Source: an uncultured Ignavibacteria bacterium (GTDB lineage Bacteria > Bacteroidota > Ignavibacteria > Kapaibacteriales > UBA2268). Taken from it: a DNA stretch of 64,000 nt. The translations under genes were made by a program, and so were the position numbers. Shown here piece by piece: positions 1-64,000 of this stretch. A model generated the notes under the pieces. The model made no database searches. It had not been told where the DNA came from and worked only from the letters and a program-made list of their open reading frames with translations. How positions within the stretch are numbered: the stretch's first letter is position 1; every line of letters begins with the position of its first letter. The stretch lies in NCBI GenBank assembly GCA_903862655.1, contig CAIOZA010000024.1, positions 11,716-75,715 on the forward strand, read 5' to 3'.

Positions 1-1229
1 TGAAGAATTTAATAGTTCTTATAGTAATATTAATCTTTCCTGTTTTCTTATTTTCTGCTAATTTATGCAGTGATTCTCTTGTGTATTATGGTACAGATAG
101 CGTTGCAGGAATGGGAATGGATTCAACTGGTCATTACTGGATTGTCACAGTGGACGGATTGGGATACAAATCACTTATTATCGATGCTGTTCAGGTAGGC
201 AGATTTATTGATATTAATAATCTTGCGTTTTCCCGTGACGGAAGGCGATGGGCTTGCTTCGTGAGATCTAATGTCTCTTGGGCTGTTCTGACAAGTGAAT
301 CAACTATACCGATTTTTTGCGATACTGTCTCAAGTCTTGGTTTCAGTGGAAACTCCCGAGAGCTTTACTATTCCTTTGTAATCGGATCTGAAGTTAATTT
401 CGTTATTGGCGATAGAACAATAAGAGGCTTCAATGCCACAGGAGATTTCTTCATTAGTCAGGGTGGCGAACGTTTTGCTCTGATGGGCTACCGTGGGAAC
501 ACTATGGTCCTGACAATTAACGGATGGGAAACTCAATCGTTCGATGAGATAAAGCCTTTTGGATTCATGTATGACGGATCTTTTCTGTTTGCAGGACGAA
601 GCGGCAACAGGTGGGAGGTTTACCGCGATAAGAAATCAATCACCGAACCACTGATAAATGTATGGGATCTTCGACTGAATGGTGACGGAACTGTGGCGGC
701 ATTTCTCGCTAAACCTTCGCAGTCGCAGGGAGTGGCAATTATGGTCTCTGATGAATATTCCGAACCGATGATGAGTAAGTCCTATGATCTGGTTGAGGGT
801 TTGACAATTCATCCTACAATACCTTTGATTGCATTCAAAGCAACATATAATGGTTCTCAGTATGTAGTTCTAAGCAATACAGAATACTCGGGCGGAGAAA
901 CTACAGGCACTCCCCATTTTAGCTATGACGGTACACAGCTTTACTTTGCTGGTTGTGCTACGGACTGCTTTATTAATATTGACGGACAGAGATTTAACCT
1001 TTATGCTATGTTCAGTATGATGGATAATTTCGCAATGAAGCCGCGAAGTCAGACAATTGCCTATGCAACTGCCACGTCGCTTGTGATTCGGTATCTGGGA
1101 ACAAAGAATCTGCATGCAGGCAAGATGGTCGATCAGATCATCAGTCCAATGTATAACTGGCGAACGGATGAGTACATGACACTCGGGATAATCAGCAACA
1201 GGGTTTACCTGATGAAGTGCAGGGTTTGA
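1..1229 (+). CDS. secreted PD40/TolB-like beta-propeller repeat protein (5' partial, start upstream of window)
   Basis: The frame of ORF 81..1229 stays open to the window edge: from pos 3 it reads KNLIVLIVILIFPVFLFSANLCSDS, a signal/lipobox-like N-terminus with no Met in the window. F(S)xDG....(A/Y)F blade motifs recur about every 45 aa (FSRDGRRWACF, MYDGSFLFAG, LNGDGTVAAF, FSYDGTQLYFAG). TGA stop at 1227-1229. Confidence 0.55.
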   Translation, partial: KNLIVLIVILIFPVFLFSANLCSDSLVYYGTDSVAGMGMDSTGHYWIVTVDGLGYKSLIIDAVQVGRFIDINNLAFSRDGRRWACFVRSNVSWAVLTSESTIPIFCDTVSSLGFSGNSRELYYSFVIGSEVNFVIGDRTIRGFNATGDFFISQGGERFALMGYRGNTMVLTINGWETQSFDEIKPFGFMYDGSFLFAGRSGNRWEVYRDKKSITEPLINVWDLRLNGDGTVAAFLAKPSQSQGVAIMVSDEYSEPMMSKSYDLVEGLTIHPTIPLIAFKATYNGSQYVVLSNTEYSGGETTGTPHFSYDGTQLYFAGCATDCFINIDGQRFNLYAMFSMMDNFAMKPRSQTIAYATATSLVIRYLGTKNLHAGKMVDQIISPMYNWRTDEYMTLGIISNRVYLMKCRV

Positions 1230-1249
1230 TCACATAAAGAAATAATTGT

Positions 1250-1729
1250 ATGAGAAAAATATGCATAATTGTTCTTACATTCCTTTTAATTGGGAATGGC
1301 AATTTTCTTTTGGGGCATGGTTTTCTACAATCAACTAGGTTAACCGGTTTCACAATTGGTTCTGATTTATTGAAGAATAGTAGAAATTATGTGGTATCCC
1401 CAGATATAAATTTCACTTATTTTCTTTTAAATATTGGAGCTAGTTCACAATTTGCTAAAGAAAGCAATCCTTCTTATAATCTATATCTAGGAATTGGATT
1501 AATAAACTTTTTTCAAGTACAATTGGGAACAAATTTTTCAGATAAAAGATTGAAAATCAGGACTATATTACCTGTTTTAAGTAAAAGTCCTTTCACTTGG
1601 GACTATGTAGAACACCTTTGTGAACTGGAATGGTATGAAAGAATTAATCTGCAGTTACACTATGAAAAGAATTATAATGATTCTAAATTAAATAACTTTG
1701 GTATTGGATTGAGCTATTTAATTTTATAG
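1250..1729 (+). CDS. hypothetical small secreted/outer-membrane protein
   Basis: 159-aa ORF with a hydrophobic N-terminal signal (MRKICIIVLTFLLIG). Aromatic-rich alternating pattern, no recognisable domain. Confidence 0.4.
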   Translation: MRKICIIVLTFLLIGNGNFLLGHGFLQSTRLTGFTIGSDLLKNSRNYVVSPDINFTYFLLNIGASSQFAKESNPSYNLYLGIGLINFFQVQLGTNFSDKRLKIRTILPVLSKSPFTWDYVEHLCELEWYERINLQLHYEKNYNDSKLNNFGIGLSYLIL

Positions 1730-1745
1730 TACATGGATTATCTCT

Positions 1746-2972
1746 TTATTTAAATCTCAGTGCCTTGATTGTATTAATCTTAACCGCTATAAATGATGGA
1801 ATCAATGTTGCCGCAAGTGATAAGCAGATAGAAATCCCGATAACGATAACATAATGAATTGGATTGATTGCTACGGGCAGTTTATCCATGAAGTAGATTT
1901 CTCCGGGAAGGTGGATCAATCCATACTGCTGCTGCACAATGGAGAATATCAATGCAATCGCACAACCCAGCAGAGTTCCTATGAACCCTATTGATGTCCC
2001 CTGATATACGAAAATAGCTATTATCTCCTTGTTTGTCAATCCCAATGCACGCAGAATGCCGATAGAATGTGTCTTTTCGACAACAGTTATCAATAGAATT
2101 GTTAATATATTGAAAACGGCAACGATGCTTATCAGTCCCAGGACTAACGGGATGGGTTCTTTTTGCAGTTCTATCCATGCAAACATTGCATTGTGCAAAT
2201 CAAAGATTGAAATGCAATAGTGAGGATAGCCAAGATAGGACTGTATCTGTTCTGACAAAGGACCTGCCTTAGAAACATCCTTGAGAATAATTTCATATCC
2301 TGTTGCTGAATTACCGGGCATTTTGAACATATAAGATGCTGTTTCGAATGGTATGTAGGCTACGATATCGTCGTACTTAGCCATTCCTGTTTCATAGATT
2401 CCTGTTACTTTGAATTTAGAAATATCGGGATAGGACATTGTTCCTTCAATACCTTCGCGCATGGCATAAACTACCAGCTCTTCGTTAAGCTTGACTCCGA
2501 GCTTCTTTGCAAGACGCTTGCCGATTATGATTTCCTTGACTGGACCTGTGCTGAACTTATAAGTGCCGGCAGTAGTGTATTTCTTAAGATTGTTGATGTC
2601 AACATCAGGATTTACACCGCGTATCATAATTCCTTCGATATAAGATTTGGAGCGGATCAAGCCTTCTTTTTCTATAACGGGAGCGATAGCGGTAACTTCA
2701 GAAAATTTTTCCCTTACCTGCTGAATCGTTTTACCGTAGTCAGTTAGAGGCTTACGATTGAAAGCGATTATTTGAATATGCGAAGTGAACTTAACGGCAT
2801 TCTCGCGGAGAGCATTCTCGAATCCTGTGAGAACTGACAGAGACACGATCAGAGCCATGGATCCGAGCATAACGCTGAACAGAGCAACCATACGCGAAAA
2901 GCTTAGGAATTTTTGTCTGCGTGCTGATGCCGCGAACTTAGATGATATGTATCTTACCAGCTTTAAATTCAT
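1746..2972 (-). CDS. LolC/LolE-family (FtsX/MacB-type) ABC transporter permease
   Basis: 408 aa. One N-terminal TM helix, a large periplasmic MacB-like domain, then three C-terminal TM helices (FtsX). The start overlaps the stop of the upstream lipoprotein gene by 1 nt. Confidence 0.75.
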   Translation of the reverse strand: MNLKLVRYISSKFAASARRQKFLSFSRMVALFSVMLGSMALIVSLSVLTGFENALRENAVKFTSHIQIIAFNRKPLTDYGKTIQQVREKFSEVTAIAPVIEKEGLIRSKSYIEGIMIRGVNPDVDINNLKKYTTAGTYKFSTGPVKEIIIGKRLAKKLGVKLNEELVVYAMREGIEGTMSYPDISKFKVTGIYETGMAKYDDIVAYIPFETASYMFKMPGNSATGYEIILKDVSKAGPLSEQIQSYLGYPHYCISIFDLHNAMFAWIELQKEPIPLVLGLISIVAVFNILTILLITVVEKTHSIGILRALGLTNKEIIAIFVYQGTSIGFIGTLLGCAIALIFSIVQQQYGLIHLPGEIYFMDKLPVAINPIHYVIVIGISICLSLAATLIPSFIAVKINTIKALRFK

Positions 2973-4981
2973 TAATAATCCTGAAGCAGGATAATTGAAT
3001 ATCGGTATGTGAGTGGATCTTTAACGGTTACTGTTTTATCGCCGCCGAAAATCAGAGTATAACTCTTGCCAAAGAGCATAGCAATGTCGCTAATCTGTAG
3101 AAGCAGATCCGTGGAAGCGGATGTATAAAAGAAGTAAGCATTTTTTCGTTCGATATAGCTGGAGGAATAATCTGATACATTTCCGTAGCCAATATTAACT
3201 GACAGTGGCGGAAGATCAGGAAATAATTTTCTTGCGCTATTTGTAACATCAATAGACGGAGCATCTTTGGCGGCGTTAAATATCCTCCTGCTGTAAGCCA
3301 AATAATCGTATGATGGTGGTGCCGACTGATAGTGAAGAATCTCGGTAATCATAGCTGTACCGGCGAGGACTACGATATCCCGGTTTTCGGCAGTTGCATT
3401 ATAATCGAGAGAGGTATTGCCAGCAATGATTTTATTCACAGACAAAGGAACTATAGTAGAGATAGTACTTGTAAAGTATAACTTCGCCTTAGTCAACACA
3501 CCGGGAATAGAAATCTCAGTTTTAAGCACTCCGGGTGTTAGATTGGCTATCTGAAGGAAAGAGCCTTTTTCGAGATATGAGATGTTCTGGTTTACATCAC
3601 CATCTTCGATCATTGTGATTTGAAAATTATTGTCAACATTAGTGATGACAATGATATACTTGTTTCCGGGTTTTAGATTTCCAATAGCTGTATGGAGTAG
3701 TCTCGTAGGTTGTGAGGCTGTGAAAAGAGTCATAGGAGCTCTGCCTGAAGGTAAAAATACAGCATTGCTGATTTTACCGTAACCAATCTGATTAGCAAAG
3801 AATTCACCTGAGACGAATCCTGAATTGAGAGAATCAACCGGATTAATAGATTTCGAATCGCGTGCTCCCATCGACAGTGTCAAATCCCCAAGCCCGGTAC
3901 AAGCGTTGACAACCCGAATCATCGCACTGTCGCCTAATGGGAATGTAAGGGTTTGAGGCGGAACTATCATGCATAGTTTAGCAGGAGAATTTGCAGAATC
4001 AAGAACGAGCATTGTATAATTTGAGTTAACAACAAGCGATGTTTTAAGTGAATTTAAATATGATCCGCCACTACTGATAACCAATGAATCGAGTGTTTCG
4101 GAGTCGCAGGCTTTTACGGGAATATAAGCTGAAATATATCCTGAAGCCTGATTTGAATTTATATTATCTGAAGGAGCTTTTGAAATTGAAATAACAGATT
4201 TTGAAAAATTTATAGTTCTAATTAATGAATTCAAGTTAGGTTCAGGTTTCAAAGTTTCGAGAGCAAGATTCGTAGGATCTTGTTTATTGAGCAATTGTAC
4301 CCTATTATTTGTGTCTCCGCGAACTACAACAAGGAATTCACCACCTTTGAACAATTTAAGGGTATATAGTCCAATAGATGATCTGATATTCCCATTAATC
4401 TTTACAATAGACACCGGAATATTTGCTGAGATTGTTTCGAAATCAATACTTGACTGAAGATACTTAAGAATCGGAAATATTAACGGACCATTGGGGCAAC
4501 CCAATACAAGGGAATATGTGGAATTAGTGTCTGGATCTACATTAATCATTGAAATAAAACAATTATTTTTATCTCTTAGAGGAGTGTAAGTTGTTGTTGT
4601 AACCAAAAGCGTATCCAATGGCTTCTGTCCGGCGGGTTTGGGTAGACCCAAGATAATATATTTTGTGTCACGGATCATTCTTAACCGGTTAGGAGTCTGA
4701 TATTCCTGTGAACCATTTATCTCGGTTGAAATATATATAGAATCCAAAGGTGGAGGCATCACCGGTAGAGAAAGAGAACCTACCGGAGTTGAAAGTGTTT
4801 TGGAGTCAGTTGAAAGGACAAGCTTTCTCTCCAGTTTGTCGTTTGCAAGATTAAAAAAACGAATCCTTATGGTTTGATTGGGCAATTTGGGATTAACCAG
4901 GTTAGGATCTTCATTTGCACAGCTAAGTAAGGCAAATAAGAGCAGAAGAATCGAATATTTCTGCAGATTAAAGTTTTTCAT
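2972..4981 (-). CDS. large lipoprotein of unknown function
   Basis: 669 aa. Lipoprotein signal MKNFNLQKYSILLLLFALLSC with lipobox LLSC. Ser/Thr/Asn-rich secreted composition. Translationally coupled to the LolC/E-like permease. Confidence 0.5.
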   Translation of the reverse strand: MKNFNLQKYSILLLLFALLSCANEDPNLVNPKLPNQTIRIRFFNLANDKLERKLVLSTDSKTLSTPVGSLSLPVMPPPLDSIYISTEINGSQEYQTPNRLRMIRDTKYIILGLPKPAGQKPLDTLLVTTTTYTPLRDKNNCFISMINVDPDTNSTYSLVLGCPNGPLIFPILKYLQSSIDFETISANIPVSIVKINGNIRSSIGLYTLKLFKGGEFLVVVRGDTNNRVQLLNKQDPTNLALETLKPEPNLNSLIRTINFSKSVISISKAPSDNINSNQASGYISAYIPVKACDSETLDSLVISSGGSYLNSLKTSLVVNSNYTMLVLDSANSPAKLCMIVPPQTLTFPLGDSAMIRVVNACTGLGDLTLSMGARDSKSINPVDSLNSGFVSGEFFANQIGYGKISNAVFLPSGRAPMTLFTASQPTRLLHTAIGNLKPGNKYIIVITNVDNNFQITMIEDGDVNQNISYLEKGSFLQIANLTPGVLKTEISIPGVLTKAKLYFTSTISTIVPLSVNKIIAGNTSLDYNATAENRDIVVLAGTAMITEILHYQSAPPSYDYLAYSRRIFNAAKDAPSIDVTNSARKLFPDLPPLSVNIGYGNVSDYSSSYIERKNAYFFYTSASTDLLLQISDIAMLFGKSYTLIFGGDKTVTVKDPLTYRYSIILLQDY

Positions 4982-5019
4982 TTATAATTCCAAATAATGA
5001 AAAATACTGTAGCTGTTTT

Positions 5020-6306
5020 CTATGGCAGCTCCTGAATAATTTTCGGAGTTGCAGGTTTTGGATCGCGTTTGATAACTACAATGGTTCTATCATCTCCATA
5101 TCTCGATTCGGCGGTAAATTTCTGAACCTCTTCAAGAATTGCATAAGCTATATCTTTAGATTCGAGAAGGTGATGTTTTTTCACCATTTCGATTAATCTT
5201 TCTTCTCCATAAACTTCGTTATGTTTATTCATTGCTTCGGTGATACCGTCTGTGTAAAGAACTATAACATCACCCGAATGAATTCTAACATTTTCCAGAC
5301 CGAATTTCTGCTTTCTCATTAAGCCTAATAATCCTCCTGTCGGAAGCAGGAGTGATATTTTATCTTTATTGGGTCTATAGTGTATTGGTGCACAATGGCC
5401 TGCATTCACATAGAATGCAACGCGATTCTGAGAAAGAGCAAGTTCACAATAGAATAGAGTAACAAATCTTTCATAAAGAAAAGTATCGAAAATCAGAGTA
5501 TTCATTTTGCTGAAGATGTCGGCAATTCTATTTGCATAGCTAAGGCCCATGCGAATAGCTCCGGATACAAAGAGAGCCTGAATTGCGGCAGGAAGGCCTT
5601 TGCTGGCGGCATCGCTTATGACGATTCCAATGCTGTCTTCTTCTGCGTCTTCACGTTTAATATAATCAAAATAATCGCCGCCGACTTCGCTATCGGGGAG
5701 GCATACCCCAAAAATATCATAATCATGAAATCGGAGATGATGGTCAGGCAGAAGATTACGCTGAATTTCGGAGGCATTGTTCATCTCGCGTCTGAATTTT
5801 TCACTCTCTTTGCTGGCTTTTAGATTTCTTAAAGTCATAGTAGTAACGCTACTTATGATGTTGAGAAATTCAAAGAAATAATCAGGAATTTCGGGAGCAT
5901 TGAAGCCCATGATATACTTATAATAGCGTCCCGGTTTCATGTTGAATATCTCGCCAACTCCGGTAACTGAATATAGCTTTATTCCCAATTCCTGTAATAA
6001 TATATCTGTTTCATCGCTAAGTACTGTTTTTTTCTTATTAAGTTCGGATAAGACGAGCTGATCGGATACTAAAACTTCATAGTCATCCGGGATCTTATTA
6101 AGAAGACCGTGCTGAAATACAAGTTTGTAGGACAACCTTTCACTGTTAAATTCCCAGATTCTTCCACCTTTGATAGCGAAATGCTCCTGATTGACAATAT
6201 CCGATACAAGTGATTTCAATAATGAGTGTTCATCAGGAAAAGAGCCGGAAATCAGCTTTTCAACCAATTTATAGGTATCTCTCTGTAAAGATGCATTTAA
6301 AGACAT
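5020..6306 (-). CDS. PP2C/SpoIIE-family serine phosphatase with N-terminal sensory (GAF-like) region
   Basis: C-terminal half carries PP2C metal-binding motifs (GGDYFDYI, VISDAASKGLPAA, YVNAGHCAP, VLYTDGITEA) typical of RsbU/SpoIIE phosphatases. Confidence 0.7.
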   Translation of the reverse strand: MSLNASLQRDTYKLVEKLISGSFPDEHSLLKSLVSDIVNQEHFAIKGGRIWEFNSERLSYKLVFQHGLLNKIPDDYEVLVSDQLVLSELNKKKTVLSDETDILLQELGIKLYSVTGVGEIFNMKPGRYYKYIMGFNAPEIPDYFFEFLNIISSVTTMTLRNLKASKESEKFRREMNNASEIQRNLLPDHHLRFHDYDIFGVCLPDSEVGGDYFDYIKREDAEEDSIGIVISDAASKGLPAAIQALFVSGAIRMGLSYANRIADIFSKMNTLIFDTFLYERFVTLFYCELALSQNRVAFYVNAGHCAPIHYRPNKDKISLLLPTGGLLGLMRKQKFGLENVRIHSGDVIVLYTDGITEAMNKHNEVYGEERLIEMVKKHHLLESKDIAYAILEEVQKFTAESRYGDDRTIVVIKRDPKPATPKIIQELP

Positions 6307-6573
6307 ATCTTTTTTGCTTTAATGTTAATAGACAAACGTATAAACTCTTAAATTAAGAAATAATTTTGGATGCATCAAAAATTCAACTTTTTCTGTCACT
6401 CTGATTACGGGGAAGACAATTTTAGTATAAAGTGCGGAAGGGATTAGTGCATAGTTTTATTAATGAAATTTGTAAACTTCTAAGTAGCAGCTAAAGCATT
6501 AATTAAACAAATTACAAAATGAATCTGAAGTTCAGGGTGGGGAAAATAAAAGAGAGGAGCAGAACCTAAAGTC

Positions 6574-6945
6574 CTACTCCTCGATAATAAGATAAGCTAC
6601 TGCGTTGCCTTGTGTGTGGCTAAGAGAAACGTGGGTCTTGTATTTGCCCCATTTCTCGAGCAATCCTCCTTCGAGTACGATTACCGGTTTACCGTTTTCT
6701 TCATTTCGGATTCCGACTTCGCGGAACTTGAACCCATCGGTCAACCCTGTGCCAATAGCCTTGCTGAATGACTCTTTCGTGGCGAAACGAGCCGCATAAT
6801 GCAGATATTTATTATCCTTGAACATTTCGCAGTATTCCTGCTCCAGTTCTGTGAATATTCTGTTCAGGAAACGGTGTTCGTACTTCTCGATTGCGTCTTT
6901 TATTCTTGAAACCTCGATTATGTCAGTACCAATGCCGATTATCAT
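6574..6945 (-). CDS. acpS: holo-[acyl-carrier-protein] synthase (4'-phosphopantetheinyl transferase)
   Basis: 123 aa. N-terminal MIIGIGTDIIEVSRI signature of AcpS. Length and conservation match the AcpS family. Confidence 0.85.
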   Translation of the reverse strand: MIIGIGTDIIEVSRIKDAIEKYEHRFLNRIFTELEQEYCEMFKDNKYLHYAARFATKESFSKAIGTGLTDGFKFREVGIRNEENGKPVIVLEGGLLEKWGKYKTHVSLSHTQGNAVAYLIIEE

Positions 6946-6982
6946 AAACTATCCGCTATTCTACAAATTTAAAAAATTCAAT

Positions 6983-7534
6983 TTACCAGGTATAACCAAT
7001 ATTAATTCCACCATAATCACCGAAATTACGGCTATATGAAGGAATAGTAATCATTAATTTTACAATTGGTTCCAAAAACCAATTTTCAGCAAAAACCCAC
7101 TTGTATGATGCTTCTGCACCAATTGATACTGATATGGTTCCACGTGAATCATATTTATTATTAATCCAGTCCCAGTTGTCATATCCACTATAATAACCTA
7201 ATGCTACTGCGGGTCCAAAACCAAAGCCTTCGATTGGACCATGTTTCTTTTTTTTGTCCCAAAACCAGTTAACTATGTACCATCTGTATGATGCGCCAAC
7301 TCCAAAGTAAGTTTCACTTAATCCAGCCCAGCCCCAGCCCCAGGAAGCATACATTGCAGAAAGAGTCAAACTGTTTGTTTCTGACATTTTAGTCTCATAA
7401 GTTGCACTTACACCCCATAACAATGAGAATGGATCAATCGATATAGCATCATTATAAAGACCTCCAGCTGCTTTCATGCTGGGTGTTAGCAAAAGTGCGA
7501 AGAAAAATGCAATTAATAGTGTGCGTAATTTCAT
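6983..7534 (-). CDS. small outer-membrane beta-barrel protein (putative)
   Basis: ORF track 6983..7567. The internal Met at 7534 gives a clean signal peptide MKLRTLLIAFFFALLLTPSMKA. Gly/aromatic-rich alternating strands, C-terminal aromatic residue. Confidence 0.5.
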   Translation of the reverse strand: MKLRTLLIAFFFALLLTPSMKAAGGLYNDAISIDPFSLLWGVSATYETKMSETNSLTLSAMYASWGWGWAGLSETYFGVGASYRWYIVNWFWDKKKKHGPIEGFGFGPAVALGYYSGYDNWDWINNKYDSRGTISVSIGAEASYKWVFAENWFLEPIVKLMITIPSYSRNFGDYGGINIGYTW

Positions 7535-7761
7535 AAAACCTCCGAGTAATAATGTAAAAAACTGCAATTAGACTGATTAATATTGAACAAATATAATACA
7601 GATTTTCATCAATGCAAAGTAAATTTTATTATAATTTGCGTTTAATCGAATTAATAAAAAAATTTAAAATGTACTGAAAGCAAAAACTTGTTATAATAGA
7701 CAGGAGGTAATCTTTTTTATCAACCGTCAGCTTAGGCATAGGGCTGATAAGCTATCAATCA

Positions 7762-8379
7762 TTACCAGTTCAGAAAATCATAGTTTAGCTTTAGTTTCAA
7801 CCCGCCCGATCTTATCTGCATAAGCGAGAAAGTATATACGTCCGCTTCAAATCCGATTCCGAAACTATCTGAAAAGAAATAGTTATAGCCAATTCCAAGG
7901 TAATATGTGTAGTACCAGTTGTTAACGCTTACCTTCGTTCCTATCGCTTCAATTGCCGATGTAACGTAAGTAGTTCCAAGTCCGCCATAAATTCCGATTC
8001 CATAAAGGTTCATATTTATAATCAGTAGAGCAGGATAGCCTTTCAATGAAGCACGTATATCGGCAGAACCAAATTCAGAATGAGGCTCATTTTTCTGAAT
8101 ATCCATAATGTTTATTCTTGCTGTTTGCAATCCGATATTCAGCCTGTGGTCAGGCTTCCAGAGGATTCTTAATGATGGGGAAAAATTCTGCAATTGTATC
8201 TCAGTAAGGAGAGAATTGAGATCGGTATTATAACCTAATCCAAGTTCTGCAGTAAAACTAAAGGTAGAATCACCAACAGATCTCGGTTTCGAGAAAAGAC
8301 CGGTTGATAAAGCAAGGAATACCAAAATAAGTAAGGTTGTACTAATTGCATTGATTCTGCCAAAAATAGATTTCTTCAT
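7762..8379 (-). CDS. hypothetical secreted/outer-membrane protein
   Basis: ORF track gives 7762..8598, but its first 73 codons read through the MITE-like repeat. The Met at 8379 starts a signal peptide MKKSIFGRINAISTTLLILVFLALS. The C-terminal Y..F..W ending is beta-barrel-like. Confidence 0.45.
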   Translation of the reverse strand: MKKSIFGRINAISTTLLILVFLALSTGLFSKPRSVGDSTFSFTAELGLGYNTDLNSLLTEIQLQNFSPSLRILWKPDHRLNIGLQTARINIMDIQKNEPHSEFGSADIRASLKGYPALLIINMNLYGIGIYGGLGTTYVTSAIEAIGTKVSVNNWYYTYYLGIGYNYFFSDSFGIGFEADVYTFSLMQIRSGGLKLKLNYDFLNW

Positions 8380-8407
8380 TCGGAGCAGTGCTAGCGTTTT
8401 TGAATTC

Positions 8408-8506
8408 GTCATTCTCAGGGAGCAAAGCGACCGTGAGAATCCAGTATTCATGCCGTCTAGATTCGCAACGCAAGGCCTACTGCACCTCACTTCGTTCAGA
8501 ATGACA
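8408..8506 (+). repeat. MITE-like palindromic repeat element, copy A (TIRs GTCATTCTCA / TCAGAATGAC)
   Basis: About 99 bp. Shares 5' GTCATTCTGAGGGAGCGAAGCGACCGTG, the internal GCATCCAGTATT-ATGC-GTCTAGATTC and 3' CTCAC-TCGTTCAGAATGACA with copies at 14383, 27698 and 44173. Intergenic between the GDPD gene stop and the next gene start. Confidence 0.7.
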
Positions 8507-8575
8507 TAATTGTAGTTTTCACAAAATCTCATTTGCAGGAATGATAAAATTACATTTTGTTTATCCAATATTTCT

Positions 8576-9820
8576 TTATTCTTTGGCATAAAACTCATAA
8601 GCTACTTGCGTTGGATAATTTGTCAAAATACCGTCAAATTTGCCATCCTTGATGAAAGTGTGAATGAAATCCGGGACATCGAGTGTCCAGACAAAGGCTT
8701 GTTTACTCTGATCGTGAACTGATTTGACCATATCGGGCTGCAATCCCAATGACCATCTTGGAGCCCACACTTCTGCTGTCGATTTGACAAACAAACTGCT
8801 GTCGAGTTCGCACAAAGCCGGATAGTTCTTATGATTATCGATTTTCAAATAAGCATTCAGTATGTCTTCATCAGGAATCCCAATCAAGACTCTGATATTT
8901 CTATTCTTAGATTTTGCTTGGTCGAGGAATTTTTTCTGTATGGGAGCAATCTTACGTACAACAGAAGGATATTTAGAATCGAGCCACACAAGTTTAATAG
9001 CATTATTGTCCATCGCTGCCTTCAGAGCTTCTTCCAAAGTCGGTATCTTTTCACCGTTCTTCAGGGTGACGAACGCCCTTAGCTGAGCATAAGTATAGTC
9101 CGACACTTTGCCGATAAAGTAATCCTCATTGATCAGTCTTTTATTCATGTACTCATCGTGAAAGATAACCGGTATACTATCTTTAGTTAACTGCACATCT
9201 ATTTCGATACCATTCACACCCAACCGTTCTGAGTACTTAATCATCTCTACTGAGTTTTCAGATGCCGGCAGTCTGTCAATATTTCTACCGCCGCCGCGAT
9301 GGCTGATTATGTAGTAATTTGTGTCTATGTGGATCGGTCGCTGGTACTCGAGGGAAATTTTCTTGTCAACACCATACAATTTGTAGGTTCCGGTCAGAAT
9401 CAGAACTGATGGCTTTTTACCGGATAGCACATCGGATGCTCCGGCGGTTGGATCGATTGTTAATGACATTGAGCCTGTATTGCTGTTCTGAGCAAATCTC
9501 CAATATCCTTCGAAGTAGACAGTGCCTTTTTTCTCGCCGGCATAGAGAATTGCATAAGAGATACTTTTACCAAAAAATACTGAGAATTGATCTCCGGTCT
9601 TCTTTATCACTGCTAGTGGGCCGAACTCGTCACCACCGGGCTTTATCCTGTAGACTCCCTCAATTAAAACATCAGCTTCACTGGTAAGAGATTTGGTACC
9701 CTGTAAAACTTTCTTCTCATCAATCGGAATTGTTGGAGGAGTCAGATCCGGATTACAGGAATCCAAGATCATAACCATTACAAGAACAAGCAGGAGCCAT
9801 ATTGTTAATTTGATTTTCAT
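8576..9820 (-). CDS. glycerophosphodiester phosphodiesterase-family lipoprotein with N-terminal extra domain
   Basis: Lipoprotein signal MKIKLTIWLLLVLVMVMILDSC. GDPD catalytic motifs (IISHRGGG...ENS, IEIDVQLTKDSIPVIFHD). Confidence 0.75.
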   Translation of the reverse strand: MKIKLTIWLLLVLVMVMILDSCNPDLTPPTIPIDEKKVLQGTKSLTSEADVLIEGVYRIKPGGDEFGPLAVIKKTGDQFSVFFGKSISYAILYAGEKKGTVYFEGYWRFAQNSNTGSMSLTIDPTAGASDVLSGKKPSVLILTGTYKLYGVDKKISLEYQRPIHIDTNYYIISHRGGGRNIDRLPASENSVEMIKYSERLGVNGIEIDVQLTKDSIPVIFHDEYMNKRLINEDYFIGKVSDYTYAQLRAFVTLKNGEKIPTLEEALKAAMDNNAIKLVWLDSKYPSVVRKIAPIQKKFLDQAKSKNRNIRVLIGIPDEDILNAYLKIDNHKNYPALCELDSSLFVKSTAEVWAPRWSLGLQPDMVKSVHDQSKQAFVWTLDVPDFIHTFIKDGKFDGILTNYPTQVAYEFYAKE

Positions 9821-10491
9821 AACACAAAGCCCAGTGAGAATTCCGGGTAAAGTAAATACTCGTCAATAGTAGTGAAGCTGAGCCATGACTGATAGTAGAA
9901 CTTCGAGAAGTTGAGCTTCAAGCCCAGATTGACCCAATGATTTTTCCATAATGGCTGTTCAAGCGAAAACTTCAGTCCATAACCCGAAACTGGCTTGAAC
10001 CATTCGCCAAGCCTGATTCCTTCTGAGCTATTGTAAATATAATAGCTCTCTGCATCAATGGTTGCCGAGAGAATAAAATCCCCAAAATCGTATCCGGTGG
10101 AGATGTAAGGACTGAGTATCATACCTGTTGCTTTGACATTAGTGAAGCTCAGCTGTGGATGGCCGAACCAGCCTGCAAACTTCAATCCAGCCGCTAATGA
10201 TAAATCTGTATTCAGGAATGAATGTTGGAAGGCAAGACTTCCATAGTTAGTAAAGTAATTTGTGTTGATCTCTAAAATAGTAGTAATTTTTCCGGGTAAA
10301 CCCATTCTGAAATAGAAGTTAAGTATGGGAGCACTGTTTATTTCTTCTTCCACTACTTCTGTAGGCAGTTTCGATAAGCTTGCACCAACAATGAATTTAG
10401 TGCTCCAGTTTTGATATTCATGAGGGAAGTAGAAATACTCTTCCAAAGGCTTATCCTCAGCGAAGATAAGCGAAGAAACCATGAAGAACAA
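9817..10491 (-). CDS. hypothetical outer-membrane/secreted protein (start uncertain)
   Basis: The ORF track start is TTG at 10491. Upstream in frame, IKSKALILFFMVSSLIFA-EDK is a textbook signal peptide with no ATG/GTG/TTG before it; ATT at 10510-10512 could be the initiator. Aromatic-rich beta-barrel-like body. Confidence 0.5.
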   Translation of the reverse strand: MFFMVSSLIFAEDKPLEEYFYFPHEYQNWSTKFIVGASLSKLPTEVVEEEINSAPILNFYFRMGLPGKITTILEINTNYFTNYGSLAFQHSFLNTDLSLAAGLKFAGWFGHPQLSFTNVKATGMILSPYISTGYDFGDFILSATIDAESYYIYNSSEGIRLGEWFKPVSGYGLKFSLEQPLWKNHWVNLGLKLNFSKFYYQSWLSFTTIDEYLLYPEFSLGFVL

Positions 10492-10737
10492 TATTAGTGC
10501 TTTAGATTTAATGCTGTTATTATTAAAATTCTGTTCAATAAGCAGAGTTAGACGATGAACAGGGCTTTTGATTTAAAATTGCTTAGTTGAACTTTTTCCT
10601 ATCTTGGTGAATGGAGTATTTTATTTAGATAAAAAAATATTCTGCTACCTAGGAGTTGTAGGCTATAAAAATAAAGATTTCGCTTCGAAAGGCAGACGGC
10701 ATCTGCATTCTCAAAATTCGCAGAATTGGCAAAATAT

Positions 10738-13700
10738 TTATCTGTATAATATCAGCTTCGCTGTTTGAACATTTGTTCCATTAGATAATCTGACCAAGTA
10801 CACCCCATCATTCAGTTTATTTGATGATTGATCTGTACCATCGAAGTTCACGATTTTATGTCCTGAAATGATTTCATTGTTAATCAGAGTTTTCACTTGA
10901 TTGCCTGTGACATCGTAAATGCCGAGACTAACCAGTGAAACACCATCACCAACGAAACTTATATGTCCAAAATCCACAACAGGATTGGGAGCGATAGACA
11001 GTTCTGAGCTTGAGAATATCGGCTGATTATTGACACTAACCAATGATTGATCAACGGCAAGAATCTCGAAATCATCTACTAACCCTTCCTGAAGTGAATA
11101 GGGAGTCGATTGATTTGAAGAAGAAGGAGCATCAAAAATGAATTTGACTTGTATAGTCTTAGTGTTTTGGTTGATATATTCAACAAGAGAAATGATTTCC
11201 TCTTCCCATTTGTCTGTTGGATCTTTGCGTGATTCAACTGTTGTCCATGTAAGACCGCTATCGACAGAAACTGAAGTTACCCAATATGTTTCAAATCCGG
11301 GATATGGTAATAAATATGAGTTAGTAAACCATCTGTAATATTTAATAACGGGATTAATTAAGTTAGAAACATCGATAAAAGGCGATACTAATGATGTTTT
11401 ACCATTTGGCATATACTGAGAAAATGAGGATGTAGTTCCTTTAGCGCCAGTTACCCAGCAGTTTAACCCAGCTGGTGTATGATTAAGTCCGGGTTGGATA
11501 ATGCCATATCCGAATGGACTCATGTCAATCTTGTTCGGCTTACCATTCTCCCATTTTCCTTTTGTAGCATTGTCACCAAAAGGTGATGTTTGCCAACCAG
11601 CTGATGTTTCGCAGCTATCTAACTTTACTGATAAAAAACCAACAAGAAATTTAAAAGGAGTTAAGGAAGAATTACCTTTACTGAAATTTATATGATTTTT
11701 GGTTATTGGATCATCTACTGACATGTAGTATTTAACTATAGAGCCAGCCTTTTGAGCCGGAACACTAGCTGAGTAAGAGCCATTGCCATTGAAAGTGGCA
11801 TCTACGGAGTTAGTAGTATTAAAATCATCAATTGACCAAAGAATTTTTACATTCTGAGGAGCAAATCCGGCAACGGAGAGAGCATCAATTTTAAAATTTA
11901 AAGTATAGGGCTTAGCTGTTTCTCTGGTATCAGAGAACTGAGTATGCGAGAAAGACATTTTCATCATTAAGTCAGTGCCGATATGATGATTGTTGAATGC
12001 TTTAACTATTTCCAGATAGTGAGGTGTTCCGTTATTTATATTGCCATCATCGTCATCTGCTAGCAAAGTCTCAATAAACCAGTCAGAAAATGCTTTTCCA
12101 ATATCGGGATCATCAGGCAGTCCATATTTTACAAAGTGAGCAAGATGACGAACATAATCAAGATCTGTAGCTTCTCTTAAATCCCAGAAAGCTCCGCCAA
12201 GTATTTGACCATTATAATGTCCATCGCCCTGCAGGCTGTCTGGAAATATGATTTGGTTCTTTAGGGATCTGATGTACTGGTTTGTATCACCGGGCTTGTA
12301 TCCAAAGCCAACTCTGGGATCATCGAGATTCAAACATGAGAACAGGTCCGCAGTTCCTTCGTTACACGAAAGGTTAACCATTCCATTCGATGCTCCTTTC
12401 TCCTTGTAAAGAAGGAGATTAATGCTGTGTCCATATTCATGGAACAGAACCGACGAACACTCAGAAAGGTTAAATGTTGAAGCTCCGACATCTACAAAAC
12501 TAATAGCCGTGCCCTGTGACATTGCATTAGGCCCGGTATTATAGGGATCAGTGAAATCAATATTTAATGTTAAGACAAAGTCCATGAAAGACATTGATGT
12601 ATCAATTTCCTTAGCGTAGTCATGAATAGTATTTGCATGGTAGAACAAGCTACGTTCGAATTTATGAGAATTACTGTCGTTCCATTCAATTACAAGATTC
12701 TGACCGGGGAATAATCGGGTAGTAAGATTCGCCGTTGCTCTTGGACCCTTATTCATTATGACTTTAGTCCATTTGCTTTCGAATGTAGCATTAACATTTG
12801 TAGTATCGGTAATGTCAACTTCAATCTTTCCATCGCTGTCCGTTGAGTATTTTGTTGAGCCAACTGTTATGAATTGATCGGGCAAATTCTTTATTATTGA
12901 TGGTTCACTGCTGTATTTGATCTTAACCGGAGCAGTAGAAGTTATTGAAGATTGTGCACTCATAGTCATATTCTGTCTCCAGAGTATCCGACCATTCATG
13001 GCGTCGATGTAAGCAAAATAGTTAGCTTGTGTAGCTTCTATCATTATTTCCACTCTGTAAACCAACCTATATTCAGTGTTTTGTCCTATGGTATAAGGTA
13101 AAATGTATAATGTATTATCTACTTTGGATTCATCAGTTGCGACGCTATAATCTAATCCTGTGCTCGCAAGATTTGCAGCTTCTTCGGCTGTGATCGTTGG
13201 ATTTGTAACATTCATTTCAGGAATAGGATAATACTGAGCACTAAATGACCCAAGATTTCCATTGTGGTGAATCTTTAATTCAATTTTTGAAAGAACTACT
13301 TCTAGTCCTTTGTATAGCTGTTTGAATCCGATGTCGAATTTACTATCATGATCCGAAAAGTTTGACAATTCTAGATTCTTTGTATCAACTCCAAACAGAT
13401 TAAAATTTTCAGATAAAAATTTCTTCCCTACTTGAAGTACAGTCTCCTTCTCAAGATTTGGCAAATTGAGGGGAATAGCCTCACCGAAAGCACGGTGAAT
13501 TAATCCTGTAGACTTATCAAAGATAATACTCCACGAACCATACATACCGGTAAAGGCTTTCCATTCAGGAGTTATATCCGGATTCGCAACTAATTTTAAT
13601 TTAATCAGCTCAGGATTGGCTTGAGCAGGCAATTGAATATTTCCATTACCATAAACCAGATTATTATCTGGATTATTAGAAATGGCAGATTGTGCTAATA

Positions 13701-13785
13701 TCGTTGCTGTGCAAAGGATAGAAGCCAGAATAACATTTATGTACTTCATATATTTAACTGAAATATTTATAAATTCCATTTTCAT
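10738..13785 (-). CDS. secreted thermolysin-like (M4/M36-type gluzincin) zinc metalloprotease with T9SS C-terminal sorting domain
   Basis: 1015 aa with a signal peptide. HEYGH (HExxH) is followed 23 aa later by NEGTAD, the Glu third zinc ligand of gluzincins. The C-terminal ~80 aa (…GVYLVRLSNGTNVQTAKLILYR) match the T9SS CTD pattern seen in the four cargo proteins at 55-64 kb. Confidence 0.7.
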   Translation of the reverse strand: MKMEFINISVKYMKYINVILASILCTATILAQSAISNNPDNNLVYGNGNIQLPAQANPELIKLKLVANPDITPEWKAFTGMYGSWSIIFDKSTGLIHRAFGEAIPLNLPNLEKETVLQVGKKFLSENFNLFGVDTKNLELSNFSDHDSKFDIGFKQLYKGLEVVLSKIELKIHHNGNLGSFSAQYYPIPEMNVTNPTITAEEAANLASTGLDYSVATDESKVDNTLYILPYTIGQNTEYRLVYRVEIMIEATQANYFAYIDAMNGRILWRQNMTMSAQSSITSTAPVKIKYSSEPSIIKNLPDQFITVGSTKYSTDSDGKIEVDITDTTNVNATFESKWTKVIMNKGPRATANLTTRLFPGQNLVIEWNDSNSHKFERSLFYHANTIHDYAKEIDTSMSFMDFVLTLNIDFTDPYNTGPNAMSQGTAISFVDVGASTFNLSECSSVLFHEYGHSINLLLYKEKGASNGMVNLSCNEGTADLFSCLNLDDPRVGFGYKPGDTNQYIRSLKNQIIFPDSLQGDGHYNGQILGGAFWDLREATDLDYVRHLAHFVKYGLPDDPDIGKAFSDWFIETLLADDDDGNINNGTPHYLEIVKAFNNHHIGTDLMMKMSFSHTQFSDTRETAKPYTLNFKIDALSVAGFAPQNVKILWSIDDFNTTNSVDATFNGNGSYSASVPAQKAGSIVKYYMSVDDPITKNHINFSKGNSSLTPFKFLVGFLSVKLDSCETSAGWQTSPFGDNATKGKWENGKPNKIDMSPFGYGIIQPGLNHTPAGLNCWVTGAKGTTSSFSQYMPNGKTSLVSPFIDVSNLINPVIKYYRWFTNSYLLPYPGFETYWVTSVSVDSGLTWTTVESRKDPTDKWEEEIISLVEYINQNTKTIQVKFIFDAPSSSNQSTPYSLQEGLVDDFEILAVDQSLVSVNNQPIFSSSELSIAPNPVVDFGHISFVGDGVSLVSLGIYDVTGNQVKTLINNEIISGHKIVNFDGTDQSSNKLNDGVYLVRLSNGTNVQTAKLILYR

Positions 13786-13853
13786 TAATGTAATGACACA
13801 TTAACCATCGGAAAGGTTACAGAATAAATACAAATAAATTATGAATTTGTTAG

Positions 13854-14306
13854 TTAGTTCTCATAAAGAATTTCTGTGTCATAGATTGTTTCGAGCTGCA
13901 GTTTGTGTTTAGCCTCTTCGTCAGCGAGTTTTAGAAGAATTAATTTAATTCTTTGGTCATCAGTTTCTTCTGATAAGGATGTATACATTTTCCATGCATT
14001 TTCTTCGCGCTTGATAGCCGTAATTAGGATTTCCTGAATGGTCAGGTGTGCAGATTCAGCAGGAGTGTGCAGAGTTTCTGATATTCCCAGATTTCTGATG
14101 TCTTGTTTCTGATAGGATTCAAGAGTGGCACTATCAATATTCTGAAGGATCTTCATGTGACCCCATTCCATATTCTCAAGTTCTTTTAATATCACTTTAG
14201 ATGCATCAACCTTAATAATATTCTGAAGATTTCTATAATAATTTGCGGCATCAATTTCCGCTTGAATTGCTTTTTCGATTACTTGTTTAAAATCTGATTC
14301 TGTCAT
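13854..14306 (-). CDS. rubrerythrin-like/ferritin-like diiron domain protein
   Basis: 150 aa. Two E-x(28-33)-E-x-x-H half-sites (ELENMEWGHM and LADEEAKHK) as in the rubrerythrin/ferritin-like four-helix bundle. Confidence 0.55.
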   Translation of the reverse strand: MTESDFKQVIEKAIQAEIDAANYYRNLQNIIKVDASKVILKELENMEWGHMKILQNIDSATLESYQKQDIRNLGISETLHTPAESAHLTIQEILITAIKREENAWKMYTSLSEETDDQRIKLILLKLADEEAKHKLQLETIYDTEILYEN

Positions 14307-14382
14307 GTGTTCTCCTGATTATTTTATTAAGAAATATATACATAGAATATGAAATAACTGTCTGTCATGTGCAAGAGTAATT

Positions 14383-14479
14383 GTCATTCAGGAGAAGCAT
14401 AGCGACTGAAGAGCCCTAGGCCTGCGAACCGCATCCAGTATCCATTCGATCTGGATTCTTCAATTCGTTCAGAATGACA
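14383..14479 (+). repeat. MITE-like palindromic repeat element, copy B
   Basis: GTCATTCAGGAGAAGCATAGCGAC...GCATCCAGTATCCATTCGATCTGGATTC...TTCGTTCAGAATGACA. Same family and orientation as 8408..8506. Intergenic between the ferritin and rubrerythrin-like genes. Confidence 0.7.
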
Positions 14480-14503
14480 ATTTTTTAGGAAAACCTAATT
14501 TAC

Positions 14504-15016
14504 CTATGCCTTTATAACCGGAGGAGTGAACACTCTGGTTTTTAATTCATTATCGAGCATAATAATGCCGGCAGTAAAATCGCCTATAAGCTTGATCTTC
14601 TCGACTATTTCGTTCACTGTTTCTTCTTCTTCCACTTGCTCGGTAATGAACCATTGGAGGAGGATATTTGTAGCATGATCGCTTTCTTTGATAGCAAGAT
14701 CAGTTAATTTATTAATGCTCTCGGTTATGGATTGTTCGTGCTTGTAAGCAGCCTGGAATGCTGCGAGCGGGGAATCCCATTTTGACTCTGGAGCTGCCAG
14801 AGCTGAAATTTTAGGAGATCCGCCTCTTGCCAATAAATAATCAAAAAACCTCATTGAATGGAATGTTTCTTCCTGAACCTGAATGCGCATCCAGTTTGCA
14901 AATCCTGCAAGATTTACTGACTGGAAATATGCTGACATTGAGAGGTAGAGATTAGCTGAGAACATCTCTTTTGATATTTGCTCATTGATTGCATCGGCTA
15001 TTGTCGTCTTAATCAT
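14504..15016 (-). CDS. ftn: non-heme ferritin
   Basis: ORF track 14504..15058. From the internal Met, MIKTTIADAINEQISKEMFSANLYLSMSAYF aligns with the bacterial FtnA N-terminus (…LNEQ.N.E…S.LYL.MS). Ferroxidase Glu/His residues conserved (EETFHSMRF, YKHEQ, DHAT…QWFITEQ.EEE). Confidence 0.8.
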   Translation of the reverse strand: MIKTTIADAINEQISKEMFSANLYLSMSAYFQSVNLAGFANWMRIQVQEETFHSMRFFDYLLARGGSPKISALAAPESKWDSPLAAFQAAYKHEQSITESINKLTDLAIKESDHATNILLQWFITEQVEEEETVNEIVEKIKLIGDFTAGIIMLDNELKTRVFTPPVIKA

Positions 15017-15084
15017 ATTAAATCCTTTTTCTAAAATTGTGTAATAATTTTTATTCAATAAACGTAAAATGTTAATTCCTATTC

Positions 15085-16527
15085 TTAAATCATACGATAA
15101 ATTTTTGGTAGTGAAACTTCAAATAATGTTCCGGGTCTTCCTTCCTCTTGAAGGGGAGACGGAGAAGTCAAGGAAATTGTCCCATGATATTTAATAATAA
15201 CCTCGCGAACAAAGGACAGACCGAGTCCTGAACCTTCAATCCCTTTTTCTCTGGACAAAGAAGTTCTGAAAAAATTAGTGAATATTTTATCTTTATCTTT
15301 ATCGGGAATTCCTATCCCATTGTCAGACACAGAAATTAGTACATCATCCTTCTCTTCAACTAAGTCAATCCGGATTTGTCCACTCTGCTCTGTATATTTG
15401 ATGGAATTTGAGACAAGATTTGCCAGAGATAGTTTTAATAACTTGGGTTCTGCCTGAACAGAGATTTCATCCTTTTCCTCATGATTGAATATTAGATTCT
15501 GCTCCTTGGAGCTGATGAGCACACTAGTATCATTAATGATTTCATCAAATAATTCAATCAAATTTACATTGCTTATATCTTCAACGTTAGATTCAATCTT
15601 CAGCTGTGAAATATAGAGGATATCGTTAATTGTAGAAATAGCATTAGTTAATCTTACTTTTGATCTCTCCAATGGCTGTTGTATCTTTGCCTCTATTTCG
15701 CCAATAGTTCCATTAAGTATCATATTCAGGTAGGTCGTAGCTGCTGCTATTGGAGTTTTAAGATCATGAACAACGGTCATAACGTACCTTGATTTAGTTT
15801 TTTCTGCTATTTCGAGTTCAGCATAAGCCAGAGTAAGCTTGTATTCCCGAATATAAAGTTCCTGGGCTATCGAGTTAGCCAGATAGGTTGCAAGGTAAAG
15901 CCCAATGCCGAAAATAGTATAGAAAAACAGAAGATAACCAGTATTGGTATGTAACTCCAATTGTATCACATTGAATGAATAATGATAAATCAAGCCTTTC
16001 ATTTCAAGATAAGATCCGGTAATTGTTATCGCAAGAGTTACAGTATTGATTAGATTTACAACTGCTCCCGGCAGAATCAAACTCCCGATGATGACATGAA
16101 AAAGAAAAAAAGCATACAATGGGGTTTCTACTCCGCCAGTAAAATATATAAAGGCTAATAATGAAGCGTAATCGCAGAGAATCTGAATAAGAGAAAAGTG
16201 CAGGTCGTGGAATTTATGCACCTGCTCATAGTCTGATCGTTTAGGATATTTTTGCTTCTCGCGTTCAAGATACTTACTTACAAAAAGGAAGAAAATGTTA
16301 TAGCCAAGTATTGATGCGGCAACTATCCAGATTGGACCCGGGTTGAGCTGAAGTGATTTAAAGGAACTTTCAATCAGATTGATTCCGTATATAAGAAAAA
16401 GTAGAAGAGCCACAGCTCCGTACCGCAATTTGATTAACCACATATTGCGTCTGCCGATCCGGAACCAAAATTGGTCGTGCTGTATTCTGTCAGGAACCAG
16501 ATTAAATATCGACAACATAAAAGACAT
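15085..16527 (-). CDS. membrane-bound sensor histidine kinase
   Basis: Multiple N-terminal TM helices. HisKA H-box VVHDLKTPIAAA. HATPase_c N/G boxes (LVSNSIKYT, SDNGIGIP, GSGLGLSFV). Confidence 0.8.
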   Translation of the reverse strand: MSFMLSIFNLVPDRIQHDQFWFRIGRRNMWLIKLRYGAVALLLFLIYGINLIESSFKSLQLNPGPIWIVAASILGYNIFFLFVSKYLEREKQKYPKRSDYEQVHKFHDLHFSLIQILCDYASLLAFIYFTGGVETPLYAFFLFHVIIGSLILPGAVVNLINTVTLAITITGSYLEMKGLIYHYSFNVIQLELHTNTGYLLFFYTIFGIGLYLATYLANSIAQELYIREYKLTLAYAELEIAEKTKSRYVMTVVHDLKTPIAAATTYLNMILNGTIGEIEAKIQQPLERSKVRLTNAISTINDILYISQLKIESNVEDISNVNLIELFDEIINDTSVLISSKEQNLIFNHEEKDEISVQAEPKLLKLSLANLVSNSIKYTEQSGQIRIDLVEEKDDVLISVSDNGIGIPDKDKDKIFTNFFRTSLSREKGIEGSGLGLSFVREVIIKYHGTISLTSPSPLQEEGRPGTLFEVSLPKIYRMI

Positions 16528-16831
16528 TCATATCATTTACTACAGATTTATTCAAAATAGCAATTTTAATTCATTTTACAAAAATTAATGATCTCATTTT
16601 TAATTCGGGGAATGCATAATCTGTAATCAATTTTACTGGGTTTTCATATATTCATGGTATTTCATAAGAAGTGTCGTGTTTCCAAGAATCAAAAAAGTTA
16701 GGCTGCACTATCTGAACCATTAGGGTAATTACTATTGGGGATTATTCCTTTTTCAATGATTCTGCTATAGAGATATGATTAAGATTTTGCTACTGCGTAG
16801 CTCAATATATATTTGGTACAAGATATTTTAT

Positions 16832-19114
16832 TTACTTCATGTGAGAGCCGATCGTAGACAGAAATACCTCCCGGTCTAACGGTTTTGGGATAAAACCGGA
16901 GCAACCAGCTTCATAACAGATTGTTTTATTCTCTTCGAATGCAAAAGCAGTCTGAGCAATTATTATAGCTTTAGGATTAATTTCAAGCAGCTTTTTTGCA
17001 ACAGAATATCCGTTTAAGTCCGGTAACTGAATATCTAAGAGTAAGATATCTATACCTGGATTATTTTTGTAAATTTCAATTGCACTGCTACCGTTGTAGG
17101 CAACTAGATACTTAGCTTTGGTACTTTCTAAGTATTTAAGTATCAATTTTACATTGAATTCATCATCTTCAATCAAAAGAATTGTTTTACCAGACCAATC
17201 ATAAAGTGACCTGTTAGATTGGGTATTAGGAATTTTATGTGGCATAATAGGATAATATGGAATTGTGAAATAAACTGTCGTGCCTTTACCGGCAACTGAT
17301 TTAACCCAGATATTGCCGTTCATCAGCTCTACCAGACCTTTGGCGATAGCAAGTCCAAGTCCAGACCCACCAAATCTTCTACTTAGTGTTTCATCATTAC
17401 CTTGTCGGAAACGTTCGAAAATAATTTCCATTTTTTCGGCTTCTATGCCTATTCCTGTATCGGAAACATAAAATTGAAGTTTATCATCCGGAATGTCTTC
17501 AACTCCAAATTCGACTTTACCGGAATCGGTAAATTTTACAGCATTTGAAATCAGATTGTTCAATATCTGTCTGAGTCTGGTTTGATCGGCTAAGATTGTA
17601 AACTTTTCATTCAGAGTTTTTCCGATAATAAATTCGAATTTTTGTTTATTAACAACAGCATCTGTGATGGCGTAAGTGGAATAAATTTCGTAAAGAAGTT
17701 TATTGATGTCCAGTTCAGTTTGCTTGAGAATTAGCTGATTTGCCTCGATTTTTGAAATTTCAAGTATATCGTTGATAATATTAATCAAATCATTACTGCC
17801 TTTAGTGATGAATTGAATATACTCATGCCTTTCTTCCCCAGTCAAATCATCAGAATCCAATAGTTGGGCAAATCCAATTATGCCATTCATTGGTGTACGG
17901 ATTTCGTGGGACATATTTGCAAGGAATGCTGACTTCAGCCGGTCGGACTCTTCGGCTTTCTCTTTTGCTTTAAGCAGTTCATTTTCTAGTTTTTTACGTT
18001 CACTGATGTCGCGTGTAATTGATAAGATATGTTGAGCATTATTGATCATAATCATTCTGGCAGACATTAATCCTGTTATGATTTGACCATTTTTGAGTTT
18101 AAAAGAGGCTTCCAGATTTTCAATATATCCATTCTCTATTAATAATTTCACAAAAAATTCTCTTTCCTGAGGATTTACCCACAGATCAATATCTAAAGAT
18201 GACTTGCCAATCACATCTTCACGAGTGAATCCCGTTAGTCTGCAAAATCCTTCATTAATATCGACAAAAACACCATCGAGATCATTTATGTTAATCGAAT
18301 CGGGGCTAATGTAAAAGGTAGACTTATATCGTTCTTCACTCTCGGCTACCTTTGCGTTAGCAGAGATTCTGTTTGTAATTTCTTTGCTGATTAGTTTGTA
18401 TGAATAGAAAAGGAAAGAAACAAATACTAACCAGATTGCAAGATGAGATACAGCATTAACTCTTGAATTAAATCCTGCTATTTTATAATACTTTTCCATA
18501 GGTATTGAGCAGCTCATACCTCCGCGAACATCTCCTTCCTTATATCCCTGGGAAGCATGGCATTTCAAGCATTTTTTCTCGGTCGTGAAAGAATGAATAT
18601 ACCTAAGATATTCTTTGCCATTAATTTGTTCGATTGAAGAATACTCGTTTGTTTTACCTGCTTCGAATATTCTAAGAGCAGATGATTCCCATTGATCCGC
18701 TTTGTTCTGCGGTCTAATAGGTTTCAAACTAGTAATATGGCTCTTTATGCCATATTGAGAATCACCAAGAGAATATACTTGTCTTGTCATGTAGGCAGGA
18801 TTCATCAGAGTCAGCTTAACGCCTGATGGAGTTTCGATATCACGCTCTTTGATGTTCTCTAAATATTCATTTGGTGGTGTTTCGGGAGTAACCGGCACGT
18901 AGATACCTCCATGCATAGTTGCCCATCTTCTGTATACAATGTCTTTCTGGTAATTACTTACGGCTTCGATTTTAGCATTTTCTCTTGCAACACGGTATTC
19001 AGCAATAGTTCTCATTATATATGAGAATGAAAATATCAGAGTGCACACAACGAAAACAATAAGAAATAAAATACCTGTTAACTTAATTTCTTTTGGATTA
19101 TTCTTAAAAGCCAT
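16832..19114 (-). CDS. hybrid sensor histidine kinase/response regulator with periplasmic heme-c (CxxCH, Tll0287/DUF3365-like) sensor domain and PAS domain
   Basis: TM1, then a ~180-aa periplasmic domain containing CLKCH (nt 18557..18571), then TM2, a PAS domain, HisKA (MSHEIRTPMNGIIGF), HATPase_c, and a C-terminal receiver (ILLIEDDEFN…LLLDIQLPDLNG). Confidence 0.8.
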   Translation of the reverse strand: MAFKNNPKEIKLTGILFLIVFVVCTLIFSFSYIMRTIAEYRVARENAKIEAVSNYQKDIVYRRWATMHGGIYVPVTPETPPNEYLENIKERDIETPSGVKLTLMNPAYMTRQVYSLGDSQYGIKSHITSLKPIRPQNKADQWESSALRIFEAGKTNEYSSIEQINGKEYLRYIHSFTTEKKCLKCHASQGYKEGDVRGGMSCSIPMEKYYKIAGFNSRVNAVSHLAIWLVFVSFLFYSYKLISKEITNRISANAKVAESEERYKSTFYISPDSININDLDGVFVDINEGFCRLTGFTREDVIGKSSLDIDLWVNPQEREFFVKLLIENGYIENLEASFKLKNGQIITGLMSARMIMINNAQHILSITRDISERKKLENELLKAKEKAEESDRLKSAFLANMSHEIRTPMNGIIGFAQLLDSDDLTGEERHEYIQFITKGSNDLINIINDILEISKIEANQLILKQTELDINKLLYEIYSTYAITDAVVNKQKFEFIIGKTLNEKFTILADQTRLRQILNNLISNAVKFTDSGKVEFGVEDIPDDKLQFYVSDTGIGIEAEKMEIIFERFRQGNDETLSRRFGGSGLGLAIAKGLVELMNGNIWVKSVAGKGTTVYFTIPYYPIMPHKIPNTQSNRSLYDWSGKTILLIEDDEFNVKLILKYLESTKAKYLVAYNGSSAIEIYKNNPGIDILLLDIQLPDLNGYSVAKKLLEINPKAIIIAQTAFAFEENKTICYEAGCSGFIPKPLDREVFLSTIGSHMK

Positions 19115-19253
19115 TAATTTTCCTTAGTAACAGTAAATCTACCAAATAAAAAAAATCATATCTTCCTAGAGATTACGTTAAGCAAACTACAGGAAGACAA
19201 GAAAGAAATAATTAATACAGAATCAGTTTCTGAACTCTATATCGCCACGGCTA

Positions 19254-19979
19254 TCAAAGCAGTTCTTTTTCTAAAGCATTGAAGTAGATCATATCTACTA
19301 TTTGATCTTCTTCGAACCGTGAGCAATTAATCATTGAGTCATAATATTCCATCTCCGACTTTTTATCAAGAAAGAATCTGATAAAGGTCTCTCTTTGACT
19401 ATCGGTATTTTTTATTATTTCCTTAGCATTTTTTTGGGAAATATGATTAATTTCCATCAAATTCTTCTCACGGAAATTCTTTGGTGCATAGAGCTTGATG
19501 TGCAAAGATTTATGAATTTCGTGAGTGATCATTGACGCAGCTCTGCCTATGATGACGACGTTGCCTTCGAAAGCGAAAGACTTGATTATGTTCTTTAGAG
19601 TAGTAATGATCATGCTATCGCTTACATAGTGAGGTGAGAAAATGGAATTAGCAAGTTCTTCCATAATTGGCGTTTTATGGGCTTCAAAGATGTGGTTCAC
19701 ACTTTCGGGTTTAATCTTTAGCTTGTCGGCTACTTTTTCGAGGATTTCTTTAGTTATATAATTCCAATTATCCTCTTTGCCGGTGGCTTTGTTCATGGCA
19801 TTGATTTTTGATGTCAGTCTTTCAGCTATTCTGCCAGCAAAACAGCCAGTTTCTCTGGAGATAGTAATTACGGGTCCGGCATCCTTTTTTGTCATATCAA
19901 TCTGAAAAAATTGATCAGACAAATACTTTCTGAATACTTGCTCAATTTTCATTTTATCCTCCGATGTTGGGGGTAACAA
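19254..19979 (-). CDS. cytidylate kinase-like family (PF13189-type) P-loop protein
   Basis: N-terminal VITISRETGCFAGRIAERL resembles the ITISRqyGSGG P-loop-like start of the cytidylate-kinase-like family. Function unknown. Start may be the internal MKIEQ at 19952. Confidence 0.45.
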   Translation of the reverse strand: MLPPTSEDKMKIEQVFRKYLSDQFFQIDMTKKDAGPVITISRETGCFAGRIAERLTSKINAMNKATGKEDNWNYITKEILEKVADKLKIKPESVNHIFEAHKTPIMEELANSIFSPHYVSDSMIITTLKNIIKSFAFEGNVVIIGRAASMITHEIHKSLHIKLYAPKNFREKNLMEINHISQKNAKEIIKNTDSQRETFIRFFLDKKSEMEYYDSMINCSRFEEDQIVDMIYFNALEKELL

Positions 19980-20089
19980 CGGTTAAGAGACATAAATGTA
20001 TAGTAAATTAAAAAATTTACGTTATAAAAAAAACAAAAAACTAAGCATTGATAGAGACTGATATGGCAGGAAAAATATTGTAAGTTAAT

Positions 20090-28551: not shown

Positions 28552-29499
28552 ATGCCAACATCAATTTCTAACGGTGGACGAATTCGCACCAACACGCCAG
28601 CTGAAAATGCATACAATGCATTATTCAACGCTTCACAACAAATAGCCACAAAACAGCTAAGATTATCAACAGGCAAGCGCATTAATACAGCTGCTGATGA
28701 TGTCGCGGGCTATGTAACAGCAAGATCCCTTTCTTCACGTAACGGTGCTTTAAATACAGCTTTAAAAGCAGCTGGTGAAGCTACCAACATCACAAGTGTT
28801 GTACAGGATGCTTATGACAACATCGCTGGTCTGTTAACTCAGATTAAAGATGCTGCAGCACAGGCATCATCGGGCGCACTTGGAACAGATGAAAAAGTTG
28901 CTTTGGCTAAAGCAGCATTCAGACTAGGCGAGCAAATTCAGCTTGTAGCTGATTCGACAGTTTTCGGTGGTAAGCAGCTAATAGGTGGTGCATACACAGG
29001 ATCATGGGTCGTAGGTTATACTCAGAGTAACTCATTACTTACGCTAGACATTAACTTAGCCACAACAAATACAACACAATTCAACGTAACAAACGCTGGT
29101 GGTTTTGACATTAATGCAACTACCGGAAGTGGCGTAGCTAACTTTGCAGGTGTTTCCGGCTTAAACCTAAAAGCTCTAGATTCAGTTTCTGATTCTAGTT
29201 TAGGTATCTTCTCTACAGATAATATTAGTGCAACACTAACCAGTTTGGCCACAGCTTTGAATAATGTTAACAAGGTTGCTGCTTATGTCGGTGGAATTCA
29301 GGCAAGAATTGGTTCACAGGAAGACTTGCTCAGATCACAGATCACAAACTATAACGCTGCTATTTCCAGAATTCAGGATGCTGACGTAGCACAGGAACAG
29401 ATGGATTTAGTTCGGGCACAATTTTTGCAGCAAGCATCTTTAGTATCTTTAGCACAGGCTAATCAGAATCCATCAGCATTTTTACAATTACTTAGATAA
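28552..29499 (+). CDS. fliC: flagellin
   Basis: 315 aa. N-terminal D0/D1 (LRLSTGKRINTAADDVAGYVTARSL) and C-terminal (IQDADVAQEQMDLVRAQFLQQASLVSLAQANQNPSAFLQLLR) flagellin signatures. Confidence 0.85.
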   Translation: MPTSISNGGRIRTNTPAENAYNALFNASQQIATKQLRLSTGKRINTAADDVAGYVTARSLSSRNGALNTALKAAGEATNITSVVQDAYDNIAGLLTQIKDAAAQASSGALGTDEKVALAKAAFRLGEQIQLVADSTVFGGKQLIGGAYTGSWVVGYTQSNSLLTLDINLATTNTTQFNVTNAGGFDINATTGSGVANFAGVSGLNLKALDSVSDSSLGIFSTDNISATLTSLATALNNVNKVAAYVGGIQARIGSQEDLLRSQITNYNAAISRIQDADVAQEQMDLVRAQFLQQASLVSLAQANQNPSAFLQLLR

Positions 29500-29518
29500 A
29501 AATGATGCTGGTTTTAAT

Positions 29519-29546
29519 AACTGATTAGTTTTTTGAAAAATCAGTT
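29519..29546 (+). terminator. stem-loop downstream of fliC (weak terminator/attenuator)
   Basis: AACTGATT-agttttttgaaa-AATCAGTT, an 8-bp perfect stem. No strong T-run follows. Confidence 0.25.
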
Positions 29547-29620
29547 TGATAGAAGGAAGGCGGGGAACAATAATTTCCCTGCCATTTCTTCGTTAGAACA
29601 AAGAATTTGAAAGGAAGAAT

Positions 29621-29980
29621 ATGTCTTCAATTGCTGCGAAGCAAATTGCTGCAGGTAGGGCATACGGTGGAAATAAAGAAGGATTGATACCGGCTTATTT
29701 TGAACAGGAAGTTCTCTTGTGGAGCAAGGAAAAACTCATTCTTAAAATGTATGACCTTTTTCTTGTAAGCAATAAGAAAAAAGATTTCGTTAAAATGAAT
29801 AGAGTACTGATTGAATTAATGAGTGCGCTAAATTTCGATTACGAAGAGCAGGCTACAAGACTTTACAGATTGTATGAATTTTGCCAGAGATGTATCTTTC
29901 AGAAAAAATATGATAATGCTGAATACATTATCAGGGAACTTCGGGATTCTTGGGCACAGGCTTTTAAAATTGAAGGTTAA
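29621..29980 (+). CDS. fliS: flagellar export chaperone FliS
   Basis: 119 aa. Helical protein with the FliS-like pattern (…LILKMYDLFLVS…VLIELMSALNFDYEEQATRLYRLYEFC…IIRELRDSWAQAF). Lies between fliC and fliD. Confidence 0.55.
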   Translation: MSSIAAKQIAAGRAYGGNKEGLIPAYFEQEVLLWSKEKLILKMYDLFLVSNKKKDFVKMNRVLIELMSALNFDYEEQATRLYRLYEFCQRCIFQKKYDNAEYIIRELRDSWAQAFKIEG

Positions 29981-30004
29981 TTATTAATTTATTATTGATA
30001 TAAA

Positions 30005-31441
30005 ATGGCATCAGATTTATTTGGATCGTTTCTATCGACAGCAACTGGCACAGCGGCTTCTACGTCCTCGAGTCAGGCACTTGTTGATGCTTTCAAACTG
30101 AGCAAGAAACCTGCGGTTGATACGTTGACCACAAGGAAATCTACTCTAGAAAGTAATCGGTCATTTTATACAGGATTAAAAAGCAGAATTGATTCTTTAG
30201 TGTCACAAATAGACAAATTTTCTGCATCAACTGCTCAAACCAAATTCAAAGCTAAGAGTGTAACTTCATCCAATACAGCAATAGCAACTGTTACTGCAGA
30301 TGGTACAGCTACAATCGGAATTAATACACTTAAAATCAACCAGTTAGCAAATAATGACATACTTGTTGGTAAGCAATTAGCAATTGGTAGTTCAGATCTG
30401 TTTAGTCCAACTGGTACAGACATGACTTTCAAAGTAAACAGTAAAGATGTAAAAGTTACTATTGCAGCCGGTGCAACAAATGAGCAGGCTATGCAAGCTA
30501 TTGCCAAAGCTATTAACGGAGTTACCGACATAAATGTTACTGCGTCGTATATTAAAGATACTTCATCAACTGGTAGATTAACAATAACGTCTTCTAATAC
30601 CGGATCTGACAATAAAATTACCTTTAATGATAATTCGAGCGGAGTTCTGAATGCTCTTGGATTTAATAATGTTGATTCAAGTGCCACCGACAGAACTCAG
30701 GCTGTATCCGGCAATACCCAGGCGTATTATAAATCTTCAGCTGTCGATAATTTGAATGCTAAAGCTGAAATCAATGGTATCCAAATCACGCGTGGAACAA
30801 ATTCCATTAGTGATGTTATAGCAGGAGTAACCTTAAATCTGTTAAAACCTCAGGATGTAGCTGAACAGTCACTGACATTAACAACGGGTATTGATACAAC
30901 AGCAGTAACCAGTTTGATTAATCCAATTCTTACAGCTTACAATGATGCATTGAAATACGTTAAGAGTAATACTAATTTGTCCAGAAATGATCCGGCAATA
31001 AACTCACTATATAGCTCGCTTCGTTCTTTGTCATCTCAGGAAATAACTTCTGTTACTTCCGGAGATCCAAAGTTTTTAGCAGAAGTAGGCATAAAGGCAG
31101 CTTCTGATGGAACATTGTCGATTTCAGACAGCACAAAGCTAACTGATCTGCTCAAAGATGATCCTAATAAAGTAGCTAATCTGTTTACAGGTAGTGACGG
31201 TTTTGCACAAAAAATTAATGGGATGGTAAGCAGGCTTACCGGCGACACAGGCATAATCAAATCTAAGACAACAGCTCTGAATTCTCAGATTGATTATACA
31301 GGTAAAAGAATTGATAAGCTTAACGCCTCAATCGAAACGCAAGCTCAGGCTTACAGAAAACAATATGAATCAATGCTTTCGTCTTATATGAAGGCACAGA
31401 GTCAGTATACAAGTTTAGGAGCGTATACAACAACAGCTTAA
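30005..31441 (+). CDS. fliD: flagellar filament cap protein FliD
   Basis: 478 aa. Ser/Thr/Ala/Asn-rich with conserved N- and C-terminal helical regions (…NTLKINQLANND… and …QAQAYRKQYESMLSSYMKAQSQYTSL). Adjacent to fliC/fliS. Confidence 0.7.
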   Translation: MASDLFGSFLSTATGTAASTSSSQALVDAFKLSKKPAVDTLTTRKSTLESNRSFYTGLKSRIDSLVSQIDKFSASTAQTKFKAKSVTSSNTAIATVTADGTATIGINTLKINQLANNDILVGKQLAIGSSDLFSPTGTDMTFKVNSKDVKVTIAAGATNEQAMQAIAKAINGVTDINVTASYIKDTSSTGRLTITSSNTGSDNKITFNDNSSGVLNALGFNNVDSSATDRTQAVSGNTQAYYKSSAVDNLNAKAEINGIQITRGTNSISDVIAGVTLNLLKPQDVAEQSLTLTTGIDTTAVTSLINPILTAYNDALKYVKSNTNLSRNDPAINSLYSSLRSLSSQEITSVTSGDPKFLAEVGIKAASDGTLSISDSTKLTDLLKDDPNKVANLFTGSDGFAQKINGMVSRLTGDTGIIKSKTTALNSQIDYTGKRIDKLNASIETQAQAYRKQYESMLSSYMKAQSQYTSLGAYTTTA

Positions 31442-31540
31442 AACTAAATTTGTAGGATTATGATTATTAGGAATTCAGGAAGAAATTAAATCAGGAGACT
31501 AGGAAGTTCTTTTCAACATAGTTGAAACAAGGAGGGTGCC

Positions 31541-31960
31541 ATGGTGAATCCAATGCAGGGTATTTCTACTCTCGTTACGGCATCTGTAGAAAATATTAAA
31601 TTTAAGGATAAAGTACAGAAAGAAGAAAATAAGCCGAATATCACGACTAAAGTTCTTACGAATACCGCTGATAAGTATTCCGGGCCTGGAGCCGAAAGCA
31701 CAAAAAATGATTCGGTTTTAGCCGACGCTAAAGTCGTTGATTATTCGGAATTATCTAAGAAACTTCAGGAGATAATAGGTGCTCCTAATACTTATTTTGA
31801 ATTCTCTCTTGATGCTGACACAAAAAAGCTGGTTATCAAAGTGATAAATGCGGATACGAAAGAAGTAGTCCAACAATATCCGCCTGAAGTAGCATTAAAA
31901 ATAGCTAAAATTGTCTCTCAGAGGCTTGAGGCTGGTCAGTTAACAAATGCAGTTGTATGA
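31541..31960 (+). CDS. flaG: flagellar protein FlaG
   Basis: 139 aa. C-terminal YFEFSLDADTKKLVIKVINADTKEVVQQYPPEVALKIAKIV matches the FlaG family core (…v.vid..T.evIRqiP.E..l…). Confidence 0.6.
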   Translation: MVNPMQGISTLVTASVENIKFKDKVQKEENKPNITTKVLTNTADKYSGPGAESTKNDSVLADAKVVDYSELSKKLQEIIGAPNTYFEFSLDADTKKLVIKVINADTKEVVQQYPPEVALKIAKIVSQRLEAGQLTNAVV

Positions 31961-32294
31961 AGAAATAAATAATATTCTACAGGAAATTGAAATAGCGACC
32001 GATTTTATTGGGTCTATTTTTGATAAAAATGAAAATTTAACTGAAAATGATATTGATCAGTTAGCTATAACTCTCGAAGTTAGAGAGGGTTATCTGGAGG
32101 AACTAAAGTTTATTTATGATTCTGCCGATACTGTAAGTGAACAGAGAATGAAAATAAATGAATTTGTTAGTTCGATTAAGGGTAAAGAAAAGAAGAATTT
32201 GATCAAATTTGACACTCAGATTAAACTATTAGGCTCAAAGATCAGATTACTTAATAAACAAAAGAATCTCAAAATATATACACAATGGAGTTAG
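31947..32294 (+). CDS. hypothetical flagellar-locus helical protein (possible FliT/FlgN-like chaperone)
   Basis: 115 aa. Acidic/helical, no signal peptide. Overlaps flaG by 14 nt. Assignment by context only. Confidence 0.3.
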   Translation: MQLYEEINNILQEIEIATDFIGSIFDKNENLTENDIDQLAITLEVREGYLEELKFIYDSADTVSEQRMKINEFVSSIKGKEKKNLIKFDTQIKLLGSKIRLLNKQKNLKIYTQWS

Positions 32295-32563
32295 ATATGA
32301 ACTCAGTTAGTTCAATCAAAGTAGACAGTAATATTAAAGTTCAAGAGACGCAGGAACTACAGAAACAGACAGAGAATGTAAAATCTCTTGATCAAACCTC
32401 TCAGGTTCAGAGAAAAGACTCTCTGGAGCTTTCCGAAGAAGGGAAAAAGCTTCAGTCTGTGCAAGCGCAAGCTCAACAGGGATTTTACAATAATCCTGAA
32501 GTTTTGGCGGCTACAGCTGTTAATGTTTCCAATGCTTTCCCTAAGGGTTCATTAGGAGCTTAA
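32285..32563 (+). CDS. hypothetical Gln/Ser-rich small protein in the flagellar locus
   Basis: 92 aa. Overlaps the previous ORF by 10 nt. FlgM considered, but the C-terminal FlgM helix motif is not evident. Confidence 0.3.
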   Translation: MELDMNSVSSIKVDSNIKVQETQELQKQTENVKSLDQTSQVQRKDSLELSEEGKKLQSVQAQAQQGFYNNPEVLAATAVNVSNAFPKGSLGA

Positions 32564-32603
32564 AGTAAAACAAAAATGCTTTTTCTTGGTTACTAAAAAA
32601 AAT

Positions 32604-32641
32604 GAGATTTCACAAATATTTTGTGAGAAATCATTTTTTTC
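32604..32641 (+). terminator. rho-independent terminator closing the flagellar filament operon
   Basis: AGATTTCACAAA-tattt-TGTGAGAAATC near-perfect palindrome, followed by ATTTTTTTC. Confidence 0.45.
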
Positions 32642-32798
32642 TTTTATTAATCCGTTCTTTTTCATATATTATTTTAAATATAGATAGAAACTTACTTTTT
32701 GTTGCAGCTTCTATCGGTTTGATTAGTTTTCTCTTTAAGATATACTCGGCAGGTCAGTATTTAACGATAGATAAGTTTAGATTAGAAGAGAGGTTAAT

Positions 32799-33233
32799 AT
32801 GTCAAGAACACTGAATAAAGTGATGCTTATTGGTAACGTTGGGAGGGATCCCGAATTAAAATTCACTCCTAGTGGTATTCCGGTTACGTCTTTCAGGCTT
32901 GCTACATCAGAATCCTGGAAAGACAGAGATGGTAATTTGATGGAGCATACAGACTGGCATTCTGTTGTGGCATGGCGCGGTCTAGCGGAAGTGATTCATA
33001 AACTAGTTAAAAAAGGGTCGAGGATTTATCTCGAAGGCAAGATACAAACCAGAACTCTTGACGATAAAGTGGGTGGAAGAAAGCATATTGTTGAGGTATT
33101 AGCCGAAAATATGCTGATTCTGGAAGGACGCAAGGATAAGCCTGAAGATGAAATTGACTTTAAAGAGTTTTCAGCTGATACTTCTTTCGATTATCATATA
33201 GGACAACCACCAGCTTTTGAAGAACTGTCTTAA
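32799..33233 (+). CDS. ssb: single-stranded DNA-binding protein (atypical C-terminus)
   Basis: 144 aa. N-terminal OB-fold signature (LNKVMLIGNVGRDPELKFTPSGIPVTSFRLATSESWKDRDG…TDWHSVVAWRGLAEV…GSRIYLEGKIQTR). Tail ends …PPAFEELS, not the canonical acidic DD(I/L)PF. Confidence 0.8.
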   Translation: MSRTLNKVMLIGNVGRDPELKFTPSGIPVTSFRLATSESWKDRDGNLMEHTDWHSVVAWRGLAEVIHKLVKKGSRIYLEGKIQTRTLDDKVGGRKHIVEVLAENMLILEGRKDKPEDEIDFKEFSADTSFDYHIGQPPAFEELS

Positions 33234-33491
33234 TATTTCGTTAAAATTGCTTTATCAAAGGTTTCAATAAAATATTTGAAGCTACAAATCGATTATACCG
33301 ATGAAAATAATCAAGAGATTTTATCAAAATTAGCGAATGTCAAGAACGTCTCTCTTTCGATCACGCAGTAAAAGCGAAGCTAATGGAGGAATCTATTGAA
33401 TATTAATGTGTTATAGAAAATGGGACAAACCTGGAATGACAAAGTTAGGTACTTTTAGTTGGTCTCCTTTAATGAATGGATATTGTAAATC

Positions 33492-34439
33492 ATGGTAAAT
33501 CAAAGAAGAACTGAAATTAAAGTTGGTCTGGTAACTCTGGCGGCTTTATTGATTCTTATTATTGGTATTTCACTTGCGAGAGGTTGCAGTGTTTCGATAA
33601 ATCAAAGAACTGTAAAGTTTAGATTCGATCGCTCAGGGGGTCTTCAAGTTTCTAACCCTATCGTAGTCAACGGTGTACATCGTGGTATTGTGAATATTGT
33701 GAAAAATGATGCCGGTTCTGTTTATATTGAAGGTACAATTGATTTTTCAGATGATGTATTCGATGATGCATCAGCAAAAATTTCTATACTCGAGATTACA
33801 GGTGGTAAGAAAATTGAGCTGAATCCCGGAAGAAGTGGTAAGAAGTTTGATTTCGAAAAAGAAATTCCCGGAAAAAATTCTGCTGATATTGGCGATTTGG
33901 TTGCTTTTGTTGGCGATCTAAGTACTGATGCTGTTATTCTTGTTCATCGTATGGACACACTCATGGCTAAATTCAATGAACTCCTTGTAGATAAAAAGCT
34001 CGGAGAAAAGCTTAATAATATAGCAACCAATGCTGACATTATGCTGACCGATGCCAAATCAATGCTTGCAATAAACAAAGAAAATATTAATATTACTCTT
34101 AAAAATGTTAGAATATTAACTGAAAGTCTTGGTAAGGACTACAAAAAATATGAGCCACGACTCGACACTCTTCTTACAAATTTAACTCAGACCTTGAATG
34201 AAGCTAAGAAGACAATTGTAAAAGCCGATACAAGCCTAACGTCAATCAATTCAATTCTGGCTGATGCAAAGAACATTACTAATGAAATTATAACCGGCAG
34301 AGGTACTCTTTCGCGTCTTATCTACGATCCGAATCTGAGTGCAAAGATGGATTCTACAATAACTCAACTGGCAATCCTAGTTAAACAAATACAAGATTAT
34401 GGTGTAAACGTTAATTTAAGACTTGGTACAAGACCATAA
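33492..34439 (+). CDS. MCE/MlaD-family protein
   Basis: N-terminal TM anchor followed by an MCE domain (…VKFRFDRSGGLQVSNPIVVNGVHRGIVNIV…). Long helical C-terminal extension. No adjacent mlaE/mlaF. Confidence 0.6.
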   Translation: MVNQRRTEIKVGLVTLAALLILIIGISLARGCSVSINQRTVKFRFDRSGGLQVSNPIVVNGVHRGIVNIVKNDAGSVYIEGTIDFSDDVFDDASAKISILEITGGKKIELNPGRSGKKFDFEKEIPGKNSADIGDLVAFVGDLSTDAVILVHRMDTLMAKFNELLVDKKLGEKLNNIATNADIMLTDAKSMLAINKENINITLKNVRILTESLGKDYKKYEPRLDTLLTNLTQTLNEAKKTIVKADTSLTSINSILADAKNITNEIITGRGTLSRLIYDPNLSAKMDSTITQLAILVKQIQDYGVNVNLRLGTRP

Positions 34440-34651
34440 AAAACGATATTTATCTGAATCTAAAGTCGACTTTATAATATTATTTGTTTTTTGTTAATCT
34501 GAACGAAGTGAAAAATCTAGTACACGTAATGTTTCTAGATTCTTCACTTTTCTTCATTATATTCAAAATGAAACTTTTATGATAAATTTTTAAGATTTCA
34601 ATTTATTGTTGTATGTTTGTTAGTATAAATTTAATCACTTAACATTTTAAT

Positions 34652-35512
34652 ATGATTATGAGAATATTATATACAATCTGTCTTCTTGCTATTATTTCAA
34701 TAGCAAGATTATCTGCTCAGGATACCGAAGGATGCAAGGATCATCCTTTCTTCACAAGACTACCGAACTTTTATATCACAGAATGTCTTGAGAACTTCAA
34801 TTCAATTGACGTTCAAACCGGAGGCAATGAAAAAGTTCAAAAAATAGAAGGCAACGTTACTCATATTGTATATGGGTTCAGCGATGAAAGCGGAGCCAAG
34901 AAACCCAGCCCTCTGCAGATCGTAAAGAATTATGAAAATGCAATTCTGAAAAATCATGGCAAAAAGCTTTACAGTGGTGCTGACAATATTGATGGCGGTG
35001 AGCTTACCGGAACTTTCATTATGAGCAAGGATGGTAAGGATTATTGGGTTGTTGTTAGGAAATTCTACGAGCCTCTTCAGCACGGTGAAGTAGGAGCTTT
35101 TGATCTGTACGTAATAGAGAAAGAGCCAATGAAGCAGGATATTGCCGCTTCCGAAATGTTTGAAGGTCTGACCAGCACAGGTTCTGTTGCTCTTTATATT
35201 AACTTCGAAACAGGAAAAGCTCAGATAAAACCTGAATCTGAAAATATTATTGATCAGATTGTAGAAATGCTCAAATCCAATCCAACCTTAAAAATCAGTT
35301 TAGAAGGTCATACCGACAATGTGGGCAAAGCTGAAGCCAACAAATCACTTTCTCTAAACAGGGCTACTGCTGTTATTAATGATCTTGTCGGTAAAGGGAT
35401 TGATAAATCAAGGCTGAGCGCTAAGGGTTGGGGGCAGGAGAAACCAATTTCGGGCAACGATACAGACGAAGACAGAGCAAAAAATCGGAGAGTTGAAATT
35501 GTAAAACAGTAA
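34652..35512 (+). CDS. OmpA-family peptidoglycan-binding protein
   Basis: Signal peptide. C-terminal OmpA_C motifs (ISLEGHTDNVGKAEANKSLSLNRATAV…GWGQEKPI…NRRVEI). Confidence 0.75.
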   Translation: MIMRILYTICLLAIISIARLSAQDTEGCKDHPFFTRLPNFYITECLENFNSIDVQTGGNEKVQKIEGNVTHIVYGFSDESGAKKPSPLQIVKNYENAILKNHGKKLYSGADNIDGGELTGTFIMSKDGKDYWVVVRKFYEPLQHGEVGAFDLYVIEKEPMKQDIAASEMFEGLTSTGSVALYINFETGKAQIKPESENIIDQIVEMLKSNPTLKISLEGHTDNVGKAEANKSLSLNRATAVINDLVGKGIDKSRLSAKGWGQEKPISGNDTDEDRAKNRRVEIVKQ

Positions 35513-35542
35513 TCAAACCAGAGCTAATCTATAAATTGAAAA

Positions 35543-35577
35543 CCGCCTCTACTGCAAGCAGTAGAAGCGGTTTTTTA
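35543..35577. terminator. bidirectional rho-independent terminator between convergent genes
   Basis: CCGCCTCTACTGC-aagc-GCAGTAGAAGCGG, a 13-bp stem with one mismatch, followed by TTTTTT. Confidence 0.6.
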
Positions 35578-35628
35578 ATATTAGAACAAATTCTTATACT
35601 TTTCTCTAAGACTTCTTGAAAGCTCTAA

Positions 35629-36543
35629 TCAGTTAATGGCAAACTTCAGAAAACCATAAAGAGAATTCATATCGTCTTTGCTCAGCTTCATAACAGATGG
35701 TTTGAAACCACTCTTAAGTGTATTTGTGGAGACAAGTTGAACAAAAACGTTATATTCACTTCTCCATGCACTTGTTTTGAATAGTGTTGCAATTACTTTT
35801 CTCTGATCAGCTGTTACTTTTCTGAAAAGAATGGCCTGCTCTGTCTGATTATCTGCAATTCTTGTTATAATCGAATTAATTGCTTCGTTTAATACCTTAT
35901 TATCGGCAACAAGATTCTTCTCAGCTTTTAGAACTGGAATCTGTGAAGAAGTTCTTCTGGGTGAAGCAAGATCGTAAATATCGTCAATCTGCTTCAGCTC
36001 AGGAACAGTAATCTCGGGGAAACCACCGATCATATTGCGAATGTAGTGAATCACTCCGAATCTGTCTTCAATTGGCAGGAATTCGTAAGCTATCATACCA
36101 GATCCCGGAATGCCTTCTGTCAGAGTCTTGAACATACCACCAATATTTCTTCCGTTTTTCCAGCCTTCTGTCAGAGTGAAATTCCTTGGTTTGGGCATAA
36201 GATTAGCACCACCTGGACCATCTCCACCACCTTTTTCTCCATGGCAGGATGAGCAGGTATTTTTGAATACTTCAGCACCACGAGCCAGCAATTGCTGATT
36301 CGAATAGCCAACATCCATAACATTTACACCTGGCATAGGCTTGCCCTTAACCATGTCGATCGGAACTTCCTTTGTTGTATCTTGTGTTATGACTTGTTTT
36401 ACTTCATCCGGACTCATTTTCTTAATGTCCGGAATCATATTTACATAAGCCATGCTGACGCCTAACCAGATTACACCCGCAATCACAAGAAGCACAGCAA
36501 TGAGACTTAATTTATGTTTTTTCTTTGGAGTATTTTCTTCCAT
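35629..36543 (-). CDS. membrane-anchored monoheme class I cytochrome c with C-terminal extension
   Basis: N-terminal TM helix. CSSCHGEKGGGDGP heme-binding site, Met ligand region (IPGSGMIAY). Last gene of the actABCDEF operon, so plausibly the electron carrier to the cbb3 oxidase. Confidence 0.65.
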   Translation of the reverse strand: MEENTPKKKHKLSLIAVLLVIAGVIWLGVSMAYVNMIPDIKKMSPDEVKQVITQDTTKEVPIDMVKGKPMPGVNVMDVGYSNQQLLARGAEVFKNTCSSCHGEKGGGDGPGGANLMPKPRNFTLTEGWKNGRNIGGMFKTLTEGIPGSGMIAYEFLPIEDRFGVIHYIRNMIGGFPEITVPELKQIDDIYDLASPRRTSSQIPVLKAEKNLVADNKVLNEAINSIITRIADNQTEQAILFRKVTADQRKVIATLFKTSAWRSEYNVFVQLVSTNTLKSGFKPSVMKLSKDDMNSLYGFLKFAIN

Positions 36544-36571
36544 TATTTTACCTTTAAAGCAAATTCAATAA

Positions 36572-37804
36572 TTAAAGATGAAAATCCATAGCTCTTTTTA
36601 GCTTTGGATCGCCAATCGGAATAAGATTTCGCTTAGTATAAGAATATTTAAATAAAATCATTACCAAACCCAGCCCTAAAAGAGGAAATCCTAACTCTGT
36701 CCAGCTGAATACGGCACCTGATTTACTGAATGTTGGCATGATCAACCAATATAGATCAAAGAACTGTGCGAAAATTATCCACCAACCTACATACTTAAGA
36801 CGATTGATATTGCTTTTTGATGGCTGAGAAAGTAATCCGGCATAAGGAATAATAAATTTAATAAAGATTATCCCAATCGAAATATACAGCCAGCTGCCTT
36901 GAGTTCTGGATAAGAACCAGAAAGTTTCTTCCGGAAGGTTAGCATACCAGATAAGCATAAACTGACTGAATGCGATATAAGCCCAGAAATTGATAAATGC
37001 AAAAAGAAATGCACCCAGATTGTAAAAATGATCCTTTGTGATCCACGATGGCAATGCTCCAAAGCTTTTAAGTTTAATCGCTATCAATGTAATCGCTGCA
37101 AATGCTGTCAAAAGCGATCCTGCAAAATAGTAAACACCAAAAATGGTAGAGAACCAAAGCGGCTCTAAACTCATAATCCAGTCGATACCAATAAGAGTTA
37201 TTCCGAGACCGAAGATTGGCATTAATCCTGCTGATAATCTAATATTCTTCTTTGTAAGATTCTGATCGGAATTGTTGTCCTGCTTGGCTGAGTTTCTGAT
37301 AATAACGATGGAAAACAAACCAACCAGCACTATAATCGCAGTAATTCTGATATAGAAGAACTGAGGATTAAGGAATGCTGTCTTAGCCATAACCGTTTTG
37401 TGTAAAGTCAAGTATTCCGGGTTTGCCCATTGAAACACATGCGAGAAGTTGAAGAAAACAGGAATTGCAAATATTGGTGCAATGAATACTAATGGCACAA
37501 GGTATTCTGCAATTCTTCTGAATGGTACACTCCAAACAGCACCTGTCAGATATTCAAGTCCTATCAGGAACAATGAGCACATTCCCATTCCAATCAGGAA
37601 TACAAAAACGATTAAACTATCGAATGATGCCCTGACCGGGTCTGCAACAAGAGCAAGAATAGAAAGAATCAAACCCAATGCTGCAAAACCTAGCCCATAA
37701 GTTCCGAATTTCGGAGGTAGGGGCTTCTTTACGTAATCATGATTATTTTGATTCATTGAAATCTTCCTCCTTGGGATTAAATGCTCTCTGTAGTGATCGT
37801 ACAT
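36572..37804 (-). CDS. actF: alternative complex III subunit ActF (NrfD-like membrane subunit)
   Basis: 410 aa polytopic membrane protein, paralogous in architecture to ActC. Position after actDE. Start may be the Met at 37756. Confidence 0.65.
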   Translation of the reverse strand: MYDHYREHLIPRRKISMNQNNHDYVKKPLPPKFGTYGLGFAALGLILSILALVADPVRASFDSLIVFVFLIGMGMCSLFLIGLEYLTGAVWSVPFRRIAEYLVPLVFIAPIFAIPVFFNFSHVFQWANPEYLTLHKTVMAKTAFLNPQFFYIRITAIIVLVGLFSIVIIRNSAKQDNNSDQNLTKKNIRLSAGLMPIFGLGITLIGIDWIMSLEPLWFSTIFGVYYFAGSLLTAFAAITLIAIKLKSFGALPSWITKDHFYNLGAFLFAFINFWAYIAFSQFMLIWYANLPEETFWFLSRTQGSWLYISIGIIFIKFIIPYAGLLSQPSKSNINRLKYVGWWIIFAQFFDLYWLIMPTFSKSGAVFSWTELGFPLLGLGLVMILFKYSYTKRNLIPIGDPKLKRAMDFHL

Positions 37805-38918
37805 AATTTATAACAGCCCATCTCTCGTCTCTGCTTAACTGTTTTGCATAAGACGGCATTACATTCTGACCGAATGTAATCACATGATATATTCTTCCGT
37901 CGGGCCAGTTTCTGACCTTCTTGGAGTGAAGCGTCGGCGGATTGGGGAAGAGGCCTCTTAATCTGCTATCACCTTTGGCATAATTGCCATGGCAAGGACT
38001 GCAGAAAGTTTTGAATTTGGCTTCGCCTTTAGCTAATACAGCATCGGTCATCTCCAAAGGATTGATTAAGAAGGTTCCGGCAGAATCAGGTGAGGCTTTG
38101 AATTCTTCGGGTATAAAATCCCTTGGAACTGTACCTTCAACTGCATCTCTCATGCCAAAGCCATCTTTAAAGAAATCAGATGGTGCCTGTGCATTGATTC
38201 TATCCTGATTAAGCATCCAGTTGTAAGGTGTCATGAACATAAGTTTATTTGTAACAAAGTAAACAGCCCCACTGACAACAATAGCCGAACAAAGAAGAAA
38301 AATAATAAAATTCTTTGTGAAGATTGGCAATGTATTAATCTTTGGATAATATATTGATTCAATATTTGTTGCTCCAAGACCTGCAAGAAAATCTTTTACT
38401 TCTGCTTCACTGAACAGTTTATCTTCTGCTTCAATGCACAATCCAAACATATCAGAAGTACAATGCTTAATATAGTCTGTATCATGCAAAGGATTGGAAT
38501 TGTCTGGCATTTTGAAAAACACAAACAACAAACTCAACACTGTTCCAATTGCAGCAAAAAGCACAGTAAGCTCGAATGTAATCGGGATTAATGCAGGCAG
38601 AGGGAAGTTTGGCTTACCACCGATATTCAATGGATAAGCTATGTTGAAAACCCAATACATGAACGAAAGTGCAACTGCAGTTCCAGTTAGACCAAATGCC
38701 AACGCAAAATATCCCATTGTCGATGGCTTTAGCTTCATTGCCGAATCCATGCCATGAACCGGATAAGGAGTATTAATGTCGTAATGCTTATAACCCTTCT
38801 CTATTGTCTTTTCGGCAGCATGGATTATTGAATCCGGAGTGGAAAACAGTCCGACAACTGAATGTAGCTTTTTATTTTCCATTGTTACTCTCTGCTTTGT
38901 GGTGAGTTGGTTGAGCAC
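37743..38918 (-). CDS. alternative complex III ActD-ActE fusion (membrane DUF3341 domain + monoheme cytochrome c)
   Basis: The N-terminal half has the ActD-like two-TM region. The C-terminal half carries CSPCHGN and …[10 protein letters not shown]… (monoheme cytochrome c = ActE). Confidence 0.65.
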
Positions 38919-40254
38919 CTGGCAATACCGCCTTGATTTCTGCGATTGATACTACCGGCATTGTCTTAGTAAAGATCAGAAGCAAGGTAAAGAATAGACC
39001 AAAGCTTCCTATCAGCAAACCTCCATCGACAAGAGTTGGTTTATAATAAGCCCAGCTTGATGGCAGGAAGTCTCTTGATAATGAGGTGACGGTGATTACG
39101 AATCTCTCGAACCACATACCTACATTCACAAGAATTCCGATTACTAACATAACAGGAATGCTTCTTCTTAGTTTTTTGATCCAGAACAATTGCGGGAATA
39201 TTACGTTGCAACTTACCATAATCCAGTAAGCCCATGCGTAGTCTCCAAATGCTCTGTTAACAAATGTAAATGCTTCGGCTGAGTTACCACTGTACCATGC
39301 AATAAAGAATTCCATGGCGTAAGCATAACCGACCATACTGCCAGTAACGATGATAATCTTGTTCATTTTCTCGAGCGTATCAAGAGTAATAATATGCTCA
39401 TAATGAAACACTTTTCTCAATAGAATGAGACAGTTCTGCACCATAGCAAAACCCGAGAAAACGGCTCCAGCCACGAAGTATGGCGGGAAGATTGTGGTAT
39501 GCCATCCCGGAATAATCGATACTGCAAAGTCGAAGCTGACGATCGTATGTACCGAAAGCACAAGAGGCGTAGCAAATCCTGCAAGGATCAGGTAAACCAT
39601 TTCGTAGTTCTGCCAGTGCCTGTTCGAACCTCTCCAGCCAAAACTGGTAATAGTATAGACGATCTTTTTAATCTTATTTTTGGTTCTATCTCTGAGATTA
39701 GCAAAATCAGGGATAAGTCCAACATACCAGAAAATTGCAGATACAATGAAGTATGTAGATACTGCAAAAACGTCCCATAATAGGGGTGAAGTAAAGTTCA
39801 CCCAGAGTGAATGATCGTTTGGATGTGGAATCAAATAATGATCCAGCCATGGTCTTCCTGTATGCAGAGCAGGGAAAAGACCGGCAGTCATAACTGCGAA
39901 TATCGTCATACCTTCGGCAAATCGTGCTATTCCGGTTCTCCATTTCTGTCTGAATAAGAATAGAATAGCCGATATTAGAGTTCCTGCATGCCCTATACCT
40001 ACCCAGAAGACGAAGTTAACGATATCGAATCCCCAACCAACCGGATTGTTGTTACCCCACATACCAATTCCGTAATAAAGGGAAAAGCCCAAAGCTATTG
40101 CCCCAGTAAGCAGCATAGAAGCTGTGATGCTGATGGCTATCAAAAAATTTCTATTGGGCAGCGTCTCTAACGGTGCGCCAATCAGCTCGTCTATCTGCTT
40201 AAAGGACGGGTTTCCTTCTACTACGGATGTTTCAACTGTGTAATCCGTTTGCAC
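38872..40254 (-). CDS. actC: alternative complex III subunit ActC (NrfD/PsrC-family quinol-interacting membrane subunit)
   Basis: 460 aa with ~10 TM helices. NrfD-like hallmarks. Lies between actB and actDE. Confidence 0.8.
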
Positions 40255-43200
40255 TATCTTCCTCCTCGTGTTTATTTCTCAATTTAGCGATATATGTTAC
40301 ATTGGGCTTAATGTTCAGTTCTTCTAAGGAATGATAGCCCAAATTATGTTCTCTTAGTTTTGTTATATTAGATTCTTTGTCGTTCATGTCTCCAAAGCTG
40401 ATTGCACTTGCAGGACATGCTACCTGACATGCCGTCTGGACATCAGATCCTTTGAGTGGTTTTCCGTCCTTGGTTGCTTCCTGTCTGGCTTCGGATATTC
40501 TTTGGATACAGAATGTACATTTCTCCATAACTCCGCGTGAACGAACAGTTACTTCAGGATTATGAAGAAGCTTCAGCGAATCCTGTAAGTAAACTCCATT
40601 CGCGAAATGATCTCTGAAGTTAAAGAAGTTGAATCTTCTCACTTTGTATGGGCAGTTGTTGTTGCAATACCTTGTGCCGACGCATCTGTTGTAAACCATT
40701 TGATTAAGACCTTCATCGCTGTGAGTTGTCGCTACAACGGGACATACGTTCTCGCAAGGGGCACTATCGCAATGCTGACATAGCATTGGCTGAGTGCTTA
40801 CGATTGGATCTTCGGGAGTCCCACTGTAATATCTGTCTAATCTAATCCAGTGCATTTCTCTACCGACAGCAACCTGATCCTTGCCAACAACAGGAACATT
40901 GTTCTCTATATTGCAAGAAATAACGCAGCTGGTGCAGGAAATACATTTATTCATATCGATAGCCATTGCCCACTTAAGCCCGGGATAAAGACGTTCTGCA
41001 TTCACACTTTGTAGTTCTTTTTCGTGTTCTTTCATGAACTTAGGATTCTTTTTGTATCCCTCTACAGTTCCTTCTTTAATAATATCTCTCTTAAAATGCA
41101 GATCCTTTACGAATTCCTCATCAACAGCGTGATGCTCCTGAGTTGAGAATACTTTGAAAGTATCTCCGGTCTTAGTAAGAATTGCACTTTCGAATATCCA
41201 TTCCGATATACCTGATTTTTTACTGAGAAGTATATTTGCATTGTGTCCCACGCCTGTTCCAACTTCTCCGGCAATTGTTCTGCCGTAGCCAAGTTCGATG
41301 GCTACAACATTTTCTGCCATACCGGGTTGAAGCATAACAGGTAGCTTCACACTTCTGTTGTCTATTTTAATCTCAATAACATCGTTATTAACTACTCCCA
41401 ATTCCTTAGCTGCTTTTGGCGAAATGGATGCGTAATTGTCCCATGCTGCTTTAGTGACCGGATGAGGTAACTCCTGAAGCCAGCCGTTTGATGAATATCT
41501 TCCGTCATCGACTGTATAGTTTCTGTTCAGCATCACTGTCCAACCACTTGCCTTCTGAGACATAGTAACTGCTGGCAGCTTGAACTGAGGAAATCCGCTG
41601 ACGGCTTTAGAACTCAGGTTGATAAATCCATCATGCAGACAGGAATACCAGAATTTTCTGAATTCAACAGCAGGATTAGCCTGAGTGTAAATTTCTTTCT
41701 CCCAGCGATCCATAAGATATTTATGATAAATATCTTCTGTAAATGTATCCGGTTTTGCTGAAATCCAATTAAGAAGAATAGCTTCTTTCTGCCTGGTTGA
41801 ATAAAGTGGCGCAATAACAGGCTGTTGTAAATTGAACAATCCGGTTCTTAAATTAAAATCGCCCCAGCTCTCAAGATCGTGATTAATTGGAAGTATATAA
41901 TTATTCCCATTTGAAGACTCGTTCTGATTCATTGTAAATGAGATAACAGTACCTACTTTTTCAAGAGCTTTACTAAATCCGTAATCATCGGCAAAATGAT
42001 AAACAGGATTAGAATCAAAGTTTATCAATACTGCTACTTTCCCATTCTTCATATTGCTTACAAGAGCCTCAAGCTCCTGTGAAGTTGAATAAGCAGAATA
42101 ACTTACATTTCTTGATGACAGGTCAAATAAATCAGCCGATCCAAGAATAGAATTCAGCATATTGGTTGCAATGTGAACGTTTACCGGAAGCTTCTCCCCT
42201 GCATGAACAAGGCTCTTCCCTTTATTCTGGATTATATCTTTAACGAGATAATCAACGTATTTCTTATTCAGATCATTTTCTTTAACGAAAGCTGCTAGAT
42301 TATGTCCTGAGATCAGGGATGTTACCGAACCGTCAACAGATAATTTTCCTTTACTCACTATTTCATTAGTGAGACAAAGCAGGAACTCAAATTGTTTACC
42401 GGGGCTGATTCTGATTCTATAATCGGCATTCATTCCTGTTAAGCTCATTGCAGCTTCGGCACAATACAATCTGTTGAAGTCATCAGGTTTTTCTACATCA
42501 CGTTTGGATGCAAACATTCTGATCTGTTCGGTAGTGTTTCCTTCGTTGCCGAGAAAATCAGATTCGAGGGCTAAGATTATCTTCGCTTTATCCCATTTTA
42601 CTGATGGGAGCTCAACTTCACCAAAACATTCTTTCCATGCGATTGCACGGTTATTGTCGCTATGCAGTTCATATGTATAGAATTTAACAGTAGGGAATTT
42701 AGCCTGGAAATCACTGAACAATTTCTTCTGAGTCGGCGAAAAGACTGTATGAGTTATAATTGCTATTTCCTTACCTTCGGCAGATGCTTTGATCAGCAAA
42801 TCTGTTATTTCCTTGTCAGCTTTAACCCAATCGATTTTTACTAATTCATCCTTATCAAGAATCAACGCACTATCTTTTTTTCTTAAAGGATATTTAAGTC
42901 TTTCTGGATCGTATAGATCAAGAATCGTTGCGTGTCCTGTCTGAGGAATTTTACCTAAATTAACAGGATGCTCCGGATTACCATCAATTTTGATAGGTCT
43001 TCCTTCGCGGGTTTTGATAAGAATACCTGACCCATCATTCAAACTGGAAGCATAATAAAGAGCTTCTCCCATCGTAGAGAATTCCGGCTTATTATTATAT
43101 GTGACGATCTCACCTTTATCGCGGTAGTTGTTGCAACTTGCCAGAGCAAAGGCTGAGGAAGCTCCAACCAGAGCGAAGAACTTCCTTCTGGAGAGTGGAG

Positions 43201-43348
43201 ACATCTTATCGGTATTAAATTCTTCAGTCACTCGTTCTGGGAACTCAAGCATCGAAGAATTATGATCTTCATGCTCATGTACATGAGGGTGAATGTGATC
43301 TTCGGATTTTAGAGTGTTCATATCATCAATATTGTTCATTTGATTCAA
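40232..43348 (-). CDS. actB: alternative complex III subunit ActB (molybdopterin-oxidoreductase-like + 4Fe-4S ferredoxin-like domains, Tat signal)
   Basis: 1038 aa. His-rich N-terminal extension, then twin-arginine motif [21 protein letters not shown]-terminal Cys clusters ([11 protein letters not shown]…, [26 protein letters not shown]) of the ferredoxin-like B2 domain. Confidence 0.85.
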
Positions 43349-43536
43349 CCTTTCGTATTCCTTTTAACTGCTAAAGGATGTGATTTAACGTTGATGGCAA
43401 TTGCCGCATCGATTTTCTCTGCTTTGGGCTTGCCAATTCCAAAGGGAAGTGCACGGGCAGCCAATCCCATCAATCCACCAATTGCGGAGATCTGCAGGAA
43501 TTTTCTTCTTTTTTCTGTGTTCTTAACGTCTTTCAT
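43345..43536 (-). CDS. small ORF encoding a Tat-signal-like peptide between actA and actB
   Basis: 63 aa. KRRKFLQISAIGGLMGLAARALPFG is a canonical twin-arginine signal. The stop overlaps the actB ATG (ATGA). Could be a remnant or a small subunit. Confidence 0.3.
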   Translation of the reverse strand: MKDVKNTEKRRKFLQISAIGGLMGLAARALPFGIGKPKAEKIDAAIAINVKSHPLAVKRNTKG

Positions 43537-43547
43537 TGTATCTCCCT

Positions 43548-44120
43548 CTATCTATGGCAATTACTACAATTAACAGGTCCATTTTTAATTTTATCCCCAA
43601 GTTCAGGCAATCTGTTGTGCGCATCTCTATGGCATGACAAACATTGCGACATACGGAAGCTCATCTTCTGTGAAATCACTTCTGCATTAGCAACGTCTCC
43701 GTGGCAATGGACACAGTTAATTCCTTTCACAACATGGGAACTGTGATTAAAATAAGCGAAATCACCCAGTTTATAAACTCTCTTCCATGGAATAGGAGTA
43801 CCATCAGTATAATACTTCACAAGTTTAATAATCTCTGGTCTGTCCCTACGAGCCACACTATGGCAGTTCATACAGATTGAGGCAGAAGGAACACCGGCAT
43901 GGCGGGCCTTCTCGACACCTGTATGGCAGTATTTGCAGTCAATCTTCAATTGGCCTGCATGCAGCAGATGTGAATATTTTATTGGCTGCTCGGGTTGATA
44001 ACCAACTCCATCACGTTCTGATTTGGATATCAAAAATGTTAATGCCACAGCGACAAGGATAACTCCAATCGTTATTGGCAGCCTTATTTTTAGAATTCGG
44101 TCAAGATGTTGTTTTTCCAC
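43548..44120 (-). CDS. actA: alternative complex III subunit ActA (pentaheme cytochrome c)
   Basis: 190 aa with an N-terminal TM anchor. Five CxxCH motifs (CKYCH, CMNCH, CVHCH, CLSCH, CSNCH), NapC/NirT-like. Confidence 0.8.
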   Translation of the reverse strand: MEKQHLDRILKIRLPITIGVILVAVALTFLISKSERDGVGYQPEQPIKYSHLLHAGQLKIDCKYCHTGVEKARHAGVPSASICMNCHSVARRDRPEIIKLVKYYTDGTPIPWKRVYKLGDFAYFNHSSHVVKGINCVHCHGDVANAEVISQKMSFRMSQCLSCHRDAHNRLPELGDKIKNGPVNCSNCHR

Positions 44121-44172
44121 TTCTCGCCTTATATATGTTGTTAATTTATTTATTCAAAAAAATTCTTTTCGT

Positions 44173-44310
44173 GTCATTCCCGCGAATGAGACTGCGTGAA
44201 AACTACGATCATGTCATTCTGAGGGAGCGAAGCGACCGTGTGTTCCGAAGGACTGCGAAGCGCATCCAGTATTAATGCGGTCTAGATTCCTCACTACGTT
44301 CGGAATGACA
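44173..44310 (+). repeat. MITE-like palindromic repeat element, copy D (with extra 5' half-copy)
   Basis: GTCATTCCCGCGAATGAG… then GTCATTCTGAGGGAGCGAAGCGACCGTG…GCATCCAGTATTAATGCGGTCTAGATTCCTCACTACGTTCGGAATGACA. The closest match to the family consensus. Intergenic between the DsbD_2-like gene and actA. Confidence 0.7.
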
Positions 44311-44357
44311 AACCAAAAAACTGTCTTTTTACAACTCCACTTTCAAAAATACACTAT

Positions 44358-45062
44358 TTACTCGCAGCAGCTCGGTTTCTCTTTTACGTGCTCCGGTAAA
44401 ACCGGGCTAACATAAGGAATATTAAGAGACATACCGCGCATAATCAATAAAATTGCTACAATTGTTATCCCTACCGGAATAAGTCTTGTTAATTTTCTTC
44501 TTATATCAACAGAAACAATACTCTTCAAAATAAACACCGACGCCATCATTGGTAAAGTTCCCAATCCAAAGAATAGCATAAATGTTGCTGAACCAAGCAC
44601 CGAACCGCTTGCAACAGATGCAGTAAGTGCAATATAAACAAGTCCGCATGGCAGTAATCCGTTCAGCAAGCCAAGTAAAAATAATGAGCCGAAACTACGC
44701 AAACCCAAAATTTTCCCGAACATCTTTCGGAAACTTCTGCTTATTTCCTTAACAAAAGGTATCTCGTTTATCCTGTTGCTCCATCTTTTAGGAAATAGAA
44801 CAACGATTAAAAGAACAACACCTGTTGTGATGGATATACTGTTCTGATACCCTGCCAGACTTGCTGATGCACCAATTAATCCGATCAATGCCCCCAGCAT
44901 TGTATATGTCAAAGTTCTGCCAAAATTATAAAGAACGCTGTCCAGAACAATCGAAAGCTTTGAGTCATTCCTCGATGGAACTGCCATTGCGATAGGACCG
45001 CACATCCCAAGACAATGAAAACTCCCCAAAATACCAATCAAGAAACCCGAAATAATTTCCAT
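44358..45062 (-). CDS. DsbD_2/TauE-SafE-like integral membrane protein (cbb3-locus associated)
   Basis: 234 aa with 6-7 TM helices. N-terminal FHCLGMCGP motif characteristic of the DsbD_2 (PF13386) family commonly found beside ccoGH in Bacteroidota-type cbb3 loci. Confidence 0.55.
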   Translation of the reverse strand: MEIISGFLIGILGSFHCLGMCGPIAMAVPSRNDSKLSIVLDSVLYNFGRTLTYTMLGALIGLIGASASLAGYQNSISITTGVVLLIVVLFPKRWSNRINEIPFVKEISRSFRKMFGKILGLRSFGSLFLLGLLNGLLPCGLVYIALTASVASGSVLGSATFMLFFGLGTLPMMASVFILKSIVSVDIRRKLTRLIPVGITIVAILLIMRGMSLNIPYVSPVLPEHVKEKPSCCE

Positions 45063-45072
45063 ATCTTTTCAA

Positions 45073-45519
45073 CTACATCATTATTGTTTCTTCATTGTAA
45101 TAAGTTACGCCATCGCCTGACCAGTGAATCTTCATTCTCCAGAGACCTTTCTGGAGATTAGTAATATCAATTACCTGTAAATTTGATTCATTTACTTTTA
45201 TTGGCAATTTAATGTCAAGCTTGCTGTTCGATGGTCTGAAGAAAAAAATCTCTCCGGCGATTGCTTTCCCCTTCATGATTTCAGGGAATTTAAGAGCTAT
45301 AGTCGATCCACCGTGGATCAACTGCAACTGCTGAGGCAGTTTCTTTGTACGTGTTTCCTTGTCTATCTGCTTCTGAAAAGCAAGTTCCTGCTGATAATAA
45401 TCCCCGGAAACAAGATCTACCTTTTGAGTAGCACTGAATATAAGATTTCCAATCAAGTACAGAACAAAACATGCAAAGAAAATCCCTATCCCAGTGCCCC
45501 AATTTATCTTAAATTTCAT
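45073..45519 (-). CDS. ccoH: cbb3 oxidase assembly protein FixH/CcoH
   Basis: 148 aa. N-terminal TM helix (WGTGIGIFFACFVLYLIGNLIF), then …DYYQQELAFQ… pattern of the FixH family. Position after ccoG. Confidence 0.6.
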   Translation of the reverse strand: MKFKINWGTGIGIFFACFVLYLIGNLIFSATQKVDLVSGDYYQQELAFQKQIDKETRTKKLPQQLQLIHGGSTIALKFPEIMKGKAIAGEIFFFRPSNSKLDIKLPIKVNESNLQVIDITNLQKGLWRMKIHWSGDGVTYYNEETIMM

Positions 45520-45528
45520 AAATAGCTA

Positions 45529-46971
45529 TTACTTTGGTTCTGAAAAAGTTGTTGTAACTTTGTCAATTAGTTTACCGTCGCAATAAATGCCGATAGCAAC
45601 TCTGTTGTTGGTTTTTTTCAATTCTGCAGGAGCAATCTCCAACAAAAAAGTGCCTTCGAGCAGAGCATTCGGTTTTAATACAAGTTTTTTAACACCCGGA
45701 AAATCAAACACACCGTGATGATCCAAAGTCCTGAATTCCAATGTTTTCTCAATAAAAGTCTTGTTCATCAGCTTCATGCTGAAGATATTTACAATATTGC
45801 CATTGTCTTTAACTATAAATGTAGAGCCCCTTGCCCTAAGTATTGTTGCTTCTACATCCGATCTTTTCAAGAGCAAAACGCTGAATAATGTCAATAATGC
45901 TGTCAAAACAATCGCATAAAAAATCAATCTTGGCGTAAGTTTAAACTTTTTACCTTCAACAATATTCGTCTCAGAAGTATAACGGATAAGACCTCTCGGT
46001 TGATTAGTTTTGTCCATTATCTTGTCACAGGCATCGATACAGTTTGTACAGCCAACACATTCAAGCTGAATCCCATCCCTGATGTCAATTCCTGTCGGGC
46101 AAACCCTGACGCAATACCCACAATCTACACATGATCCGTTTCCCTCTGCAACTTTACCCTGTTGAAGTTTAGCTCTTGGTTCTCCACGCTTAAAATCATA
46201 TCCTACGACTATTGAATTTTTATCCAATAGCACGGACTGAAGTCTGCCATAAGGGCAAACATAAGTGCAAGCCTGCTCGCGGAACCATGAATAATTCAGA
46301 TAGAAAGCCAGAGTTAACACTATTACAGCTAAAAACTCTCCCGGATGAACCGATGGAGAATGTGTAATAATATGCAATACACTGTCCATACTGAATATGT
46401 ACGAAAGAAAAACTGAATTCAAGAAGAAAGCAATTACCAAAAAAATGCTGTGTTTTGCTACCTTTTTTAAAAACTTTGAAGCATCTAAATGCTGTGAATT
46501 CAAAGCTTTCTGTTTACCGGCATCACCTTCTATCCAATACTCAATCTTTCTGTACACCAGCTCCATCACAATTAGCTGAGGACAACCCCAGCCACACCAG
46601 ATTCTGCCAAATACAGCGGTGAAAAGAACAATAAAAACAGCTAATGACAATAGCCCTATAGCAATCAGATAAAAATCATGAGGCCACCAAATTGTACCGA
46701 ATATTATAAATTTACGATTAATAATATCAAATAGAACAAATGGCTGACCATTCATCTTTAAAAATGGCAAAATCAAATAAAATGCGAGGAAAAAATATCC
46801 TACCCAGAGCCTGGCTCTGTGATATCTGCCTGACGGCTTACTTGGATAAATCCAAATTCTTTTTCCTTTTGAGTCAATACTGGAAACGCTGTCTCTGAAA
46901 GAACTTCCGGTTTCCGTGATAAGGGAATGATCCTCATTGGATTGTTCATTTCCCTCTTTTTTAAGATCCAT
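45529..46971 (-). CDS. ccoG: cbb3 oxidase accessory 4Fe-4S ferredoxin-type membrane protein CcoG/FixG
   Basis: 480 aa. TM helices plus two ferredoxin Cys clusters (CTYVCPYGR; CVDCGYCVRVCP; CVGCTNCIDACD) and a C-terminal Ig-like domain. Confidence 0.85.
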   Translation of the reverse strand: MDLKKEGNEQSNEDHSLITETGSSFRDSVSSIDSKGKRIWIYPSKPSGRYHRARLWVGYFFLAFYLILPFLKMNGQPFVLFDIINRKFIIFGTIWWPHDFYLIAIGLLSLAVFIVLFTAVFGRIWCGWGCPQLIVMELVYRKIEYWIEGDAGKQKALNSQHLDASKFLKKVAKHSIFLVIAFFLNSVFLSYIFSMDSVLHIITHSPSVHPGEFLAVIVLTLAFYLNYSWFREQACTYVCPYGRLQSVLLDKNSIVVGYDFKRGEPRAKLQQGKVAEGNGSCVDCGYCVRVCPTGIDIRDGIQLECVGCTNCIDACDKIMDKTNQPRGLIRYTSETNIVEGKKFKLTPRLIFYAIVLTALLTLFSVLLLKRSDVEATILRARGSTFIVKDNGNIVNIFSMKLMNKTFIEKTLEFRTLDHHGVFDFPGVKKLVLKPNALLEGTFLLEIAPAELKKTNNRVAIGIYCDGKLIDKVTTTFSEPK

Positions 46972-47546
46972 TATTTCTTCTCTTCAAATAAATCGCCTTG
47001 TGGCGGCTTTGGATTGGGAGGGCTAGTCCCTTGTAACGATATAATGTAACTAGCAAGAGCCAGAATTTCCGTTTTCTTCAAAGAATTCTTCCAGGTTATC
47101 ATTCCTTTTTCGGGAACACCCAGAGCAATTGTTTTGGCAATATTATTAATTCCACCGCCATGAATCCAGTATTTGTCAGTCAGATTAGGTCCAATTGCAC
47201 CCTGTCCCTGAGCCAAGTGGCAGGCAACGCAGTTCTTTGCGAACAAATCCTTAGCCATTGCCAGTTGCGCTTTGTCTGAAACAATTTCAAAATTAGGAGT
47301 ATTCCAGTTTACACCTGCTTCAGCCGCAATAGTTGATGCAAACTTAGTCTGGTAATCCCGCACTTCCGTTGTGTATTCATCGGTAGATCCGGGACCTACA
47401 TCAGCGATATGGAAATAAAACATATACAAACCACCCCAAATAATGGTGATAACAAACAAGTAAACCCACCATGGTGGCAAGGGATTGTTGTACTCCTCTA
47501 TTCCGTCATAAGCATGGTCTAACAGTTTATCTTCGTATTGAGCCAT
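46971..47546 (-). CDS. ccoP: cbb3-type cytochrome c oxidase subunit III CcoP (short, monoheme form)
   Basis: N-terminal …YDGIEEYNNPLPPWWVYLFVITIIWGGLYM… CcoP anchor signature. Single CVACH heme site. Only 191 aa. Confidence 0.7.
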   Translation of the reverse strand: MAQYEDKLLDHAYDGIEEYNNPLPPWWVYLFVITIIWGGLYMFYFHIADVGPGSTDEYTTEVRDYQTKFASTIAAEAGVNWNTPNFEIVSDKAQLAMAKDLFAKNCVACHLAQGQGAIGPNLTDKYWIHGGGINNIAKTIALGVPEKGMITWKNSLKKTEILALASYIISLQGTSPPNPKPPQGDLFEEKK

Positions 47547-47562
47547 AGTCTTGCCTTTATAT

Positions 47563-47736
47563 TTATTTTGAATTTTCTTCGTTTTCCAATGGTAAACTAC
47601 TCATGTAGTTTGAAAAATTCTTGTCAAGCTTCCAGACATAGATTATTAGTCCTACAAAGAACAGGAAAAATATCAACATCGAAATTATTGACCAGTTATC
47701 GTATCCATTAACAGACTTTAATATATCTTTAAACAT
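47563..47736 (-). CDS. ccoQ: cbb3-type cytochrome c oxidase subunit CcoQ/FixQ (small membrane protein, not in ORF track)
   Basis: 57-aa ORF MFKDILKSVNGYDNWSIISMLIFFLFFVGLIIYVWKLDKNFSNYMSSLPLENEENSK. One TM helix, correct size and position between ccoNO and ccoP. Below the 60-aa ORF-track cutoff. Confidence 0.5.
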   Translation of the reverse strand: MFKDILKSVNGYDNWSIISMLIFFLFFVGLIIYVWKLDKNFSNYMSSLPLENEENSK

Positions 47737-47747
47737 CAAATACCTCT

Positions 47748-49901
47748 TTATTTAGCTTTTATATCAGTGCCAAGTCTTTGCAGATAAGCAATCAATGCTA
47801 TTATCTCGGCACTTTCTTTAACATCGGTAACTCCTTCTGCGACAAGCTGGGTTGCTATCAACTTAGCCTGTGTCTTTAGATCCTGAGGAGCAACTTTGTC
47901 ATATCCGACAGGATATGGAACTCCAAGAGTCATCATTGCCGCAATCTTAGCAGAGACAGATTGAATATCCATTTCCTTGGTCAGGAGCCATGGGAATGCA
48001 GGCATAATAGATCCGGGAGAAATATCTCTTGGATTATTCATGTGCCAGTAATGCCATGAATTGTTGTACTTACCGCCTTCTCTGTGGAGATCGGGTCCGG
48101 TACGTTTAGAACCCCACTGGAATGGATGGTCGTAAACAAATTCGCCCACTTTTGAGTATTCTCTGTATCTTTCTGTTTCCGAGCGGAATGGTCTTACCAT
48201 CTGAGAATGGCATGTATAGCATCCTTCGCGAATATACATATCTCTTCCATAAAGTTCCAAAGGTGTATATGGCTTAACGCTTGCAATTGTCGGAACATTG
48301 GATTTAATCAATATCATTGGGATAATTTCAACAGCTCCGCCAATTGCTATAACAATAGTTGCAACAAACAACATCGCCATTGGCTTGCGTTCTAGCCATC
48401 TGTGTTGTCTTTCGCCAGTTTCTTTAATGTATTGAAAAGGGAAAGGTGTCGCCTGATCTTTTTCATTTTTAACAAATGATCCCTGCTTAGCCGTTTTAAC
48501 TAAATTGTAGACCATCAAGCAAGCACCGACAAGATATATTGTGCCTCCGGTGGCTCTTATCATATACATTGGTAAAATCTGAGTTACAGTTTCAAGGAAG
48601 TTTGGATACTGCAAAACTCCTTCAGGAGTGAATTGCTTCCACATCAACCCCTGAGTAACACCTGCTATATACATTGGAATTACATAAGTAAGGATTCCTA
48701 GAGTGCCAATCCAAAAATGAGCATTAGCCAATTTCTTAGAATATAATTTTGTGTTCCAAAGCTTTGGAATTAGCCAGTATAAAACACCGAATGTGAGGAA
48801 CCCGTTCCAACCAAGTACACCAACGTGGACGTGAGCGATTGTCCAGTCTGTATAATGCGAAAGAGCATTGATACTCTTAACAGCAAGCATCGGGCCCTCA
48901 AGCGTAGCCATACCATAAGCAGTAACAGCAACAACCATGAATTTAAGAATAGGATCTTCTCTTACTTTATCCCATGCGCCACGTAATGTGAGCAATCCAT
49001 TGAGCATACCACCCCAGGATGGAGCAATAAGCATTATTGAGAATACTGTCCCCAATGACTGTGCCCAATCGGGTAATGATGTGTATAATAAGTGATGTGG
49101 TCCAGCCCATATATATATAAACAGGAGTGACCAGAAATGAATAATCGATAATTTGTACGAATATACCGGTCTATTGGCTGCTTTCGGCAGAAAGTAGTAC
49201 ATTAAACCAAGATAAGGTGTGGTTAAAAAGAATGCAACGGCATTATGACCATACCACCACTGAACCAAAGCATCCTGAACACCGGCATAAACTGAATAAC
49301 TGTGCAACCAGGTATAAGGCAATTCCATTGAATTTACCACATGCAATACAGTAATTGTTACCCAAGATGCAATGTAAAACCAGATTGCAACATAAAGATG
49401 TCTTTCACGCCTCTTCAGGATTGTCATGAACATGTTCAATCCGAAAATTATCCAGACAATAGCAATCAGGATATCAATTGGCCACTCCAGCTCGGCGTAT
49501 TCTTTACCTGTTGTGATTCCCGCATGGAAAGTGATAGCAGCCGATGCTATGATTAATTGCCAACCCCAGAAATGTAACTTGCCCAGCATATCGCTGAACA
49601 TTCTGGTTTTGCATAATCTTTGCAGTGAATAATATACTCCCATGAAAATACCATTGCCCACAAAAGCAAATATGGCTGCATTTGTGTGAATGGGTCTTAT
49701 ACGTCCGAATGTTAAAAATTCTGAACCAAAGTTTAATTGTGGCATGAATATAGCAAATGCGACATAAACTCCATAGAGAAATGCAGCTATACCCCAGACA
49801 ACAGTTGCCATAGCAAAGAGTTTTACGATGCCATTGTCATAGTAAAAAGTCTCTAAATTTGCCTGATATTCATTTGATGAAGCGGTAGAGTGTTCAGCCA
49901 T
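47748..49901 (-). CDS. ccoNO: cbb3-type cytochrome c oxidase subunits I+II fused (CcoNO)
   Basis: 717 aa. Heme-copper oxidase subunit I (12+ TM helices, His ligands HFWSL…, HHLLY, HVHVGV) fused to the CcoO monoheme domain (CYTCHSQMVRPF, …GPDLHREGGKYNNSWHYWHM). Confidence 0.9.
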   Translation of the reverse strand: MAEHSTASSNEYQANLETFYYDNGIVKLFAMATVVWGIAAFLYGVYVAFAIFMPQLNFGSEFLTFGRIRPIHTNAAIFAFVGNGIFMGVYYSLQRLCKTRMFSDMLGKLHFWGWQLIIASAAITFHAGITTGKEYAELEWPIDILIAIVWIIFGLNMFMTILKRRERHLYVAIWFYIASWVTITVLHVVNSMELPYTWLHSYSVYAGVQDALVQWWYGHNAVAFFLTTPYLGLMYYFLPKAANRPVYSYKLSIIHFWSLLFIYIWAGPHHLLYTSLPDWAQSLGTVFSIMLIAPSWGGMLNGLLTLRGAWDKVREDPILKFMVVAVTAYGMATLEGPMLAVKSINALSHYTDWTIAHVHVGVLGWNGFLTFGVLYWLIPKLWNTKLYSKKLANAHFWIGTLGILTYVIPMYIAGVTQGLMWKQFTPEGVLQYPNFLETVTQILPMYMIRATGGTIYLVGACLMVYNLVKTAKQGSFVKNEKDQATPFPFQYIKETGERQHRWLERKPMAMLFVATIVIAIGGAVEIIPMILIKSNVPTIASVKPYTPLELYGRDMYIREGCYTCHSQMVRPFRSETERYREYSKVGEFVYDHPFQWGSKRTGPDLHREGGKYNNSWHYWHMNNPRDISPGSIMPAFPWLLTKEMDIQSVSAKIAAMMTLGVPYPVGYDKVAPQDLKTQAKLIATQLVAEGVTDVKESAEIIALIAYLQRLGTDIKAK

Positions 49902-50087
49902 TTAATTCACCTGATTTATTCTTAGATCGTTATTTTCTTCATTATTTTTATCGTTATCCATAAGGATTCTCAAAGAGGGTGTGAATGTGTCTTCATACTG
50001 ATTATTTTTGACAGCCCATAGAAAAGCAGCTAGAAATGAAATTGCCAGAGTAAAACTTATCACAATTAAGATCAACATTACAGTCAT
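49902..50087 (-). CDS. ccoS: cbb3 oxidase maturation protein CcoS/FixS
   Basis: 61 aa with a single TM helix (LILIVISFTLAISFLAAFLWAV). Sits between ccoI and ccoNO, as FixS does. Confidence 0.6.
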   Translation of the reverse strand: MTVMLILIVISFTLAISFLAAFLWAVKNNQYEDTFTPSLRILMDNDKNNEENNDLRINQVN

Positions 50088-50235
50088 TTATGTTCTTTCG
50101 TCAATTTCGATAGTACACAATATAAATGAAAATAAACTAATTATCAAGAACATTTTTGTCTTAAATGAAACCATAATTCATTAACGAGCATCAGCACTAC
50201 TTTTAGAATAATCTACAGGAAATTTTTGCCTCAAA

Positions 50236-52548
50236 TTATATGTGCAGTTTCTTTGCATCATAGCGTACTTTCAAAACTGTAAATGCCATTATACTAAAAG
50301 AACTAACAGGCATAAATATTGCCGAAATCAATGGTGTCAGATTGCCCTGAACAGCAAAGTACAATCCAATAAAATTATACAATATAGAAATAGCAAAGCT
50401 AATATACACAGTTTGAACGCTTTTATTTGTCAGATGAATAAATGCCGGGATTTTTTCGATATTATCAGCCTGCATAATCGCATCCGAGCCAGGAGTGAAG
50501 CTTGAATCTGAATTAGTTACCGCTATTCCCACATTACTCTGTCTGATTGCTCCGGCATCATTCAAACCATCGCCTATCATCATTACTTTTTTATTATCAG
50601 CCTGAAGTTTCTCAATGTGCTCCAGCTTATCAATCGGAAGCTGATTAAACTTAATCACCGTCTTACCATCGGTTATTTGATTCAGATTCTCTTTCTCTGC
50701 ATCATTATCTCCAGAAAGTATCGTTATAGTATATTTTCTTACTAATTCGGAAATAGTGTCCTTAATATTTGATCTGTAAGATGGCCTGACAATATAATAA
50801 CCCATCAGCACATTATTGATTGAAAGAAAAACAGAAGATTCAGTTTGTTGTGTTTCAAAATTAAGATCTTCGAGTACGGAACAATTCGTTAATGGATTTT
50901 TAACAAATCCAAGTTTACCCATTCTGACCGATACACCTTCGAATTCGGCTTCAATACCTTTGCCGGGAGTCTCAGTGAAATTTCTTATCTCAACATTATT
51001 TTTATCTTTATGGAATAGGAATACCAGTCTGCTGAGCGGGTGGGTGGAATGCTTAGCTATGGATTTGATAAGGATAGTTTCATCTTCGCTTAATGTTTTT
51101 CCCAAATATTCAACGCTGCTTTTCGAAATGTCAGTCAGTGTGCCGGTTTTGTCAAAAATTATAGAATCAATCTTTGAAATACTTTCAACAATATTAGCAT
51201 TCTTCAGAAAGAAACTGTTCCTGCTGAAGACTCTTAGAACTGTGCCATAAGTATAAGGCAGAACCAGGGCAAATGCACAGGGACATGCAATGATAAGAAC
51301 AGATGTGAACGAATTAAAAGCTAAATTTAGATTCTTAGGTAACCAATAAAGAAAACTGCCGCTTGCCAGCAGAAGTATTCCAATGGTGAACCACATTGCG
51401 GCTGTATTTGAGATATTGGAAGAATAACTGTCGTCATTCTTTGCGAAAGCCTTATGGTTCCATAGTTCAGTGATATAACTCTGGAAAAATGCCTTCACGG
51501 CTTTAACTTCGATAGAGCTTCCCTGGTGGATGCCTCCGGCATAAATTTTCTGTCCTTTAGCCACATCCACCGGTTTTGATTCCCCGCTAACAAAACTGTA
51601 GTCGATCATTGCTGAATCTGACTCCAATATTGAATCAGTTGGAACAATCTCGTTGTTGCGAATAATGAGATTATCGTCCGGTTTGATTTCATTCAAAGAT
51701 ACGAATTCTTCAACATCGTTGCGCTTCCGGATGACAGAAAGCGGGAAATAGGATTTATAGTCACGATCGAACGAAAGGCTATAAAAGGTTTTCTGCCTGA
51801 ATATCCTGCCGACTAACAGTAGGAAAACTAATCCGGCCATTGAATCGATGAATCCAGGACCCCTGCCGCTTAATATATCTATTGCACTTCTTATAAGCAA
51901 AGCTAAAATGCCAAGACTGATCGGAAGATCTATATTGATATAACCAAGTTTCAGACTGGTCCATGCTGTTTTGAAGAAGTCCGATGCCGAATACATCAAT
52001 GCTCCGCCAAGCAACAAGCTCAAATATCCGAAGTACTTTTTAAATTCAGGCTCAAGAAGCCCACCGGACAAGTATTCTGGAAAAGCAAAAAGCATAACAT
52101 TGCCGAAAGCGAATCCTGCGACACCGACCTTTAGAAAAATTGACTTGTTAATTCCAATTGTCTTTTTGCCCTCGATGTCAGATATATTCAGATGTGGTTT
52201 ATATCCAATAGAAGTGATAAGTTCGACTATCTTTCGTAATGATGTCTGCTCTTCATTGTAGGTAATTGAAATATCTTTCTTGAGGAAATTCACTGTTGAT
52301 TCAAGCACACCTTTGTCAAGTCGGTAAAGATTTTCCAACAGCCAGATACAGGCACTACAGTATATCTCCGGAATGAACAGAGTAATCTTAGAAGTTCCAT
52401 TAATACTAAATTGAAGCAGTTTTTCCTGTATTCCTTTGTCGTCCAGAAAAGCAAATTCTGATTTGTCGAAACTCTTAGGTTTGATGCCACTTTTGCGGGC
52501 TAATTTATAGTAATTATCAAGGTTATTGTCATTGAGAAGTTCATGCAC
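50236..52548 (-). CDS. ccoI: copper-translocating P1B-type ATPase CcoI/FixI (annotated from first canonical start; true N-terminus probably ~30 codons upstream)
   Basis: HMA-like CSAC. TM CPC motif (IIACPCAFALV). DKTGTLT phosphorylation site. GDGLNDAGA hinge. Upstream in frame, with no ATG/GTG/TTG, lies …DVVCYHCGDYC…FCCSGCLF, matching the conserved CcoI N-terminus (CYHC…CC.GC). Confidence 0.85.
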   Translation of the reverse strand: MHELLNDNNLDNYYKLARKSGIKPKSFDKSEFAFLDDKGIQEKLLQFSINGTSKITLFIPEIYCSACIWLLENLYRLDKGVLESTVNFLKKDISITYNEEQTSLRKIVELITSIGYKPHLNISDIEGKKTIGINKSIFLKVGVAGFAFGNVMLFAFPEYLSGGLLEPEFKKYFGYLSLLLGGALMYSASDFFKTAWTSLKLGYINIDLPISLGILALLIRSAIDILSGRGPGFIDSMAGLVFLLLVGRIFRQKTFYSLSFDRDYKSYFPLSVIRKRNDVEEFVSLNEIKPDDNLIIRNNEIVPTDSILESDSAMIDYSFVSGESKPVDVAKGQKIYAGGIHQGSSIEVKAVKAFFQSYITELWNHKAFAKNDDSYSSNISNTAAMWFTIGILLLASGSFLYWLPKNLNLAFNSFTSVLIIACPCAFALVLPYTYGTVLRVFSRNSFFLKNANIVESISKIDSIIFDKTGTLTDISKSSVEYLGKTLSEDETILIKSIAKHSTHPLSRLVFLFHKDKNNVEIRNFTETPGKGIEAEFEGVSVRMGKLGFVKNPLTNCSVLEDLNFETQQTESSVFLSINNVLMGYYIVRPSYRSNIKDTISELVRKYTITILSGDNDAEKENLNQITDGKTVIKFNQLPIDKLEHIEKLQADNKKVMMIGDGLNDAGAIRQSNVGIAVTNSDSSFTPGSDAIMQADNIEKIPAFIHLTNKSVQTVYISFAISILYNFIGLYFAVQGNLTPLISAIFMPVSSFSIMAFTVLKVRYDAKKLHI

Positions 52549-52882
52549 AAAAAGACAGCCAGAACAACAGAACGATTTTTCTTCCCGCTGGATAATCTCA
52601 GTTGTACAGTAATCACCACAATGATAGCAAACTACATCAATATTTTCTGAAGACTTAATAATGTCTATTGATTTTTTTAGTTTAGTCTAAAAATTAGTAT
52701 ACAAACTTAACTACATTTGATATATTTTCAAATTCAATTTTCAATTTAATAATTTTCTGATCTATTAAGAATTTTAATGCTTCTCGGAGCATTTAATGTG
52801 CTATTATTTTTTTATATTAACAAATAAAGTCATTATATTTGTATTGAATAATACAATTATCAAAGCTGTTAAAGGCAATACA

Positions 52883-53755
52883 ATGAAAAAAGCACTTCTA
52901 ATAATCGTTATCTTGTCTTTCTGCATTAGCTGCAAAAAAGATAATCCAACTGTTCCTGTCGTTGAGCCTCATATTTCTTTTATTACACCTTCAACTGCTT
53001 TAATTGGTTACACTGTTTCAATTATTGGTTCTAATTTTGGTTCTTCAAAGGATTCTAATTCAGTTTCTATCAATGAAATTATTGTTTCCCAATATATTAG
53101 CTGGAGTGATACTTTAATAAAAATAACAGTTCCTGTGGGGGCATCTACCGGTAAATTATATCTTAAAGTTAATGATTTAAAAAGTAATGAAATTAATATC
53201 ACTTTAGGTGTAACTATTAACTATGAAATGATTAAAATAGGTTCTCAAATCTGGATGTTAAGAAATCTTGATGTTGACCATTATCGTAATGGTGATCCAA
53301 TACCTGAAGTTAAGGATCCAAATGATTGGCTAAAACTTAAAACTGGTGCTTGGTGCTATTTTTATAATGATTCTAGTTTCGGCATAACCTATGGTAAACT
53401 TTACAACTGGTATGCTGTTAATGATCCTCGTGGATTAGCTCCTGAAGGTTGGCATATTCCATCTGACATAGAGTGGACAACATTATCTTCATATCTTGGT
53501 GGTTCAAGTGTAGCTGGAGGCAAGCTGAAAAATGAAAGTGGCTTTTCCGCTCTCCTCGGAGGTTACCGCCACAGCGATGGTATATTCGACTATATTGCGT
53601 ACAGCGGCAATTGGTGGTCTTCTACTGAGAGCGGTACAATGGTCCTCCCGTACTACCCATGGTACAGATATATCTACTCCTACAACGCTGAAATATGCAG
53701 ATACAAAACCTATGCGGGTTTTGGCTTTTCTGTCCGTTGCATTAAAGACAACTAA
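52883..53755 (+). CDS. lipoprotein with IPT/TIG domain and Fibrobacter succinogenes major paralogous (FISUMP) domain
   Basis: ORF track 52796..53755. The Met at 52883 gives lipoprotein signal MKKALLIIVILSFCISC. IPT-like FITPSTALIGYTVSIIGSNFG. C-terminal half is ~60% identical to 23701..24600 (…GWHIPSDIEWTTL…GFSALLGGYR…NWWSSTES…GFSVRCIKDN). Confidence 0.7.
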   Translation: MKKALLIIVILSFCISCKKDNPTVPVVEPHISFITPSTALIGYTVSIIGSNFGSSKDSNSVSINEIIVSQYISWSDTLIKITVPVGASTGKLYLKVNDLKSNEINITLGVTINYEMIKIGSQIWMLRNLDVDHYRNGDPIPEVKDPNDWLKLKTGAWCYFYNDSSFGITYGKLYNWYAVNDPRGLAPEGWHIPSDIEWTTLSSYLGGSSVAGGKLKNESGFSALLGGYRHSDGIFDYIAYSGNWWSSTESGTMVLPYYPWYRYIYSYNAEICRYKTYAGFGFSVRCIKDN

Positions 53756-53973
53756 ACCAAGAGTAATTCTATTTCCACTGCGTTCCAATTCTATTGCTCT
53801 TAAATGCCATGACTTACATTATCGCACGACCAGCTGTCCCGACAGATCGTTTTTTTTCATTAACAGAGTTTGCTGATTCGTTGTCTGCTGACCTAGTAAA
53901 TCATTATTCATTCTACTTTGGACTTTCTACTTTTAACTCTTTTCGATGTCAAAATATTTATTATCTTTGATTT

Positions 53974-55047
53974 ATGAAAAAACGAAAAATTAAGAAAGCA
54001 TTTAAGAGACTCTTCAATCTGCCACCGGGGTTAGATTTATTCAAGTATGTTGTTAATAAACTTGAGAATATATCCTTCCGCGCTAAGAAGAGCACTTATG
54101 TAGCCTATCCATCAAATCTCATGCTGGAAGTAACAAATTACTGTAATCTCCATTGTATAACCTGTGCACGTGAATATGCTTTCGGAGCTGATATGGCTAT
54201 AGGCCACATGGATATCAACCTTCTAAAGAAGATTATCGATCAGGCTTATCCATACATAGATTCTGTAGGGCTGACAGGTCTTGGCGAACCGACTCTTTAC
54301 AAGCATCTGCCTGAGGCTCTAAGATATATCAAAGCCAAGAACAAGGGCATCATCACAAGTATGTCCACAAATGCATCAATAAGTGCCTCGGTTGATAAAA
54401 TTCGCGAGATCAAGAATGATATTGACACAATCCAGGTTTCAATCGATGGAATCGGAGAGGTTTACAACTCTATTCGCAAAAATGGTAATTATGACAAATT
54501 TCTCCAGAATCTGATACAAATCTCTGAAATTGTTTCCGGTAGTGAGGTTGACATTGCGCTCAACACTGTTGTTGTGAAAGAAAATTTCCGGCAAATGAGC
54601 GATCTGATAAGATTGGCTCATGATCTTAAATTGACTAATATGAACTTCACCATATTCAATCTGGCTTCTGTCACAGATATCCCGATAGAATACTATGACT
54701 TCTATCACACAAAAGAATTTCTTGATGAACTAAGCAAAGCTAAGGATACAGCACAGAAATATCCGGAAATTGATGTAACGTTTTGGGATTATAAGACCGA
54801 GAATGGATTTGACAAGTGCCACTATCCATTCAATCATTTCTACGTTTCCTGGGATGGGTATATGCCTCCATGCTGTGCCAAACCATTCCCCAAGATTATG
54901 AACTTCGGTGACTTCAACAATTCCAGCCTGATCGATATACTAAATTCAGATGGTATTCGGCAGTTCCGCGAACTTTCGTACAAGAATATAACACCAGATT
55001 TCTGCCAAAAATGTAATTATATAGACTTGAAGCCCATTAAGAAATAA
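53974..55047 (+). CDS. radical SAM enzyme with C-terminal SPASM/twitch-type Cys cluster
   Basis: CNLHCITC (CxxxCxxC) at residues ~57-64. GLGEPTL SAM-binding motif. C-terminal CHYPFNHFYVSWDGYMPPCC…FCQKCNY auxiliary cluster pattern. Confidence 0.75.
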   Translation: MKKRKIKKAFKRLFNLPPGLDLFKYVVNKLENISFRAKKSTYVAYPSNLMLEVTNYCNLHCITCAREYAFGADMAIGHMDINLLKKIIDQAYPYIDSVGLTGLGEPTLYKHLPEALRYIKAKNKGIITSMSTNASISASVDKIREIKNDIDTIQVSIDGIGEVYNSIRKNGNYDKFLQNLIQISEIVSGSEVDIALNTVVVKENFRQMSDLIRLAHDLKLTNMNFTIFNLASVTDIPIEYYDFYHTKEFLDELSKAKDTAQKYPEIDVTFWDYKTENGFDKCHYPFNHFYVSWDGYMPPCCAKPFPKIMNFGDFNNSSLIDILNSDGIRQFRELSYKNITPDFCQKCNYIDLKPIKK

Positions 55048-55188
55048 ATTTCTTTTTTTGTGTTAAATATTAGACGGGTTGATTAAATTTATAATTATTT
55101 TACAATATTTTGTAACTTTTATGCTTTTCAAACTATATTATAATAATACATAAGTACAAAATCAATTTTCTTTTTTAGAGGCACCGTT

Positions 55189-58100
55189 ATGAAAAAGCTT
55201 ACTTTCTTACTCGTCCTTTTTCTATTAATTGGTTTACTCCATGCGCAGGATCCTGATCTTACTAAAATCCCAAGCTTTCTTGGGGCAACAAGCTTCAGTA
55301 ACGAATTCTGGGTTACAATCCCTCCATGCTATATGGATGAAAGCGGTGTTGATTCTAATTTCATTAAAATTTTTGTGACCTCACAAGGCAAAACAGAGGT
55401 TACAGTCGAAGTTCCGGGAAAAGGATACCTTTTAACAAAGAATTCTATACCAAATGATATTATTGAATTCAATATCTCACCGGAAGATGGGCAACCGTTT
55501 ACAAAAAGAGGTCCGGAGAAACCACCTGCAGAAAGGATATTCCCCGGTGCAGGAATACATATTTTTGCAGATCAGCCGATTGCATGCTATGTTGTTGTAC
55601 GTTACAAATATACATCGGATGGCTTTCTGGCAATTCCTGTGTCAGCATTGGGCAATGAATATATAGTTGCCGGTTTTAATGAAGAAGGAATGAATGGTCA
55701 GAATATTATTTTGCCTAATATGACAGGCATAGTAGCAGCTTTCGATGATACGCAGGTGCAATTCACTCTCGGTGGAAATAGTGGTACAATAACTGCCGGT
55801 GGCATGAAACCGGGAGATATGGTGAATTTCACAATGCAAAGAGGTGATGTTTGGATGGTTTCAACTGGAAGAGGTGAAGCTGATCTTTCCGGGAGCAAGA
55901 TAGTATCCTCCAAACCAGTAGGTGTTGTTACGGGCAATCAATGTGCTGACATACCAACTGGCAATCGATGGTGCGACTATACTGTCGAAATGGATTTGCC
56001 GACTTATACCTGGGGAACGGATGTAATCGTTCCGAAAGTTCCTTATAGAAAATTTCCTTCAATAGTCAGAATTTTTGCCAAAGAGCCTAATACAAATATT
56101 TATAAAGACTGCAAGTTGATTGGTCAGCTAAAGACTGGTGGCGGTATAGAAGGCAACGGATATCTATCTATGCGTATGGGACCGTATGTTTCAACCCCTA
56201 AGCCAAAATCGGCCGTATTTTCCGGAGATAAACCTATAAATGTAGTTTTATATAACACAGGTGTTGAGGAAGACGGCAATTCTCAAGGCATCGGTGATCC
56301 ATTTGTTATGGGAATTTCTCCTGTAGAACAATTCCAGACTGAAATTCTCTTTTGTACTCCTGGAATCAATGGCGGAATGGGATTCGCCCAAAATTATGTC
56401 AATCTTGTTTATGAAACTGATGAAAATGGAATGATTCCTGATGATCTTGAGTTTTCGACAGTTGTTGGAGGTCAATTTCAGTGGACAAAATTAAAATCTA
56501 AGTTCGACGGGGTAGATGAATTATTACCTTGTAAAGTTAATGGTAAGCAATATGCTGTCAAGCTGATTACACTGACAGGCGACGGAGTTTATAAGATTAG
56601 GGCTAAAAATCCGTTTGCTGCATATTCATTCGGATATTCGGATTATGATTCCTACGGCTATCCTGCTGCTGCAAGAATGTGGGATCAGGAAAAACAAGAT
56701 ACAATCCAGCCCACAGTAGTTTACAATGGTGTCGACTTTTCGAAACGCGGATCAGTAACTGCCTCAGTTACTGATATGCCCGAAAATGCCTCCATAAGGT
56801 CAAATCTGGGTTTGATCACTTTACAGCAAAATTTGTCAACTAATTGCGTTTTACATTACGATCCTATTGTGCCTGGTTCAACACGATCGACCTCATGGAA
56901 GGTGGATGTAATAAATAAAAATATCCCGTCTGTAGCTGTAATTTCTTTTTATGACAGACGCGGCAACGACTCTATTGTCGTTCTTAAATATGAACCGCAA
57001 TCGAATCAAAATTTTGTTCTACTGGTTTCACCCAAAGACAAAACTGAGAATTTACCCATAGACATCAAATTCATCTGGAACAAAGCCCCAGTAACTTCAT
57101 ACCGTTTTCAGATATGCGAGAATAGTGTGTTTGACAATACTGCCCTGTCTTTCGATCTGAAAGATACATTCAAATTAGTATCTGGTCTTAAGAAATATAC
57201 CTCTTATTACTGGAGAGTACAGAGTCTTAGCGACGATTCGATTAAGGTAGTTTTAGGATCATCCGCAATTTGGCAATTCAAGACGGAAACAGGCAAACCA
57301 GAAAAGGTTACATTGATTACACCCGCAAACAACGCTAAAGGATTGAAAACACATATAGAATTCACTTGGGATTACAATTCTCAGCCACAACCCGATAAGT
57401 ATAACATAGAGGTTGCACGTGACTCAGCCTTCATTGATTGGGTTAATACTGAAGACAATATTCCTATTAAGAAGACAGATTTAATAATATACAAAAACAA
57501 TAATTATTACTGGCGTGTTAATGCTGTTAATTCAGCTGGAACCGGTCCGTGGTCTGATGTTTGGAAATTCAATGTAACAAATGACGCTGTAAGATTGAAA
57601 CTGCCTGCAAACAATTCTCAAAATATGCTTCTGACCGGTGAACTGAGATGGGAAAGTATCAGCGGATCGAAATATCAGGTGCAAGTATCCACAACGGAAG
57701 ATTTTTCGAGCACAGTTATGGATATTTCAGATATTCAGTTTACTTTTGTCAGTTACACTCTTTTAACAAATAGTAAATACTACTGGCGTGTACGTGCTAT
57801 TGACAGCTTGACAAGAGAATGGTCAGAAGTCTGGAATTTTGTGACAATTCCAAATGTACCTGTTGCTTTCAATCTGCTTTCACCACCCGACAAGTCAGTC
57901 CGTCAGGAATTCAACCCGACTTTCCGATGGACAAATGCCGGCATGAGTGTGCAATATACTGTACTAATCGGATCAGATCCAAACGTTACAACTAATCTTC
58001 AGGAGTTCACCACAACAAATGAATATCTGACAGTATCCCTCAACCCAAACCTAACATACTATTGGACGGTAAAGGCGAAAAACTACTCAGGAACATCCTA

Positions 58101-58407
58101 CTCCAAAGAAGTCTGGTCAGTCAAAACCGGAACAATACTCGATGTAGCTCAATTGAATGAAAATGAGCCGGGTATCACCATCGAACCCAATCCTGTTCAA
58201 GATATACTTACTATACAACTTTCAGAAAGCTTAAAGCTTTCCGAAAGTGCAAAGTTGGAGATATATTCAACACTCGGATTGAAAATGTATTCTGTAGGGG
58301 CAGGTTCTAAACCTGCCCATGAGTTGAAAATCGATGTCTCCTCTCTGCCAGCGGGGATGTATTTTGTGAGGATAGGTGAGTTGGTTCAAAAGTTTATGAA
58401 GATATAA
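55189..58407 (+). CDS. large T9SS-secreted surface protein with four tandem fibronectin type III (FN3)-like repeats
   Basis: 1072 aa with a signal peptide. Four ~95-aa repeats each ending (Y)YW(R/T)V…W(S/K)…(W/F) (57.0-58.1 kb). C-terminal …EPNPVQDILTIQL…MYFVRIGELVQKFMKI T9SS sorting domain. Confidence 0.75.
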   Translation: MKKLTFLLVLFLLIGLLHAQDPDLTKIPSFLGATSFSNEFWVTIPPCYMDESGVDSNFIKIFVTSQGKTEVTVEVPGKGYLLTKNSIPNDIIEFNISPEDGQPFTKRGPEKPPAERIFPGAGIHIFADQPIACYVVVRYKYTSDGFLAIPVSALGNEYIVAGFNEEGMNGQNIILPNMTGIVAAFDDTQVQFTLGGNSGTITAGGMKPGDMVNFTMQRGDVWMVSTGRGEADLSGSKIVSSKPVGVVTGNQCADIPTGNRWCDYTVEMDLPTYTWGTDVIVPKVPYRKFPSIVRIFAKEPNTNIYKDCKLIGQLKTGGGIEGNGYLSMRMGPYVSTPKPKSAVFSGDKPINVVLYNTGVEEDGNSQGIGDPFVMGISPVEQFQTEILFCTPGINGGMGFAQNYVNLVYETDENGMIPDDLEFSTVVGGQFQWTKLKSKFDGVDELLPCKVNGKQYAVKLITLTGDGVYKIRAKNPFAAYSFGYSDYDSYGYPAAARMWDQEKQDTIQPTVVYNGVDFSKRGSVTASVTDMPENASIRSNLGLITLQQNLSTNCVLHYDPIVPGSTRSTSWKVDVINKNIPSVAVISFYDRRGNDSIVVLKYEPQSNQNFVLLVSPKDKTENLPIDIKFIWNKAPVTSYRFQICENSVFDNTALSFDLKDTFKLVSGLKKYTSYYWRVQSLSDDSIKVVLGSSAIWQFKTETGKPEKVTLITPANNAKGLKTHIEFTWDYNSQPQPDKYNIEVARDSAFIDWVNTEDNIPIKKTDLIIYKNNNYYWRVNAVNSAGTGPWSDVWKFNVTNDAVRLKLPANNSQNMLLTGELRWESISGSKYQVQVSTTEDFSSTVMDISDIQFTFVSYTLLTNSKYYWRVRAIDSLTREWSEVWNFVTIPNVPVAFNLLSPPDKSVRQEFNPTFRWTNAGMSVQYTVLIGSDPNVTTNLQEFTTTNEYLTVSLNPNLTYYWTVKAKNYSGTSYSKEVWSVKTGTILDVAQLNENEPGITIEPNPVQDILTIQLSESLKLSESAKLEIYSTLGLKMYSVGAGSKPAHELKIDVSSLPAGMYFVRIGELVQKFMKI

Positions 58408-58426
58408 AGCAGAAACCCCCCTTAAT

Positions 58427-58507
58427 CCCCCTTGGAACAAGGGGGAAACAAAAACATTAATTGCAATACATGTATTAGCCCCCTTTTTCAAAGGGGGTTG
58501 GGGGTTT
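58427..58507 (+). terminator. pair of C5/G5 hairpins in the intergenic spacer (terminator or REP-like)
   Basis: CCCCCTTG-gaa-CAAGGGGG (58427..58445) and CCCCCTTT-ttc-AAAGGGGG (58479..58497), the latter followed by TTGGGGGTTTC. GC-rich islands in an AT-rich genome. Sits between two + strand genes. Confidence 0.35.
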
Positions 58508-58549
58508 CAAAAAAGAAGTATACTTGATAAAAAACATATCTAGGAAAAT

Positions 58550-60718
58550 ATGAAAAAAGTAATTTTGGTTTTGGTAATTGTAGTTTTATTGTTTGGATCT
58601 TGTTTAGCTCAGAATTATCAAGTTATCCATCATTTCGATAATACAAATGGAGATGGTGCCTTTCCTTATGGTACTTTAATTGAATCAGACTCTGTCTTGT
58701 ATGGAACTACATCAAGTGGTGGAGATAATGGCAAAGGAACAATTTTCAAAATTAAACCGGATGGTAAGGGTTATCAAAAAATATATTCATTCCAAGGCGG
58801 GAAACTCAATAGTTCACAACCATGTGGTTCGTTGTTGAAGATTGGTTCTGCATTCTATGGTATGACAAGAAATGGCGGAACAATTGATTCGGGAACTGTT
58901 TTCAAAATTAACAAGGATGGTTCAGGTTTTGAACTCCTTCACTCGTTTACTGGTGCTTGTATAGACGGCAGGAATCCCGAAGCATCCCTGATTAATTCAG
59001 GTAATACATTGTATGGGATCACAATGTTTGGTGGCACAAAGGATTCCGGAACAGTTTTCAAAATCAATACTGATGGTAGCGGTTATGAGGTTATTCATTC
59101 TTTTGATCAAAACAAAAATGAAGGTATTATGCCAATGTATCCTCTTATTATTTCAGGTTCTGTTTTATATGGTACGACAATTTGGGGTGGACGTGCCGGT
59201 GAGTTAATATACGCTGGAACAATTTACAAATTAAATACTGATGGATCTAATTTCGGAAATTTGCATGTTTATGATTTTCCTGACATATCACCTTCCGGTG
59301 CATTAGTTCTATCAAATTCCGTTTTATATGGCAATACATGCTGTGGCGGTATACCAGGTACGATTTTTCAATTAAATCCAAATGGTATGGATTATACTAA
59401 TCTTCATGAGTTTTCACACTTTAATAAGCTAGGAATAAGCCCCCATAGCACTTTAATATTATCCGGAGATTATCTATATGGGACCACTTGGAGGGGAGGA
59501 ACTAATGATTCAGGCTTAATATTCAGAGTAAATATTAATGACACTAACTATTCAGTTCTTTATAATTTTTTGGGTTCAAATACAGATGGTTCAAGACCCA
59601 ATTTCAATGATTTATTCAAATATAAAAGCTATTTATATGGAATGACACTAAAAGGCGGCTCAAAAGATCAAGGAATTATCTTTAGATACACAGACTCTGT
59701 ATTGGCTGATACCTGTGGTTTTTACTCTTTTGATTACACGAATTTTGACAATACTTCAGATTTAGCATTCAACGGAGTCGCTACAGCTTTGGATTCGAAT
59801 GTAAGAATATGCCAAAGATTAAACAATGTATCAGGATCTGTTTTCTATAAAAGACCTATTCCAGTAGCCTGCAACTTTTATACAAATTTCACATTTCGAT
59901 TTTCAGAAGGTTACAATGATTATGAAGATGGTTCTCCTGCTGGTGCGGATGGAATGGCTTTCATTATCCAGGCAACGGACACAAAAAACATCGGTACGAG
60001 CGGTGGCGGACTCGGATATTGGGGTATATCGAACAGCTTGGCAATAGAATTTGATTCTTACAATAATGGACTTGATTTCAATGAAAATAACGGTAGCCAC
60101 CTGGCAGTAATGTCAAACGGGAAAAAGCCCAACACAAGTAAGCACAATCTAAAATCACAATTGGCTTACACAACAGATATACCAATATTAAAAGCAGATT
60201 CAACTGTCTATCATTGCAGGATAGAATATGTTTATAATCAAAATAGAATGAAGATTTGGCTTGACACAACCGGAGAATTCGTGCAACCGGTACTTGAGGT
60301 GGATTCACTTGATTTAGCTTCATTGATCAATCTCATAAATATGAACAAAGCATACATTGGCTTTACATCATCAACAGGAACATCTGTGGAAAACACTGAT
60401 CTTCTATCGTGGTCATTCTGCTATAATCAGGTTCAGCCGATAACAGGTATTGAAGAACCGCATGCAGACAATTCAAATGACATGATATATCCTAATCCTG
60501 CAACGGATTTCATAGAAATTTCTTATCCCCCTCTTGAGAGGGGGTCAGGGGGTGTGGATATTAAGATAATGAATGTTTATGGGCAAATACAGACCACCTC
60601 GTTACTTCGTGACACCCCTGCCGGCGGGGAAAAAGTTAGAATCGATGTTTCGGGTTTGGCTCCGGGGATGTATTTTGTGAAGATTGGGGATAGAGTCGGG
60701 AAGTTTGTTAAAATATAG
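58550..60718 (+). CDS. T9SS-secreted protein: N-terminal ~48-aa tandem repeats (Gloeo_Verruco-type) + L-type (legume-like) lectin domain + T9SS CTD
   Basis: Seven repeats of the form (L/V)YGTT..GG…GT(I/V)FK(I/L)N.DGSG(Y/F)..(L/I)HSF. Lectin core GADGMAFIIQ…GGGLGYWGI.NSLAIEFDSY. C-terminal IYPNPATDFIEI…MYFVKIGDRVGKFVKI. Confidence 0.75.
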   Translation: MKKVILVLVIVVLLFGSCLAQNYQVIHHFDNTNGDGAFPYGTLIESDSVLYGTTSSGGDNGKGTIFKIKPDGKGYQKIYSFQGGKLNSSQPCGSLLKIGSAFYGMTRNGGTIDSGTVFKINKDGSGFELLHSFTGACIDGRNPEASLINSGNTLYGITMFGGTKDSGTVFKINTDGSGYEVIHSFDQNKNEGIMPMYPLIISGSVLYGTTIWGGRAGELIYAGTIYKLNTDGSNFGNLHVYDFPDISPSGALVLSNSVLYGNTCCGGIPGTIFQLNPNGMDYTNLHEFSHFNKLGISPHSTLILSGDYLYGTTWRGGTNDSGLIFRVNINDTNYSVLYNFLGSNTDGSRPNFNDLFKYKSYLYGMTLKGGSKDQGIIFRYTDSVLADTCGFYSFDYTNFDNTSDLAFNGVATALDSNVRICQRLNNVSGSVFYKRPIPVACNFYTNFTFRFSEGYNDYEDGSPAGADGMAFIIQATDTKNIGTSGGGLGYWGISNSLAIEFDSYNNGLDFNENNGSHLAVMSNGKKPNTSKHNLKSQLAYTTDIPILKADSTVYHCRIEYVYNQNRMKIWLDTTGEFVQPVLEVDSLDLASLINLINMNKAYIGFTSSTGTSVENTDLLSWSFCYNQVQPITGIEEPHADNSNDMIYPNPATDFIEISYPPLERGSGGVDIKIMNVYGQIQTTSLLRDTPAGGEKVRIDVSGLAPGMYFVKIGDRVGKFVKI

Positions 60719-60727
60719 AGGTTTGAA

Positions 60728-63163
60728 ATGAAAAAGTACATCTACTTTGCTTTTGTTGCATTATTTTTAGTTAGTGCTGCTTATTCAAATGAAAAAATAA
60801 ATATGAAATGGTTCAAGGGTTATGGCGGTAAGGGAGCAGATATGTTCAGGTTCGTCGGTTATGATAAAGAAGGGAGCTATTATGTCACAGGTATTATTGA
60901 AAGGGACAGTATATATTTTGGAAACGGGATTGGTATAGATTTTACAAGCCTTAATTCAAAATACGTTCTCCTAAAGTTTGACAGATATGATGTTTGCCAA
61001 TGGGCAAGAACAACCCAAGCAGTGAAATATGGGGAATGCCATATCATGCCTTATAAATTAACAGTTGATTCTGATGGGAATATTATTATTCTATCGACAT
61101 GGTACAAATCTGATTATAGGGCTGTAAAAAACATCGATTTCGGGAATGGTGTAATACTCGATGGAAAAGGTGGAGTCGATATTATTCTTCTAAAATATGA
61201 TTCAAACGGTAACTGTATCTGGGGGAAATGTATCGGCAGTGGTGCAAATGATAGTGATTATGATATGACGATGGATAGCAGTAATAACATTTATATTTCA
61301 GGCTATTCTGGGTTTTCAACAAATAGTAATGGTCCGGGGGATATTGATTTTGGTAGTGGGATAATTCTTAAAATTGACACTATGTATGTTGGGCATTTTG
61401 CAAAATACTCAAAAGATGGAAATTGCCTATGGGCTAAAAAGCTTTCACATCCGACGTGTAATACAGGAAATTCTGGAGGATATATTACGTTTTGCCAGAA
61501 CGGTACTATTATGCTTTTTGGCAGTTTTGGTGTCAACACTGATTTTGGGGATGGCAATTATGTAGATTTTACAAATTCTGGAACTTATGATTTTGAAACA
61601 TTTATTGCGAATTATTCATTGGATGGTAACCTAAATTGGGTTAAAATATTAGGAATTCCAGCAATCGCCACAATATCAACGCCAGTCATTAAACAAAATT
61701 CTGAATTCTATTTTACTGGGCAGTTTTCAGGTGATATACAACTTGCCCCAGGTTTCCCTTTAAAATCAACCGGTAGTTCAAATTTTTATCTGGCAAAATG
61801 TGATTCAAAAGGAAATTTACAGTGGGCAAAAAGTTATGGAGGCGACTATAAGGATTATGGAAATGTTTATATTGATAATCAGGATAAATTGTACCTTTAT
61901 GGCTACACGCAATCAAAATCTCTTGATTTTGGGAACAATCATGTAATAAGTCCGGATTCGGGCAAAGCTACATTATTTCTTGCCGCTATCGATGATTTAG
62001 GTAATGTGAATACATTGAATACAGTTTATGGTATAATTAAGGATGATTTTACTTCATTATCGGGTGTTGATTATTTGACAAGTGATAATGACGGTAGTTT
62101 CTTGATGACAGGACATTTCAATGGTTCGGTTACTAGTAATAAAACAACCTATACTAGCTCAGGAAATTGCGATGCATTTTTAGTGAAATTTAATACCGGT
62201 TGTGTTACAATAACTGATTATTTCAATAACATCGTAGGTTTGAATTTAGTCCAGTCTGCCGAAATTATAAACTCATTTATCCGAATGACGCCTTCAAGAC
62301 AGCAGGTTAAGGGTGCCGTGTGGTATGAAAATATTGTTTCTGTGAAAAACGGATTTACTACTGATTTCAAATTCCGTATGTCCAGACCTTACAACGCATT
62401 TGATGATGGTTCACTTCCCGGTGCAGATGGTATTGCTTTTGTTATTCAGAATTCAAACCAGTCGGCTTGTGGTAATTCTGGCGGCGGACTTGGTTTTGAG
62501 GGTATTCAGAATAGCTTTGCTGTGGAATTTGATACTTACAGGAATAATGACGTATCATACAATGATGCTGATGGCAATCATATCGCTGTTTTCTGCAACG
62601 GAACAAAGCCAAATCTTGCAGATCATCAATCATCAGCATGTAAAGGAACTACGAATAAAATAATACCTATCAAAGCAGACAGCACAATCTATTATGCTCG
62701 AATCTATTATGATTACGGACAAAAGAAGCTTCAGATTTTTCTAGATACAATCGGAGCATTTATCAAACCAGTACTCGAAATAGATTCAATTGATTTATCA
62801 AAAATGCTAACATTAAATAACGGCACAATGGCTTATGCAGGTTTTACAAGTGCGACAGGTACTTCGTATGAAACTCAGGATATTATGGATTGGATATTTT
62901 GTTCAAAATCTTCAAGTTCAATTACAAACGTTGAAGAAAACCAGAATATACAAATTGATAACAATTCGGCGCTATTTCCAAATCCAATTATTGATTTTCT
63001 AAATATCAATGGATCAAGTAATCAGAAAGTCGAAATCTACTCTGCTCTCGGTTTAAGAGTTTTAGAAACAGAGTGGAAGGAAAAGATCGATGTTTCCGGT
63101 TTGTCTCCGGGAATGTACTTTGTGAGGGTGGGGGATATAGTTAAGAAGTTTGTGAAGTTCTAA
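60728..63163 (+). CDS. T9SS-secreted protein: beta-propeller (SBBP-like) repeats + L-type lectin domain + T9SS CTD
   Basis: 811 aa. SBBP-like motifs (…DMTMDSSNNIYISGYS…, …YGGDYKDYGNVYIDNQDKLYLYGYT). Lectin core GADGIAFVIQ…GGGLGFEGIQNSFAVEFDTY, paralogous to 58550..60718. CTD LFPNPIIDFLNI…MYFVRVGDIVKKFVKF. Confidence 0.75.
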   Translation: MKKYIYFAFVALFLVSAAYSNEKINMKWFKGYGGKGADMFRFVGYDKEGSYYVTGIIERDSIYFGNGIGIDFTSLNSKYVLLKFDRYDVCQWARTTQAVKYGECHIMPYKLTVDSDGNIIILSTWYKSDYRAVKNIDFGNGVILDGKGGVDIILLKYDSNGNCIWGKCIGSGANDSDYDMTMDSSNNIYISGYSGFSTNSNGPGDIDFGSGIILKIDTMYVGHFAKYSKDGNCLWAKKLSHPTCNTGNSGGYITFCQNGTIMLFGSFGVNTDFGDGNYVDFTNSGTYDFETFIANYSLDGNLNWVKILGIPAIATISTPVIKQNSEFYFTGQFSGDIQLAPGFPLKSTGSSNFYLAKCDSKGNLQWAKSYGGDYKDYGNVYIDNQDKLYLYGYTQSKSLDFGNNHVISPDSGKATLFLAAIDDLGNVNTLNTVYGIIKDDFTSLSGVDYLTSDNDGSFLMTGHFNGSVTSNKTTYTSSGNCDAFLVKFNTGCVTITDYFNNIVGLNLVQSAEIINSFIRMTPSRQQVKGAVWYENIVSVKNGFTTDFKFRMSRPYNAFDDGSLPGADGIAFVIQNSNQSACGNSGGGLGFEGIQNSFAVEFDTYRNNDVSYNDADGNHIAVFCNGTKPNLADHQSSACKGTTNKIIPIKADSTIYYARIYYDYGQKKLQIFLDTIGAFIKPVLEIDSIDLSKMLTLNNGTMAYAGFTSATGTSYETQDIMDWIFCSKSSSSITNVEENQNIQIDNNSALFPNPIIDFLNINGSSNQKVEIYSALGLRVLETEWKEKIDVSGLSPGMYFVRVGDIVKKFVKF

Positions 63164-63276
63164 AATTATTTTTTAGAAGCACAGAGATTTCTACATGCGC
63201 AGGAATGACGCTGGTGGTAAACTTCATTTTACAATGGGGTTGTGGGGTTAAGAAAGATTTATTTGAAAGAAATAGA

Positions 63277-64000
63277 ATGTTTAAGATGAAGAGATTAATA
63301 CTTGTTTTGTTGATTGGAATTTTATCGGGTTATACAAGCTATGCTAAAGAGTTCAGCATATTGCATCATTTTGAAAAAACAAACAACAGTGGTTATTGGC
63401 CTTTAGGATCCTTAGTTGCCCAAGATTCTGTTTTTTTCGGAGTAACTGTTGGTGGTGGAGAGAATGAGGTAGGAACTGTTTATAAAATCAACAAGGATGG
63501 ATCAGGTTACGTCGTCCTGCATTCTTTTAGGGATGATTCTGTATTTGCCGATGGTTCCTATCCACAGGGAACTTTGGTCAGATCTGGCAGGATTCTATAC
63601 GGTGTAACACATGGAAAATATAATAAAACCTTTGGAACAATATATAAAATAAATGTTGATGGAAGCGGATATGAAGTAATACATAAATTTTCGGACAGTA
63701 AATCCGATGGTAAACATCCGCAAGCATCTCTGGTTAAATCAGGTGATTTCCTTTATGGGATAACTCTTCGGGGAGGTCAATCCGACTCGGGTACAGTTTA
63801 TCGTATAAACACATCCGGAGGTGATTTTAAAATTCTTCATTCTTTCATGCGCAAAGATAATGATGGCTATCTGCCTTATTCCTCTCTTATCAGTACAGAT
63901 TCATTGCTTTACGGAACCTGTCTTTATGGCGGCTCCAGAGGTGGTGGAACTATTTATAAGTTAAATATGGACGGTAGTGATTATAGGGTTCTCTATCAAT
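63277..64000 (+). CDS. secreted Gloeo_Verruco-type repeat protein (3' partial, runs off window)
   Basis: ATG at 63277 gives MFKMKRLILVLLIGILSGYTSYA (signal), then the same ~48-aa repeats as 58550..60718 (GTVYKINKDGSGYVVLHSF, GTIYKINVDGSGYEVIHKF, GTVYRINTSGGDFKILHSF). No stop before 64000. Confidence 0.6.
   Translation, partial: MFKMKRLILVLLIGILSGYTSYAKEFSILHHFEKTNNSGYWPLGSLVAQDSVFFGVTVGGGENEVGTVYKINKDGSGYVVLHSFRDDSVFADGSYPQGTLVRSGRILYGVTHGKYNKTFGTIYKINVDGSGYEVIHKFSDSKSDGKHPQASLVKSGDFLYGITLRGGQSDSGTVYRINTSGGDFKILHSFMRKDNDGYLPYSSLISTDSLLYGTCLYGGSRGGGTIYKLNMDGSDYRVLYQ

Follow-up and report, generated by a model that had tools for sequence, protein, structure and literature searches.

The closest described relatives of the repeats analyzed here are two groups of small intergenic hairpins. 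CGTC-tagged REPs, as characterized by Di Nocera 2013 (PMC3733652), carry a 5′ tag CGTC or TGTC, which may also be CCTC, a stem of 8–9 bp starting with AT, a loop of 4–5 nt and a 3-nt tail with the consensus CCA. The units form inverted heterodimers with spacers of 20–100 bp in intergenic, mostly unidirectional or convergent regions; no transposase belongs to them, and Di Nocera et al. did not find CGTC units on the flanks of any tyrosine transposase gene. The Neisseria repeat dRS3 is included in this family. The second group is formed by the NTS (CGTCATTCCCGCGMAVGCGGGAATCYRG) and Ssn-related motifs (SRM): SsnA, a 94-aa GIY-YIG nuclease, binds and cuts the NTS as single-stranded DNA only, on the forward strand only, and ssn genes have motifs of this kind on their flanks (Chenal et al., Nat Commun 2025, PMC11893778). 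In NTS mutagenesis the GTC head and the C right after the palindrome were the critical bases, and binding as well as cleavage, a few nucleotides 5′ of the head, were shown biochemically for SsnA of Neisseria, N. elongata, N. wadsworthii and Wolbachia (PMC11893778).

We analyzed a 64-kb stretch of DNA (the window) from an FCB-group (Ignavibacteria/Kapabacteria-like) lineage. The repeats in it fall into an established class of short hairpin sequences that is spread over many phyla, and we consider it likely that they represent compound REP-type elements from the superfamily comprising CGTC-tagged REPs and NTS hairpins. A preliminary description had listed four copies. Three of them, A (8407–8547), B (14382–14480) and D (44172–44310), are full copies: the ends and interior blocks described are present, and homology extends over the full length of A 8408–8506, B 14383–14479 and D 44213–44310 (nhmmer E 4e-19, 5e-29 and 3e-30, respectively). 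Each lies, as described, between two minus-strand genes, encoding GDPD and an unknown protein at A, ferritin and rubrerythrin at B, and DsbD_2 and cytochrome c7 at D. The fourth site, C, does not hold up as a copy spanning 27698–27823: the left terminal inverted repeat is absent at 27698, only the right arm matches a model of A, B and D (nhmmer E 0.006), and the site is a mosaic unlike the other three. Nor is the set of four complete. We found two further sites in the window, E (34492–34573) and F (63183–63210), both adjoined by plus-strand genes, and a seventh copy ∼140–320 nt outside its left edge in a divergent spacer; sites occur in the window at a density of roughly one per 10 kb. Trained exclusively on units of other genomes, a covariance model recovered the window arms at 44282–44310, 27787–27815 and 14451–14479 (E 5e-6 to 7e-5). 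In 1.14 Mb of control loci, the same model gave a single site; this negative control consists of 70 loci from a metagenome scan with an ActB-like protein, among them a single close relative that is too short for site D. The open reading frame 7762..8598 is over-long and reads through A, as had been described, and a public gene call yields the same product. Several public metagenome contigs stop inside the element.

Two unlike hairpin units in inverted orientation, a long one (L, GTCATTCTGAGGGAGCGAAGCGACCGTGAGAATC) and a short one (S, GTCATTCCGAACGNAGTGAGGAATC), make up the ∼100-bp copy; their heads (C/TGTCATTC) point outward and their tails (ATCYRG) inward, with a short spacer between the units; a leader of ∼40 nt (module 2) may stand 5′ of a head. 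In A the L unit (8407..8444, plus strand) shows a CGTC head, the stem TTCTCA/TGAGAA and the tail ATCCAG in the sequence, and folds as DNA with −7.3 kcal/mol. It matches the external unit model weakly and with insertions; a near-identical counterpart is present in another genome locus (L057). The GA-type S unit of A (TGTCATTCTGAACGAAGTGAGG..., 8478..8506, minus strand; sequence, nhmmer) has a degenerate closing stem. Directly 5′ of its head sits module 2 (8507..8547, minus strand; nhmmer E 8e-16), which consists of half an NTS-type unit (TATCATTCCTGCAAATGAG) and a conserved leader (GTGAAAACTACAATTA) and forms an inverted repeat (I2) with 44156–44222. In B, sequence, nhmmer and folding define an L unit (14382..14412, plus strand) with a TGTC head and the stem TTCAG/CTGAA; the spacer (14413..14450) contains small GC hairpins and ends in both unit tails (ATCCAG/CTGGAT), and the S unit TGTCATTCTGAACGAATTGAAGAATCCAG follows (14451..14479, minus strand; external covariance model 36.5 bits, E 6.5e-5). 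D starts with module 2 (TGTCATTCCCGCGAATGAG plus the leader GTGAAAACTACGATCA; 44172..44211, plus strand; sequence, nhmmer). This is the extra 5′ half-copy noted before, which does exist and is not peculiar to D: the module recurs in inverted form at the other end of A and also near C. The L unit of D (44212..44269, plus strand; sequence, nhmmer) has the tail ATCCAG, and its closing stem is broken by an insert of ∼21 nt with two GNA mini-hairpins (CCGAAGG and GCGAAGC). The S unit of D (TGTCATTCCGAACGTAGTGAGGAATCTAG, 44282..44310, minus strand) scores 42.4 bits (E 4.9e-6).

Site C combines four parts: a degenerate GA-type unit TGTCATCCCGAGCGGAGAGAGGCATCTGT (27737..27765, plus strand; 24.7 bits, E 0.011) and, on the minus strand, an S unit TGTCATTTCGAACGTAGTGAGAAATCTCA (27787..27815; 42.5 bits, E 4.6e-6), an NTS-type unit TGTCATTTCTGCTAATGCAGGAAACTAG (27822..27849; DNA fold −3.8 kcal/mol, nhmmer ‘ext’ model E 4e-9) and a duplicated 3′ part of an NTS-type unit (27682..27697), which is a 16-bp direct repeat of 27824–27839. 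Site E (34492..34573; inverted repeat I8, nhmmer, covariance model) consists of two degenerate S-type units in inverted orientation, located between the MlaD and OmpA genes of the plus strand. Site F is a single NTS-type unit CGTCATTCCTGCGCATGTAGAAATCTC (63183..63210, minus strand; external unit model) that begins 20 nt past the stop of 60728..63163.

The typical unit can be written as GTCA-N4-GA-stem-GNA-stem-GA-N4′-TC. The conserved object is a local hairpin on the GTCA... strand with a 5-bp stem, tandem G.A/A.G pairs, a 2–3-bp stem and a GNA triloop. In 45 units from outside the window 94.6% of the positions were paired versus 76% in shuffles; double changes were seen in 72 cells against 22 expected, none of 500 shuffles scored as high, and compensatory changes occurred at six of the seven stem pairs. 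GA...GA is present in 73% of 132 units, a set that was not selected for GA, and G.T pairs occur in the stems. The energies of single units as DNA are weak (about −1 to −7 kcal/mol by nearest-neighbour parameters, which give no credit for sheared G.A or GNA loops), and whole-element folding gave z-scores of −0.7 to −4.3 that do not tell the strands apart. The two partner units differ in stem sequence in 37 of 54 pairs from other genomes (median spacer 29 nt), and long-range pairing of the terminal inverted repeats is therefore not the conserved feature. The ends that had been described as MITE termini are hairpin heads: they belong to two separate units, each covarying internally.

These units correspond closely to CGTC-tagged REPs. 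The heads are CGTC in the L unit of A and in F and TGTC in B, C, D and the S unit of A; T/CGTC heads were likewise found in 123 of the 132 units from other genomes. All unit stems open with ATTC.../...GAAT. The NTS-type units at 27822–27849 and 63183–63210 can be drawn with an 8-bp stem and a 4-nt loop; in GA-type units there are nine stem positions, two of them G.A/A.G, with a 3-nt loop, or eight positions with a 5-nt loop, and the interior of the L unit is longer. A 3-nt tail is present as well: ...AAT is followed by CCAG (L of A, S of B), CTAG (S of D, NTS-type unit of C) or CTCA (S of C). A, B and D each combine an L with an S unit in a heterodimer whose spacer measures ∼30–40 nt, in a fitting genomic context. 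The earlier REP-like reading is correct. Compared with the CGTC family, which includes Neisseria dRS3/NIME and Rickettsia RPE-4/-6 (PMC3733652), we find in common the unpaired tag, the A-T, T-A stem start and the short tail, inverted heterodimers with structured 20–100-bp spacers, mosaic clusters, the preference for unidirectional or convergent spacers and the lack of a dedicated transposase. The window differs from the family as outlined there in its FCB-group host and in the L unit, which has a 16-nt inner segment and the leader module.

With the NTS/SRM group (PMC11893778) the window units share the head (C/T)GTCATTCC, the palindromic core, the C after the palindrome and the tail CYRG, and both are intergenic repeats with hundreds of copies in many phyla. 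GTCA...AAT-C is kept in the well-preserved units (L of A; S of B, C and D; the NTS-type unit of C; F), whereas the closing AAT-C is lost in degenerate ones (S of A, the interrupted L of D, L of B, site E). In contrast to NTS/SRM, window units contain tandem G.A pairs with GNA triloops or long inner inserts. The published SRM pattern HGTCWYN(0-2)YYVSBRHN(0-5)WNVSBRGN(0-2)RNCYNB yielded no match in the window (shuffle mean 0.11), because the G.A pairs violate it. It matched 20 times in the loci L001–L120, where canonical units stand alongside GA-type units.

The S-arm 20-mer was found in at least 120 stretches; among the matches listed, the phyla include Acidobacteriota, Chloroflexota, Bacteroidota, Proteobacteria, Firmicutes, CPR, Nitrospirota and others. 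The typical unit is nearly unchanged in more than 12 phyla, and an exact 25-mer of the S unit of D recurs in many phyla. From viral contigs, only 11 stretches contain the S unit. A literature search with the exact arm sequences returned unrelated primers only. At the orthologous sites of close relatives the repeats have changed. Site B, between the ferritin and rubrerythrin genes, is empty in an 84% relative and filled in a 94% relative, where the element is inverted and shows 93% identity to window D but only 77% to window B. Site D holds just one 28-nt NTS-type unit in 81% relatives. Judging from these sequence comparisons, the repeats of this lineage undergo expansion, nesting, inversion and loss as DNA elements, and effects on flanking genes are probably incidental.

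The preliminary description had taken the shared orientation of the copies as a sign of a transcribed structured element. Hairpins in operon mRNAs could stabilize the upstream message, attenuate read-through or act as processing sites, and several observations are in line with such a role: the window copies lie between co-directional genes just past a stop codon, the stems contain G.T pairs, and spacers holding units elsewhere are more often unidirectional (37) or convergent (21) than divergent (9), as reported for REPs (PMC3733652). Folded as RNA, B beats its shuffles (z −2.7); the z-scores of A (−1.2) and D (−1.8) are smaller, and overall those of the transcribed strand are only modest. The S unit is on the transcribed strand in all four window copies; given the 22:15 strand split over the 37 unidirectional contexts elsewhere, this has a chance probability of ∼0.12. 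The argument from orientation fails: in the 94% relative the element of site B is reversed, the 37 units elsewhere have no strand bias, and a divergent spacer holds one of the copies. Furthermore, no terminator-like hairpin with a T-run is present at the elements, and Rfam gave no match at the gathering threshold in the window or in eight loci and nothing relevant on D at E<=10. We also considered the C.A/G.U asymmetry of the spacer hairpin as a signal of RNA structure and rejected it: the stem is made of the two unit tails (ATCYRG), and the G.U arises from C/T differences between them at Y. Taken together, we regard an RNA function as improbable.

Movement as REPIN-like elements by a Y1 HUH transposase (RAYT or IS200/IS605 TnpA) that recognizes the hairpins is more doubtful still. 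REPINs and BIMEs of Gammaproteobacteria are also inverted hairpin doublets with a conserved 5′ tetranucleotide and lineage-specific populations, the REPIN/RAYT system is likewise linked to a single-copy nuclease gene itself flanked by repeats, and spread without target-site duplications would suit HUH chemistry. However, the REPIN tag is GTAG rather than C/TGTC, its enzyme is an HUH transposase and not a GIY-YIG nuclease, and REPIN sequences are genus-specific whereas window-type units are nearly identical across phyla. In addition to the negative finding of Di Nocera et al. on tyrosine transposase genes, no recurring cluster of transposase-like (including Y1) open reading frames was seen in 120 arm-carrying loci among the matches listed; the gene that recurs next to units encodes a GIY-YIG nuclease. 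Least credible of all is a classical MITE derived by deletion from a DDE-transposase IS with the terminal inverted repeats GTCATTCTGA...TCAGAATGAC: although a length of ∼100 bp, 10–15-bp terminal inverted repeats, AT-rich flanks and variable site occupancy among relatives resemble bacterial MITEs such as Correia elements, which are also intergenic and co-transcribed with their neighbours, the flanks of A, B and D have no direct repeat in common and comparison with empty or alternative sites revealed no target-site duplication, the termini form the heads of units that are conserved across phyla, covary within each arm, mostly differ between partners and also occur singly (site F; L195/L196), and neither the window nor the 120 loci among the matches listed yielded an IS with these ends. 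The AATT around B, tried as a target-site duplication, belongs to an extended inverted repeat.

At five distinct loci with small GIY-YIG genes (L016, L047, L059, P0306 and P0333), from a small number examined that all come from lineages other than that of the window, GA-type units lie within 60 nt of the gene (28–58 nt). A profile of these unit-flanked proteins matches the 94-aa gonococcal SsnA orthologue (E 8e-29), which has Y6, Y17 and E64 as in PMC11893778 and 13 NTS/dRS3 units around its gene. No such units were found near viral GIY-YIG homologues at 44 loci, and no GIY-YIG gene was detected in the 64-kb window (best E 0.17) or in ∼75 kb of close-relative loci. By analogy with SsnA, DNA that becomes single-stranded during replication, transformation or repair would present one forward unit on each strand, and a small single-domain GIY-YIG nuclease of the Ssn family would bind the unit and cut a few nucleotides 5′ of the head. 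Staggered cuts of this kind at pre-existing palindromic units may lead to the spread of the ∼100-bp elements, as suggested by site C, where an insertion is nested and 16 bp of a unit are duplicated, by the lone unit that relatives have at the orthologous site D, and by the inverted re-occupation of site B. We tentatively raise the possibility that GA-type units constitute a distinct, very widespread Ssn specificity class (FCB group, CPR and other phyla) and that the compound elements spread by Ssn-dependent cuts.

With the window, an Ignavibacteria/Kapabacteria-like lineage joins the known hosts of CGTC/NTS-type repeats, and clean natural examples of an empty, a filled and an inverted site become available. 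For annotation it matters that the units create spurious or over-long open reading frames such as 7762..8598 and break metagenome assemblies. If GA-type units are the sites of a separate Ssn subfamily, this would widen the catalogue of sequence-specific single-stranded DNA nucleases, which are possible tools, and would give a handle on how the repeats multiply; Ssn-dependent spread, if true, would explain how CGTC-type REPs propagate, for which a mechanism has been missing.

Reading of the regions together with a repeat scan bore out three full-length copies of the repeat, A (8408-8506), B (14383-14479) and D (44213-44310), each of which was recovered by a profile built from these three (E 4e-19 to 3e-30). 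The preliminary description had listed copy C as a degenerate member of the family; its sole profile match is the right arm at 27789-27815 (E 0.006), and no left terminal inverted repeat (TIR) is found at 27698. The extra 5′ half-copy ascribed to D is present in the sequence, but instead of being peculiar to D it is a recurrent module of ~40 nt: a 67-nt inverted repeat (8496-8562 / 44156-44222, 78%) detected in the repeat scan shows that A has D's module, in inverted form, at its other end, and a third one is found to the right of C (nhmmer E 4e-9). Two sites were added to the earlier list: site E (34492-34573), where a palindromic pair, now degenerate, is flanked by plus-strand genes, and site F (63183-63210), a single NTS-type hairpin unit after a plus-strand gene. 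A seventh, full compound copy in a divergent spacer is located ~140-320 nt to the left of window position 1 (1596-1775 of locus L276). As described before, copies A to D all lie between co-directional minus-strand genes (GDPD/unknown, ferritin/rubrerythrin, 117-aa ORF/DUF6029 and DsbD_2/cytochrome c7), and copy A is read through by the ORF 7762-8598, which also overlaps the end of the GDPD gene. The same over-long product appears in the public gene call on a sibling contig; the true start is likely the ATG at 8379 (205 aa).

The surroundings of these sites hold two further features. A minus-strand respiratory gene cluster (40232-52548) encodes an ACIII-like molybdopterin/4Fe-4S subunit, cytochrome c7, DsbD_2, FixH, FixG-like and FixP-like proteins, a fused CcoN-CcoO (717 aa) and a heavy-metal P-type ATPase. 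On the plus strand, three large proteins terminate in T9SS C-terminal sorting domains that resemble one another (58330-58400, 60641-60711 and 63086-63156), 156-nt periodic internal repeats occur in such proteins (58688-59244, 63424-63662), and a fourth T9SS-tailed protein is encoded at 10738..13785.

Copies A, B and D are heterodimers of a long hairpin unit (L) on the plus strand, CGTCATTCTCAGGGAGCAAAGCGACCGTGAGAATCCAG in A, and a short one (S) on the minus strand, TGTCATTCCGAACGTAGTGAGGAATCTAG in D. The previously noted conserved interior GCATCCAGTATT.ATGC.GTCTAGATTC does exist, yet it corresponds to the tails of the L and S units with a short spacer between them. Both B and D have a ~21-nt insert, bearing two more GNA mini-hairpins, within the closing stem of their L unit. 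The optional module (module 2) joins the initial ~17 nt of an NTS-type unit (TGTCATTCCYGCGAATG) to a conserved leader, GYGTGAAAACTACRATYA, which abuts the head of a full unit; L057, a close relative, has this module at both ends of the element. Copy C is a mosaic of a degenerate unit with tandem G.A/A.G pairs (GA-type; 27737-27765, plus strand), an S unit (27787-27815, minus strand) and an NTS-type unit (27822-27849, minus strand). Its inner part is bracketed by a 16-bp direct duplication, AGTTTCCTGCATTAGC, at 27682-27697 and 27824-27839, and the duplicated bases are the last 16 nt (3′ part) of this NTS-type unit. It looks as if ~127 nt had nested into a pre-existing hairpin unit at copy C.

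When 185,579 species genomes were scanned once for the right arm, CTCACTNCGTTCNGAATGAC, of which 18 bases were fixed, at least 120 stretches matched. The matches listed come from Acidobacteriota, Chloroflexota, Bacteroidota, Alpha-, Beta-, Gamma- and Deltaproteobacteria, Firmicutes, Nitrospirota, Verrucomicrobiota, Armatimonadota, Spirochaetes and CPR. On inspection of the matched loci the arm proved to be the reverse complement of a ~25-nt hairpin unit with the formula GTCA-NNNN-GA-(2-3 bp)-GNA-(2-3 bp)-GA-N'N'N'N'-TC (for example GTCATTCCGAGCGAAGCGAGGAATC), and the usual element in other genomes is an inverted pair of such units with heads outward. Covariation was analyzed in 45 distinct 29-nt units, leaving out the query arm and without selection for complementarity: 94.6% of cells were paired versus 76.0 ± 1.2% in shuffles, and 72 double-change cells were observed versus 22 expected (0/500 shuffles as high). 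Compensatory change was seen in six of the seven pairs (TTCC/GGAA, TCCC/GGGA, TTTC/GAAA and CCCT/AGGG, for instance), and the signal was lost when partners were slid. GA...GA surrounds the inner stem in 96 of 132 units (73%), GA not having been required during collection, and T or C precedes GTCA in 123/132. The partner carries a different 4-nt stem in 37 of the 54 S units that have a recognizable one. Because covariation lies within units and partner stems so often differ, the conserved object is the local hairpin of each unit and not the pairing between two TIRs. A covariance model trained on foreign units alone recovered the window units with 42.5, 42.4, 36.5, 24.7 and 20.1 bits and found one site in the control loci, 1.14 Mb of sequence surrounding ActB homologues. 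The inner GCGAAGC and ACGNAGT motifs are of the d(GCGNAGC) mini-hairpin type. Such mini-hairpins are unusually stable in DNA.

The MITE identity is not supported: no target-site duplication is visible, the supposed TIRs are heads of separately conserved local hairpins, and no recurrent transposase was found among 1,426 ORFs clustered from 120 loci of the matches listed. The other earlier proposal, a transcribed structured element, drew on the uniform orientation of the four copies. However, the forward strand in unidirectional spacers of the 120 foreign loci listed is sense in 22 cases and antisense in 15, so that four of four is not significant (~0.12), and at an orthologous site in a relative at 94% identity the element is inverted. 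No terminator-like hairpin with a T-run was detected at A, B or D. Folding z-scores of the transcribed strand as RNA were -1.2, -2.7 and -1.8 for A, B and D, and those for DNA ranged from -0.7 to -4.3 on either strand. An orientation-constrained RNA element is not supported either, although RNA-level side effects on neighbouring genes are possible.

By the names that homologues carry, the window belongs to the FCB group, close to Ignavibacteria/Kapabacteria. At the copy B site (ferritin/rubrerythrin), the spacer is 102 nt long and lacks the element in relatives whose ferritin is 84% identical; in those at 94% identity it measures 286 nt and holds the element inverted relative to the genes, with module 2 on both sides. 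The identity of this copy to window copies D and B is 93% and only 77%, respectively. At the copy D site (DsbD_2/cytochrome c7), relatives at 81% have a 77-nt spacer with a single NTS-type unit, TGTCATTCCTGCGAATGCAGGAATAAC. Over 16.5 kb, 3-4 units were counted in the 94% relative. Of the spacers occupied by S units in the 120 foreign loci listed, 37 are unidirectional, 21 convergent and 9 divergent. Several public metagenome contigs from this lineage (ends of L192, L193 and L200) stop inside the element; the repeat therefore breaks short-read assemblies. Another contig (L194 2184-2258; ENA ERZ27300174 k141_435523) ends in Nextera/Illumina adapter, CTGTCTCTTATACACATCT...ATCTCGTATGCCGTCTTCTGCTTG, an adapter contamination in a public assembly. 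GCA_964464375.1 (CAYXFU01; L057, L200), titled "uncultured Hyphomicrobiales bacterium", has the same compound element, and its ferritin and adjacent histidine kinase are ~90% identical to those of this FCB-group window; its taxonomic label looks wrong, or the bin chimeric.

Di Nocera et al. defined a superfamily of "CGTC-tagged" REPs with an unpaired CGTC/TGTC tag, stems of 8-9 bp beginning A-T, T-A, loops of 4-5 nt and a 3-nt tail (PMC3733652). These lack a dedicated transposase, form mostly inverted dimers, often heterodimers, with structured 20-100 bp spacers, and favour unidirectional and convergent spacers; their hosts are Proteobacteria, Chlorobi, Bacteroidetes, Spirochaetes and Thermotogae, and Neisseria dRS3 and Rickettsia RPE-4/-6 are members (PMC3733652). 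Chenal et al. described the NTS (CGTCATTCCCGCGMAVGCGGGAATCYRG) as an oriented form of dRS3 and found ssnA, which encodes a 94-aa single-domain GIY-YIG protein, flanked by NTS and related "SRM" hairpins (PMC11893778). SsnA binds the hairpin as ssDNA only, on the forward strand only, and cuts a few nt upstream; cutting depends critically on the three bases before the palindrome and binding on the C after it, and NTS-bearing DNA transforms N. meningitidis less well in the presence of SsnA (PMC11893778). The window units resemble NTS/SRM and CGTC-tagged REPs in their head, in a stem that starts A-T/T-A, in the C that follows the palindrome and in a CYRG tail (CCAG, CTAG). Unlike the published SRM pattern, they carry tandem G.A positions and a long L interior, which the pattern disallows, so that a search with it gave 0 hits in the window (shuffles 0.11). 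Canonical SRMs were found together with GA-type units in several foreign loci.

In three of the 120 listed loci a ~100-aa GIY-YIG ORF, to which Pfam assigns PF01541 only, directly adjoins GA-type units. For two further proteins of this family (P0306 and P0333), each of the 18 places has a GA-type unit upstream at a distance of 28-58 nt, with an inverted one 35-38 nt or 185 nt downstream in most and tandem arrays in some. A profile of these proteins matched a 94-aa N. gonorrhoeae ORF (E 8e-29). Since this ORF has Y6, Y17 and E64 exactly as mutated in PMC11893778 and 13 NTS/dRS3 units around it, it is the SsnA orthologue. No such units were found near 44 viral GIY-YIG homologues, taken as control. 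Gene adjacency, the SsnA match and the unit-free controls indicate that GA-type units are very probably the cognate motifs of an Ssn subfamily. A GIY-YIG gene was found neither in the 64-kb window (best E 0.17) nor in the loci fetched from close relatives. Elsewhere, parts of unit heads (GTTCGGAATGACA with 7-9 nt more, or GTCATTTCGAGC with 10 nt more) are repeated in tandem beside full units (L014, L036, L111, L007), and long GA-type units are arrayed at a ~70-nt period next to a GIY-YIG gene (L258 1-650 and 1150-1350). Two 2.17-Mb N. gonorrhoeae records listed as plasmids in PLSDB (NZ_CP119140.1, NZ_CP119142.1) are evidently chromosomes.

The repeat family is genuine, and its members are best regarded as compound elements of the REP type, in which CGTC/NTS-type hairpin units form NIME/BIME-like mosaics. 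Their most likely mode of action would be as ssDNA hairpins for an Ssn-family GIY-YIG nuclease, copies presumably being gained, lost, nested and inverted at the DNA level. The family is moderately novel in two respects: its GA-type architecture falls outside the published SRM pattern, and it offers a natural series of empty, filled and inverted sites.

Follow-up and report, generated by a model that had tools for sequence, protein, structure and literature searches.

The DUF3365 domain has been defined as sCache_heme, a Cache rather than a PAS class of domain that exhibits 99% conservation of the CXXCH motif (bioRxiv 10.64898/2026.02.01.703092). Histidine-kinase fusions are among the commonest architectures of sCache_heme (bioRxiv 10.64898/2026.02.01.703092). 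The 2026 description presents them as the first members of the Cache class to carry a covalently bound cofactor. The InterPro entry of the sCache_heme/DUF3365/Tll0287-like family is IPR021796 (Pfam PF11845). Heme c was bound by every member of the family that has been tried experimentally, which are Tll0287, GSU0582, GSU0935, and the proteins from P. putida and P. azotoformans.

The characterised sCache_heme proteins autoxidise and release superoxide (bioRxiv 10.64898/2026.02.01.703092). The signalling-fused member from P. azotoformans has no axial Cys, exhibits a koff for NO of ~6e-4 s-1, and does not bind O2 in a stable complex (bioRxiv 10.64898/2026.02.01.703092). NO binding to this receptor alters cytoplasmic phosphorylation (bioRxiv 10.64898/2026.05.25.727664).

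The stretch of DNA that was analysed in this work is 64,000 nucleotides long and is referred to as the window. It contains a gene for a hybrid histidine kinase whose product, judged by its sequence, is an ordinary member of the known sCache_heme family. This kinase probably consists of a periplasmic heme-c (sCache_heme) sensor that drives a His-Asp phosphorelay, with NO as the most probable ligand.

The hybrid kinase and its signalling domains

The hybrid histidine kinase gene is complete and is located at 16832..19114 (including the stop codon) on the minus strand, as identified from the ORF list and the Pfam matches. All features described below are on the same strand. The translated product is 760 aa in length. 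The Pfam domains are in the order PF11845-PAS-HisKA-HATPase_c-REC and all of them are above the Pfam thresholds. An identical protein is on record in the ENA/NCBI metagenome assemblies with the same precomputed domains, including PF11845.

Only two strongly hydrophobic segments were identified in the kinase using Kyte-Doolittle hydropathy in 19-residue windows. TM1 (~aa 13-34; 19013..19078) exhibits windows >1.6 that are centred on aa 16-29, and a continuous helix of aa 7-68 spans this region in the AlphaFold model. TM2 (~aa 221-243; 18386..18454) exhibits windows >1.6 that are centred on aa 227-234 and is covered by a helix of aa 207-245 in the model. TM1 is preceded by the Lys-rich N-terminus MAFKNNPKEIK, which is predicted to be cytoplasmic. 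The loop between both segments is predicted to be periplasmic based on the two flanking hydrophobic segments and the Lys-rich N-terminus. The sensor loop is thus predicted to be extracytoplasmic, as heme-c attachment requires.

The cytoplasmic PAS domain (aa 262-372; 17999..18331) was matched by PAS_9 (E=7.4e-11), by PAS (E=1.8e-7), and by PAS_8 from aa 262. The Pfam scan did not identify a HAMP domain between TM2 and the PAS domain. A LOV/flavin identity for the PAS domain was rejected by eye, as no NCRFLQ-type motif is present around Cys291. The HisKA dimerisation and phosphoacceptor domain (aa 394-458; 17741..17935; E=1.8e-19) contains the H-box SHEIRTP with His403 at 17906..17908. The HATPase_c catalytic domain (aa 510-620; 17255..17587; E=3.4e-30) contains the N-box at aa 520, the G1 motif DTGIGI at aa 552, and the G2 motif GGSGLGL at aa 582. 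The C-terminal receiver (REC; aa 645-754; 16853..17182; Response_reg E=8.2e-19) contains Asp650/Asp651, the phosphoacceptor Asp694 (17033..17035), Thr722, and Lys744. The catalytic residues of the kinase and the receiver (H-box, N, G1, G2, and Asp/Thr/Lys) are all intact.

An Hpt domain was not found in the 760-aa kinase using Pfam. Neither Hpt nor an output response regulator was found in the window by a Pfam scan that covered most ORFs of at least 100 aa and two shorter ones. Genes for an Hpt protein and a terminal response regulator may be present in another part of the genome.

The periplasmic sensor and its heme motif

The sCache_heme (DUF3365/Tll0287-like) sensor is predicted to occupy the periplasmic segment of aa 35-220 (~185 aa; 18455..19012). 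The CLKCH heme-c attachment motif was read from the sequence at aa 182-186 (18557..18571). A 760-aa hybrid kinase with two TM segments and a periplasmic loop carrying CLKCH at this position had been given in the preliminary description, and it is exact, since the ORF, the hydropathy, and Pfam all agree with it. The periplasmic range that it gave (18470..19012) corresponds to aa 35-215, which is within the predicted loop (~aa 35-220). In the AlphaFold model (pLDDT 94.9), CLKCH is found in a short helix of aa 180-189 that is followed by the last beta-strand (aa 196-205).

The profile check against PF11845 that had been recommended gave a match above the gathering score (E=1.7e-19; 71.1 bits vs a gathering cutoff of 24.1). 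This match spans aa 86-205, which corresponds to profile positions 32-144 of 144. The fold searches with the sensor ranked Tll0287 first and recovered a single-Cache fold. The best structural matches include GSU0935 (3b42) and GSU0582 (3b47), which are both significant and aligned at CxxCH, and ligand-binding sCache domains come next. The earlier placement in a Tll0287/DUF3365 heme-c PAS-like family therefore stands for the family, based on the PF11845 match, the top fold match, and the presence of CxxCH in all homologs, but not for the PAS class, as the family is now placed under Cache (sCache_heme).

Ten CxxCH motifs are present in the ORFs of at least 100 aa in the window. One of them is found in the kinase sensor. 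The other nine are found in cytochromes c that are recognised by Pfam, with five in ActA and one each in ActE, a cytochrome c, CcoO, and CcoP. CLKCH is no chance occurrence, since the sensor matches PF11845 and all ten motifs belong to either the sensor or cytochromes c. The nine cytochrome motifs also indicate that the organism matures heme-c proteins. We infer that heme is attached to CLKCH of the sensor.

The sensor has ~5,300 relatives among 50%-identity cluster representatives, and the sensor-(PAS)-kinase-receiver layout recurs in many of them. The absence of CxxCH in orthologs, which would argue against a heme sensor, was looked for, and the motif was found to be kept in all 121 sensor homologs (121/121), in 71/71 sensor-bearing full-length homologs, and in 132/132 further representatives. 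The periplasmic domain contains only three cysteines (C182, C185, and C202). The position of Cys202 is occupied by Val/Leu/Ile in other homologs, and 110 of the 121 homologs contain only the two motif cysteines. A conserved axial Cys is therefore absent, as the periplasmic domain has neither a conserved third Cys nor a conserved Cys upstream of CxxCH.

The subclade to which the sensor belongs is tightly conserved (42-71% identity) and consists of sequences from Bacteroidota, Desulfobacterota, Nitrospirota, Planctomycetota, Chloroflexota, and KSB1. Its signature motifs are YRRW..HGG(V/I)YVP, NPAYMTRQ, GHITSLKP, and CLKCH..QGY..GD(I/V)RGG. A close relative was not found among species-representative genomes.

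Candidate signals and gene neighbourhood

We propose that the TM1-TM2 loop is exported and that the cytochrome-c maturation system links heme to Cys182 and Cys185 through thioether bonds, with His186 as the proximal iron ligand. The distal site would be labile and occupied by water or by a weakly bound side chain, for which Met109, His126, and His68 are locally conserved candidates. A labile site is expected since the sensor lacks the axial Cys of stand-alone redox-type members such as Tll0287. The binding of a diatomic ligand, most probably NO, to the ferrous heme would change its coordination, and TM2 and the cytoplasmic PAS domain would transmit this change to the kinase core, which would then modulate the autophosphorylation of His403 and the transfer to Asp694 of the fused receiver. 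The next acceptors of the phosphoryl group would be an Hpt protein and a response regulator, both with genes in another part of the genome. These downstream partners are presumed, as is the direction in which the kinase is regulated.

NO is favoured as the ligand since the kinase sensor is without an axial Cys, like the NO-binding member from P. azotoformans. This member, whose output is HAMP-only, is the one signalling protein of the family that has been characterised, and the assignment of NO as the most probable ligand is drawn from it. NO is thus put first among the signals, although tentatively, while redox state is a possible second and the other signals taken together come third. No genes for NO metabolism or denitrification were found beside the kinase gene or beside the six homologs whose contexts were retrieved. 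Sensing of redox, O2, or NO had been suggested in the preliminary description. The O2 part is the least probable, as the characterised members form no stable oxy complex, and NO is held tightly by one signalling-fused member.

The kinase could possibly be a sensor of redox potential instead and signal the poise of the periplasm or respiratory chain, where the redox change of the iron would switch its spin state and distal ligand (for example, Met109 on or off) as in GSU0582/GSU0935. Both Geobacter proteins are among the best structural matches of the sensor, which also exhibits a weak match to PF21563. Their distal Met60 binds on reduction and they have been proposed as redox sensors (PMC8396549). 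ACIII and cbb3 oxidase are encoded in the window, which implies a microaerobic respiratory chain to monitor. Met109 is kept in 120/121 and His126 in 119/121 close sensor homologs, and His68 is also strongly conserved. Any of these residues could be a firm sixth ligand, which would make the protein a redox-type sensor. However, Met109 is replaced by Ile/Val/Leu/Ala in the wider set of hybrid-kinase homologs, and His126 and His68 likewise vary in part of this set, which leaves no universal sixth ligand from the protein. The PF21563 match (19.9 bits) is below the threshold of 27 bits, and the output of the CHH receptor from P. azotoformans shifts less with oxidation or reduction alone than with NO. 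The Geobacter sensors bind NO and CO too, and the redox and gas readings are therefore not exclusive.

It is rather unlikely that the subclade is a heme-c sensor of distinct function, in which the iron would have fixed His/Met or His/His coordination. Its signal would then not be NO but, for example, periplasmic redox poise, Fe(II), or sulfide, and it would feed many different outputs, among them kinases, GGDEF domains, and a Cys-rich C-terminal tail that is uncharacterised. In sequence, the subclade is only distantly related to Tll0287.

It is improbable that the kinase is a sensor of iron or heme homeostasis, where the heme-c domain would respond to periplasmic Fe(II) or to oxidative stress and the kinase would feed into iron storage by controlling the ferritin and rubrerythrin-like genes close by. 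The ferritin gene (14504-15058) and the rubrerythrin-like gene (13854-14306) are located 1.8-3 kb downstream of the kinase gene on the same strand. For the Geobacter DUF3365 kinase GSU0356, induction by Co(II) and Fe(II) stress has been reported (PMC7726332), but this evidence is transcriptional only. Between the hybrid kinase gene and ferritin there is another gene, for a 480-aa kinase (15085-16527), as well as a gap of 305 nt. Ferritin and respiratory genes are absent in five of the six homolog contexts, including that of the cultured Labilibaculum filiforme. The sixth context, from the closest ortholog, is a 3.2-kb contig that ends ~480 nt downstream of the gene and is too short to show whether ferritin follows.

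The genes in the six homolog contexts are unrelated or belong to other signalling systems, with the exception of an upstream cytidylate-kinase-like gene that is common to the closest ortholog. The sharing of this gene is most simply explained by close relatedness. The counts from a promoter and terminator scan around the gene equal the shuffled expectation and are thus uninformative on operon structure.

A FixL-like O2 sensor, which would match the expression of cbb3 oxidase to oxygen tension through reversible O2 binding to ferrous heme c, is very improbable. O2 sensor kinases with heme-PAS domains of the FixL type are an established precedent, and the high-affinity cbb3 oxidase is encoded together with ACIII in the window. 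However, the respiratory genes (ACIII and cbb3 oxidase) are 17-31 kb from the kinase gene and are unlinked to the kinase in the homolog contexts. A stable oxy complex is exhibited by none of the characterised sCache_heme proteins, which autoxidise, and O2 is therefore the least likely of the listed ligands. The support that had been drawn from the neighbouring ferritin and ACIII/cbb3 genes is weak in view of the 17-31 kb distance, the intervening kinase gene, and the five of six contexts that have neither.

It is hardly credible that CxxCH is a relic without heme in an ordinary small-molecule-binding Cache sensor. The Cache-like fold, for which sCache domains that bind ligands are next in the match ranking, would agree with this reading. 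However, several hundred homologs at 42-71% identity all keep the motif, which points to strong selection, and heme c was found in each family member tried experimentally.

The predicted heme-c sensor kinase with NO as the most probable ligand is one more example of a family that is already in Pfam, and it has modest practical value and raises no new question. In an uncultured, flagellated, microaerobic bacterium with a type 9 secretion system, it is a probable entry point for periplasmic NO or redox signals into the signalling network. Biochemical work on the family has so far included no histidine-kinase member, which makes this compact 760-aa hybrid kinase a reasonable test case for transmembrane kinase control by a heme-c Cache domain.

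Comparison with known heme sensors

Tll0287 from Thermosynechococcus elongatus (PDB 5B82) is soluble and stand-alone, whereas the protein in this work is membrane-anchored and fused to a kinase. Tll0287 exhibits His/Cys68 axial ligation and an insertion of ~17 residues after CxxCH, whereas the kinase sensor has no equivalent Cys and only a short loop after the motif. The sensor is thus outside the stand-alone redox group (Cluster 1), whose members are soluble with His/Cys ligation. The subclade profile, which was constructed from 121 homologs, matched 5b82 with E=0.12 and was aligned only to residues 85-147 and 165-182 of Tll0287, which are in its C-terminal half. The profile of the N-terminal half recovered nothing relevant and exhibits no detectable sequence similarity to Tll0287. 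A database search with a Tll0287 fragment for full-length Tll0287 relatives returned nothing. A simple offset would map Cys68 to ~residues 107-109 of the kinase, but this mapping was not relied on, as Met109 varies in distant kinase homologs.

GSU0582 and GSU0935 from Geobacter sulfurreducens (PDB 3B47/3B42; PF21563) are likewise periplasmic heme-c sensors located between two TM helices of signalling proteins. Both are shorter (~130 aa), are coupled to an MCP output, and form swapped dimers in which Met60 is the distal ligand. An MCPsignal domain was not found in the kinase using Pfam, and the kinase is not a Geobacter-type MCP sensor. Its match to PF21563 (Mcp40H-20_sensor) is below the threshold (19.9 vs 27 bits) and covers aa 140-190 only. 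The single-sequence search of the PDB gave only a weak match to GSU0935 at CxxCH.

The heme-PAS kinase FixL and the heme-GAF kinases DosS/DosT share the same logic, where a ligand or redox change at the heme iron controls histidine-kinase autophosphorylation. These systems acquire a non-covalent cytoplasmic heme b and include true O2 sensors, whereas the kinase in this work is predicted to acquire a covalent periplasmic heme c on a Cache domain.

The signalling-fused sCache_heme proteins (Cluster 2 of Deshpande et al. 2026; bioRxiv 10.64898/2026.02.01.703092) have several features in common with the kinase. In both, the sensor is periplasmic between two TM segments, the CXXCH helix is located before the last strand, the axial Cys is absent, and the sensor is fused to an output. 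The CHH receptor from P. azotoformans is the only Cluster 2 member with biochemistry. This receptor has a HAMP-only output and a partner Ser/Thr kinase, whereas the output of the kinase in this work consists of PAS-HisKA-HATPase-REC without HAMP.

Architecture of the predicted heme-c kinase

The predicted heme-c kinase is a 760-aa hybrid histidine kinase whose gene occupies 16832..19114 on the minus strand, as shown by ORF reading. In the hydropathy scan, strong hydrophobicity is confined to two segments, whose windows are centred at residues 16-29 and 227-234, and the first is preceded by a Lys-rich N-terminus. The sensor loop of ~185 aa (aa 35-220; nt 18455..19012, minus strand) lies between both segments and is therefore predicted to face the periplasm. 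Direct reading of the DNA places CLKCH (Cys-Leu-Lys-Cys-His) within this loop at aa 182-186 (nt 18571..18557, minus strand). Of the 10 CxxCH motifs in the long ORFs of the window, each belongs either to the sensor loop or to a c-type cytochrome recognised by Pfam in the ACIII and cbb3 loci. The CLKCH motif of the sensor loop is not a chance match. The coordinates, the motif position and the loop between hydrophobic segments are thus as reported in the preliminary description.

That description had also proposed a Tll0287/DUF3365 sensor, which is supported by the Pfam match of residues 86-205 to PF11845 (Tll0287-like, formerly DUF3365; E=1.7e-19; 71.1 bits, where the gathering score is 24.1). 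The other Pfam domains are PAS (residues 262-372), HisKA (394-458), HATPase_c (510-620), and a receiver domain (645-754). NCBIfam returned only sub-threshold matches to generic hybrid kinases such as TorS, LuxQ, ArcB, and BarA, which cover the kinase core only. The H-box His403 and the N, G1, and G2 boxes are present, as are Asp650/651, Asp694, Thr722, and Lys744 of the receiver. By these residues, the kinase and the receiver are both catalytically intact.

The AlphaFold2 model of residues 1-246 used 121 homologs and has very high confidence scores (pLDDT 94.9, pTM 0.86). It exhibits a long N-terminal helix followed by a beta-sheet with intervening helices. CLKCH is located in a short helix (180-189) that is followed by the last strand (196-205) and the TM2 helix.

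Conservation of the heme motif and candidate distal ligands

The search with residues 1-246 identified 1,033 proteins, of which the best 120 all carry PF11845 and align at 41-53% identity. The aligned sequences show no exception (121/121) at Cys182, Cys185, and His186, nor at Arg62, Trp64, Tyr72, Gly98, Thr102, Pro106, Tyr108, Ser129, Glu143, Leu147, and Gly198/199. The full-length search identified many proteins of 646-932 aa with the same layout, PF11845-(PAS)-HisKA-HATPase-REC. The named ones are mostly from Bacteroidota MAGs, with Labilibaculum filiforme as a cultured example. Among all proteins of this layout, the closest shares 66% identity over 769 aa. CxxCH is found in all 71 sensor-containing full-length matches (71/71). 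When 1.84 billion cluster representatives were scanned exhaustively with phmmer, the periplasmic domain had 5,303 relatives (3,229 at E<=1e-30), and the motif is present in 132/132 newly returned representatives. The loss of CxxCH in orthologs, which would have spoken against a heme sensor, was not observed in any of these three sets.

Other architectures also carry this sensor. P0033 (locus L007, 6001-6993) and 46 others of the best 120 sensor homologs are proteins of ~330 aa with the layout TM-sCache_heme-TM-coiled coil, and they end in a tail rich in Cys (GLLPICSHCKQIRDDKGYWNQIESYIGAHSEAKFSHGICPDCAKK). Pfam gives no match for this tail, which resembles an uncharacterised module for output or zinc binding on the same sensor. 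P0002 (251 aa; locus L005, 6001-6756) consists of TM-sensor-TM only, and a separate soluble HisKA-HATPase-REC gene (6857-7987) is located 100 nt downstream. This gene pair is a split version of the fused hybrid kinase of the window.

The periplasmic domain of the heme-c kinase has three cysteines only, the two motif cysteines and Cys202. At the position of Cys202, homologs have Val, Leu or Ile, and a third cysteine is missing from 110/121 of them; the sensor therefore does not belong to the His/Cys type. The candidate distal residues are Met109 (NPAYMTRQ; 120/121), His126 (GHITS; 119/121), and His68 (HGG; 111/121). Each of the three residues is replaced in some of the more distant hybrid-kinase homologs (Met109 by Ile, Val, Leu or Ala), and there is therefore no universal protein-derived sixth ligand. 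A fixed six-coordinate heme that senses something other than NO is an unlikely alternative for this subclade, which is very tightly conserved.

Genomic neighbourhood

The cytidylate-kinase-like gene (PF13189; 19254-19979, minus strand) lies just upstream of the heme-c kinase gene at a distance of 139 nt. The upstream genes also include a V4R protein and two additional kinases. A gap of 4 nt separates the V4R-domain protein (21300-21821, minus strand) from the next gene, which encodes a histidine kinase of 401 aa without a recognised input domain (20090-21295, minus strand); this arrangement suggests a two-gene sensor with V4R supplying the input. At 23137-23527 (minus strand), a 61-aa BrnT toxin and a 75-aa CopG/BrnA-like antitoxin form a pair of overlapping genes.

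Downstream on the minus strand, 15085-16527 encodes a histidine kinase of 480 aa whose N-terminus is multi-TM. Ferritin is encoded at 14504-15058, and 13854-14306 is rubrerythrin-like. The 480-aa kinase has no recognised sensor domain and ends 27 nt upstream of the ferritin ORF. Ferritin has the 480-aa kinase, and not the heme-c kinase, as its immediate neighbour.

The ACIII operon (35629-44120) with a five-heme ActA adjoins the genes for cbb3 oxidase and its assembly (44358-49901). CcoN (COX1) and CcoO (FixO) are fused in one 717-aa ORF (47748-49901, minus strand), followed by CcoP, a CcoG-like ferredoxin, FixH, and a DsbD_2 protein. The window also contains a P-type metal ATPase, a flagellar filament cluster of flagellin, FliS, FliD, and FlaG genes (28552-31960, plus strand), and several type 9 secretion system cargo proteins with C-terminal sorting domains (10738-13785, minus strand; 55189-63163, plus strand). 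Together with the GC content of 37.5%, the flagellar genes and sorting domains suggest a flagellated member of Bacteroidota/Ignavibacteriota.

The contexts of six homologs have nothing in common with the window or with each other, with one exception. The closest ortholog (66% identity) keeps the upstream cytidylate-kinase-like gene (locus L010, 2-340; 67% identity), which may be co-transcribed with the heme-c kinase or may reflect mere synteny of close relatives. Function can therefore not be argued from the neighbouring ferritin and respiratory ACIII/cbb3 genes, which were previously cited in favour of redox or gas sensing. Scans for promoters and terminators around the gene gave chance-level results only, and neither Hpt nor an output regulator was found among the window ORFs scanned.

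Proposed signalling and comparison with known sensors

The best-supported reading is a heme-c sensor of NO or redox state. In the periplasm, Cys182 and Cys185 would bind heme c covalently and His186 would act as its proximal ligand, and the distal site would be labile. NO binding or a redox-driven coordination change would alter the Cache domain and be relayed through TM2 and PAS. Autophosphorylation of His403 and transfer to Asp694 would then change, in either direction, and the phosphoryl group would pass to a putative Hpt and response regulator. NO is the leading candidate signal, at slightly less than even odds; redox state is less likely, and any other signal is a little less likely again. 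The analysis establishes family membership, fold, topology, conservation of the motif, the missing axial Cys and the intact catalytic residues, and the heme loading, the ligand, the sign of regulation and the partners are inferred from these.

The exact heme-c kinase sequence is already in public assemblies with PF11845 precomputed, and the protein is an unexceptional addition to a family that was characterised recently. In a 2026 preprint, Deshpande, Xing, Gumerov, Crane and Zhulin have reclassified DUF3365/Tll0287 as sCache_heme, where CXXCH is 99% conserved across 5,000-20,000 sequences and histidine kinases are among the common fusion partners (bioRxiv 10.64898/2026.02.01.703092). In the same work, a stand-alone member is redox-like, and a TM-HAMP-fused member that lacks the axial Cys binds NO (koff ~6e-4 s-1), is quick to autoxidise, and has no stable complex with O2. 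A follow-up preprint, also of 2026, reported that NO bound to the TM-HAMP-fused receptor alters phosphorylation on the cytoplasmic side (10.64898/2026.05.25.727664). Geobacter sensors bind NO and CO, have a redox-switched distal Met, and have been proposed as redox sensors (PMC8396549). GSU0356, a Geobacter DUF3365 kinase with the heme motif, was reported to respond to Co(II) and Fe(II) stress by induction (PMC7726332). The heme of Tll0287 and of the P. putida stand-alone protein is ligated by His plus Cys, whereas the heme-c kinase has no such Cys.

Follow-up and report, generated by a model that had tools for sequence, protein, structure and literature searches.

The window, as we call the whole stretch of 64,000 nucleotides of DNA that was analysed, carries on its minus strand a cbb3 oxidase locus in which ccoI is followed downstream, on the same strand, by ccoS (49902-50087; TIGR00847), a fused ccoNO (47748-49901; NF011053), ccoP and ccoG. 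Related loci share this gene order. The gene upstream of ccoI (52796 onwards) is divergent from it, and a neighbouring gene in the window encodes a T9SS sorting domain. Mechanical ORF calling places ccoI at 50236..52548 (minus strand), with a GTG start and a product of 770 aa. Between the stop codon of ccoI and the start of ccoS lies a gap of 148 nt (50088-50235), which contains a sigma-70-like TTGATA-17-TATATT at 50147-50119 (minus strand). The yield of the sigma-70 promoter scan was not above shuffled expectation, and no terminator-like hairpin was detected between ccoI and ccoS; the ccoS and ccoNO genes may have a promoter of their own.

The ATPase core of the encoded protein is readily recognized through the P-type ATPase domain PF00122 (E=2.3e-30) and the HAD domain PF00702 (E=9e-17), and both its DKTGT phosphorylation motif (D503, K504, T505, G506, T507) and its transmembrane CPC metal site (C459, P460, C461) are invariant in the family alignment. 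A CopZ-like HMA domain at 52198..52383 (minus strand; PF00403, E=7.4e-7) supplies the second N-terminal metal site. The first such site, N-terminal metal-binding site 1 or PF12156 (ATPase-cat_bd), maps to 52411..52629 on the minus strand and includes the motifs CYHC at 52629-52618 and FCCSGC at 52572-52555. This match covers residues 20-92 of the ORF when extended upstream, spans profile positions 2-83 of 86, and is well above threshold (E=1.9e-11; 44.9 bits versus a cutoff of 27). The called GTG is residue 47 of the extended ORF and falls inside the match; since PF12156 runs across it, translation from this codon would drop the first 27 residues of the domain together with all six of its cysteines. 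The arrangement that characterizes CcoI/FixI, namely PF12156/N-MBS1 ahead of HMA, is found here only with the start-less extension translated, as its dN/dS supports. On the basis of homology, the gene can be assigned to CcoI/FixI, i.e. the CopA2-type Cu(I) P1B-ATPases, with copper export as its predicted function.

Upstream of the called GTG (52548-52546) the frame remains open for 46 sense codons, TKLKKSIDIIKSSENIDVVCYHCGDYCTTEIIQREEKSFCCSGCLF, until it is closed by a TAG at 52689-52687 (minus strand), and no in-frame ATG, GTG or TTG occurs among these codons. The only in-frame near-cognates noted in the extension are ATA at 52668-52666 and three ATT codons at 52662-52660, 52659-52657 and 52641-52639. 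An earlier note on this DNA, made from the sequence of the window, had reported both the open stretch and these candidate initiators, and our re-reading of the minus strand reproduced its coordinates exactly. Among the 45 long ORFs of the window this start-less open 5' extension is the longest, the runner-up having 27 codons. The latter belongs to the ORF at 9817..10491 (minus strand, TTG start; 9817-10572 with its extension), for which no Pfam match was found. No other window gene with a domain cut by its start call was recovered among the candidates checked, i.e. the ORFs with long extensions.

A protein search listed 120 relatives, with the window's own protein among them. Four of those listed are shortened calls without PF12156 (770, 770, 727 and 770 aa), and these are precisely the window protein and its three closest relatives, which share 80-89% identity with it. 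The clade thus delineated comprises the window lineage and the lineages of L001 (90% identical protein), L014 (87%) and L015 (80%), each from a separate assembly, and its organisms are documented through metagenome assemblies only. Just four clusters in the protein database belong to it, and a metagenome scan for further members gained only outgroups, with a best match of 66% identity. The 116 more distant homologs listed, with at most 61% identity, all begin 2-31 residues before the CxxC...CCxGC region. In a complementary survey of starts, each fetched locus was scanned for the Cys motif and traced back to the in-frame stop. A canonical start was found upstream of the motif in 81 of the 84 distinct loci, with ATG available in 45 and only GTG or TTG in 36; the three loci that remain are none other than the clade members L001, L014 and L015. 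The earlier note had proposed alignment with orthologs, and had named as contrary evidence any that begin at the equivalent of the GTG and lack the Cys region; no such ortholog was encountered, the 116 distant homologs listed and the 81 other loci all having the Cys region after a canonical start. The ccoI family seems to favour weak start codons, with the qualification that the GTG/TTG-only count of 36/84 ignores shared ancestry, e.g. the loci L065-L096 mostly have a common GTG at position -5.

The nearest named homologs of the window ccoI are from Kapabacteria, Ignavibacteriae and Bacteroidota. These homologs, the T9SS sorting domain of the neighbouring gene and the fused ccoNO are the grounds on which the organism can be assigned to the FCB group. 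The L001 contig (CAYXFU010000036.1) is titled 'uncultured Hyphomicrobiales bacterium', and the arrangement of its cbb3 locus is near-identical to that of the window; given this likeness and the nearest named homologs, the label looks wrong. Calls for the neighbouring ccoS are inconsistent within this set of loci, the product having 83 aa in L014 (3904-4155), 61 aa both in the window and in L001, and 58 aa both in L015 and in L103, a further locus of the L001 lineage.

The open frame without a canonical start is retained in all four lineages of the clade. Measured between the ATT at 52659 and the stop codon, it is 807 codons long in each of them, with zero indels. Pairwise comparison of the 36 codons that separate this ATT from the GTG gave a dN of 0.05-0.14 and a dS of 0.7 to saturated, hence a dN/dS of 0.02-0.10, and the substitutions are mostly at third codon positions (e.g. 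[2,2,17] and [4,4,19] by codon position). In the rest of ccoI, taken as the following 100 codons and the 670 after them, the dN/dS values and the codon-position pattern are like those of the extension. This is the signature of translated sequence under purifying selection: the 36 upstream codons are protein-coding and constrained, and a canonical start is absent in all four lineages. In a 49-sequence family alignment, numbered from the ATT at 52659, the residues C11, H13, C14, F30, C31, C32, G34 and C35 are invariant. The contention that a metal-binding motif would be lost with a start at the GTG is thus borne out, given that the extension forms a part of PF12156, that its Cys, His and Gly columns are invariant and that it is under purifying selection.

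The GTG itself reads GTA in L001 and in L097, L098 and L103, and hence it cannot be a conserved start. The residue that it encodes in the window, V38, is likewise invariant in the 49-sequence alignment. The same alignment served to build an AlphaFold2 model (mean pLDDT 79.7), in which residues 1-6 form a disordered tail, residues 23-30 a small hairpin and residues 33-44 a helix that runs across V38; this N-terminal region is predicted with moderate confidence (pLDDT 66-75), which is to be expected for a model that contains no metal. A PDB sequence search with the N-terminal domain found no relative. Taken together, the comparative evidence identifies the called GTG (52546..52548, minus strand) as the codon of an internal Val38 of the revised protein rather than a start. 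Gene calls in the four lineages of the clade are all shortened, to 770, 727, 701 or 689 aa, and the public calls for its ccoI in NCBI, ENA, JGI and Logan (689-770 aa) are almost certainly all too short.

The explanation that best accounts for these observations, and which we consider highly probable as a whole, is that in the window lineage and its three closest known relatives the initiator tRNA reads a non-canonical AUU to start ccoI, most likely the ATT at 52659-52657. The revised gene would extend over 50236..52659 on the minus strand (807 codons and a stop) and would specify an 807-residue CopA2-type copper ATPase with the N-terminus (f)Met-KSSENIDVVCYHCGDYC..., in which the Cys-rich metal-binding domain is kept complete. 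This delimitation draws on the translation, the domains, the equal length in four lineages and the low dN/dS throughout. The weak start would further hold a low-copy ATPase scarce although its gene comes first, ahead of ccoS and ccoNO. That the start keeps the ATPase scarce is plausible, and it finds mild support in the 36/84 share of loci with GTG or TTG only, a figure not corrected for phylogeny. The position in the operon was also considered as a specific reason for a weak start, and it was rejected: the weak start is not tied to operon position because the canonical-start homologs share the order ccoI-ccoS-ccoNO.

Of the alternatives that dispense with a near-cognate start, two are of negligible probability. 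The earlier note had offered either initiation at a non-canonical codon or a substitution in the assembly, and it is the former that has held up. A single G-to-T change does convert ATG to ATT, but three other lineages likewise have this ATT and lack a canonical start, and one of them is identical in four fetched loci. L001 matches L097 and L098, from two JGI samples, base for base across the gene and leader, and L103, from a Logan run, is identical to it across the gene and the leader shown. An assembly error is therefore excluded, since the four identical sequences come from different sources (NCBI, two JGI samples and one Logan run). The other is entry from a canonical start further upstream, through a frameshift or past the TAG by readthrough, for which an in-frame ATG at 52716-52714 is present in the window; this ATG, however, immediately meets a TAG, with a second TAG later, and a 1-nt indel in L001 alters the frame relation. 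In each lineage the 300 nt upstream were searched in every frame, and no canonical-start ORF was found to extend to 30 nt or less from the ATT; frameshifting and readthrough are thereby ruled out. Neither sequencing error nor an upstream ORF accounts for the missing canonical start. A very remote chance is left to the proposal that the Cys domain is no longer made, in which case the GTG, or a canonical codon after it, would be the start and the similarity upstream a remnant in decay. Every automatic gene call does start there, and N-MBS1 is important but not essential in Rhodobacter (PMC8475189). Nevertheless, dN/dS of 0.02-0.10 with saturated dS is incompatible with decay, and four lineages have accumulated zero indels or stops; moreover, the GTG lies inside a predicted helix, and where it is GTA, in L001, use of the next canonical codons would cost the protein the beginning of the HMA domain as well. 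That translation begins ahead of the Cys motif, at a near-cognate codon of the AUN type, is accordingly the reading that the comparisons most strongly favour, and we regard it as very probable.

Which of the near-cognates is used is a separate question, to which L015 is relevant. Three codons ahead of its ATT aligned with 52659-52657, this lineage has an in-frame TAA, and its near-cognates before the first Cys are an ATT ten codons before that residue (-10) and an ATT four codons before it (-4), and these only. If the start is shared, this TAA excludes the ATA at 52668 and the ATT at 52662 (52660..52668, minus strand), opposite which L015 has TTA and TGT, and leaves two candidates, the -10 ATT and the -4 ATT. 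Thus, of the initiators that the earlier note had listed, the ATT codons at 52659-52657 and 52641-52639 stand, and the ATA at 52668-52666 and the ATT at 52662-52660 are unlikely to be shared starts. A lineage-specific start further upstream, i.e. this ATA or ATT in the window and another codon in L015, is accordingly improbable. In its favour, the positions are near-cognate (ATA/ATT) in three of the four lineages and obtain the best score, owing to an A-run upstream, from a start-context weight matrix that is crude and overfitted, being built from 35 window genes; against it, the codons are missing from L015 with its in-frame TAA, and the stretch from there to -10 diverges like non-coding DNA.

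Between the two shared candidates, several features favour the -10 codon (52657..52659, minus strand). All four lineages have ATT here, no near-cognate lies further 5' in the frame that stays open in L015, and the alignment turns at this point from a leader that diverges in L015 to conserved sequence. The nearest outgroups have tails of 7-13 residues before the Cys motif, and in L099, the nearest of them, the predicted TTG start aligns with the -10 ATT (LNSINIEKIC versus IKSSENIDVVC). Against it, the A at -3 of this codon is replaced by T in L015. Initiation at the -4 codon (52639..52641, minus strand), where three lineages have ATT and L001 has ATC, would instead make ATTAAxTCTTCAGAAAAT a part of the 5' UTR and the ribosome-loading region. 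This alternative is clearly less probable than -10, and it is the most serious of those considered. The 15 nt upstream of -4 are almost invariant while synonymous sites elsewhere are saturated; this stretch includes the A-rich TCTTCA(G/A)AAAAT that precedes the codon, and the A-rich TCTTCAGAAAAT directly upstream could be its initiation region. An A is present at its -3 position in all four lineages, and tails before the CxxC in homologs can be as short as 2 residues. Conversely, the ATC of L001, which looks like an ordinary synonymous change, contrasts with the invariant -10 codon, and the outgroup tails and the L099 alignment agree with the -10 peptide. The context matrix places -4 below -10, a weak indication given that it does not truly separate the two. 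On balance, the choice of -10 over -4, drawn from four lineages, is a weak one, and we put the chances of the ATT at 52659-52657 specifically being the start at roughly even. The two candidates differ in their products: the tryptic peptide SSENIDVVCYHCGDYCTTEIIQR, or SSK/NIAVVCFHC... in the L001 lineage, would arise only with initiation at or upstream of -10.

The leader upstream of the preferred ATT contains a promoter-like TTTG-N19-TAAGTTTG at 52702..52732 (minus strand), which resembles the Bacteroidota-type -33/-7 consensus. It was identified by a pattern match, and the TAnnTTTG box is conserved, having its end 42-43 nt from the ATT in each of the four lineages; transcription is predicted to start near 52697. 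This promoter is regarded as tentative because the pattern was found 6 times in the window versus 4.3 expected, i.e. with no enrichment. In the presumed 5' UTR lies a palindrome, TTAG-N6-CTAA (52677..52690, minus strand), whose arms are invariant across the four lineages although synonymous sites are saturated, and which could be an operator or leader element. About 12 nt separate it from the TAnnTTTG box upstream, and it includes the in-frame TAG (52687..52689) that closes the frame. From the -7 box to the ATT, three of the four lineages are free of ATG, GTG and TTG in any frame, the exception being L001, in which a single in-frame TTG at -36 is followed two codons later by a TAG; the L001 leader also has a 1-nt indel.

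An Rfam scan of the whole window returned no match, and hence no riboswitch or leader of a known type. When folded, the RNA of the leader and start region did not exceed shuffled sequence in stability (z=+0.43) and gave no evidence of a structured initiation element, and the consensus fold was weak, with no convincing covariation. No SD-like element precedes the ccoI start. SD-like GGAG/AGGA motifs do occur upstream of some window genes, and the organism may therefore not be SD-blind. A further conjecture is that the AUU of this clade is a selected regulatory device that, jointly with the conserved palindrome and the nucleotide-level conservation of the start region, would let CcoI synthesis track initiation fidelity, as set by the level of IF3, or a copper- or oxygen-responsive factor. 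We consider this improbable; if true, it would provide a translational control point for the copper supply of the cbb3 oxidase in an SD-poor lineage.

In E. coli, AUA, AUC and AUU initiate at about 1-2% of the level of AUG, and infC and pcnB naturally use AUU (bioRxiv 10.1101/063800). IF3 discriminates against AUU-type non-canonical codons (PMC9723500), because of which low or tunable expression is to be expected from an AUU start. Like infC, which encodes IF3, and pcnB, the clade ccoI would be a functional gene whose sole available initiator is AUU. Unlike the infC AUU, for which a part in the autoregulation of IF3 has been demonstrated and which acts together with a Shine-Dalgarno sequence, that of ccoI has no SD-like element and no link to the translation machinery, and its start is deduced from sequence. 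A closer parallel in terms of annotation is pncA (bbe22) of Borrelia burgdorferi, which has an AUU start and for which databases still list a shortened protein (PMC13398362). In both cases the database protein is cut at the first canonical codon and the AUU start restores N-terminal residues, which in pncA are needed for the complete fold. The pncA start has been proven genetically, biochemically and by a crystal structure, whereas that of ccoI rests on comparative analysis; conversely, the pncA case is from one species and the ccoI case is conserved across four lineages. The clade ccoI would thus be added to the few bacterial genes known to initiate at AUU (infC, pcnB and Borrelia pncA), and it represents a clear correction of annotation rather than a new mechanism.

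With respect to function, the best point of reference is CcoI of Rhodobacter capsulatus, whose ATP-driven export of Cu(I) is required for maturation of the cbb3 oxidase (PMC8475189). N-MBS1 is specific to CcoI-type pumps and, in Rhodobacter, is important though not essential for this maturation; it has been proposed to regulate the ATPase activity (PMC8475189). The window protein shares with R. capsulatus CcoI an N-terminal CxxC site, a CopZ-like HMA domain, the CPC membrane site, DKTGT and the linkage to ccoS and ccoNOQP. It differs in having CYHC followed by FCCSGC and a non-canonical start, as against a CPAC motif and a canonical start in Rhodobacter, and its function is predicted from homology. 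As for the mode of initiation, SD-independent Bacteroidia choose starts through low structure, upstream adenines (-3, -6, -12, -13) and depletion of AUG (PMC6847099). The ccoI leader is similarly A/T-rich, free of an SD and, in three of the four lineages, free of start codons; the match is a loose one, given that the upstream adenine positions fit only partly and that some window genes have SD-like motifs.

The shortened calls remove the entire metal-binding site specific to CcoI, and they would mislead any domain-based classification of these pumps. As a probable natural AUU start, the clade ccoI would be a rare case in being conserved across species, in lying outside the translation machinery and in coming from a lineage with weak or absent Shine-Dalgarno usage. 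Cases of this kind would be useful for training start-site predictors and for studying start choice without SD pairing. The 36/84 loci with GTG or TTG only hint that weak initiation might be generally favoured for the CcoI pump, of which AUU would be the extreme.

A minor feature of the start region concerns a second reading frame. Out of frame with ccoI, a TTG at 52640-52638 is followed by an ATG at 52637-52635 and then by a TAG, forming a one-codon start-stop ORF (window 52632-52640, minus strand) that might siphon some of the initiating ribosomes. In this form it is restricted to the window lineage; L014 has TTG-CTG-TAG, and the element is missing from L001 and L015.

Follow-up and report, generated by a model that had tools for sequence, protein, structure and literature searches.

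BtrN, the 2-deoxy-scyllo-inosamine dehydrogenase of butirosin biosynthesis, is the founding twitch-domain radical SAM enzyme. Four Cys residues in its twitch domain fully ligate one [4Fe-4S] cluster, and it acts as a sugar dehydrogenase (PMC6231123). Twitch domains are shortened SPASM domains, in which three or four conserved Cys bind one [4Fe-4S] cluster (PMC9477430, PMC6231123); SPASM domains proper have seven or eight conserved Cys (PMC9477430), the seven-Cys motif reading CX9-15GX4C-gap-CX2CX5CX3C-gap-C (PMC6231123). In anSME and most RiPP SPASM enzymes there are seven or eight Cys and two clusters (PMC9477430), and function in this radical SAM subfamily is hard to predict from sequence (PMC6231123).

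How does the radical SAM (rSAM) protein encoded at 53974-55047 of the window (the whole 64-kb stretch of DNA analysed here) compare with these systems? The gene is a genuine and complete ORF of 357 codons with an ATG start, and its product, which retains the full domain architecture and every conserved residue, has the CX3CX2C motif in a partial TIM-barrel core that marks the radical SAM superfamily. Pfam Radical_SAM matches residues 52-214 (E 1e-15, 58.7 bits against a gathering threshold of 29.5) and Pfam SPASM residues 282-348 (E 1.4e-13, 51.3 bits against 21.5), and the AF2 model has a mean pLDDT of 87.7 and a pTM of 0.88. The enzyme class is a known one, of which this is an ordinary, though uncharacterised, representative; the features in and around its gene are as follows.

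53974-55047, + strand: radical SAM gene, its product ending in a twitch-type (truncated SPASM) domain (ORF, Pfam, AF2)
53974-54111, + strand: cationic N-terminal extension, aa 1-46 (alignment, DSSP, pLDDT)
54142-54165, + strand: CX3CX2C motif CNLHCITC, with C57, C61 and C64 (translation, alignment)
54808-55044, + strand: twitch-type auxiliary-cluster domain, aa 279-357 (Pfam SPASM, BtrN alignment)
54868-54894, + strand: family signature PCCAKPFPK, aa 299-307 (invariant in a 32-member alignment)
53756-53973, no strand: intergenic region upstream, free of conserved ORFs and Rfam elements (tblastx, ORF list, Rfam)
55048-55188, no strand: downstream AT-rich intergenic region (19.9% GC) with no conserved ORF (tblastx, ORF list)

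The original prediction of a SPASM/twitch-class radical SAM enzyme is borne out by the two Pfam matches, and the motifs that it quoted are all present: CNLHCITC, C282 in FDKCHYPF, DGYMPPCC with C300 and C301 at 54871-54876, and CQKC at 55003-55014. The three Cys of CNLHCITC, invariant in 32 family members and present in 93-94 of 94 wider relatives, are predicted to bind the [4Fe-4S] cluster that cleaves SAM. The C-terminal Cys cluster also described there stands as regards its motifs, but not as a full SPASM complement, as there are only five conserved Cys in this part of the family (C282, C300, C301, C344 and C347) rather than seven or eight. Their layout is C282-x12-G295-x4-C300-C301, a gap of 42 residues and C344-x2-C347, with a further 10 aa to the end of the protein; there is no CX2CX5CX3C block and no final Cys, which a second auxiliary cluster would require, and no Cys follows the CxxC in 84 of the 94 wider relatives. 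The Pfam SPASM model that matches the protein also covers twitch-like truncations.

In an alignment of the family profile with residues 167-242 of 4m7s, the twitch domain of BtrN, C282, C300, C344 and C347 fall opposite four BtrN Cys, and because of this a single auxiliary cluster with C301 as a spare conserved Cys is predicted, the make-up, as far as sequence can tell, of a twitch domain. The C300-C301 pair, opposite 'C-F' in BtrN, is shared by 90 of the 94 wider relatives and lies within PCCAKPFPK, where the extra C301 adjoins the predicted ligand C300. In both BtrN and the rSAM family, the chain finishes shortly beyond the CxxC. Some 75 C-terminal residues are aligned; significance over this stretch is borderline (domain E about 1e-3), and the whole-sequence profile E is 8e-9. 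The family differs from BtrN in having a larger core, the extra C301 and a cationic 46-aa N-terminal extension, and the gene, unlike that of BtrN, is not in an aminoglycoside cluster.

In the AF2 model (DSSP) this extension (aa 1-46) comprises two helices (3-14 and 20-37) and no strands, with pLDDT 92-97 for aa 11-50. Its net charge across aa 1-40 is +11, the first helix shows strong amphipathicity (hydrophobic moment 0.82), and R12, P17, Y25, N28 and K29 are invariant in the family alignment; more distant relatives do not have it, their matches beginning at profile positions 30-46. An RRE would be a PqqD-like winged helix (a three-stranded beta-sheet plus three helices), either fused or encoded in an adjacent gene. 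No such domain was found in the model, the extension being too short and having no beta-sheet, and no PqqD-like adjacent gene recurs in the 182 loci surveyed below. The cationic amphipathic helix may keep the protein at the membrane's inner face. A cationic N-terminus of this kind would fit nucleic-acid binding equally well.

Comparison with other named systems gave no assignment. The best family-model matches are to TIGR04317, the tungsten cofactor oxidoreductase radical SAM maturase (114.6 bits against a cutoff of 380, residues 48-351 aligning to model positions 5-317 of 349), and to NF033640, an N-terminal twitch model (99.2 bits against 170). Membership of both was rejected on these scores; the former is an equivalog model, for which, in addition, no aldehyde:ferredoxin oxidoreductase gene, or other tungsten aldehyde oxidoreductase neighbour, was found in the window. 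The SPASM maturases anSME, SuiB, CteB and PqqE, and the twitch sactisynthase SkfB, are 14-19% identical to the protein, which differs from the SPASM maturases in having neither the CX2CX5CX3C block and final Cys for a second cluster nor an RRE, nor a precursor or sulfatase partner. Membership of anSME is further discounted by the five Cys and by the results with NCBIfam, where no anSME model is among the best 25 matches (of 58 families at E<=0.01) and none listed reaches its cutoff. DesII and BlsE, which are sugar-nucleotide radical SAM enzymes, show 14-15% identity and no specific relationship, scoring no better than peptide-modifying enzymes. Orthology to a housekeeping radical SAM enzyme such as MoaA had been named in advance as an outcome that would overturn the original reading; this is partly what emerged, in that the protein belongs to a large stand-alone family often found among housekeeping genes, but MoaA itself (GTP 3',8-cyclase, TIGR02666) is matched only through the core (residues 49-221; 51.7 bits against a cutoff of 284).

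The family is large, tightly conserved and stand-alone, and has neither a curated model nor a characterised member. At E<=1e-5 the search gave 527 homologues. Identity to the window protein is 47-89% among the best 120, nearly all of which align across at least 95% of its length. The tight family shows 46-63% identity (about 50% across phyla) and has carriers in at least 586 GTDB species of Bacteroidota, Ignavibacteria, Zixibacteria and some other groups; it is also found outside the FCB group, in a Syntrophorhabdaceae MAG and in sequences labelled Fimbriimonadaceae. Culturable species that carry the gene include Carboxylicivirga marina, Natronoflexus pectinivorans and Anaerophaga thermohalophila. 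A wider clade with the '(P)CC-twitch' signature comprises 569 clusters (50% identity) at E<=1e-30. No NCBIfam cutoff is reached by the family or by the intermediate and wider relatives, and a full-text literature search found no paper on it.

What, then, can be learned from the surroundings of the gene? In the window, it is preceded at 52796-53755 by a gene for a Fib_succ_major (FISUMP) and TIG protein with a lipoprotein-like signal (MKKALLIIVILSFCISC), and followed at 55189-58407 by one for an IgGFc_binding and Por_Secre_tail protein; legume-lectin and Por_Secre_tail proteins are encoded at 58550-60718 and 60728-63163. The neighbours had been described as a FISUMP lipoprotein gene and an array of T9SS lectin cargo genes, and this is correct except that the first cargo protein has no lectin domain. 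The upstream flank contains only a 58-aa TTG ORF and a 30-aa antisense ORF, and the downstream flank TTG ORFs of 22-24 aa. None of the ORFs of at least 20 aa in these flanks is conserved in the closest relatives by tblastx, in which homology extends only from about 53937 to about 55054, that is to the ends of the ORF; the reported absence of a precursor ORF here thus holds. A search of the whole window against Rfam gave nothing at gathering scores, with only chance-level matches near the rSAM gene. No sulfatase gene was present among the window ORFs in a Pfam scan (44 of 50 ORFs of at least 120 aa), and no glycan-biosynthesis genes were found in the window.

Neighbouring genes were then surveyed across genomes by all-against-all clustering of ORFs, at 87 loci and subsequently in 183 sequences (the window and 182 loci, in 59 lineage groups). 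No conserved partner was evident: no neighbour family occurred in more than six of the 59 lineage groups, the recurring neighbours being confined to lineage-specific synteny and to generic families (ABC transporters, response regulators and SDRs), and among 95 non-redundant immediate neighbours no Pfam family occurred more than five times. In about 50 of the 59 groups the gene lies among unrelated or housekeeping genes, such as those for PDH E1-alpha/recF, gap/pgk or nqrA/nqrB. Even relatives in the same 90% cluster (P0001, 89% identical, and P0122), and others at 76% and 63% identity, have wholly different neighbours. Small ORFs conserved near the gene (the clustering took in those of at least 50 aa) proved to be either antisense artefacts inside the rSAM ORF or lineage-specific, and so provided no precursor candidates. 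An ABC-transporter cluster with a C39-peptidase-type exporter, which has a RiPP-like look, was set aside, as its distance from the gene is variable and usually 5-6 kb, and nine of the 13 loci that have it come from a single lineage group.

Informative contexts were found in eight of the 59 lineage groups, including sister clades of the window's organism, and consist of glycan or membrane-glycosylation clusters of two types. In the first (L006, L090, L091 and L095), the rSAM gene begins 4 bp after a gene for a membrane acyltransferase-like protein, and in three of these groups a GT2 gene follows closely; the conserved order is acyltransferase, rSAM, GT2, a second GT2 (244 aa), DUF2304 and a B12-rSAM protein, and genes for an epimerase, a DegT aminotransferase, a deacetylase and a methyltransferase are also present in these clusters. 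The best NCBIfam match of the 244-aa GT2 is to PpgS, polyprenyl-phospho-GalNAc synthase (107 bits, below the model cutoff). In the second type (L092/L093, L096, L117 and, from a Bacteroidales MAG, L076), a conserved polytopic membrane protein of about 510 aa is encoded beside or near the rSAM gene, which in three of these four groups is divergent from a gene for a PMT_2-type GT-C glycosyltransferase. This membrane protein has no Pfam, NCBIfam or PDB match, and its profile weakly resembles the PMT_2 region (by hhalign, with a probability of 56% and E 1e-4). In a neighbour-joining tree, the window protein falls together with those of L089 and L094, in a group whose sister is the first cluster type and which lies near the second. 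DUF386/YhcH genes are adjacent to the rSAM gene, or within about 1 kb of it, in three lineage groups. The loci on which the glycan link rests are a minority of those surveyed.

Our preferred reading, to which we attach a probability of roughly 45%, is that the protein is a stand-alone, BtrN-like enzyme with a single auxiliary cluster that tailors sugars of envelope glycoconjugates. Its substrate would most likely be a sugar of a nucleotide- or polyprenyl-phosphate-linked glycoconjugate precursor, and is probably not a ribosomal peptide or protein. Weighing against this reading are the small share of loci behind the glycan link, the lack of glycan-biosynthesis genes in the window and the poor predictability of function in the subfamily (PMC6231123). 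The CX3CX2C cluster would cleave SAM reductively, and the resulting 5'-deoxyadenosyl radical would take a hydrogen from a carbohydrate C-H. In an oxidation, the fully Cys-ligated auxiliary cluster would then accept an electron to give a keto-sugar, as in BtrN; in an epimerisation, the spare Cys301 might return a hydrogen atom to the opposite face. The choice between these reactions, the sugar carrier and the membrane association are all points that we infer. A bolder conjecture, which we regard as quite improbable, is that the family and the wider PCC-twitch clade, present in 586 or more species (of Bacteroidota, Ignavibacteria and other phyla), are membrane-peripheral enzymes that oxidise or epimerise polyprenyl-phosphate sugars on the cytoplasmic side before GT-C transfer, with Cys301 as hydrogen donor, as a radical and oxygen-independent counterpart of DprE1/DprE2-type epimerisation of lipid-linked sugars.

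As an intact orphan radical SAM gene, the gene in the window is an ordinary finding, with eye-catching but coincidental neighbours; its wider value is as a pointer to a family with clear twitch architecture and the diagnostic PCCAKPFPK, which a few informative genomes place in polyprenyl-phosphate-sugar or GT-C glycosylation clusters. If sugar tailoring is its true role, this would give Bacteroidota and related groups a new radical reaction in the making of envelope glycans, and would correct the reflex labelling of SPASM matches as RiPP or protein maturases.

Other readings must be set against sugar tailoring. The substrate could be non-peptide without being a sugar (a membrane lipid, a cofactor precursor or RNA), which we consider possible, if on balance unlikely. 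A lone gene amid housekeeping genes in most genomes would be in keeping with this, as would a cationic amphipathic helix suited to a membrane or nucleic-acid interface; the best single-sequence PDB match is the archaeal lipid enzyme GDGT-MAS (28.7 bits), and genes for an acyltransferase and an acyl-ligase are near the rSAM gene in L092 and L096. However, all of these are weak similarities of a generic kind, the family has no recurrent lipid, cofactor or RNA-modification gene beside it, and the partners that do recur are proteins of the glycosyltransferase type. A maturase acting in trans on a protein or peptide (anSME-like, QhpD-like, or a RiPP enzyme with a distant precursor), its target encoded outside the window, is an unlikely candidate, given that no family cutoff is reached, that no small ORF (of at least 50 aa) is conserved across the 59 lineage groups, that the scanned window ORFs include no sulfatase, that five Cys and one predicted cluster contrast with the seven or eight Cys and two clusters of anSME and most RiPP SPASM enzymes (PMC9477430), and that the informative contexts are all glycan-related. 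A RiPP role specifically is unlikely because there is neither an RRE domain nor a precursor gene, adjacent or conserved.

It had been proposed that the enzyme may modify a protein in trans, the secreted T9SS cargo and the FISUMP lipoprotein encoded next to it being the nearest candidates. Physical adjacency in the window is in its favour, and in a test with an iterated CTD HMM and Fisher tests (on the first 87 of the 182 loci) genes for T9SS-CTD proteins were nominally enriched within two genes on either side (18/300 against 26/867, p = 0.02). However, this set takes in redundant loci of one Chitinophagales synteny block, the CTD genes that immediately adjoin the rSAM gene are mostly on the opposite strand, and immediate neighbours are not enriched (8/156, or 5.1%, compared with 3.8% of all genes; p = 0.36). 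FISUMP and T9SS neighbours are missing in the relatives that are 89%, 76% and 63% identical, and the family extends outside the FCB group. In the window itself, the rSAM gene is parted from its two neighbours by gaps of 218 and 141 bp, and its GC3 (0.42) matches that of the cco genes (0.43-0.46), not that of the cargo and FISUMP genes (0.28-0.34). As no neighbour recurs, the neighbours of relatives differ and T9SS genes are not enriched next to the gene, modification of the adjacent FISUMP or T9SS proteins is unsupported, all the more so with no RRE and with glycan contexts elsewhere; we consider it very improbable, and the position of the gene between them coincidental. A viperin-like or other anti-phage defence role, which is suggested by matches to PADLOC pVip models (65 and 57 bits) and by the toxin-antitoxin (HicB, PemK) and DUF2283 genes near the gene in its closest relatives, is extremely improbable: the pVip matches are confined to the radical SAM core (residues 51-251) and leave out the conserved auxiliary-cluster domain, NCBIfam viperin (NF038283) scores 50.6 bits against a cutoff of 180, and the housekeeping synteny of the family is stable in many lineages. 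The earlier rejection of viperin was therefore sound.

Finally, we draw attention to fusion proteins among the wider relatives. Their extra domains mostly have no Pfam match, but one is a TPR fusion, and in another, the more distant P0239, the partner is a GT4 glycosyltransferase, which adds to the indirect evidence for a link with glycans.

The radical SAM gene was as first described, an ATG-started ORF whose product has Radical_SAM and SPASM domains by Pfam, and the four motifs quoted for it were all found. The neighbouring FISUMP (Fib_succ_major) lipoprotein and T9SS cargo genes also stood, as did the lectin cargo at 58550-60718 and 60728-63163, but not the lectin assignment for the nearest cargo gene, at 55189-58407.

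52796-53755, Fib_succ_major plus TIG protein with a lipoprotein-like signal
53974-55047 (+), radical SAM gene, ATG start, 357 aa
Residues 52-214, Radical_SAM (Pfam E 1e-15, over gathering score)
54142-54165, CNLHCITC motif
Residues 282-348, SPASM (Pfam E 1.4e-13, over gathering score)
FDKCHYPF motif, containing C282
54871-54876, CC of the DGYMPPCC motif
55003-55014, CQKC motif
55189-58407 (+), IgGFc_binding plus T9SS sorting domain protein, without a lectin domain
58550-60718 (+), legume-lectin plus T9SS sorting domain protein
60728-63163 (+), legume-lectin plus T9SS sorting domain protein

The flanks hold a few short ORFs (one of 58 aa with a TTG start, one of 30 aa in antisense and several of 22-24 aa in a spacer of 19.9% GC), none of them conserved in any relative, and in tblastx comparisons with the closest relatives homology was confined to ~53937 to ~55054, which bears out the view that no precursor-like short ORF lies there. 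No RNA element was found with Rfam.

A full SPASM domain has seven cysteines (CX9-15GX4C-gap-CX2CX5CX3C-gap-C) and binds two clusters, while the truncated version, the twitch domain, has three or four cysteines and one cluster (PMC6231123; PMC9477430). Among 32 aligned family members (alignment A1), C57, C61 and C64 are invariant, and the C-terminal part has just five invariant cysteines, C282, C300, C301, C344 and C347, in the pattern C-x12-G-x4-CC, a gap of 42 residues and C-x2-C, the protein stopping ten residues further on. The last 75 residues of the family profile align with the twitch domain of BtrN, in which four cysteines fully ligate one [4Fe-4S] cluster (PMC6231123); these stand opposite C282, C300, C344 and C347, and in both cases the chain ends shortly past the CxxC. 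From this correspondence and the truncated cysteine pattern, the C-terminal domain is classed, on sequence, as twitch-type with one additional conserved cysteine, C301. The 3 + 5 pattern is also present in a wider clade (569 clusters at 50% identity, E<=1e-30), where 90 of 94 full-length representatives retain the CC pair and 84 have no later cysteine. A confident AF2 model (mean pLDDT 87.7, pTM 0.88) shows residues 1-46 folded as a pair of helices, the first strongly amphipathic; this N-terminal extension has invariant R12, P17, Y25, N28 and K29, and a net charge of +11 across residues 1-40. It was considered as an RRE (the PqqD-like winged helix of RiPP maturases) and rejected, being too short and lacking the required beta-sheet.

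The best 120 of 527 homologues (E<=1e-5) range in length from 349 to 405 aa and in identity from 47% to 89%, with source names such as Bacteroides, Anaerophaga, Carboxylicivirga, Flavobacteriaceae, Chitinophagales, Syntrophorhabdaceae and Fimbriimonadaceae. Relatives occur in at least 586 GTDB species representatives, the best 80 belonging to Chitinophagales, Bacteroidales, Marinilabiliales, Ignavibacteria and Zixibacteria. The core family collapses to about ten full-length clusters in a 50%-identity library and so forms a tight, probably isofunctional group. No NCBIfam model attained its cutoff for the protein (TIGR04317, 114.6 bits, cutoff 380; NF033640, 99.2 bits, cutoff 170; PqqE, 52 bits, cutoff 381; MoaA, 51.7 bits, cutoff 284), and literature searches found no paper on the family. 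Intact and conserved, the gene adds an uncharacterised member to the twitch/SPASM radical SAM enzymes, a class already known. For the window this is an ordinary finding, and the proposed link to the neighbours fails; the family itself, being large, tightly conserved, unannotated and marked by a diagnostic PCCAKPFPK motif, is a reasonable experimental target.

The original prediction was that the enzyme may act in trans on a protein, the nearest candidates being the adjacent FISUMP or T9SS proteins. Neither kind of gene is found beside the closest relatives: P0001 (89% identity) and P0122, of the same 90% cluster, lie among small ORFs and DUF2283, toxin-antitoxin, HD_4 and OMP genes, a 76% relative is flanked by YgbA_NO and HD_4, and a 63% relative is downstream of a TauE gene. 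When all ORFs were clustered across 182 loci (59 lineage groups at 75% identity of the radical SAM protein), no neighbour family was common to more than six groups; the shared ones were generic (ABC transporters, response regulators, SDRs), and synteny was lineage-specific, with the gene inserted in housekeeping pairs such as PDH E1-alpha/recF, gap/pgk and nqrA/nqrB, or beside hemCD. T9SS sorting domains were not enriched at immediate neighbours in the first 87 loci (5.1% versus 3.8% of all genes, p = 0.36); the nominal enrichment within two genes on either side (p = 0.02) includes redundant loci of one Chitinophagales synteny block. GC3 of the radical SAM gene (0.42) is like that of the respiratory (cco) genes (0.43-0.46) and unlike the markedly lower 0.28-0.34 of the FISUMP and T9SS cargo genes (52883-53755 and 55189-63163), the low value of the cargo array suggesting a different expression level or evolutionary history. 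On these grounds the adjacency in the window is accidental. A second FISUMP gene lies beside Omp28 and DUF6029 genes (23701-24600, 24919-25776 and 25813-27468, all (-)), and such scattering of paralogues makes a specific link with the FISUMP gene at 52796 weaker still. In relatives of the same 90% cluster (L001 4468-4641; L097 7079-7294; L098-L102) a small DUF2283 gene, absent from the window, begins 4 bp past the end of the radical SAM gene's stop codon, with toxin-antitoxin genes (HicB and PemK) nearby.

Tight, recurrent clusters surround the gene in eight lineage groups. Type A loci (L006, from a Syntrophorhabdaceae MAG, L090, L091 and L095) have the following order:

Gene 1, membrane acyltransferase-like protein, about 360 aa
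Gene 2, radical SAM gene, after a 4-bp gap
Gene 3, GT2 glycosyltransferase, directly downstream in three of the four groups
Gene 4, GT2, 244 aa, best NCBIfam match PpgS, polyprenyl-phospho-GalNAc synthase (107 bits, under cutoff)
Gene 5, DUF2304
Gene 6, B12-binding radical SAM protein

The clusters also carry epimerase, DegT aminotransferase, deacetylase, methyltransferase and additional glycosyltransferase genes. Polyprenyl-phosphate-sugar synthases and their activators show this pairing of a small GT2 with a DUF2304 protein, as in PpgS/Rv3632 and GacI/GacJ. In type B loci (L092/L093, L096, L076, from a Bacteroidales MAG, and L117) a conserved polytopic membrane protein of about 510 aa is encoded next to the radical SAM gene, upstream or downstream (L092 9092-10609; L096 9075-10643; L076 8211-9776), or about 3.2 kb downstream (L117). 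It has invariant motifs DAYNYA, HHL.YN and MRYATENETYIIP, no Pfam or NCBIfam match, and at profile level a weak resemblance to the region of PMT_2 (hhalign probability 56%, E 1e-4); three of these groups also have a divergently transcribed PMT_2-type GT-C glycosyltransferase. Adjoining this module in L092 (652-5565 (-)) and L096 (542-5527 (-)) is a gene for a conserved protein of ~1640-1660 aa (57-59% identity between the two genomes) with no Pfam domain, which could be a glycosylation target of the module. A neighbour-joining tree, drawn with no bootstrap, places the window protein in a group with L089 and L094; this group is the sister of type A and lies near the type B loci L092 and L096. 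The window protein shares 55-57% identity with type A proteins, versus 46-53% with most Bacteroidota members. In three lineage groups DUF386/YhcH genes adjoin the radical SAM gene or lie no more than about 1 kb from it, and in a more distant relative (P0239, 729 aa, 156 bits against the family profile), from a representative library, a related radical SAM/SPASM-type domain is naturally fused to a GT4 glycosyltransferase.

Our tentative reading, at a probability of roughly 0.45, is that the enzyme attacks a C-H bond in the sugar of a precursor for envelope glycans. SAM would be cleaved at the C57/C61/C64 cluster, and the 5'-deoxyadenosyl radical would take hydrogen from the sugar, which may be nucleotide- or polyprenyl-phosphate-linked; the cationic amphipathic N-terminus may keep the enzyme at the membrane. 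Radical SAM epimerases use a cysteine thiol as hydrogen donor, and Cys301 might serve in this way to yield an epimer. Alternatively, the fully ligated auxiliary cluster might oxidise the radical to give a keto-sugar, as in the proposal for BtrN (PMC6231123).

The sugar reading is weakest in that no functional context comes from about 50 of the 59 lineage groups, and in that structure cannot tell the substrate classes apart. Action on some other non-peptide substrate, whether lipid, cofactor or RNA, is conceivable though doubtful. A protein or peptide maturase working in trans seems unlikely; the gene has no precursor gene or conserved neighbour, and its product has no RRE. That the enzyme modifies the cargo or FISUMP proteins encoded alongside it is highly improbable, the adjacency being accidental, and a viperin-like defence role, already dismissed in the original prediction, has a negligible likelihood: the viperin model NF038283 gave 50.6 bits (cutoff 180), and PADLOC pVip models matched only the radical SAM core.

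Elsewhere in the window, there are flagellin and FliD genes (28552-29499 and 30005-31441 (+)) besides several T9SS cargo genes, the three named above and one at 10738-13785 (-). With the FISUMP, cbb3 oxidase and ACIII genes, this gene content suggests a flagellated bacterium of the FCB group, most likely of the Ignavibacteriota and not of the Bacteroidota. A respiratory block occupies 38872-52548 (-):

38872-40254 (-), NrfD
40232-43348 (-), ACIII-like ActB
43548-44120 (-), multihaem cytochrome c7
47748-49901 (-), fused CcoN-CcoO, cbb3 oxidase cluster
Within the cbb3 oxidase cluster (-), FixP, FixG, FixH and DsbD_2
49902-50087 (-), CcoS, cbb3 oxidase cluster
50236-52548 (-), CcoI, P-type ATPase, cbb3 oxidase cluster

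Four histidine-kinase genes stand in a row at 15085-23089 (-), one of them for a hybrid kinase (16832-19114 (-)) that combines a Tll0287-like sensor domain with a receiver domain.
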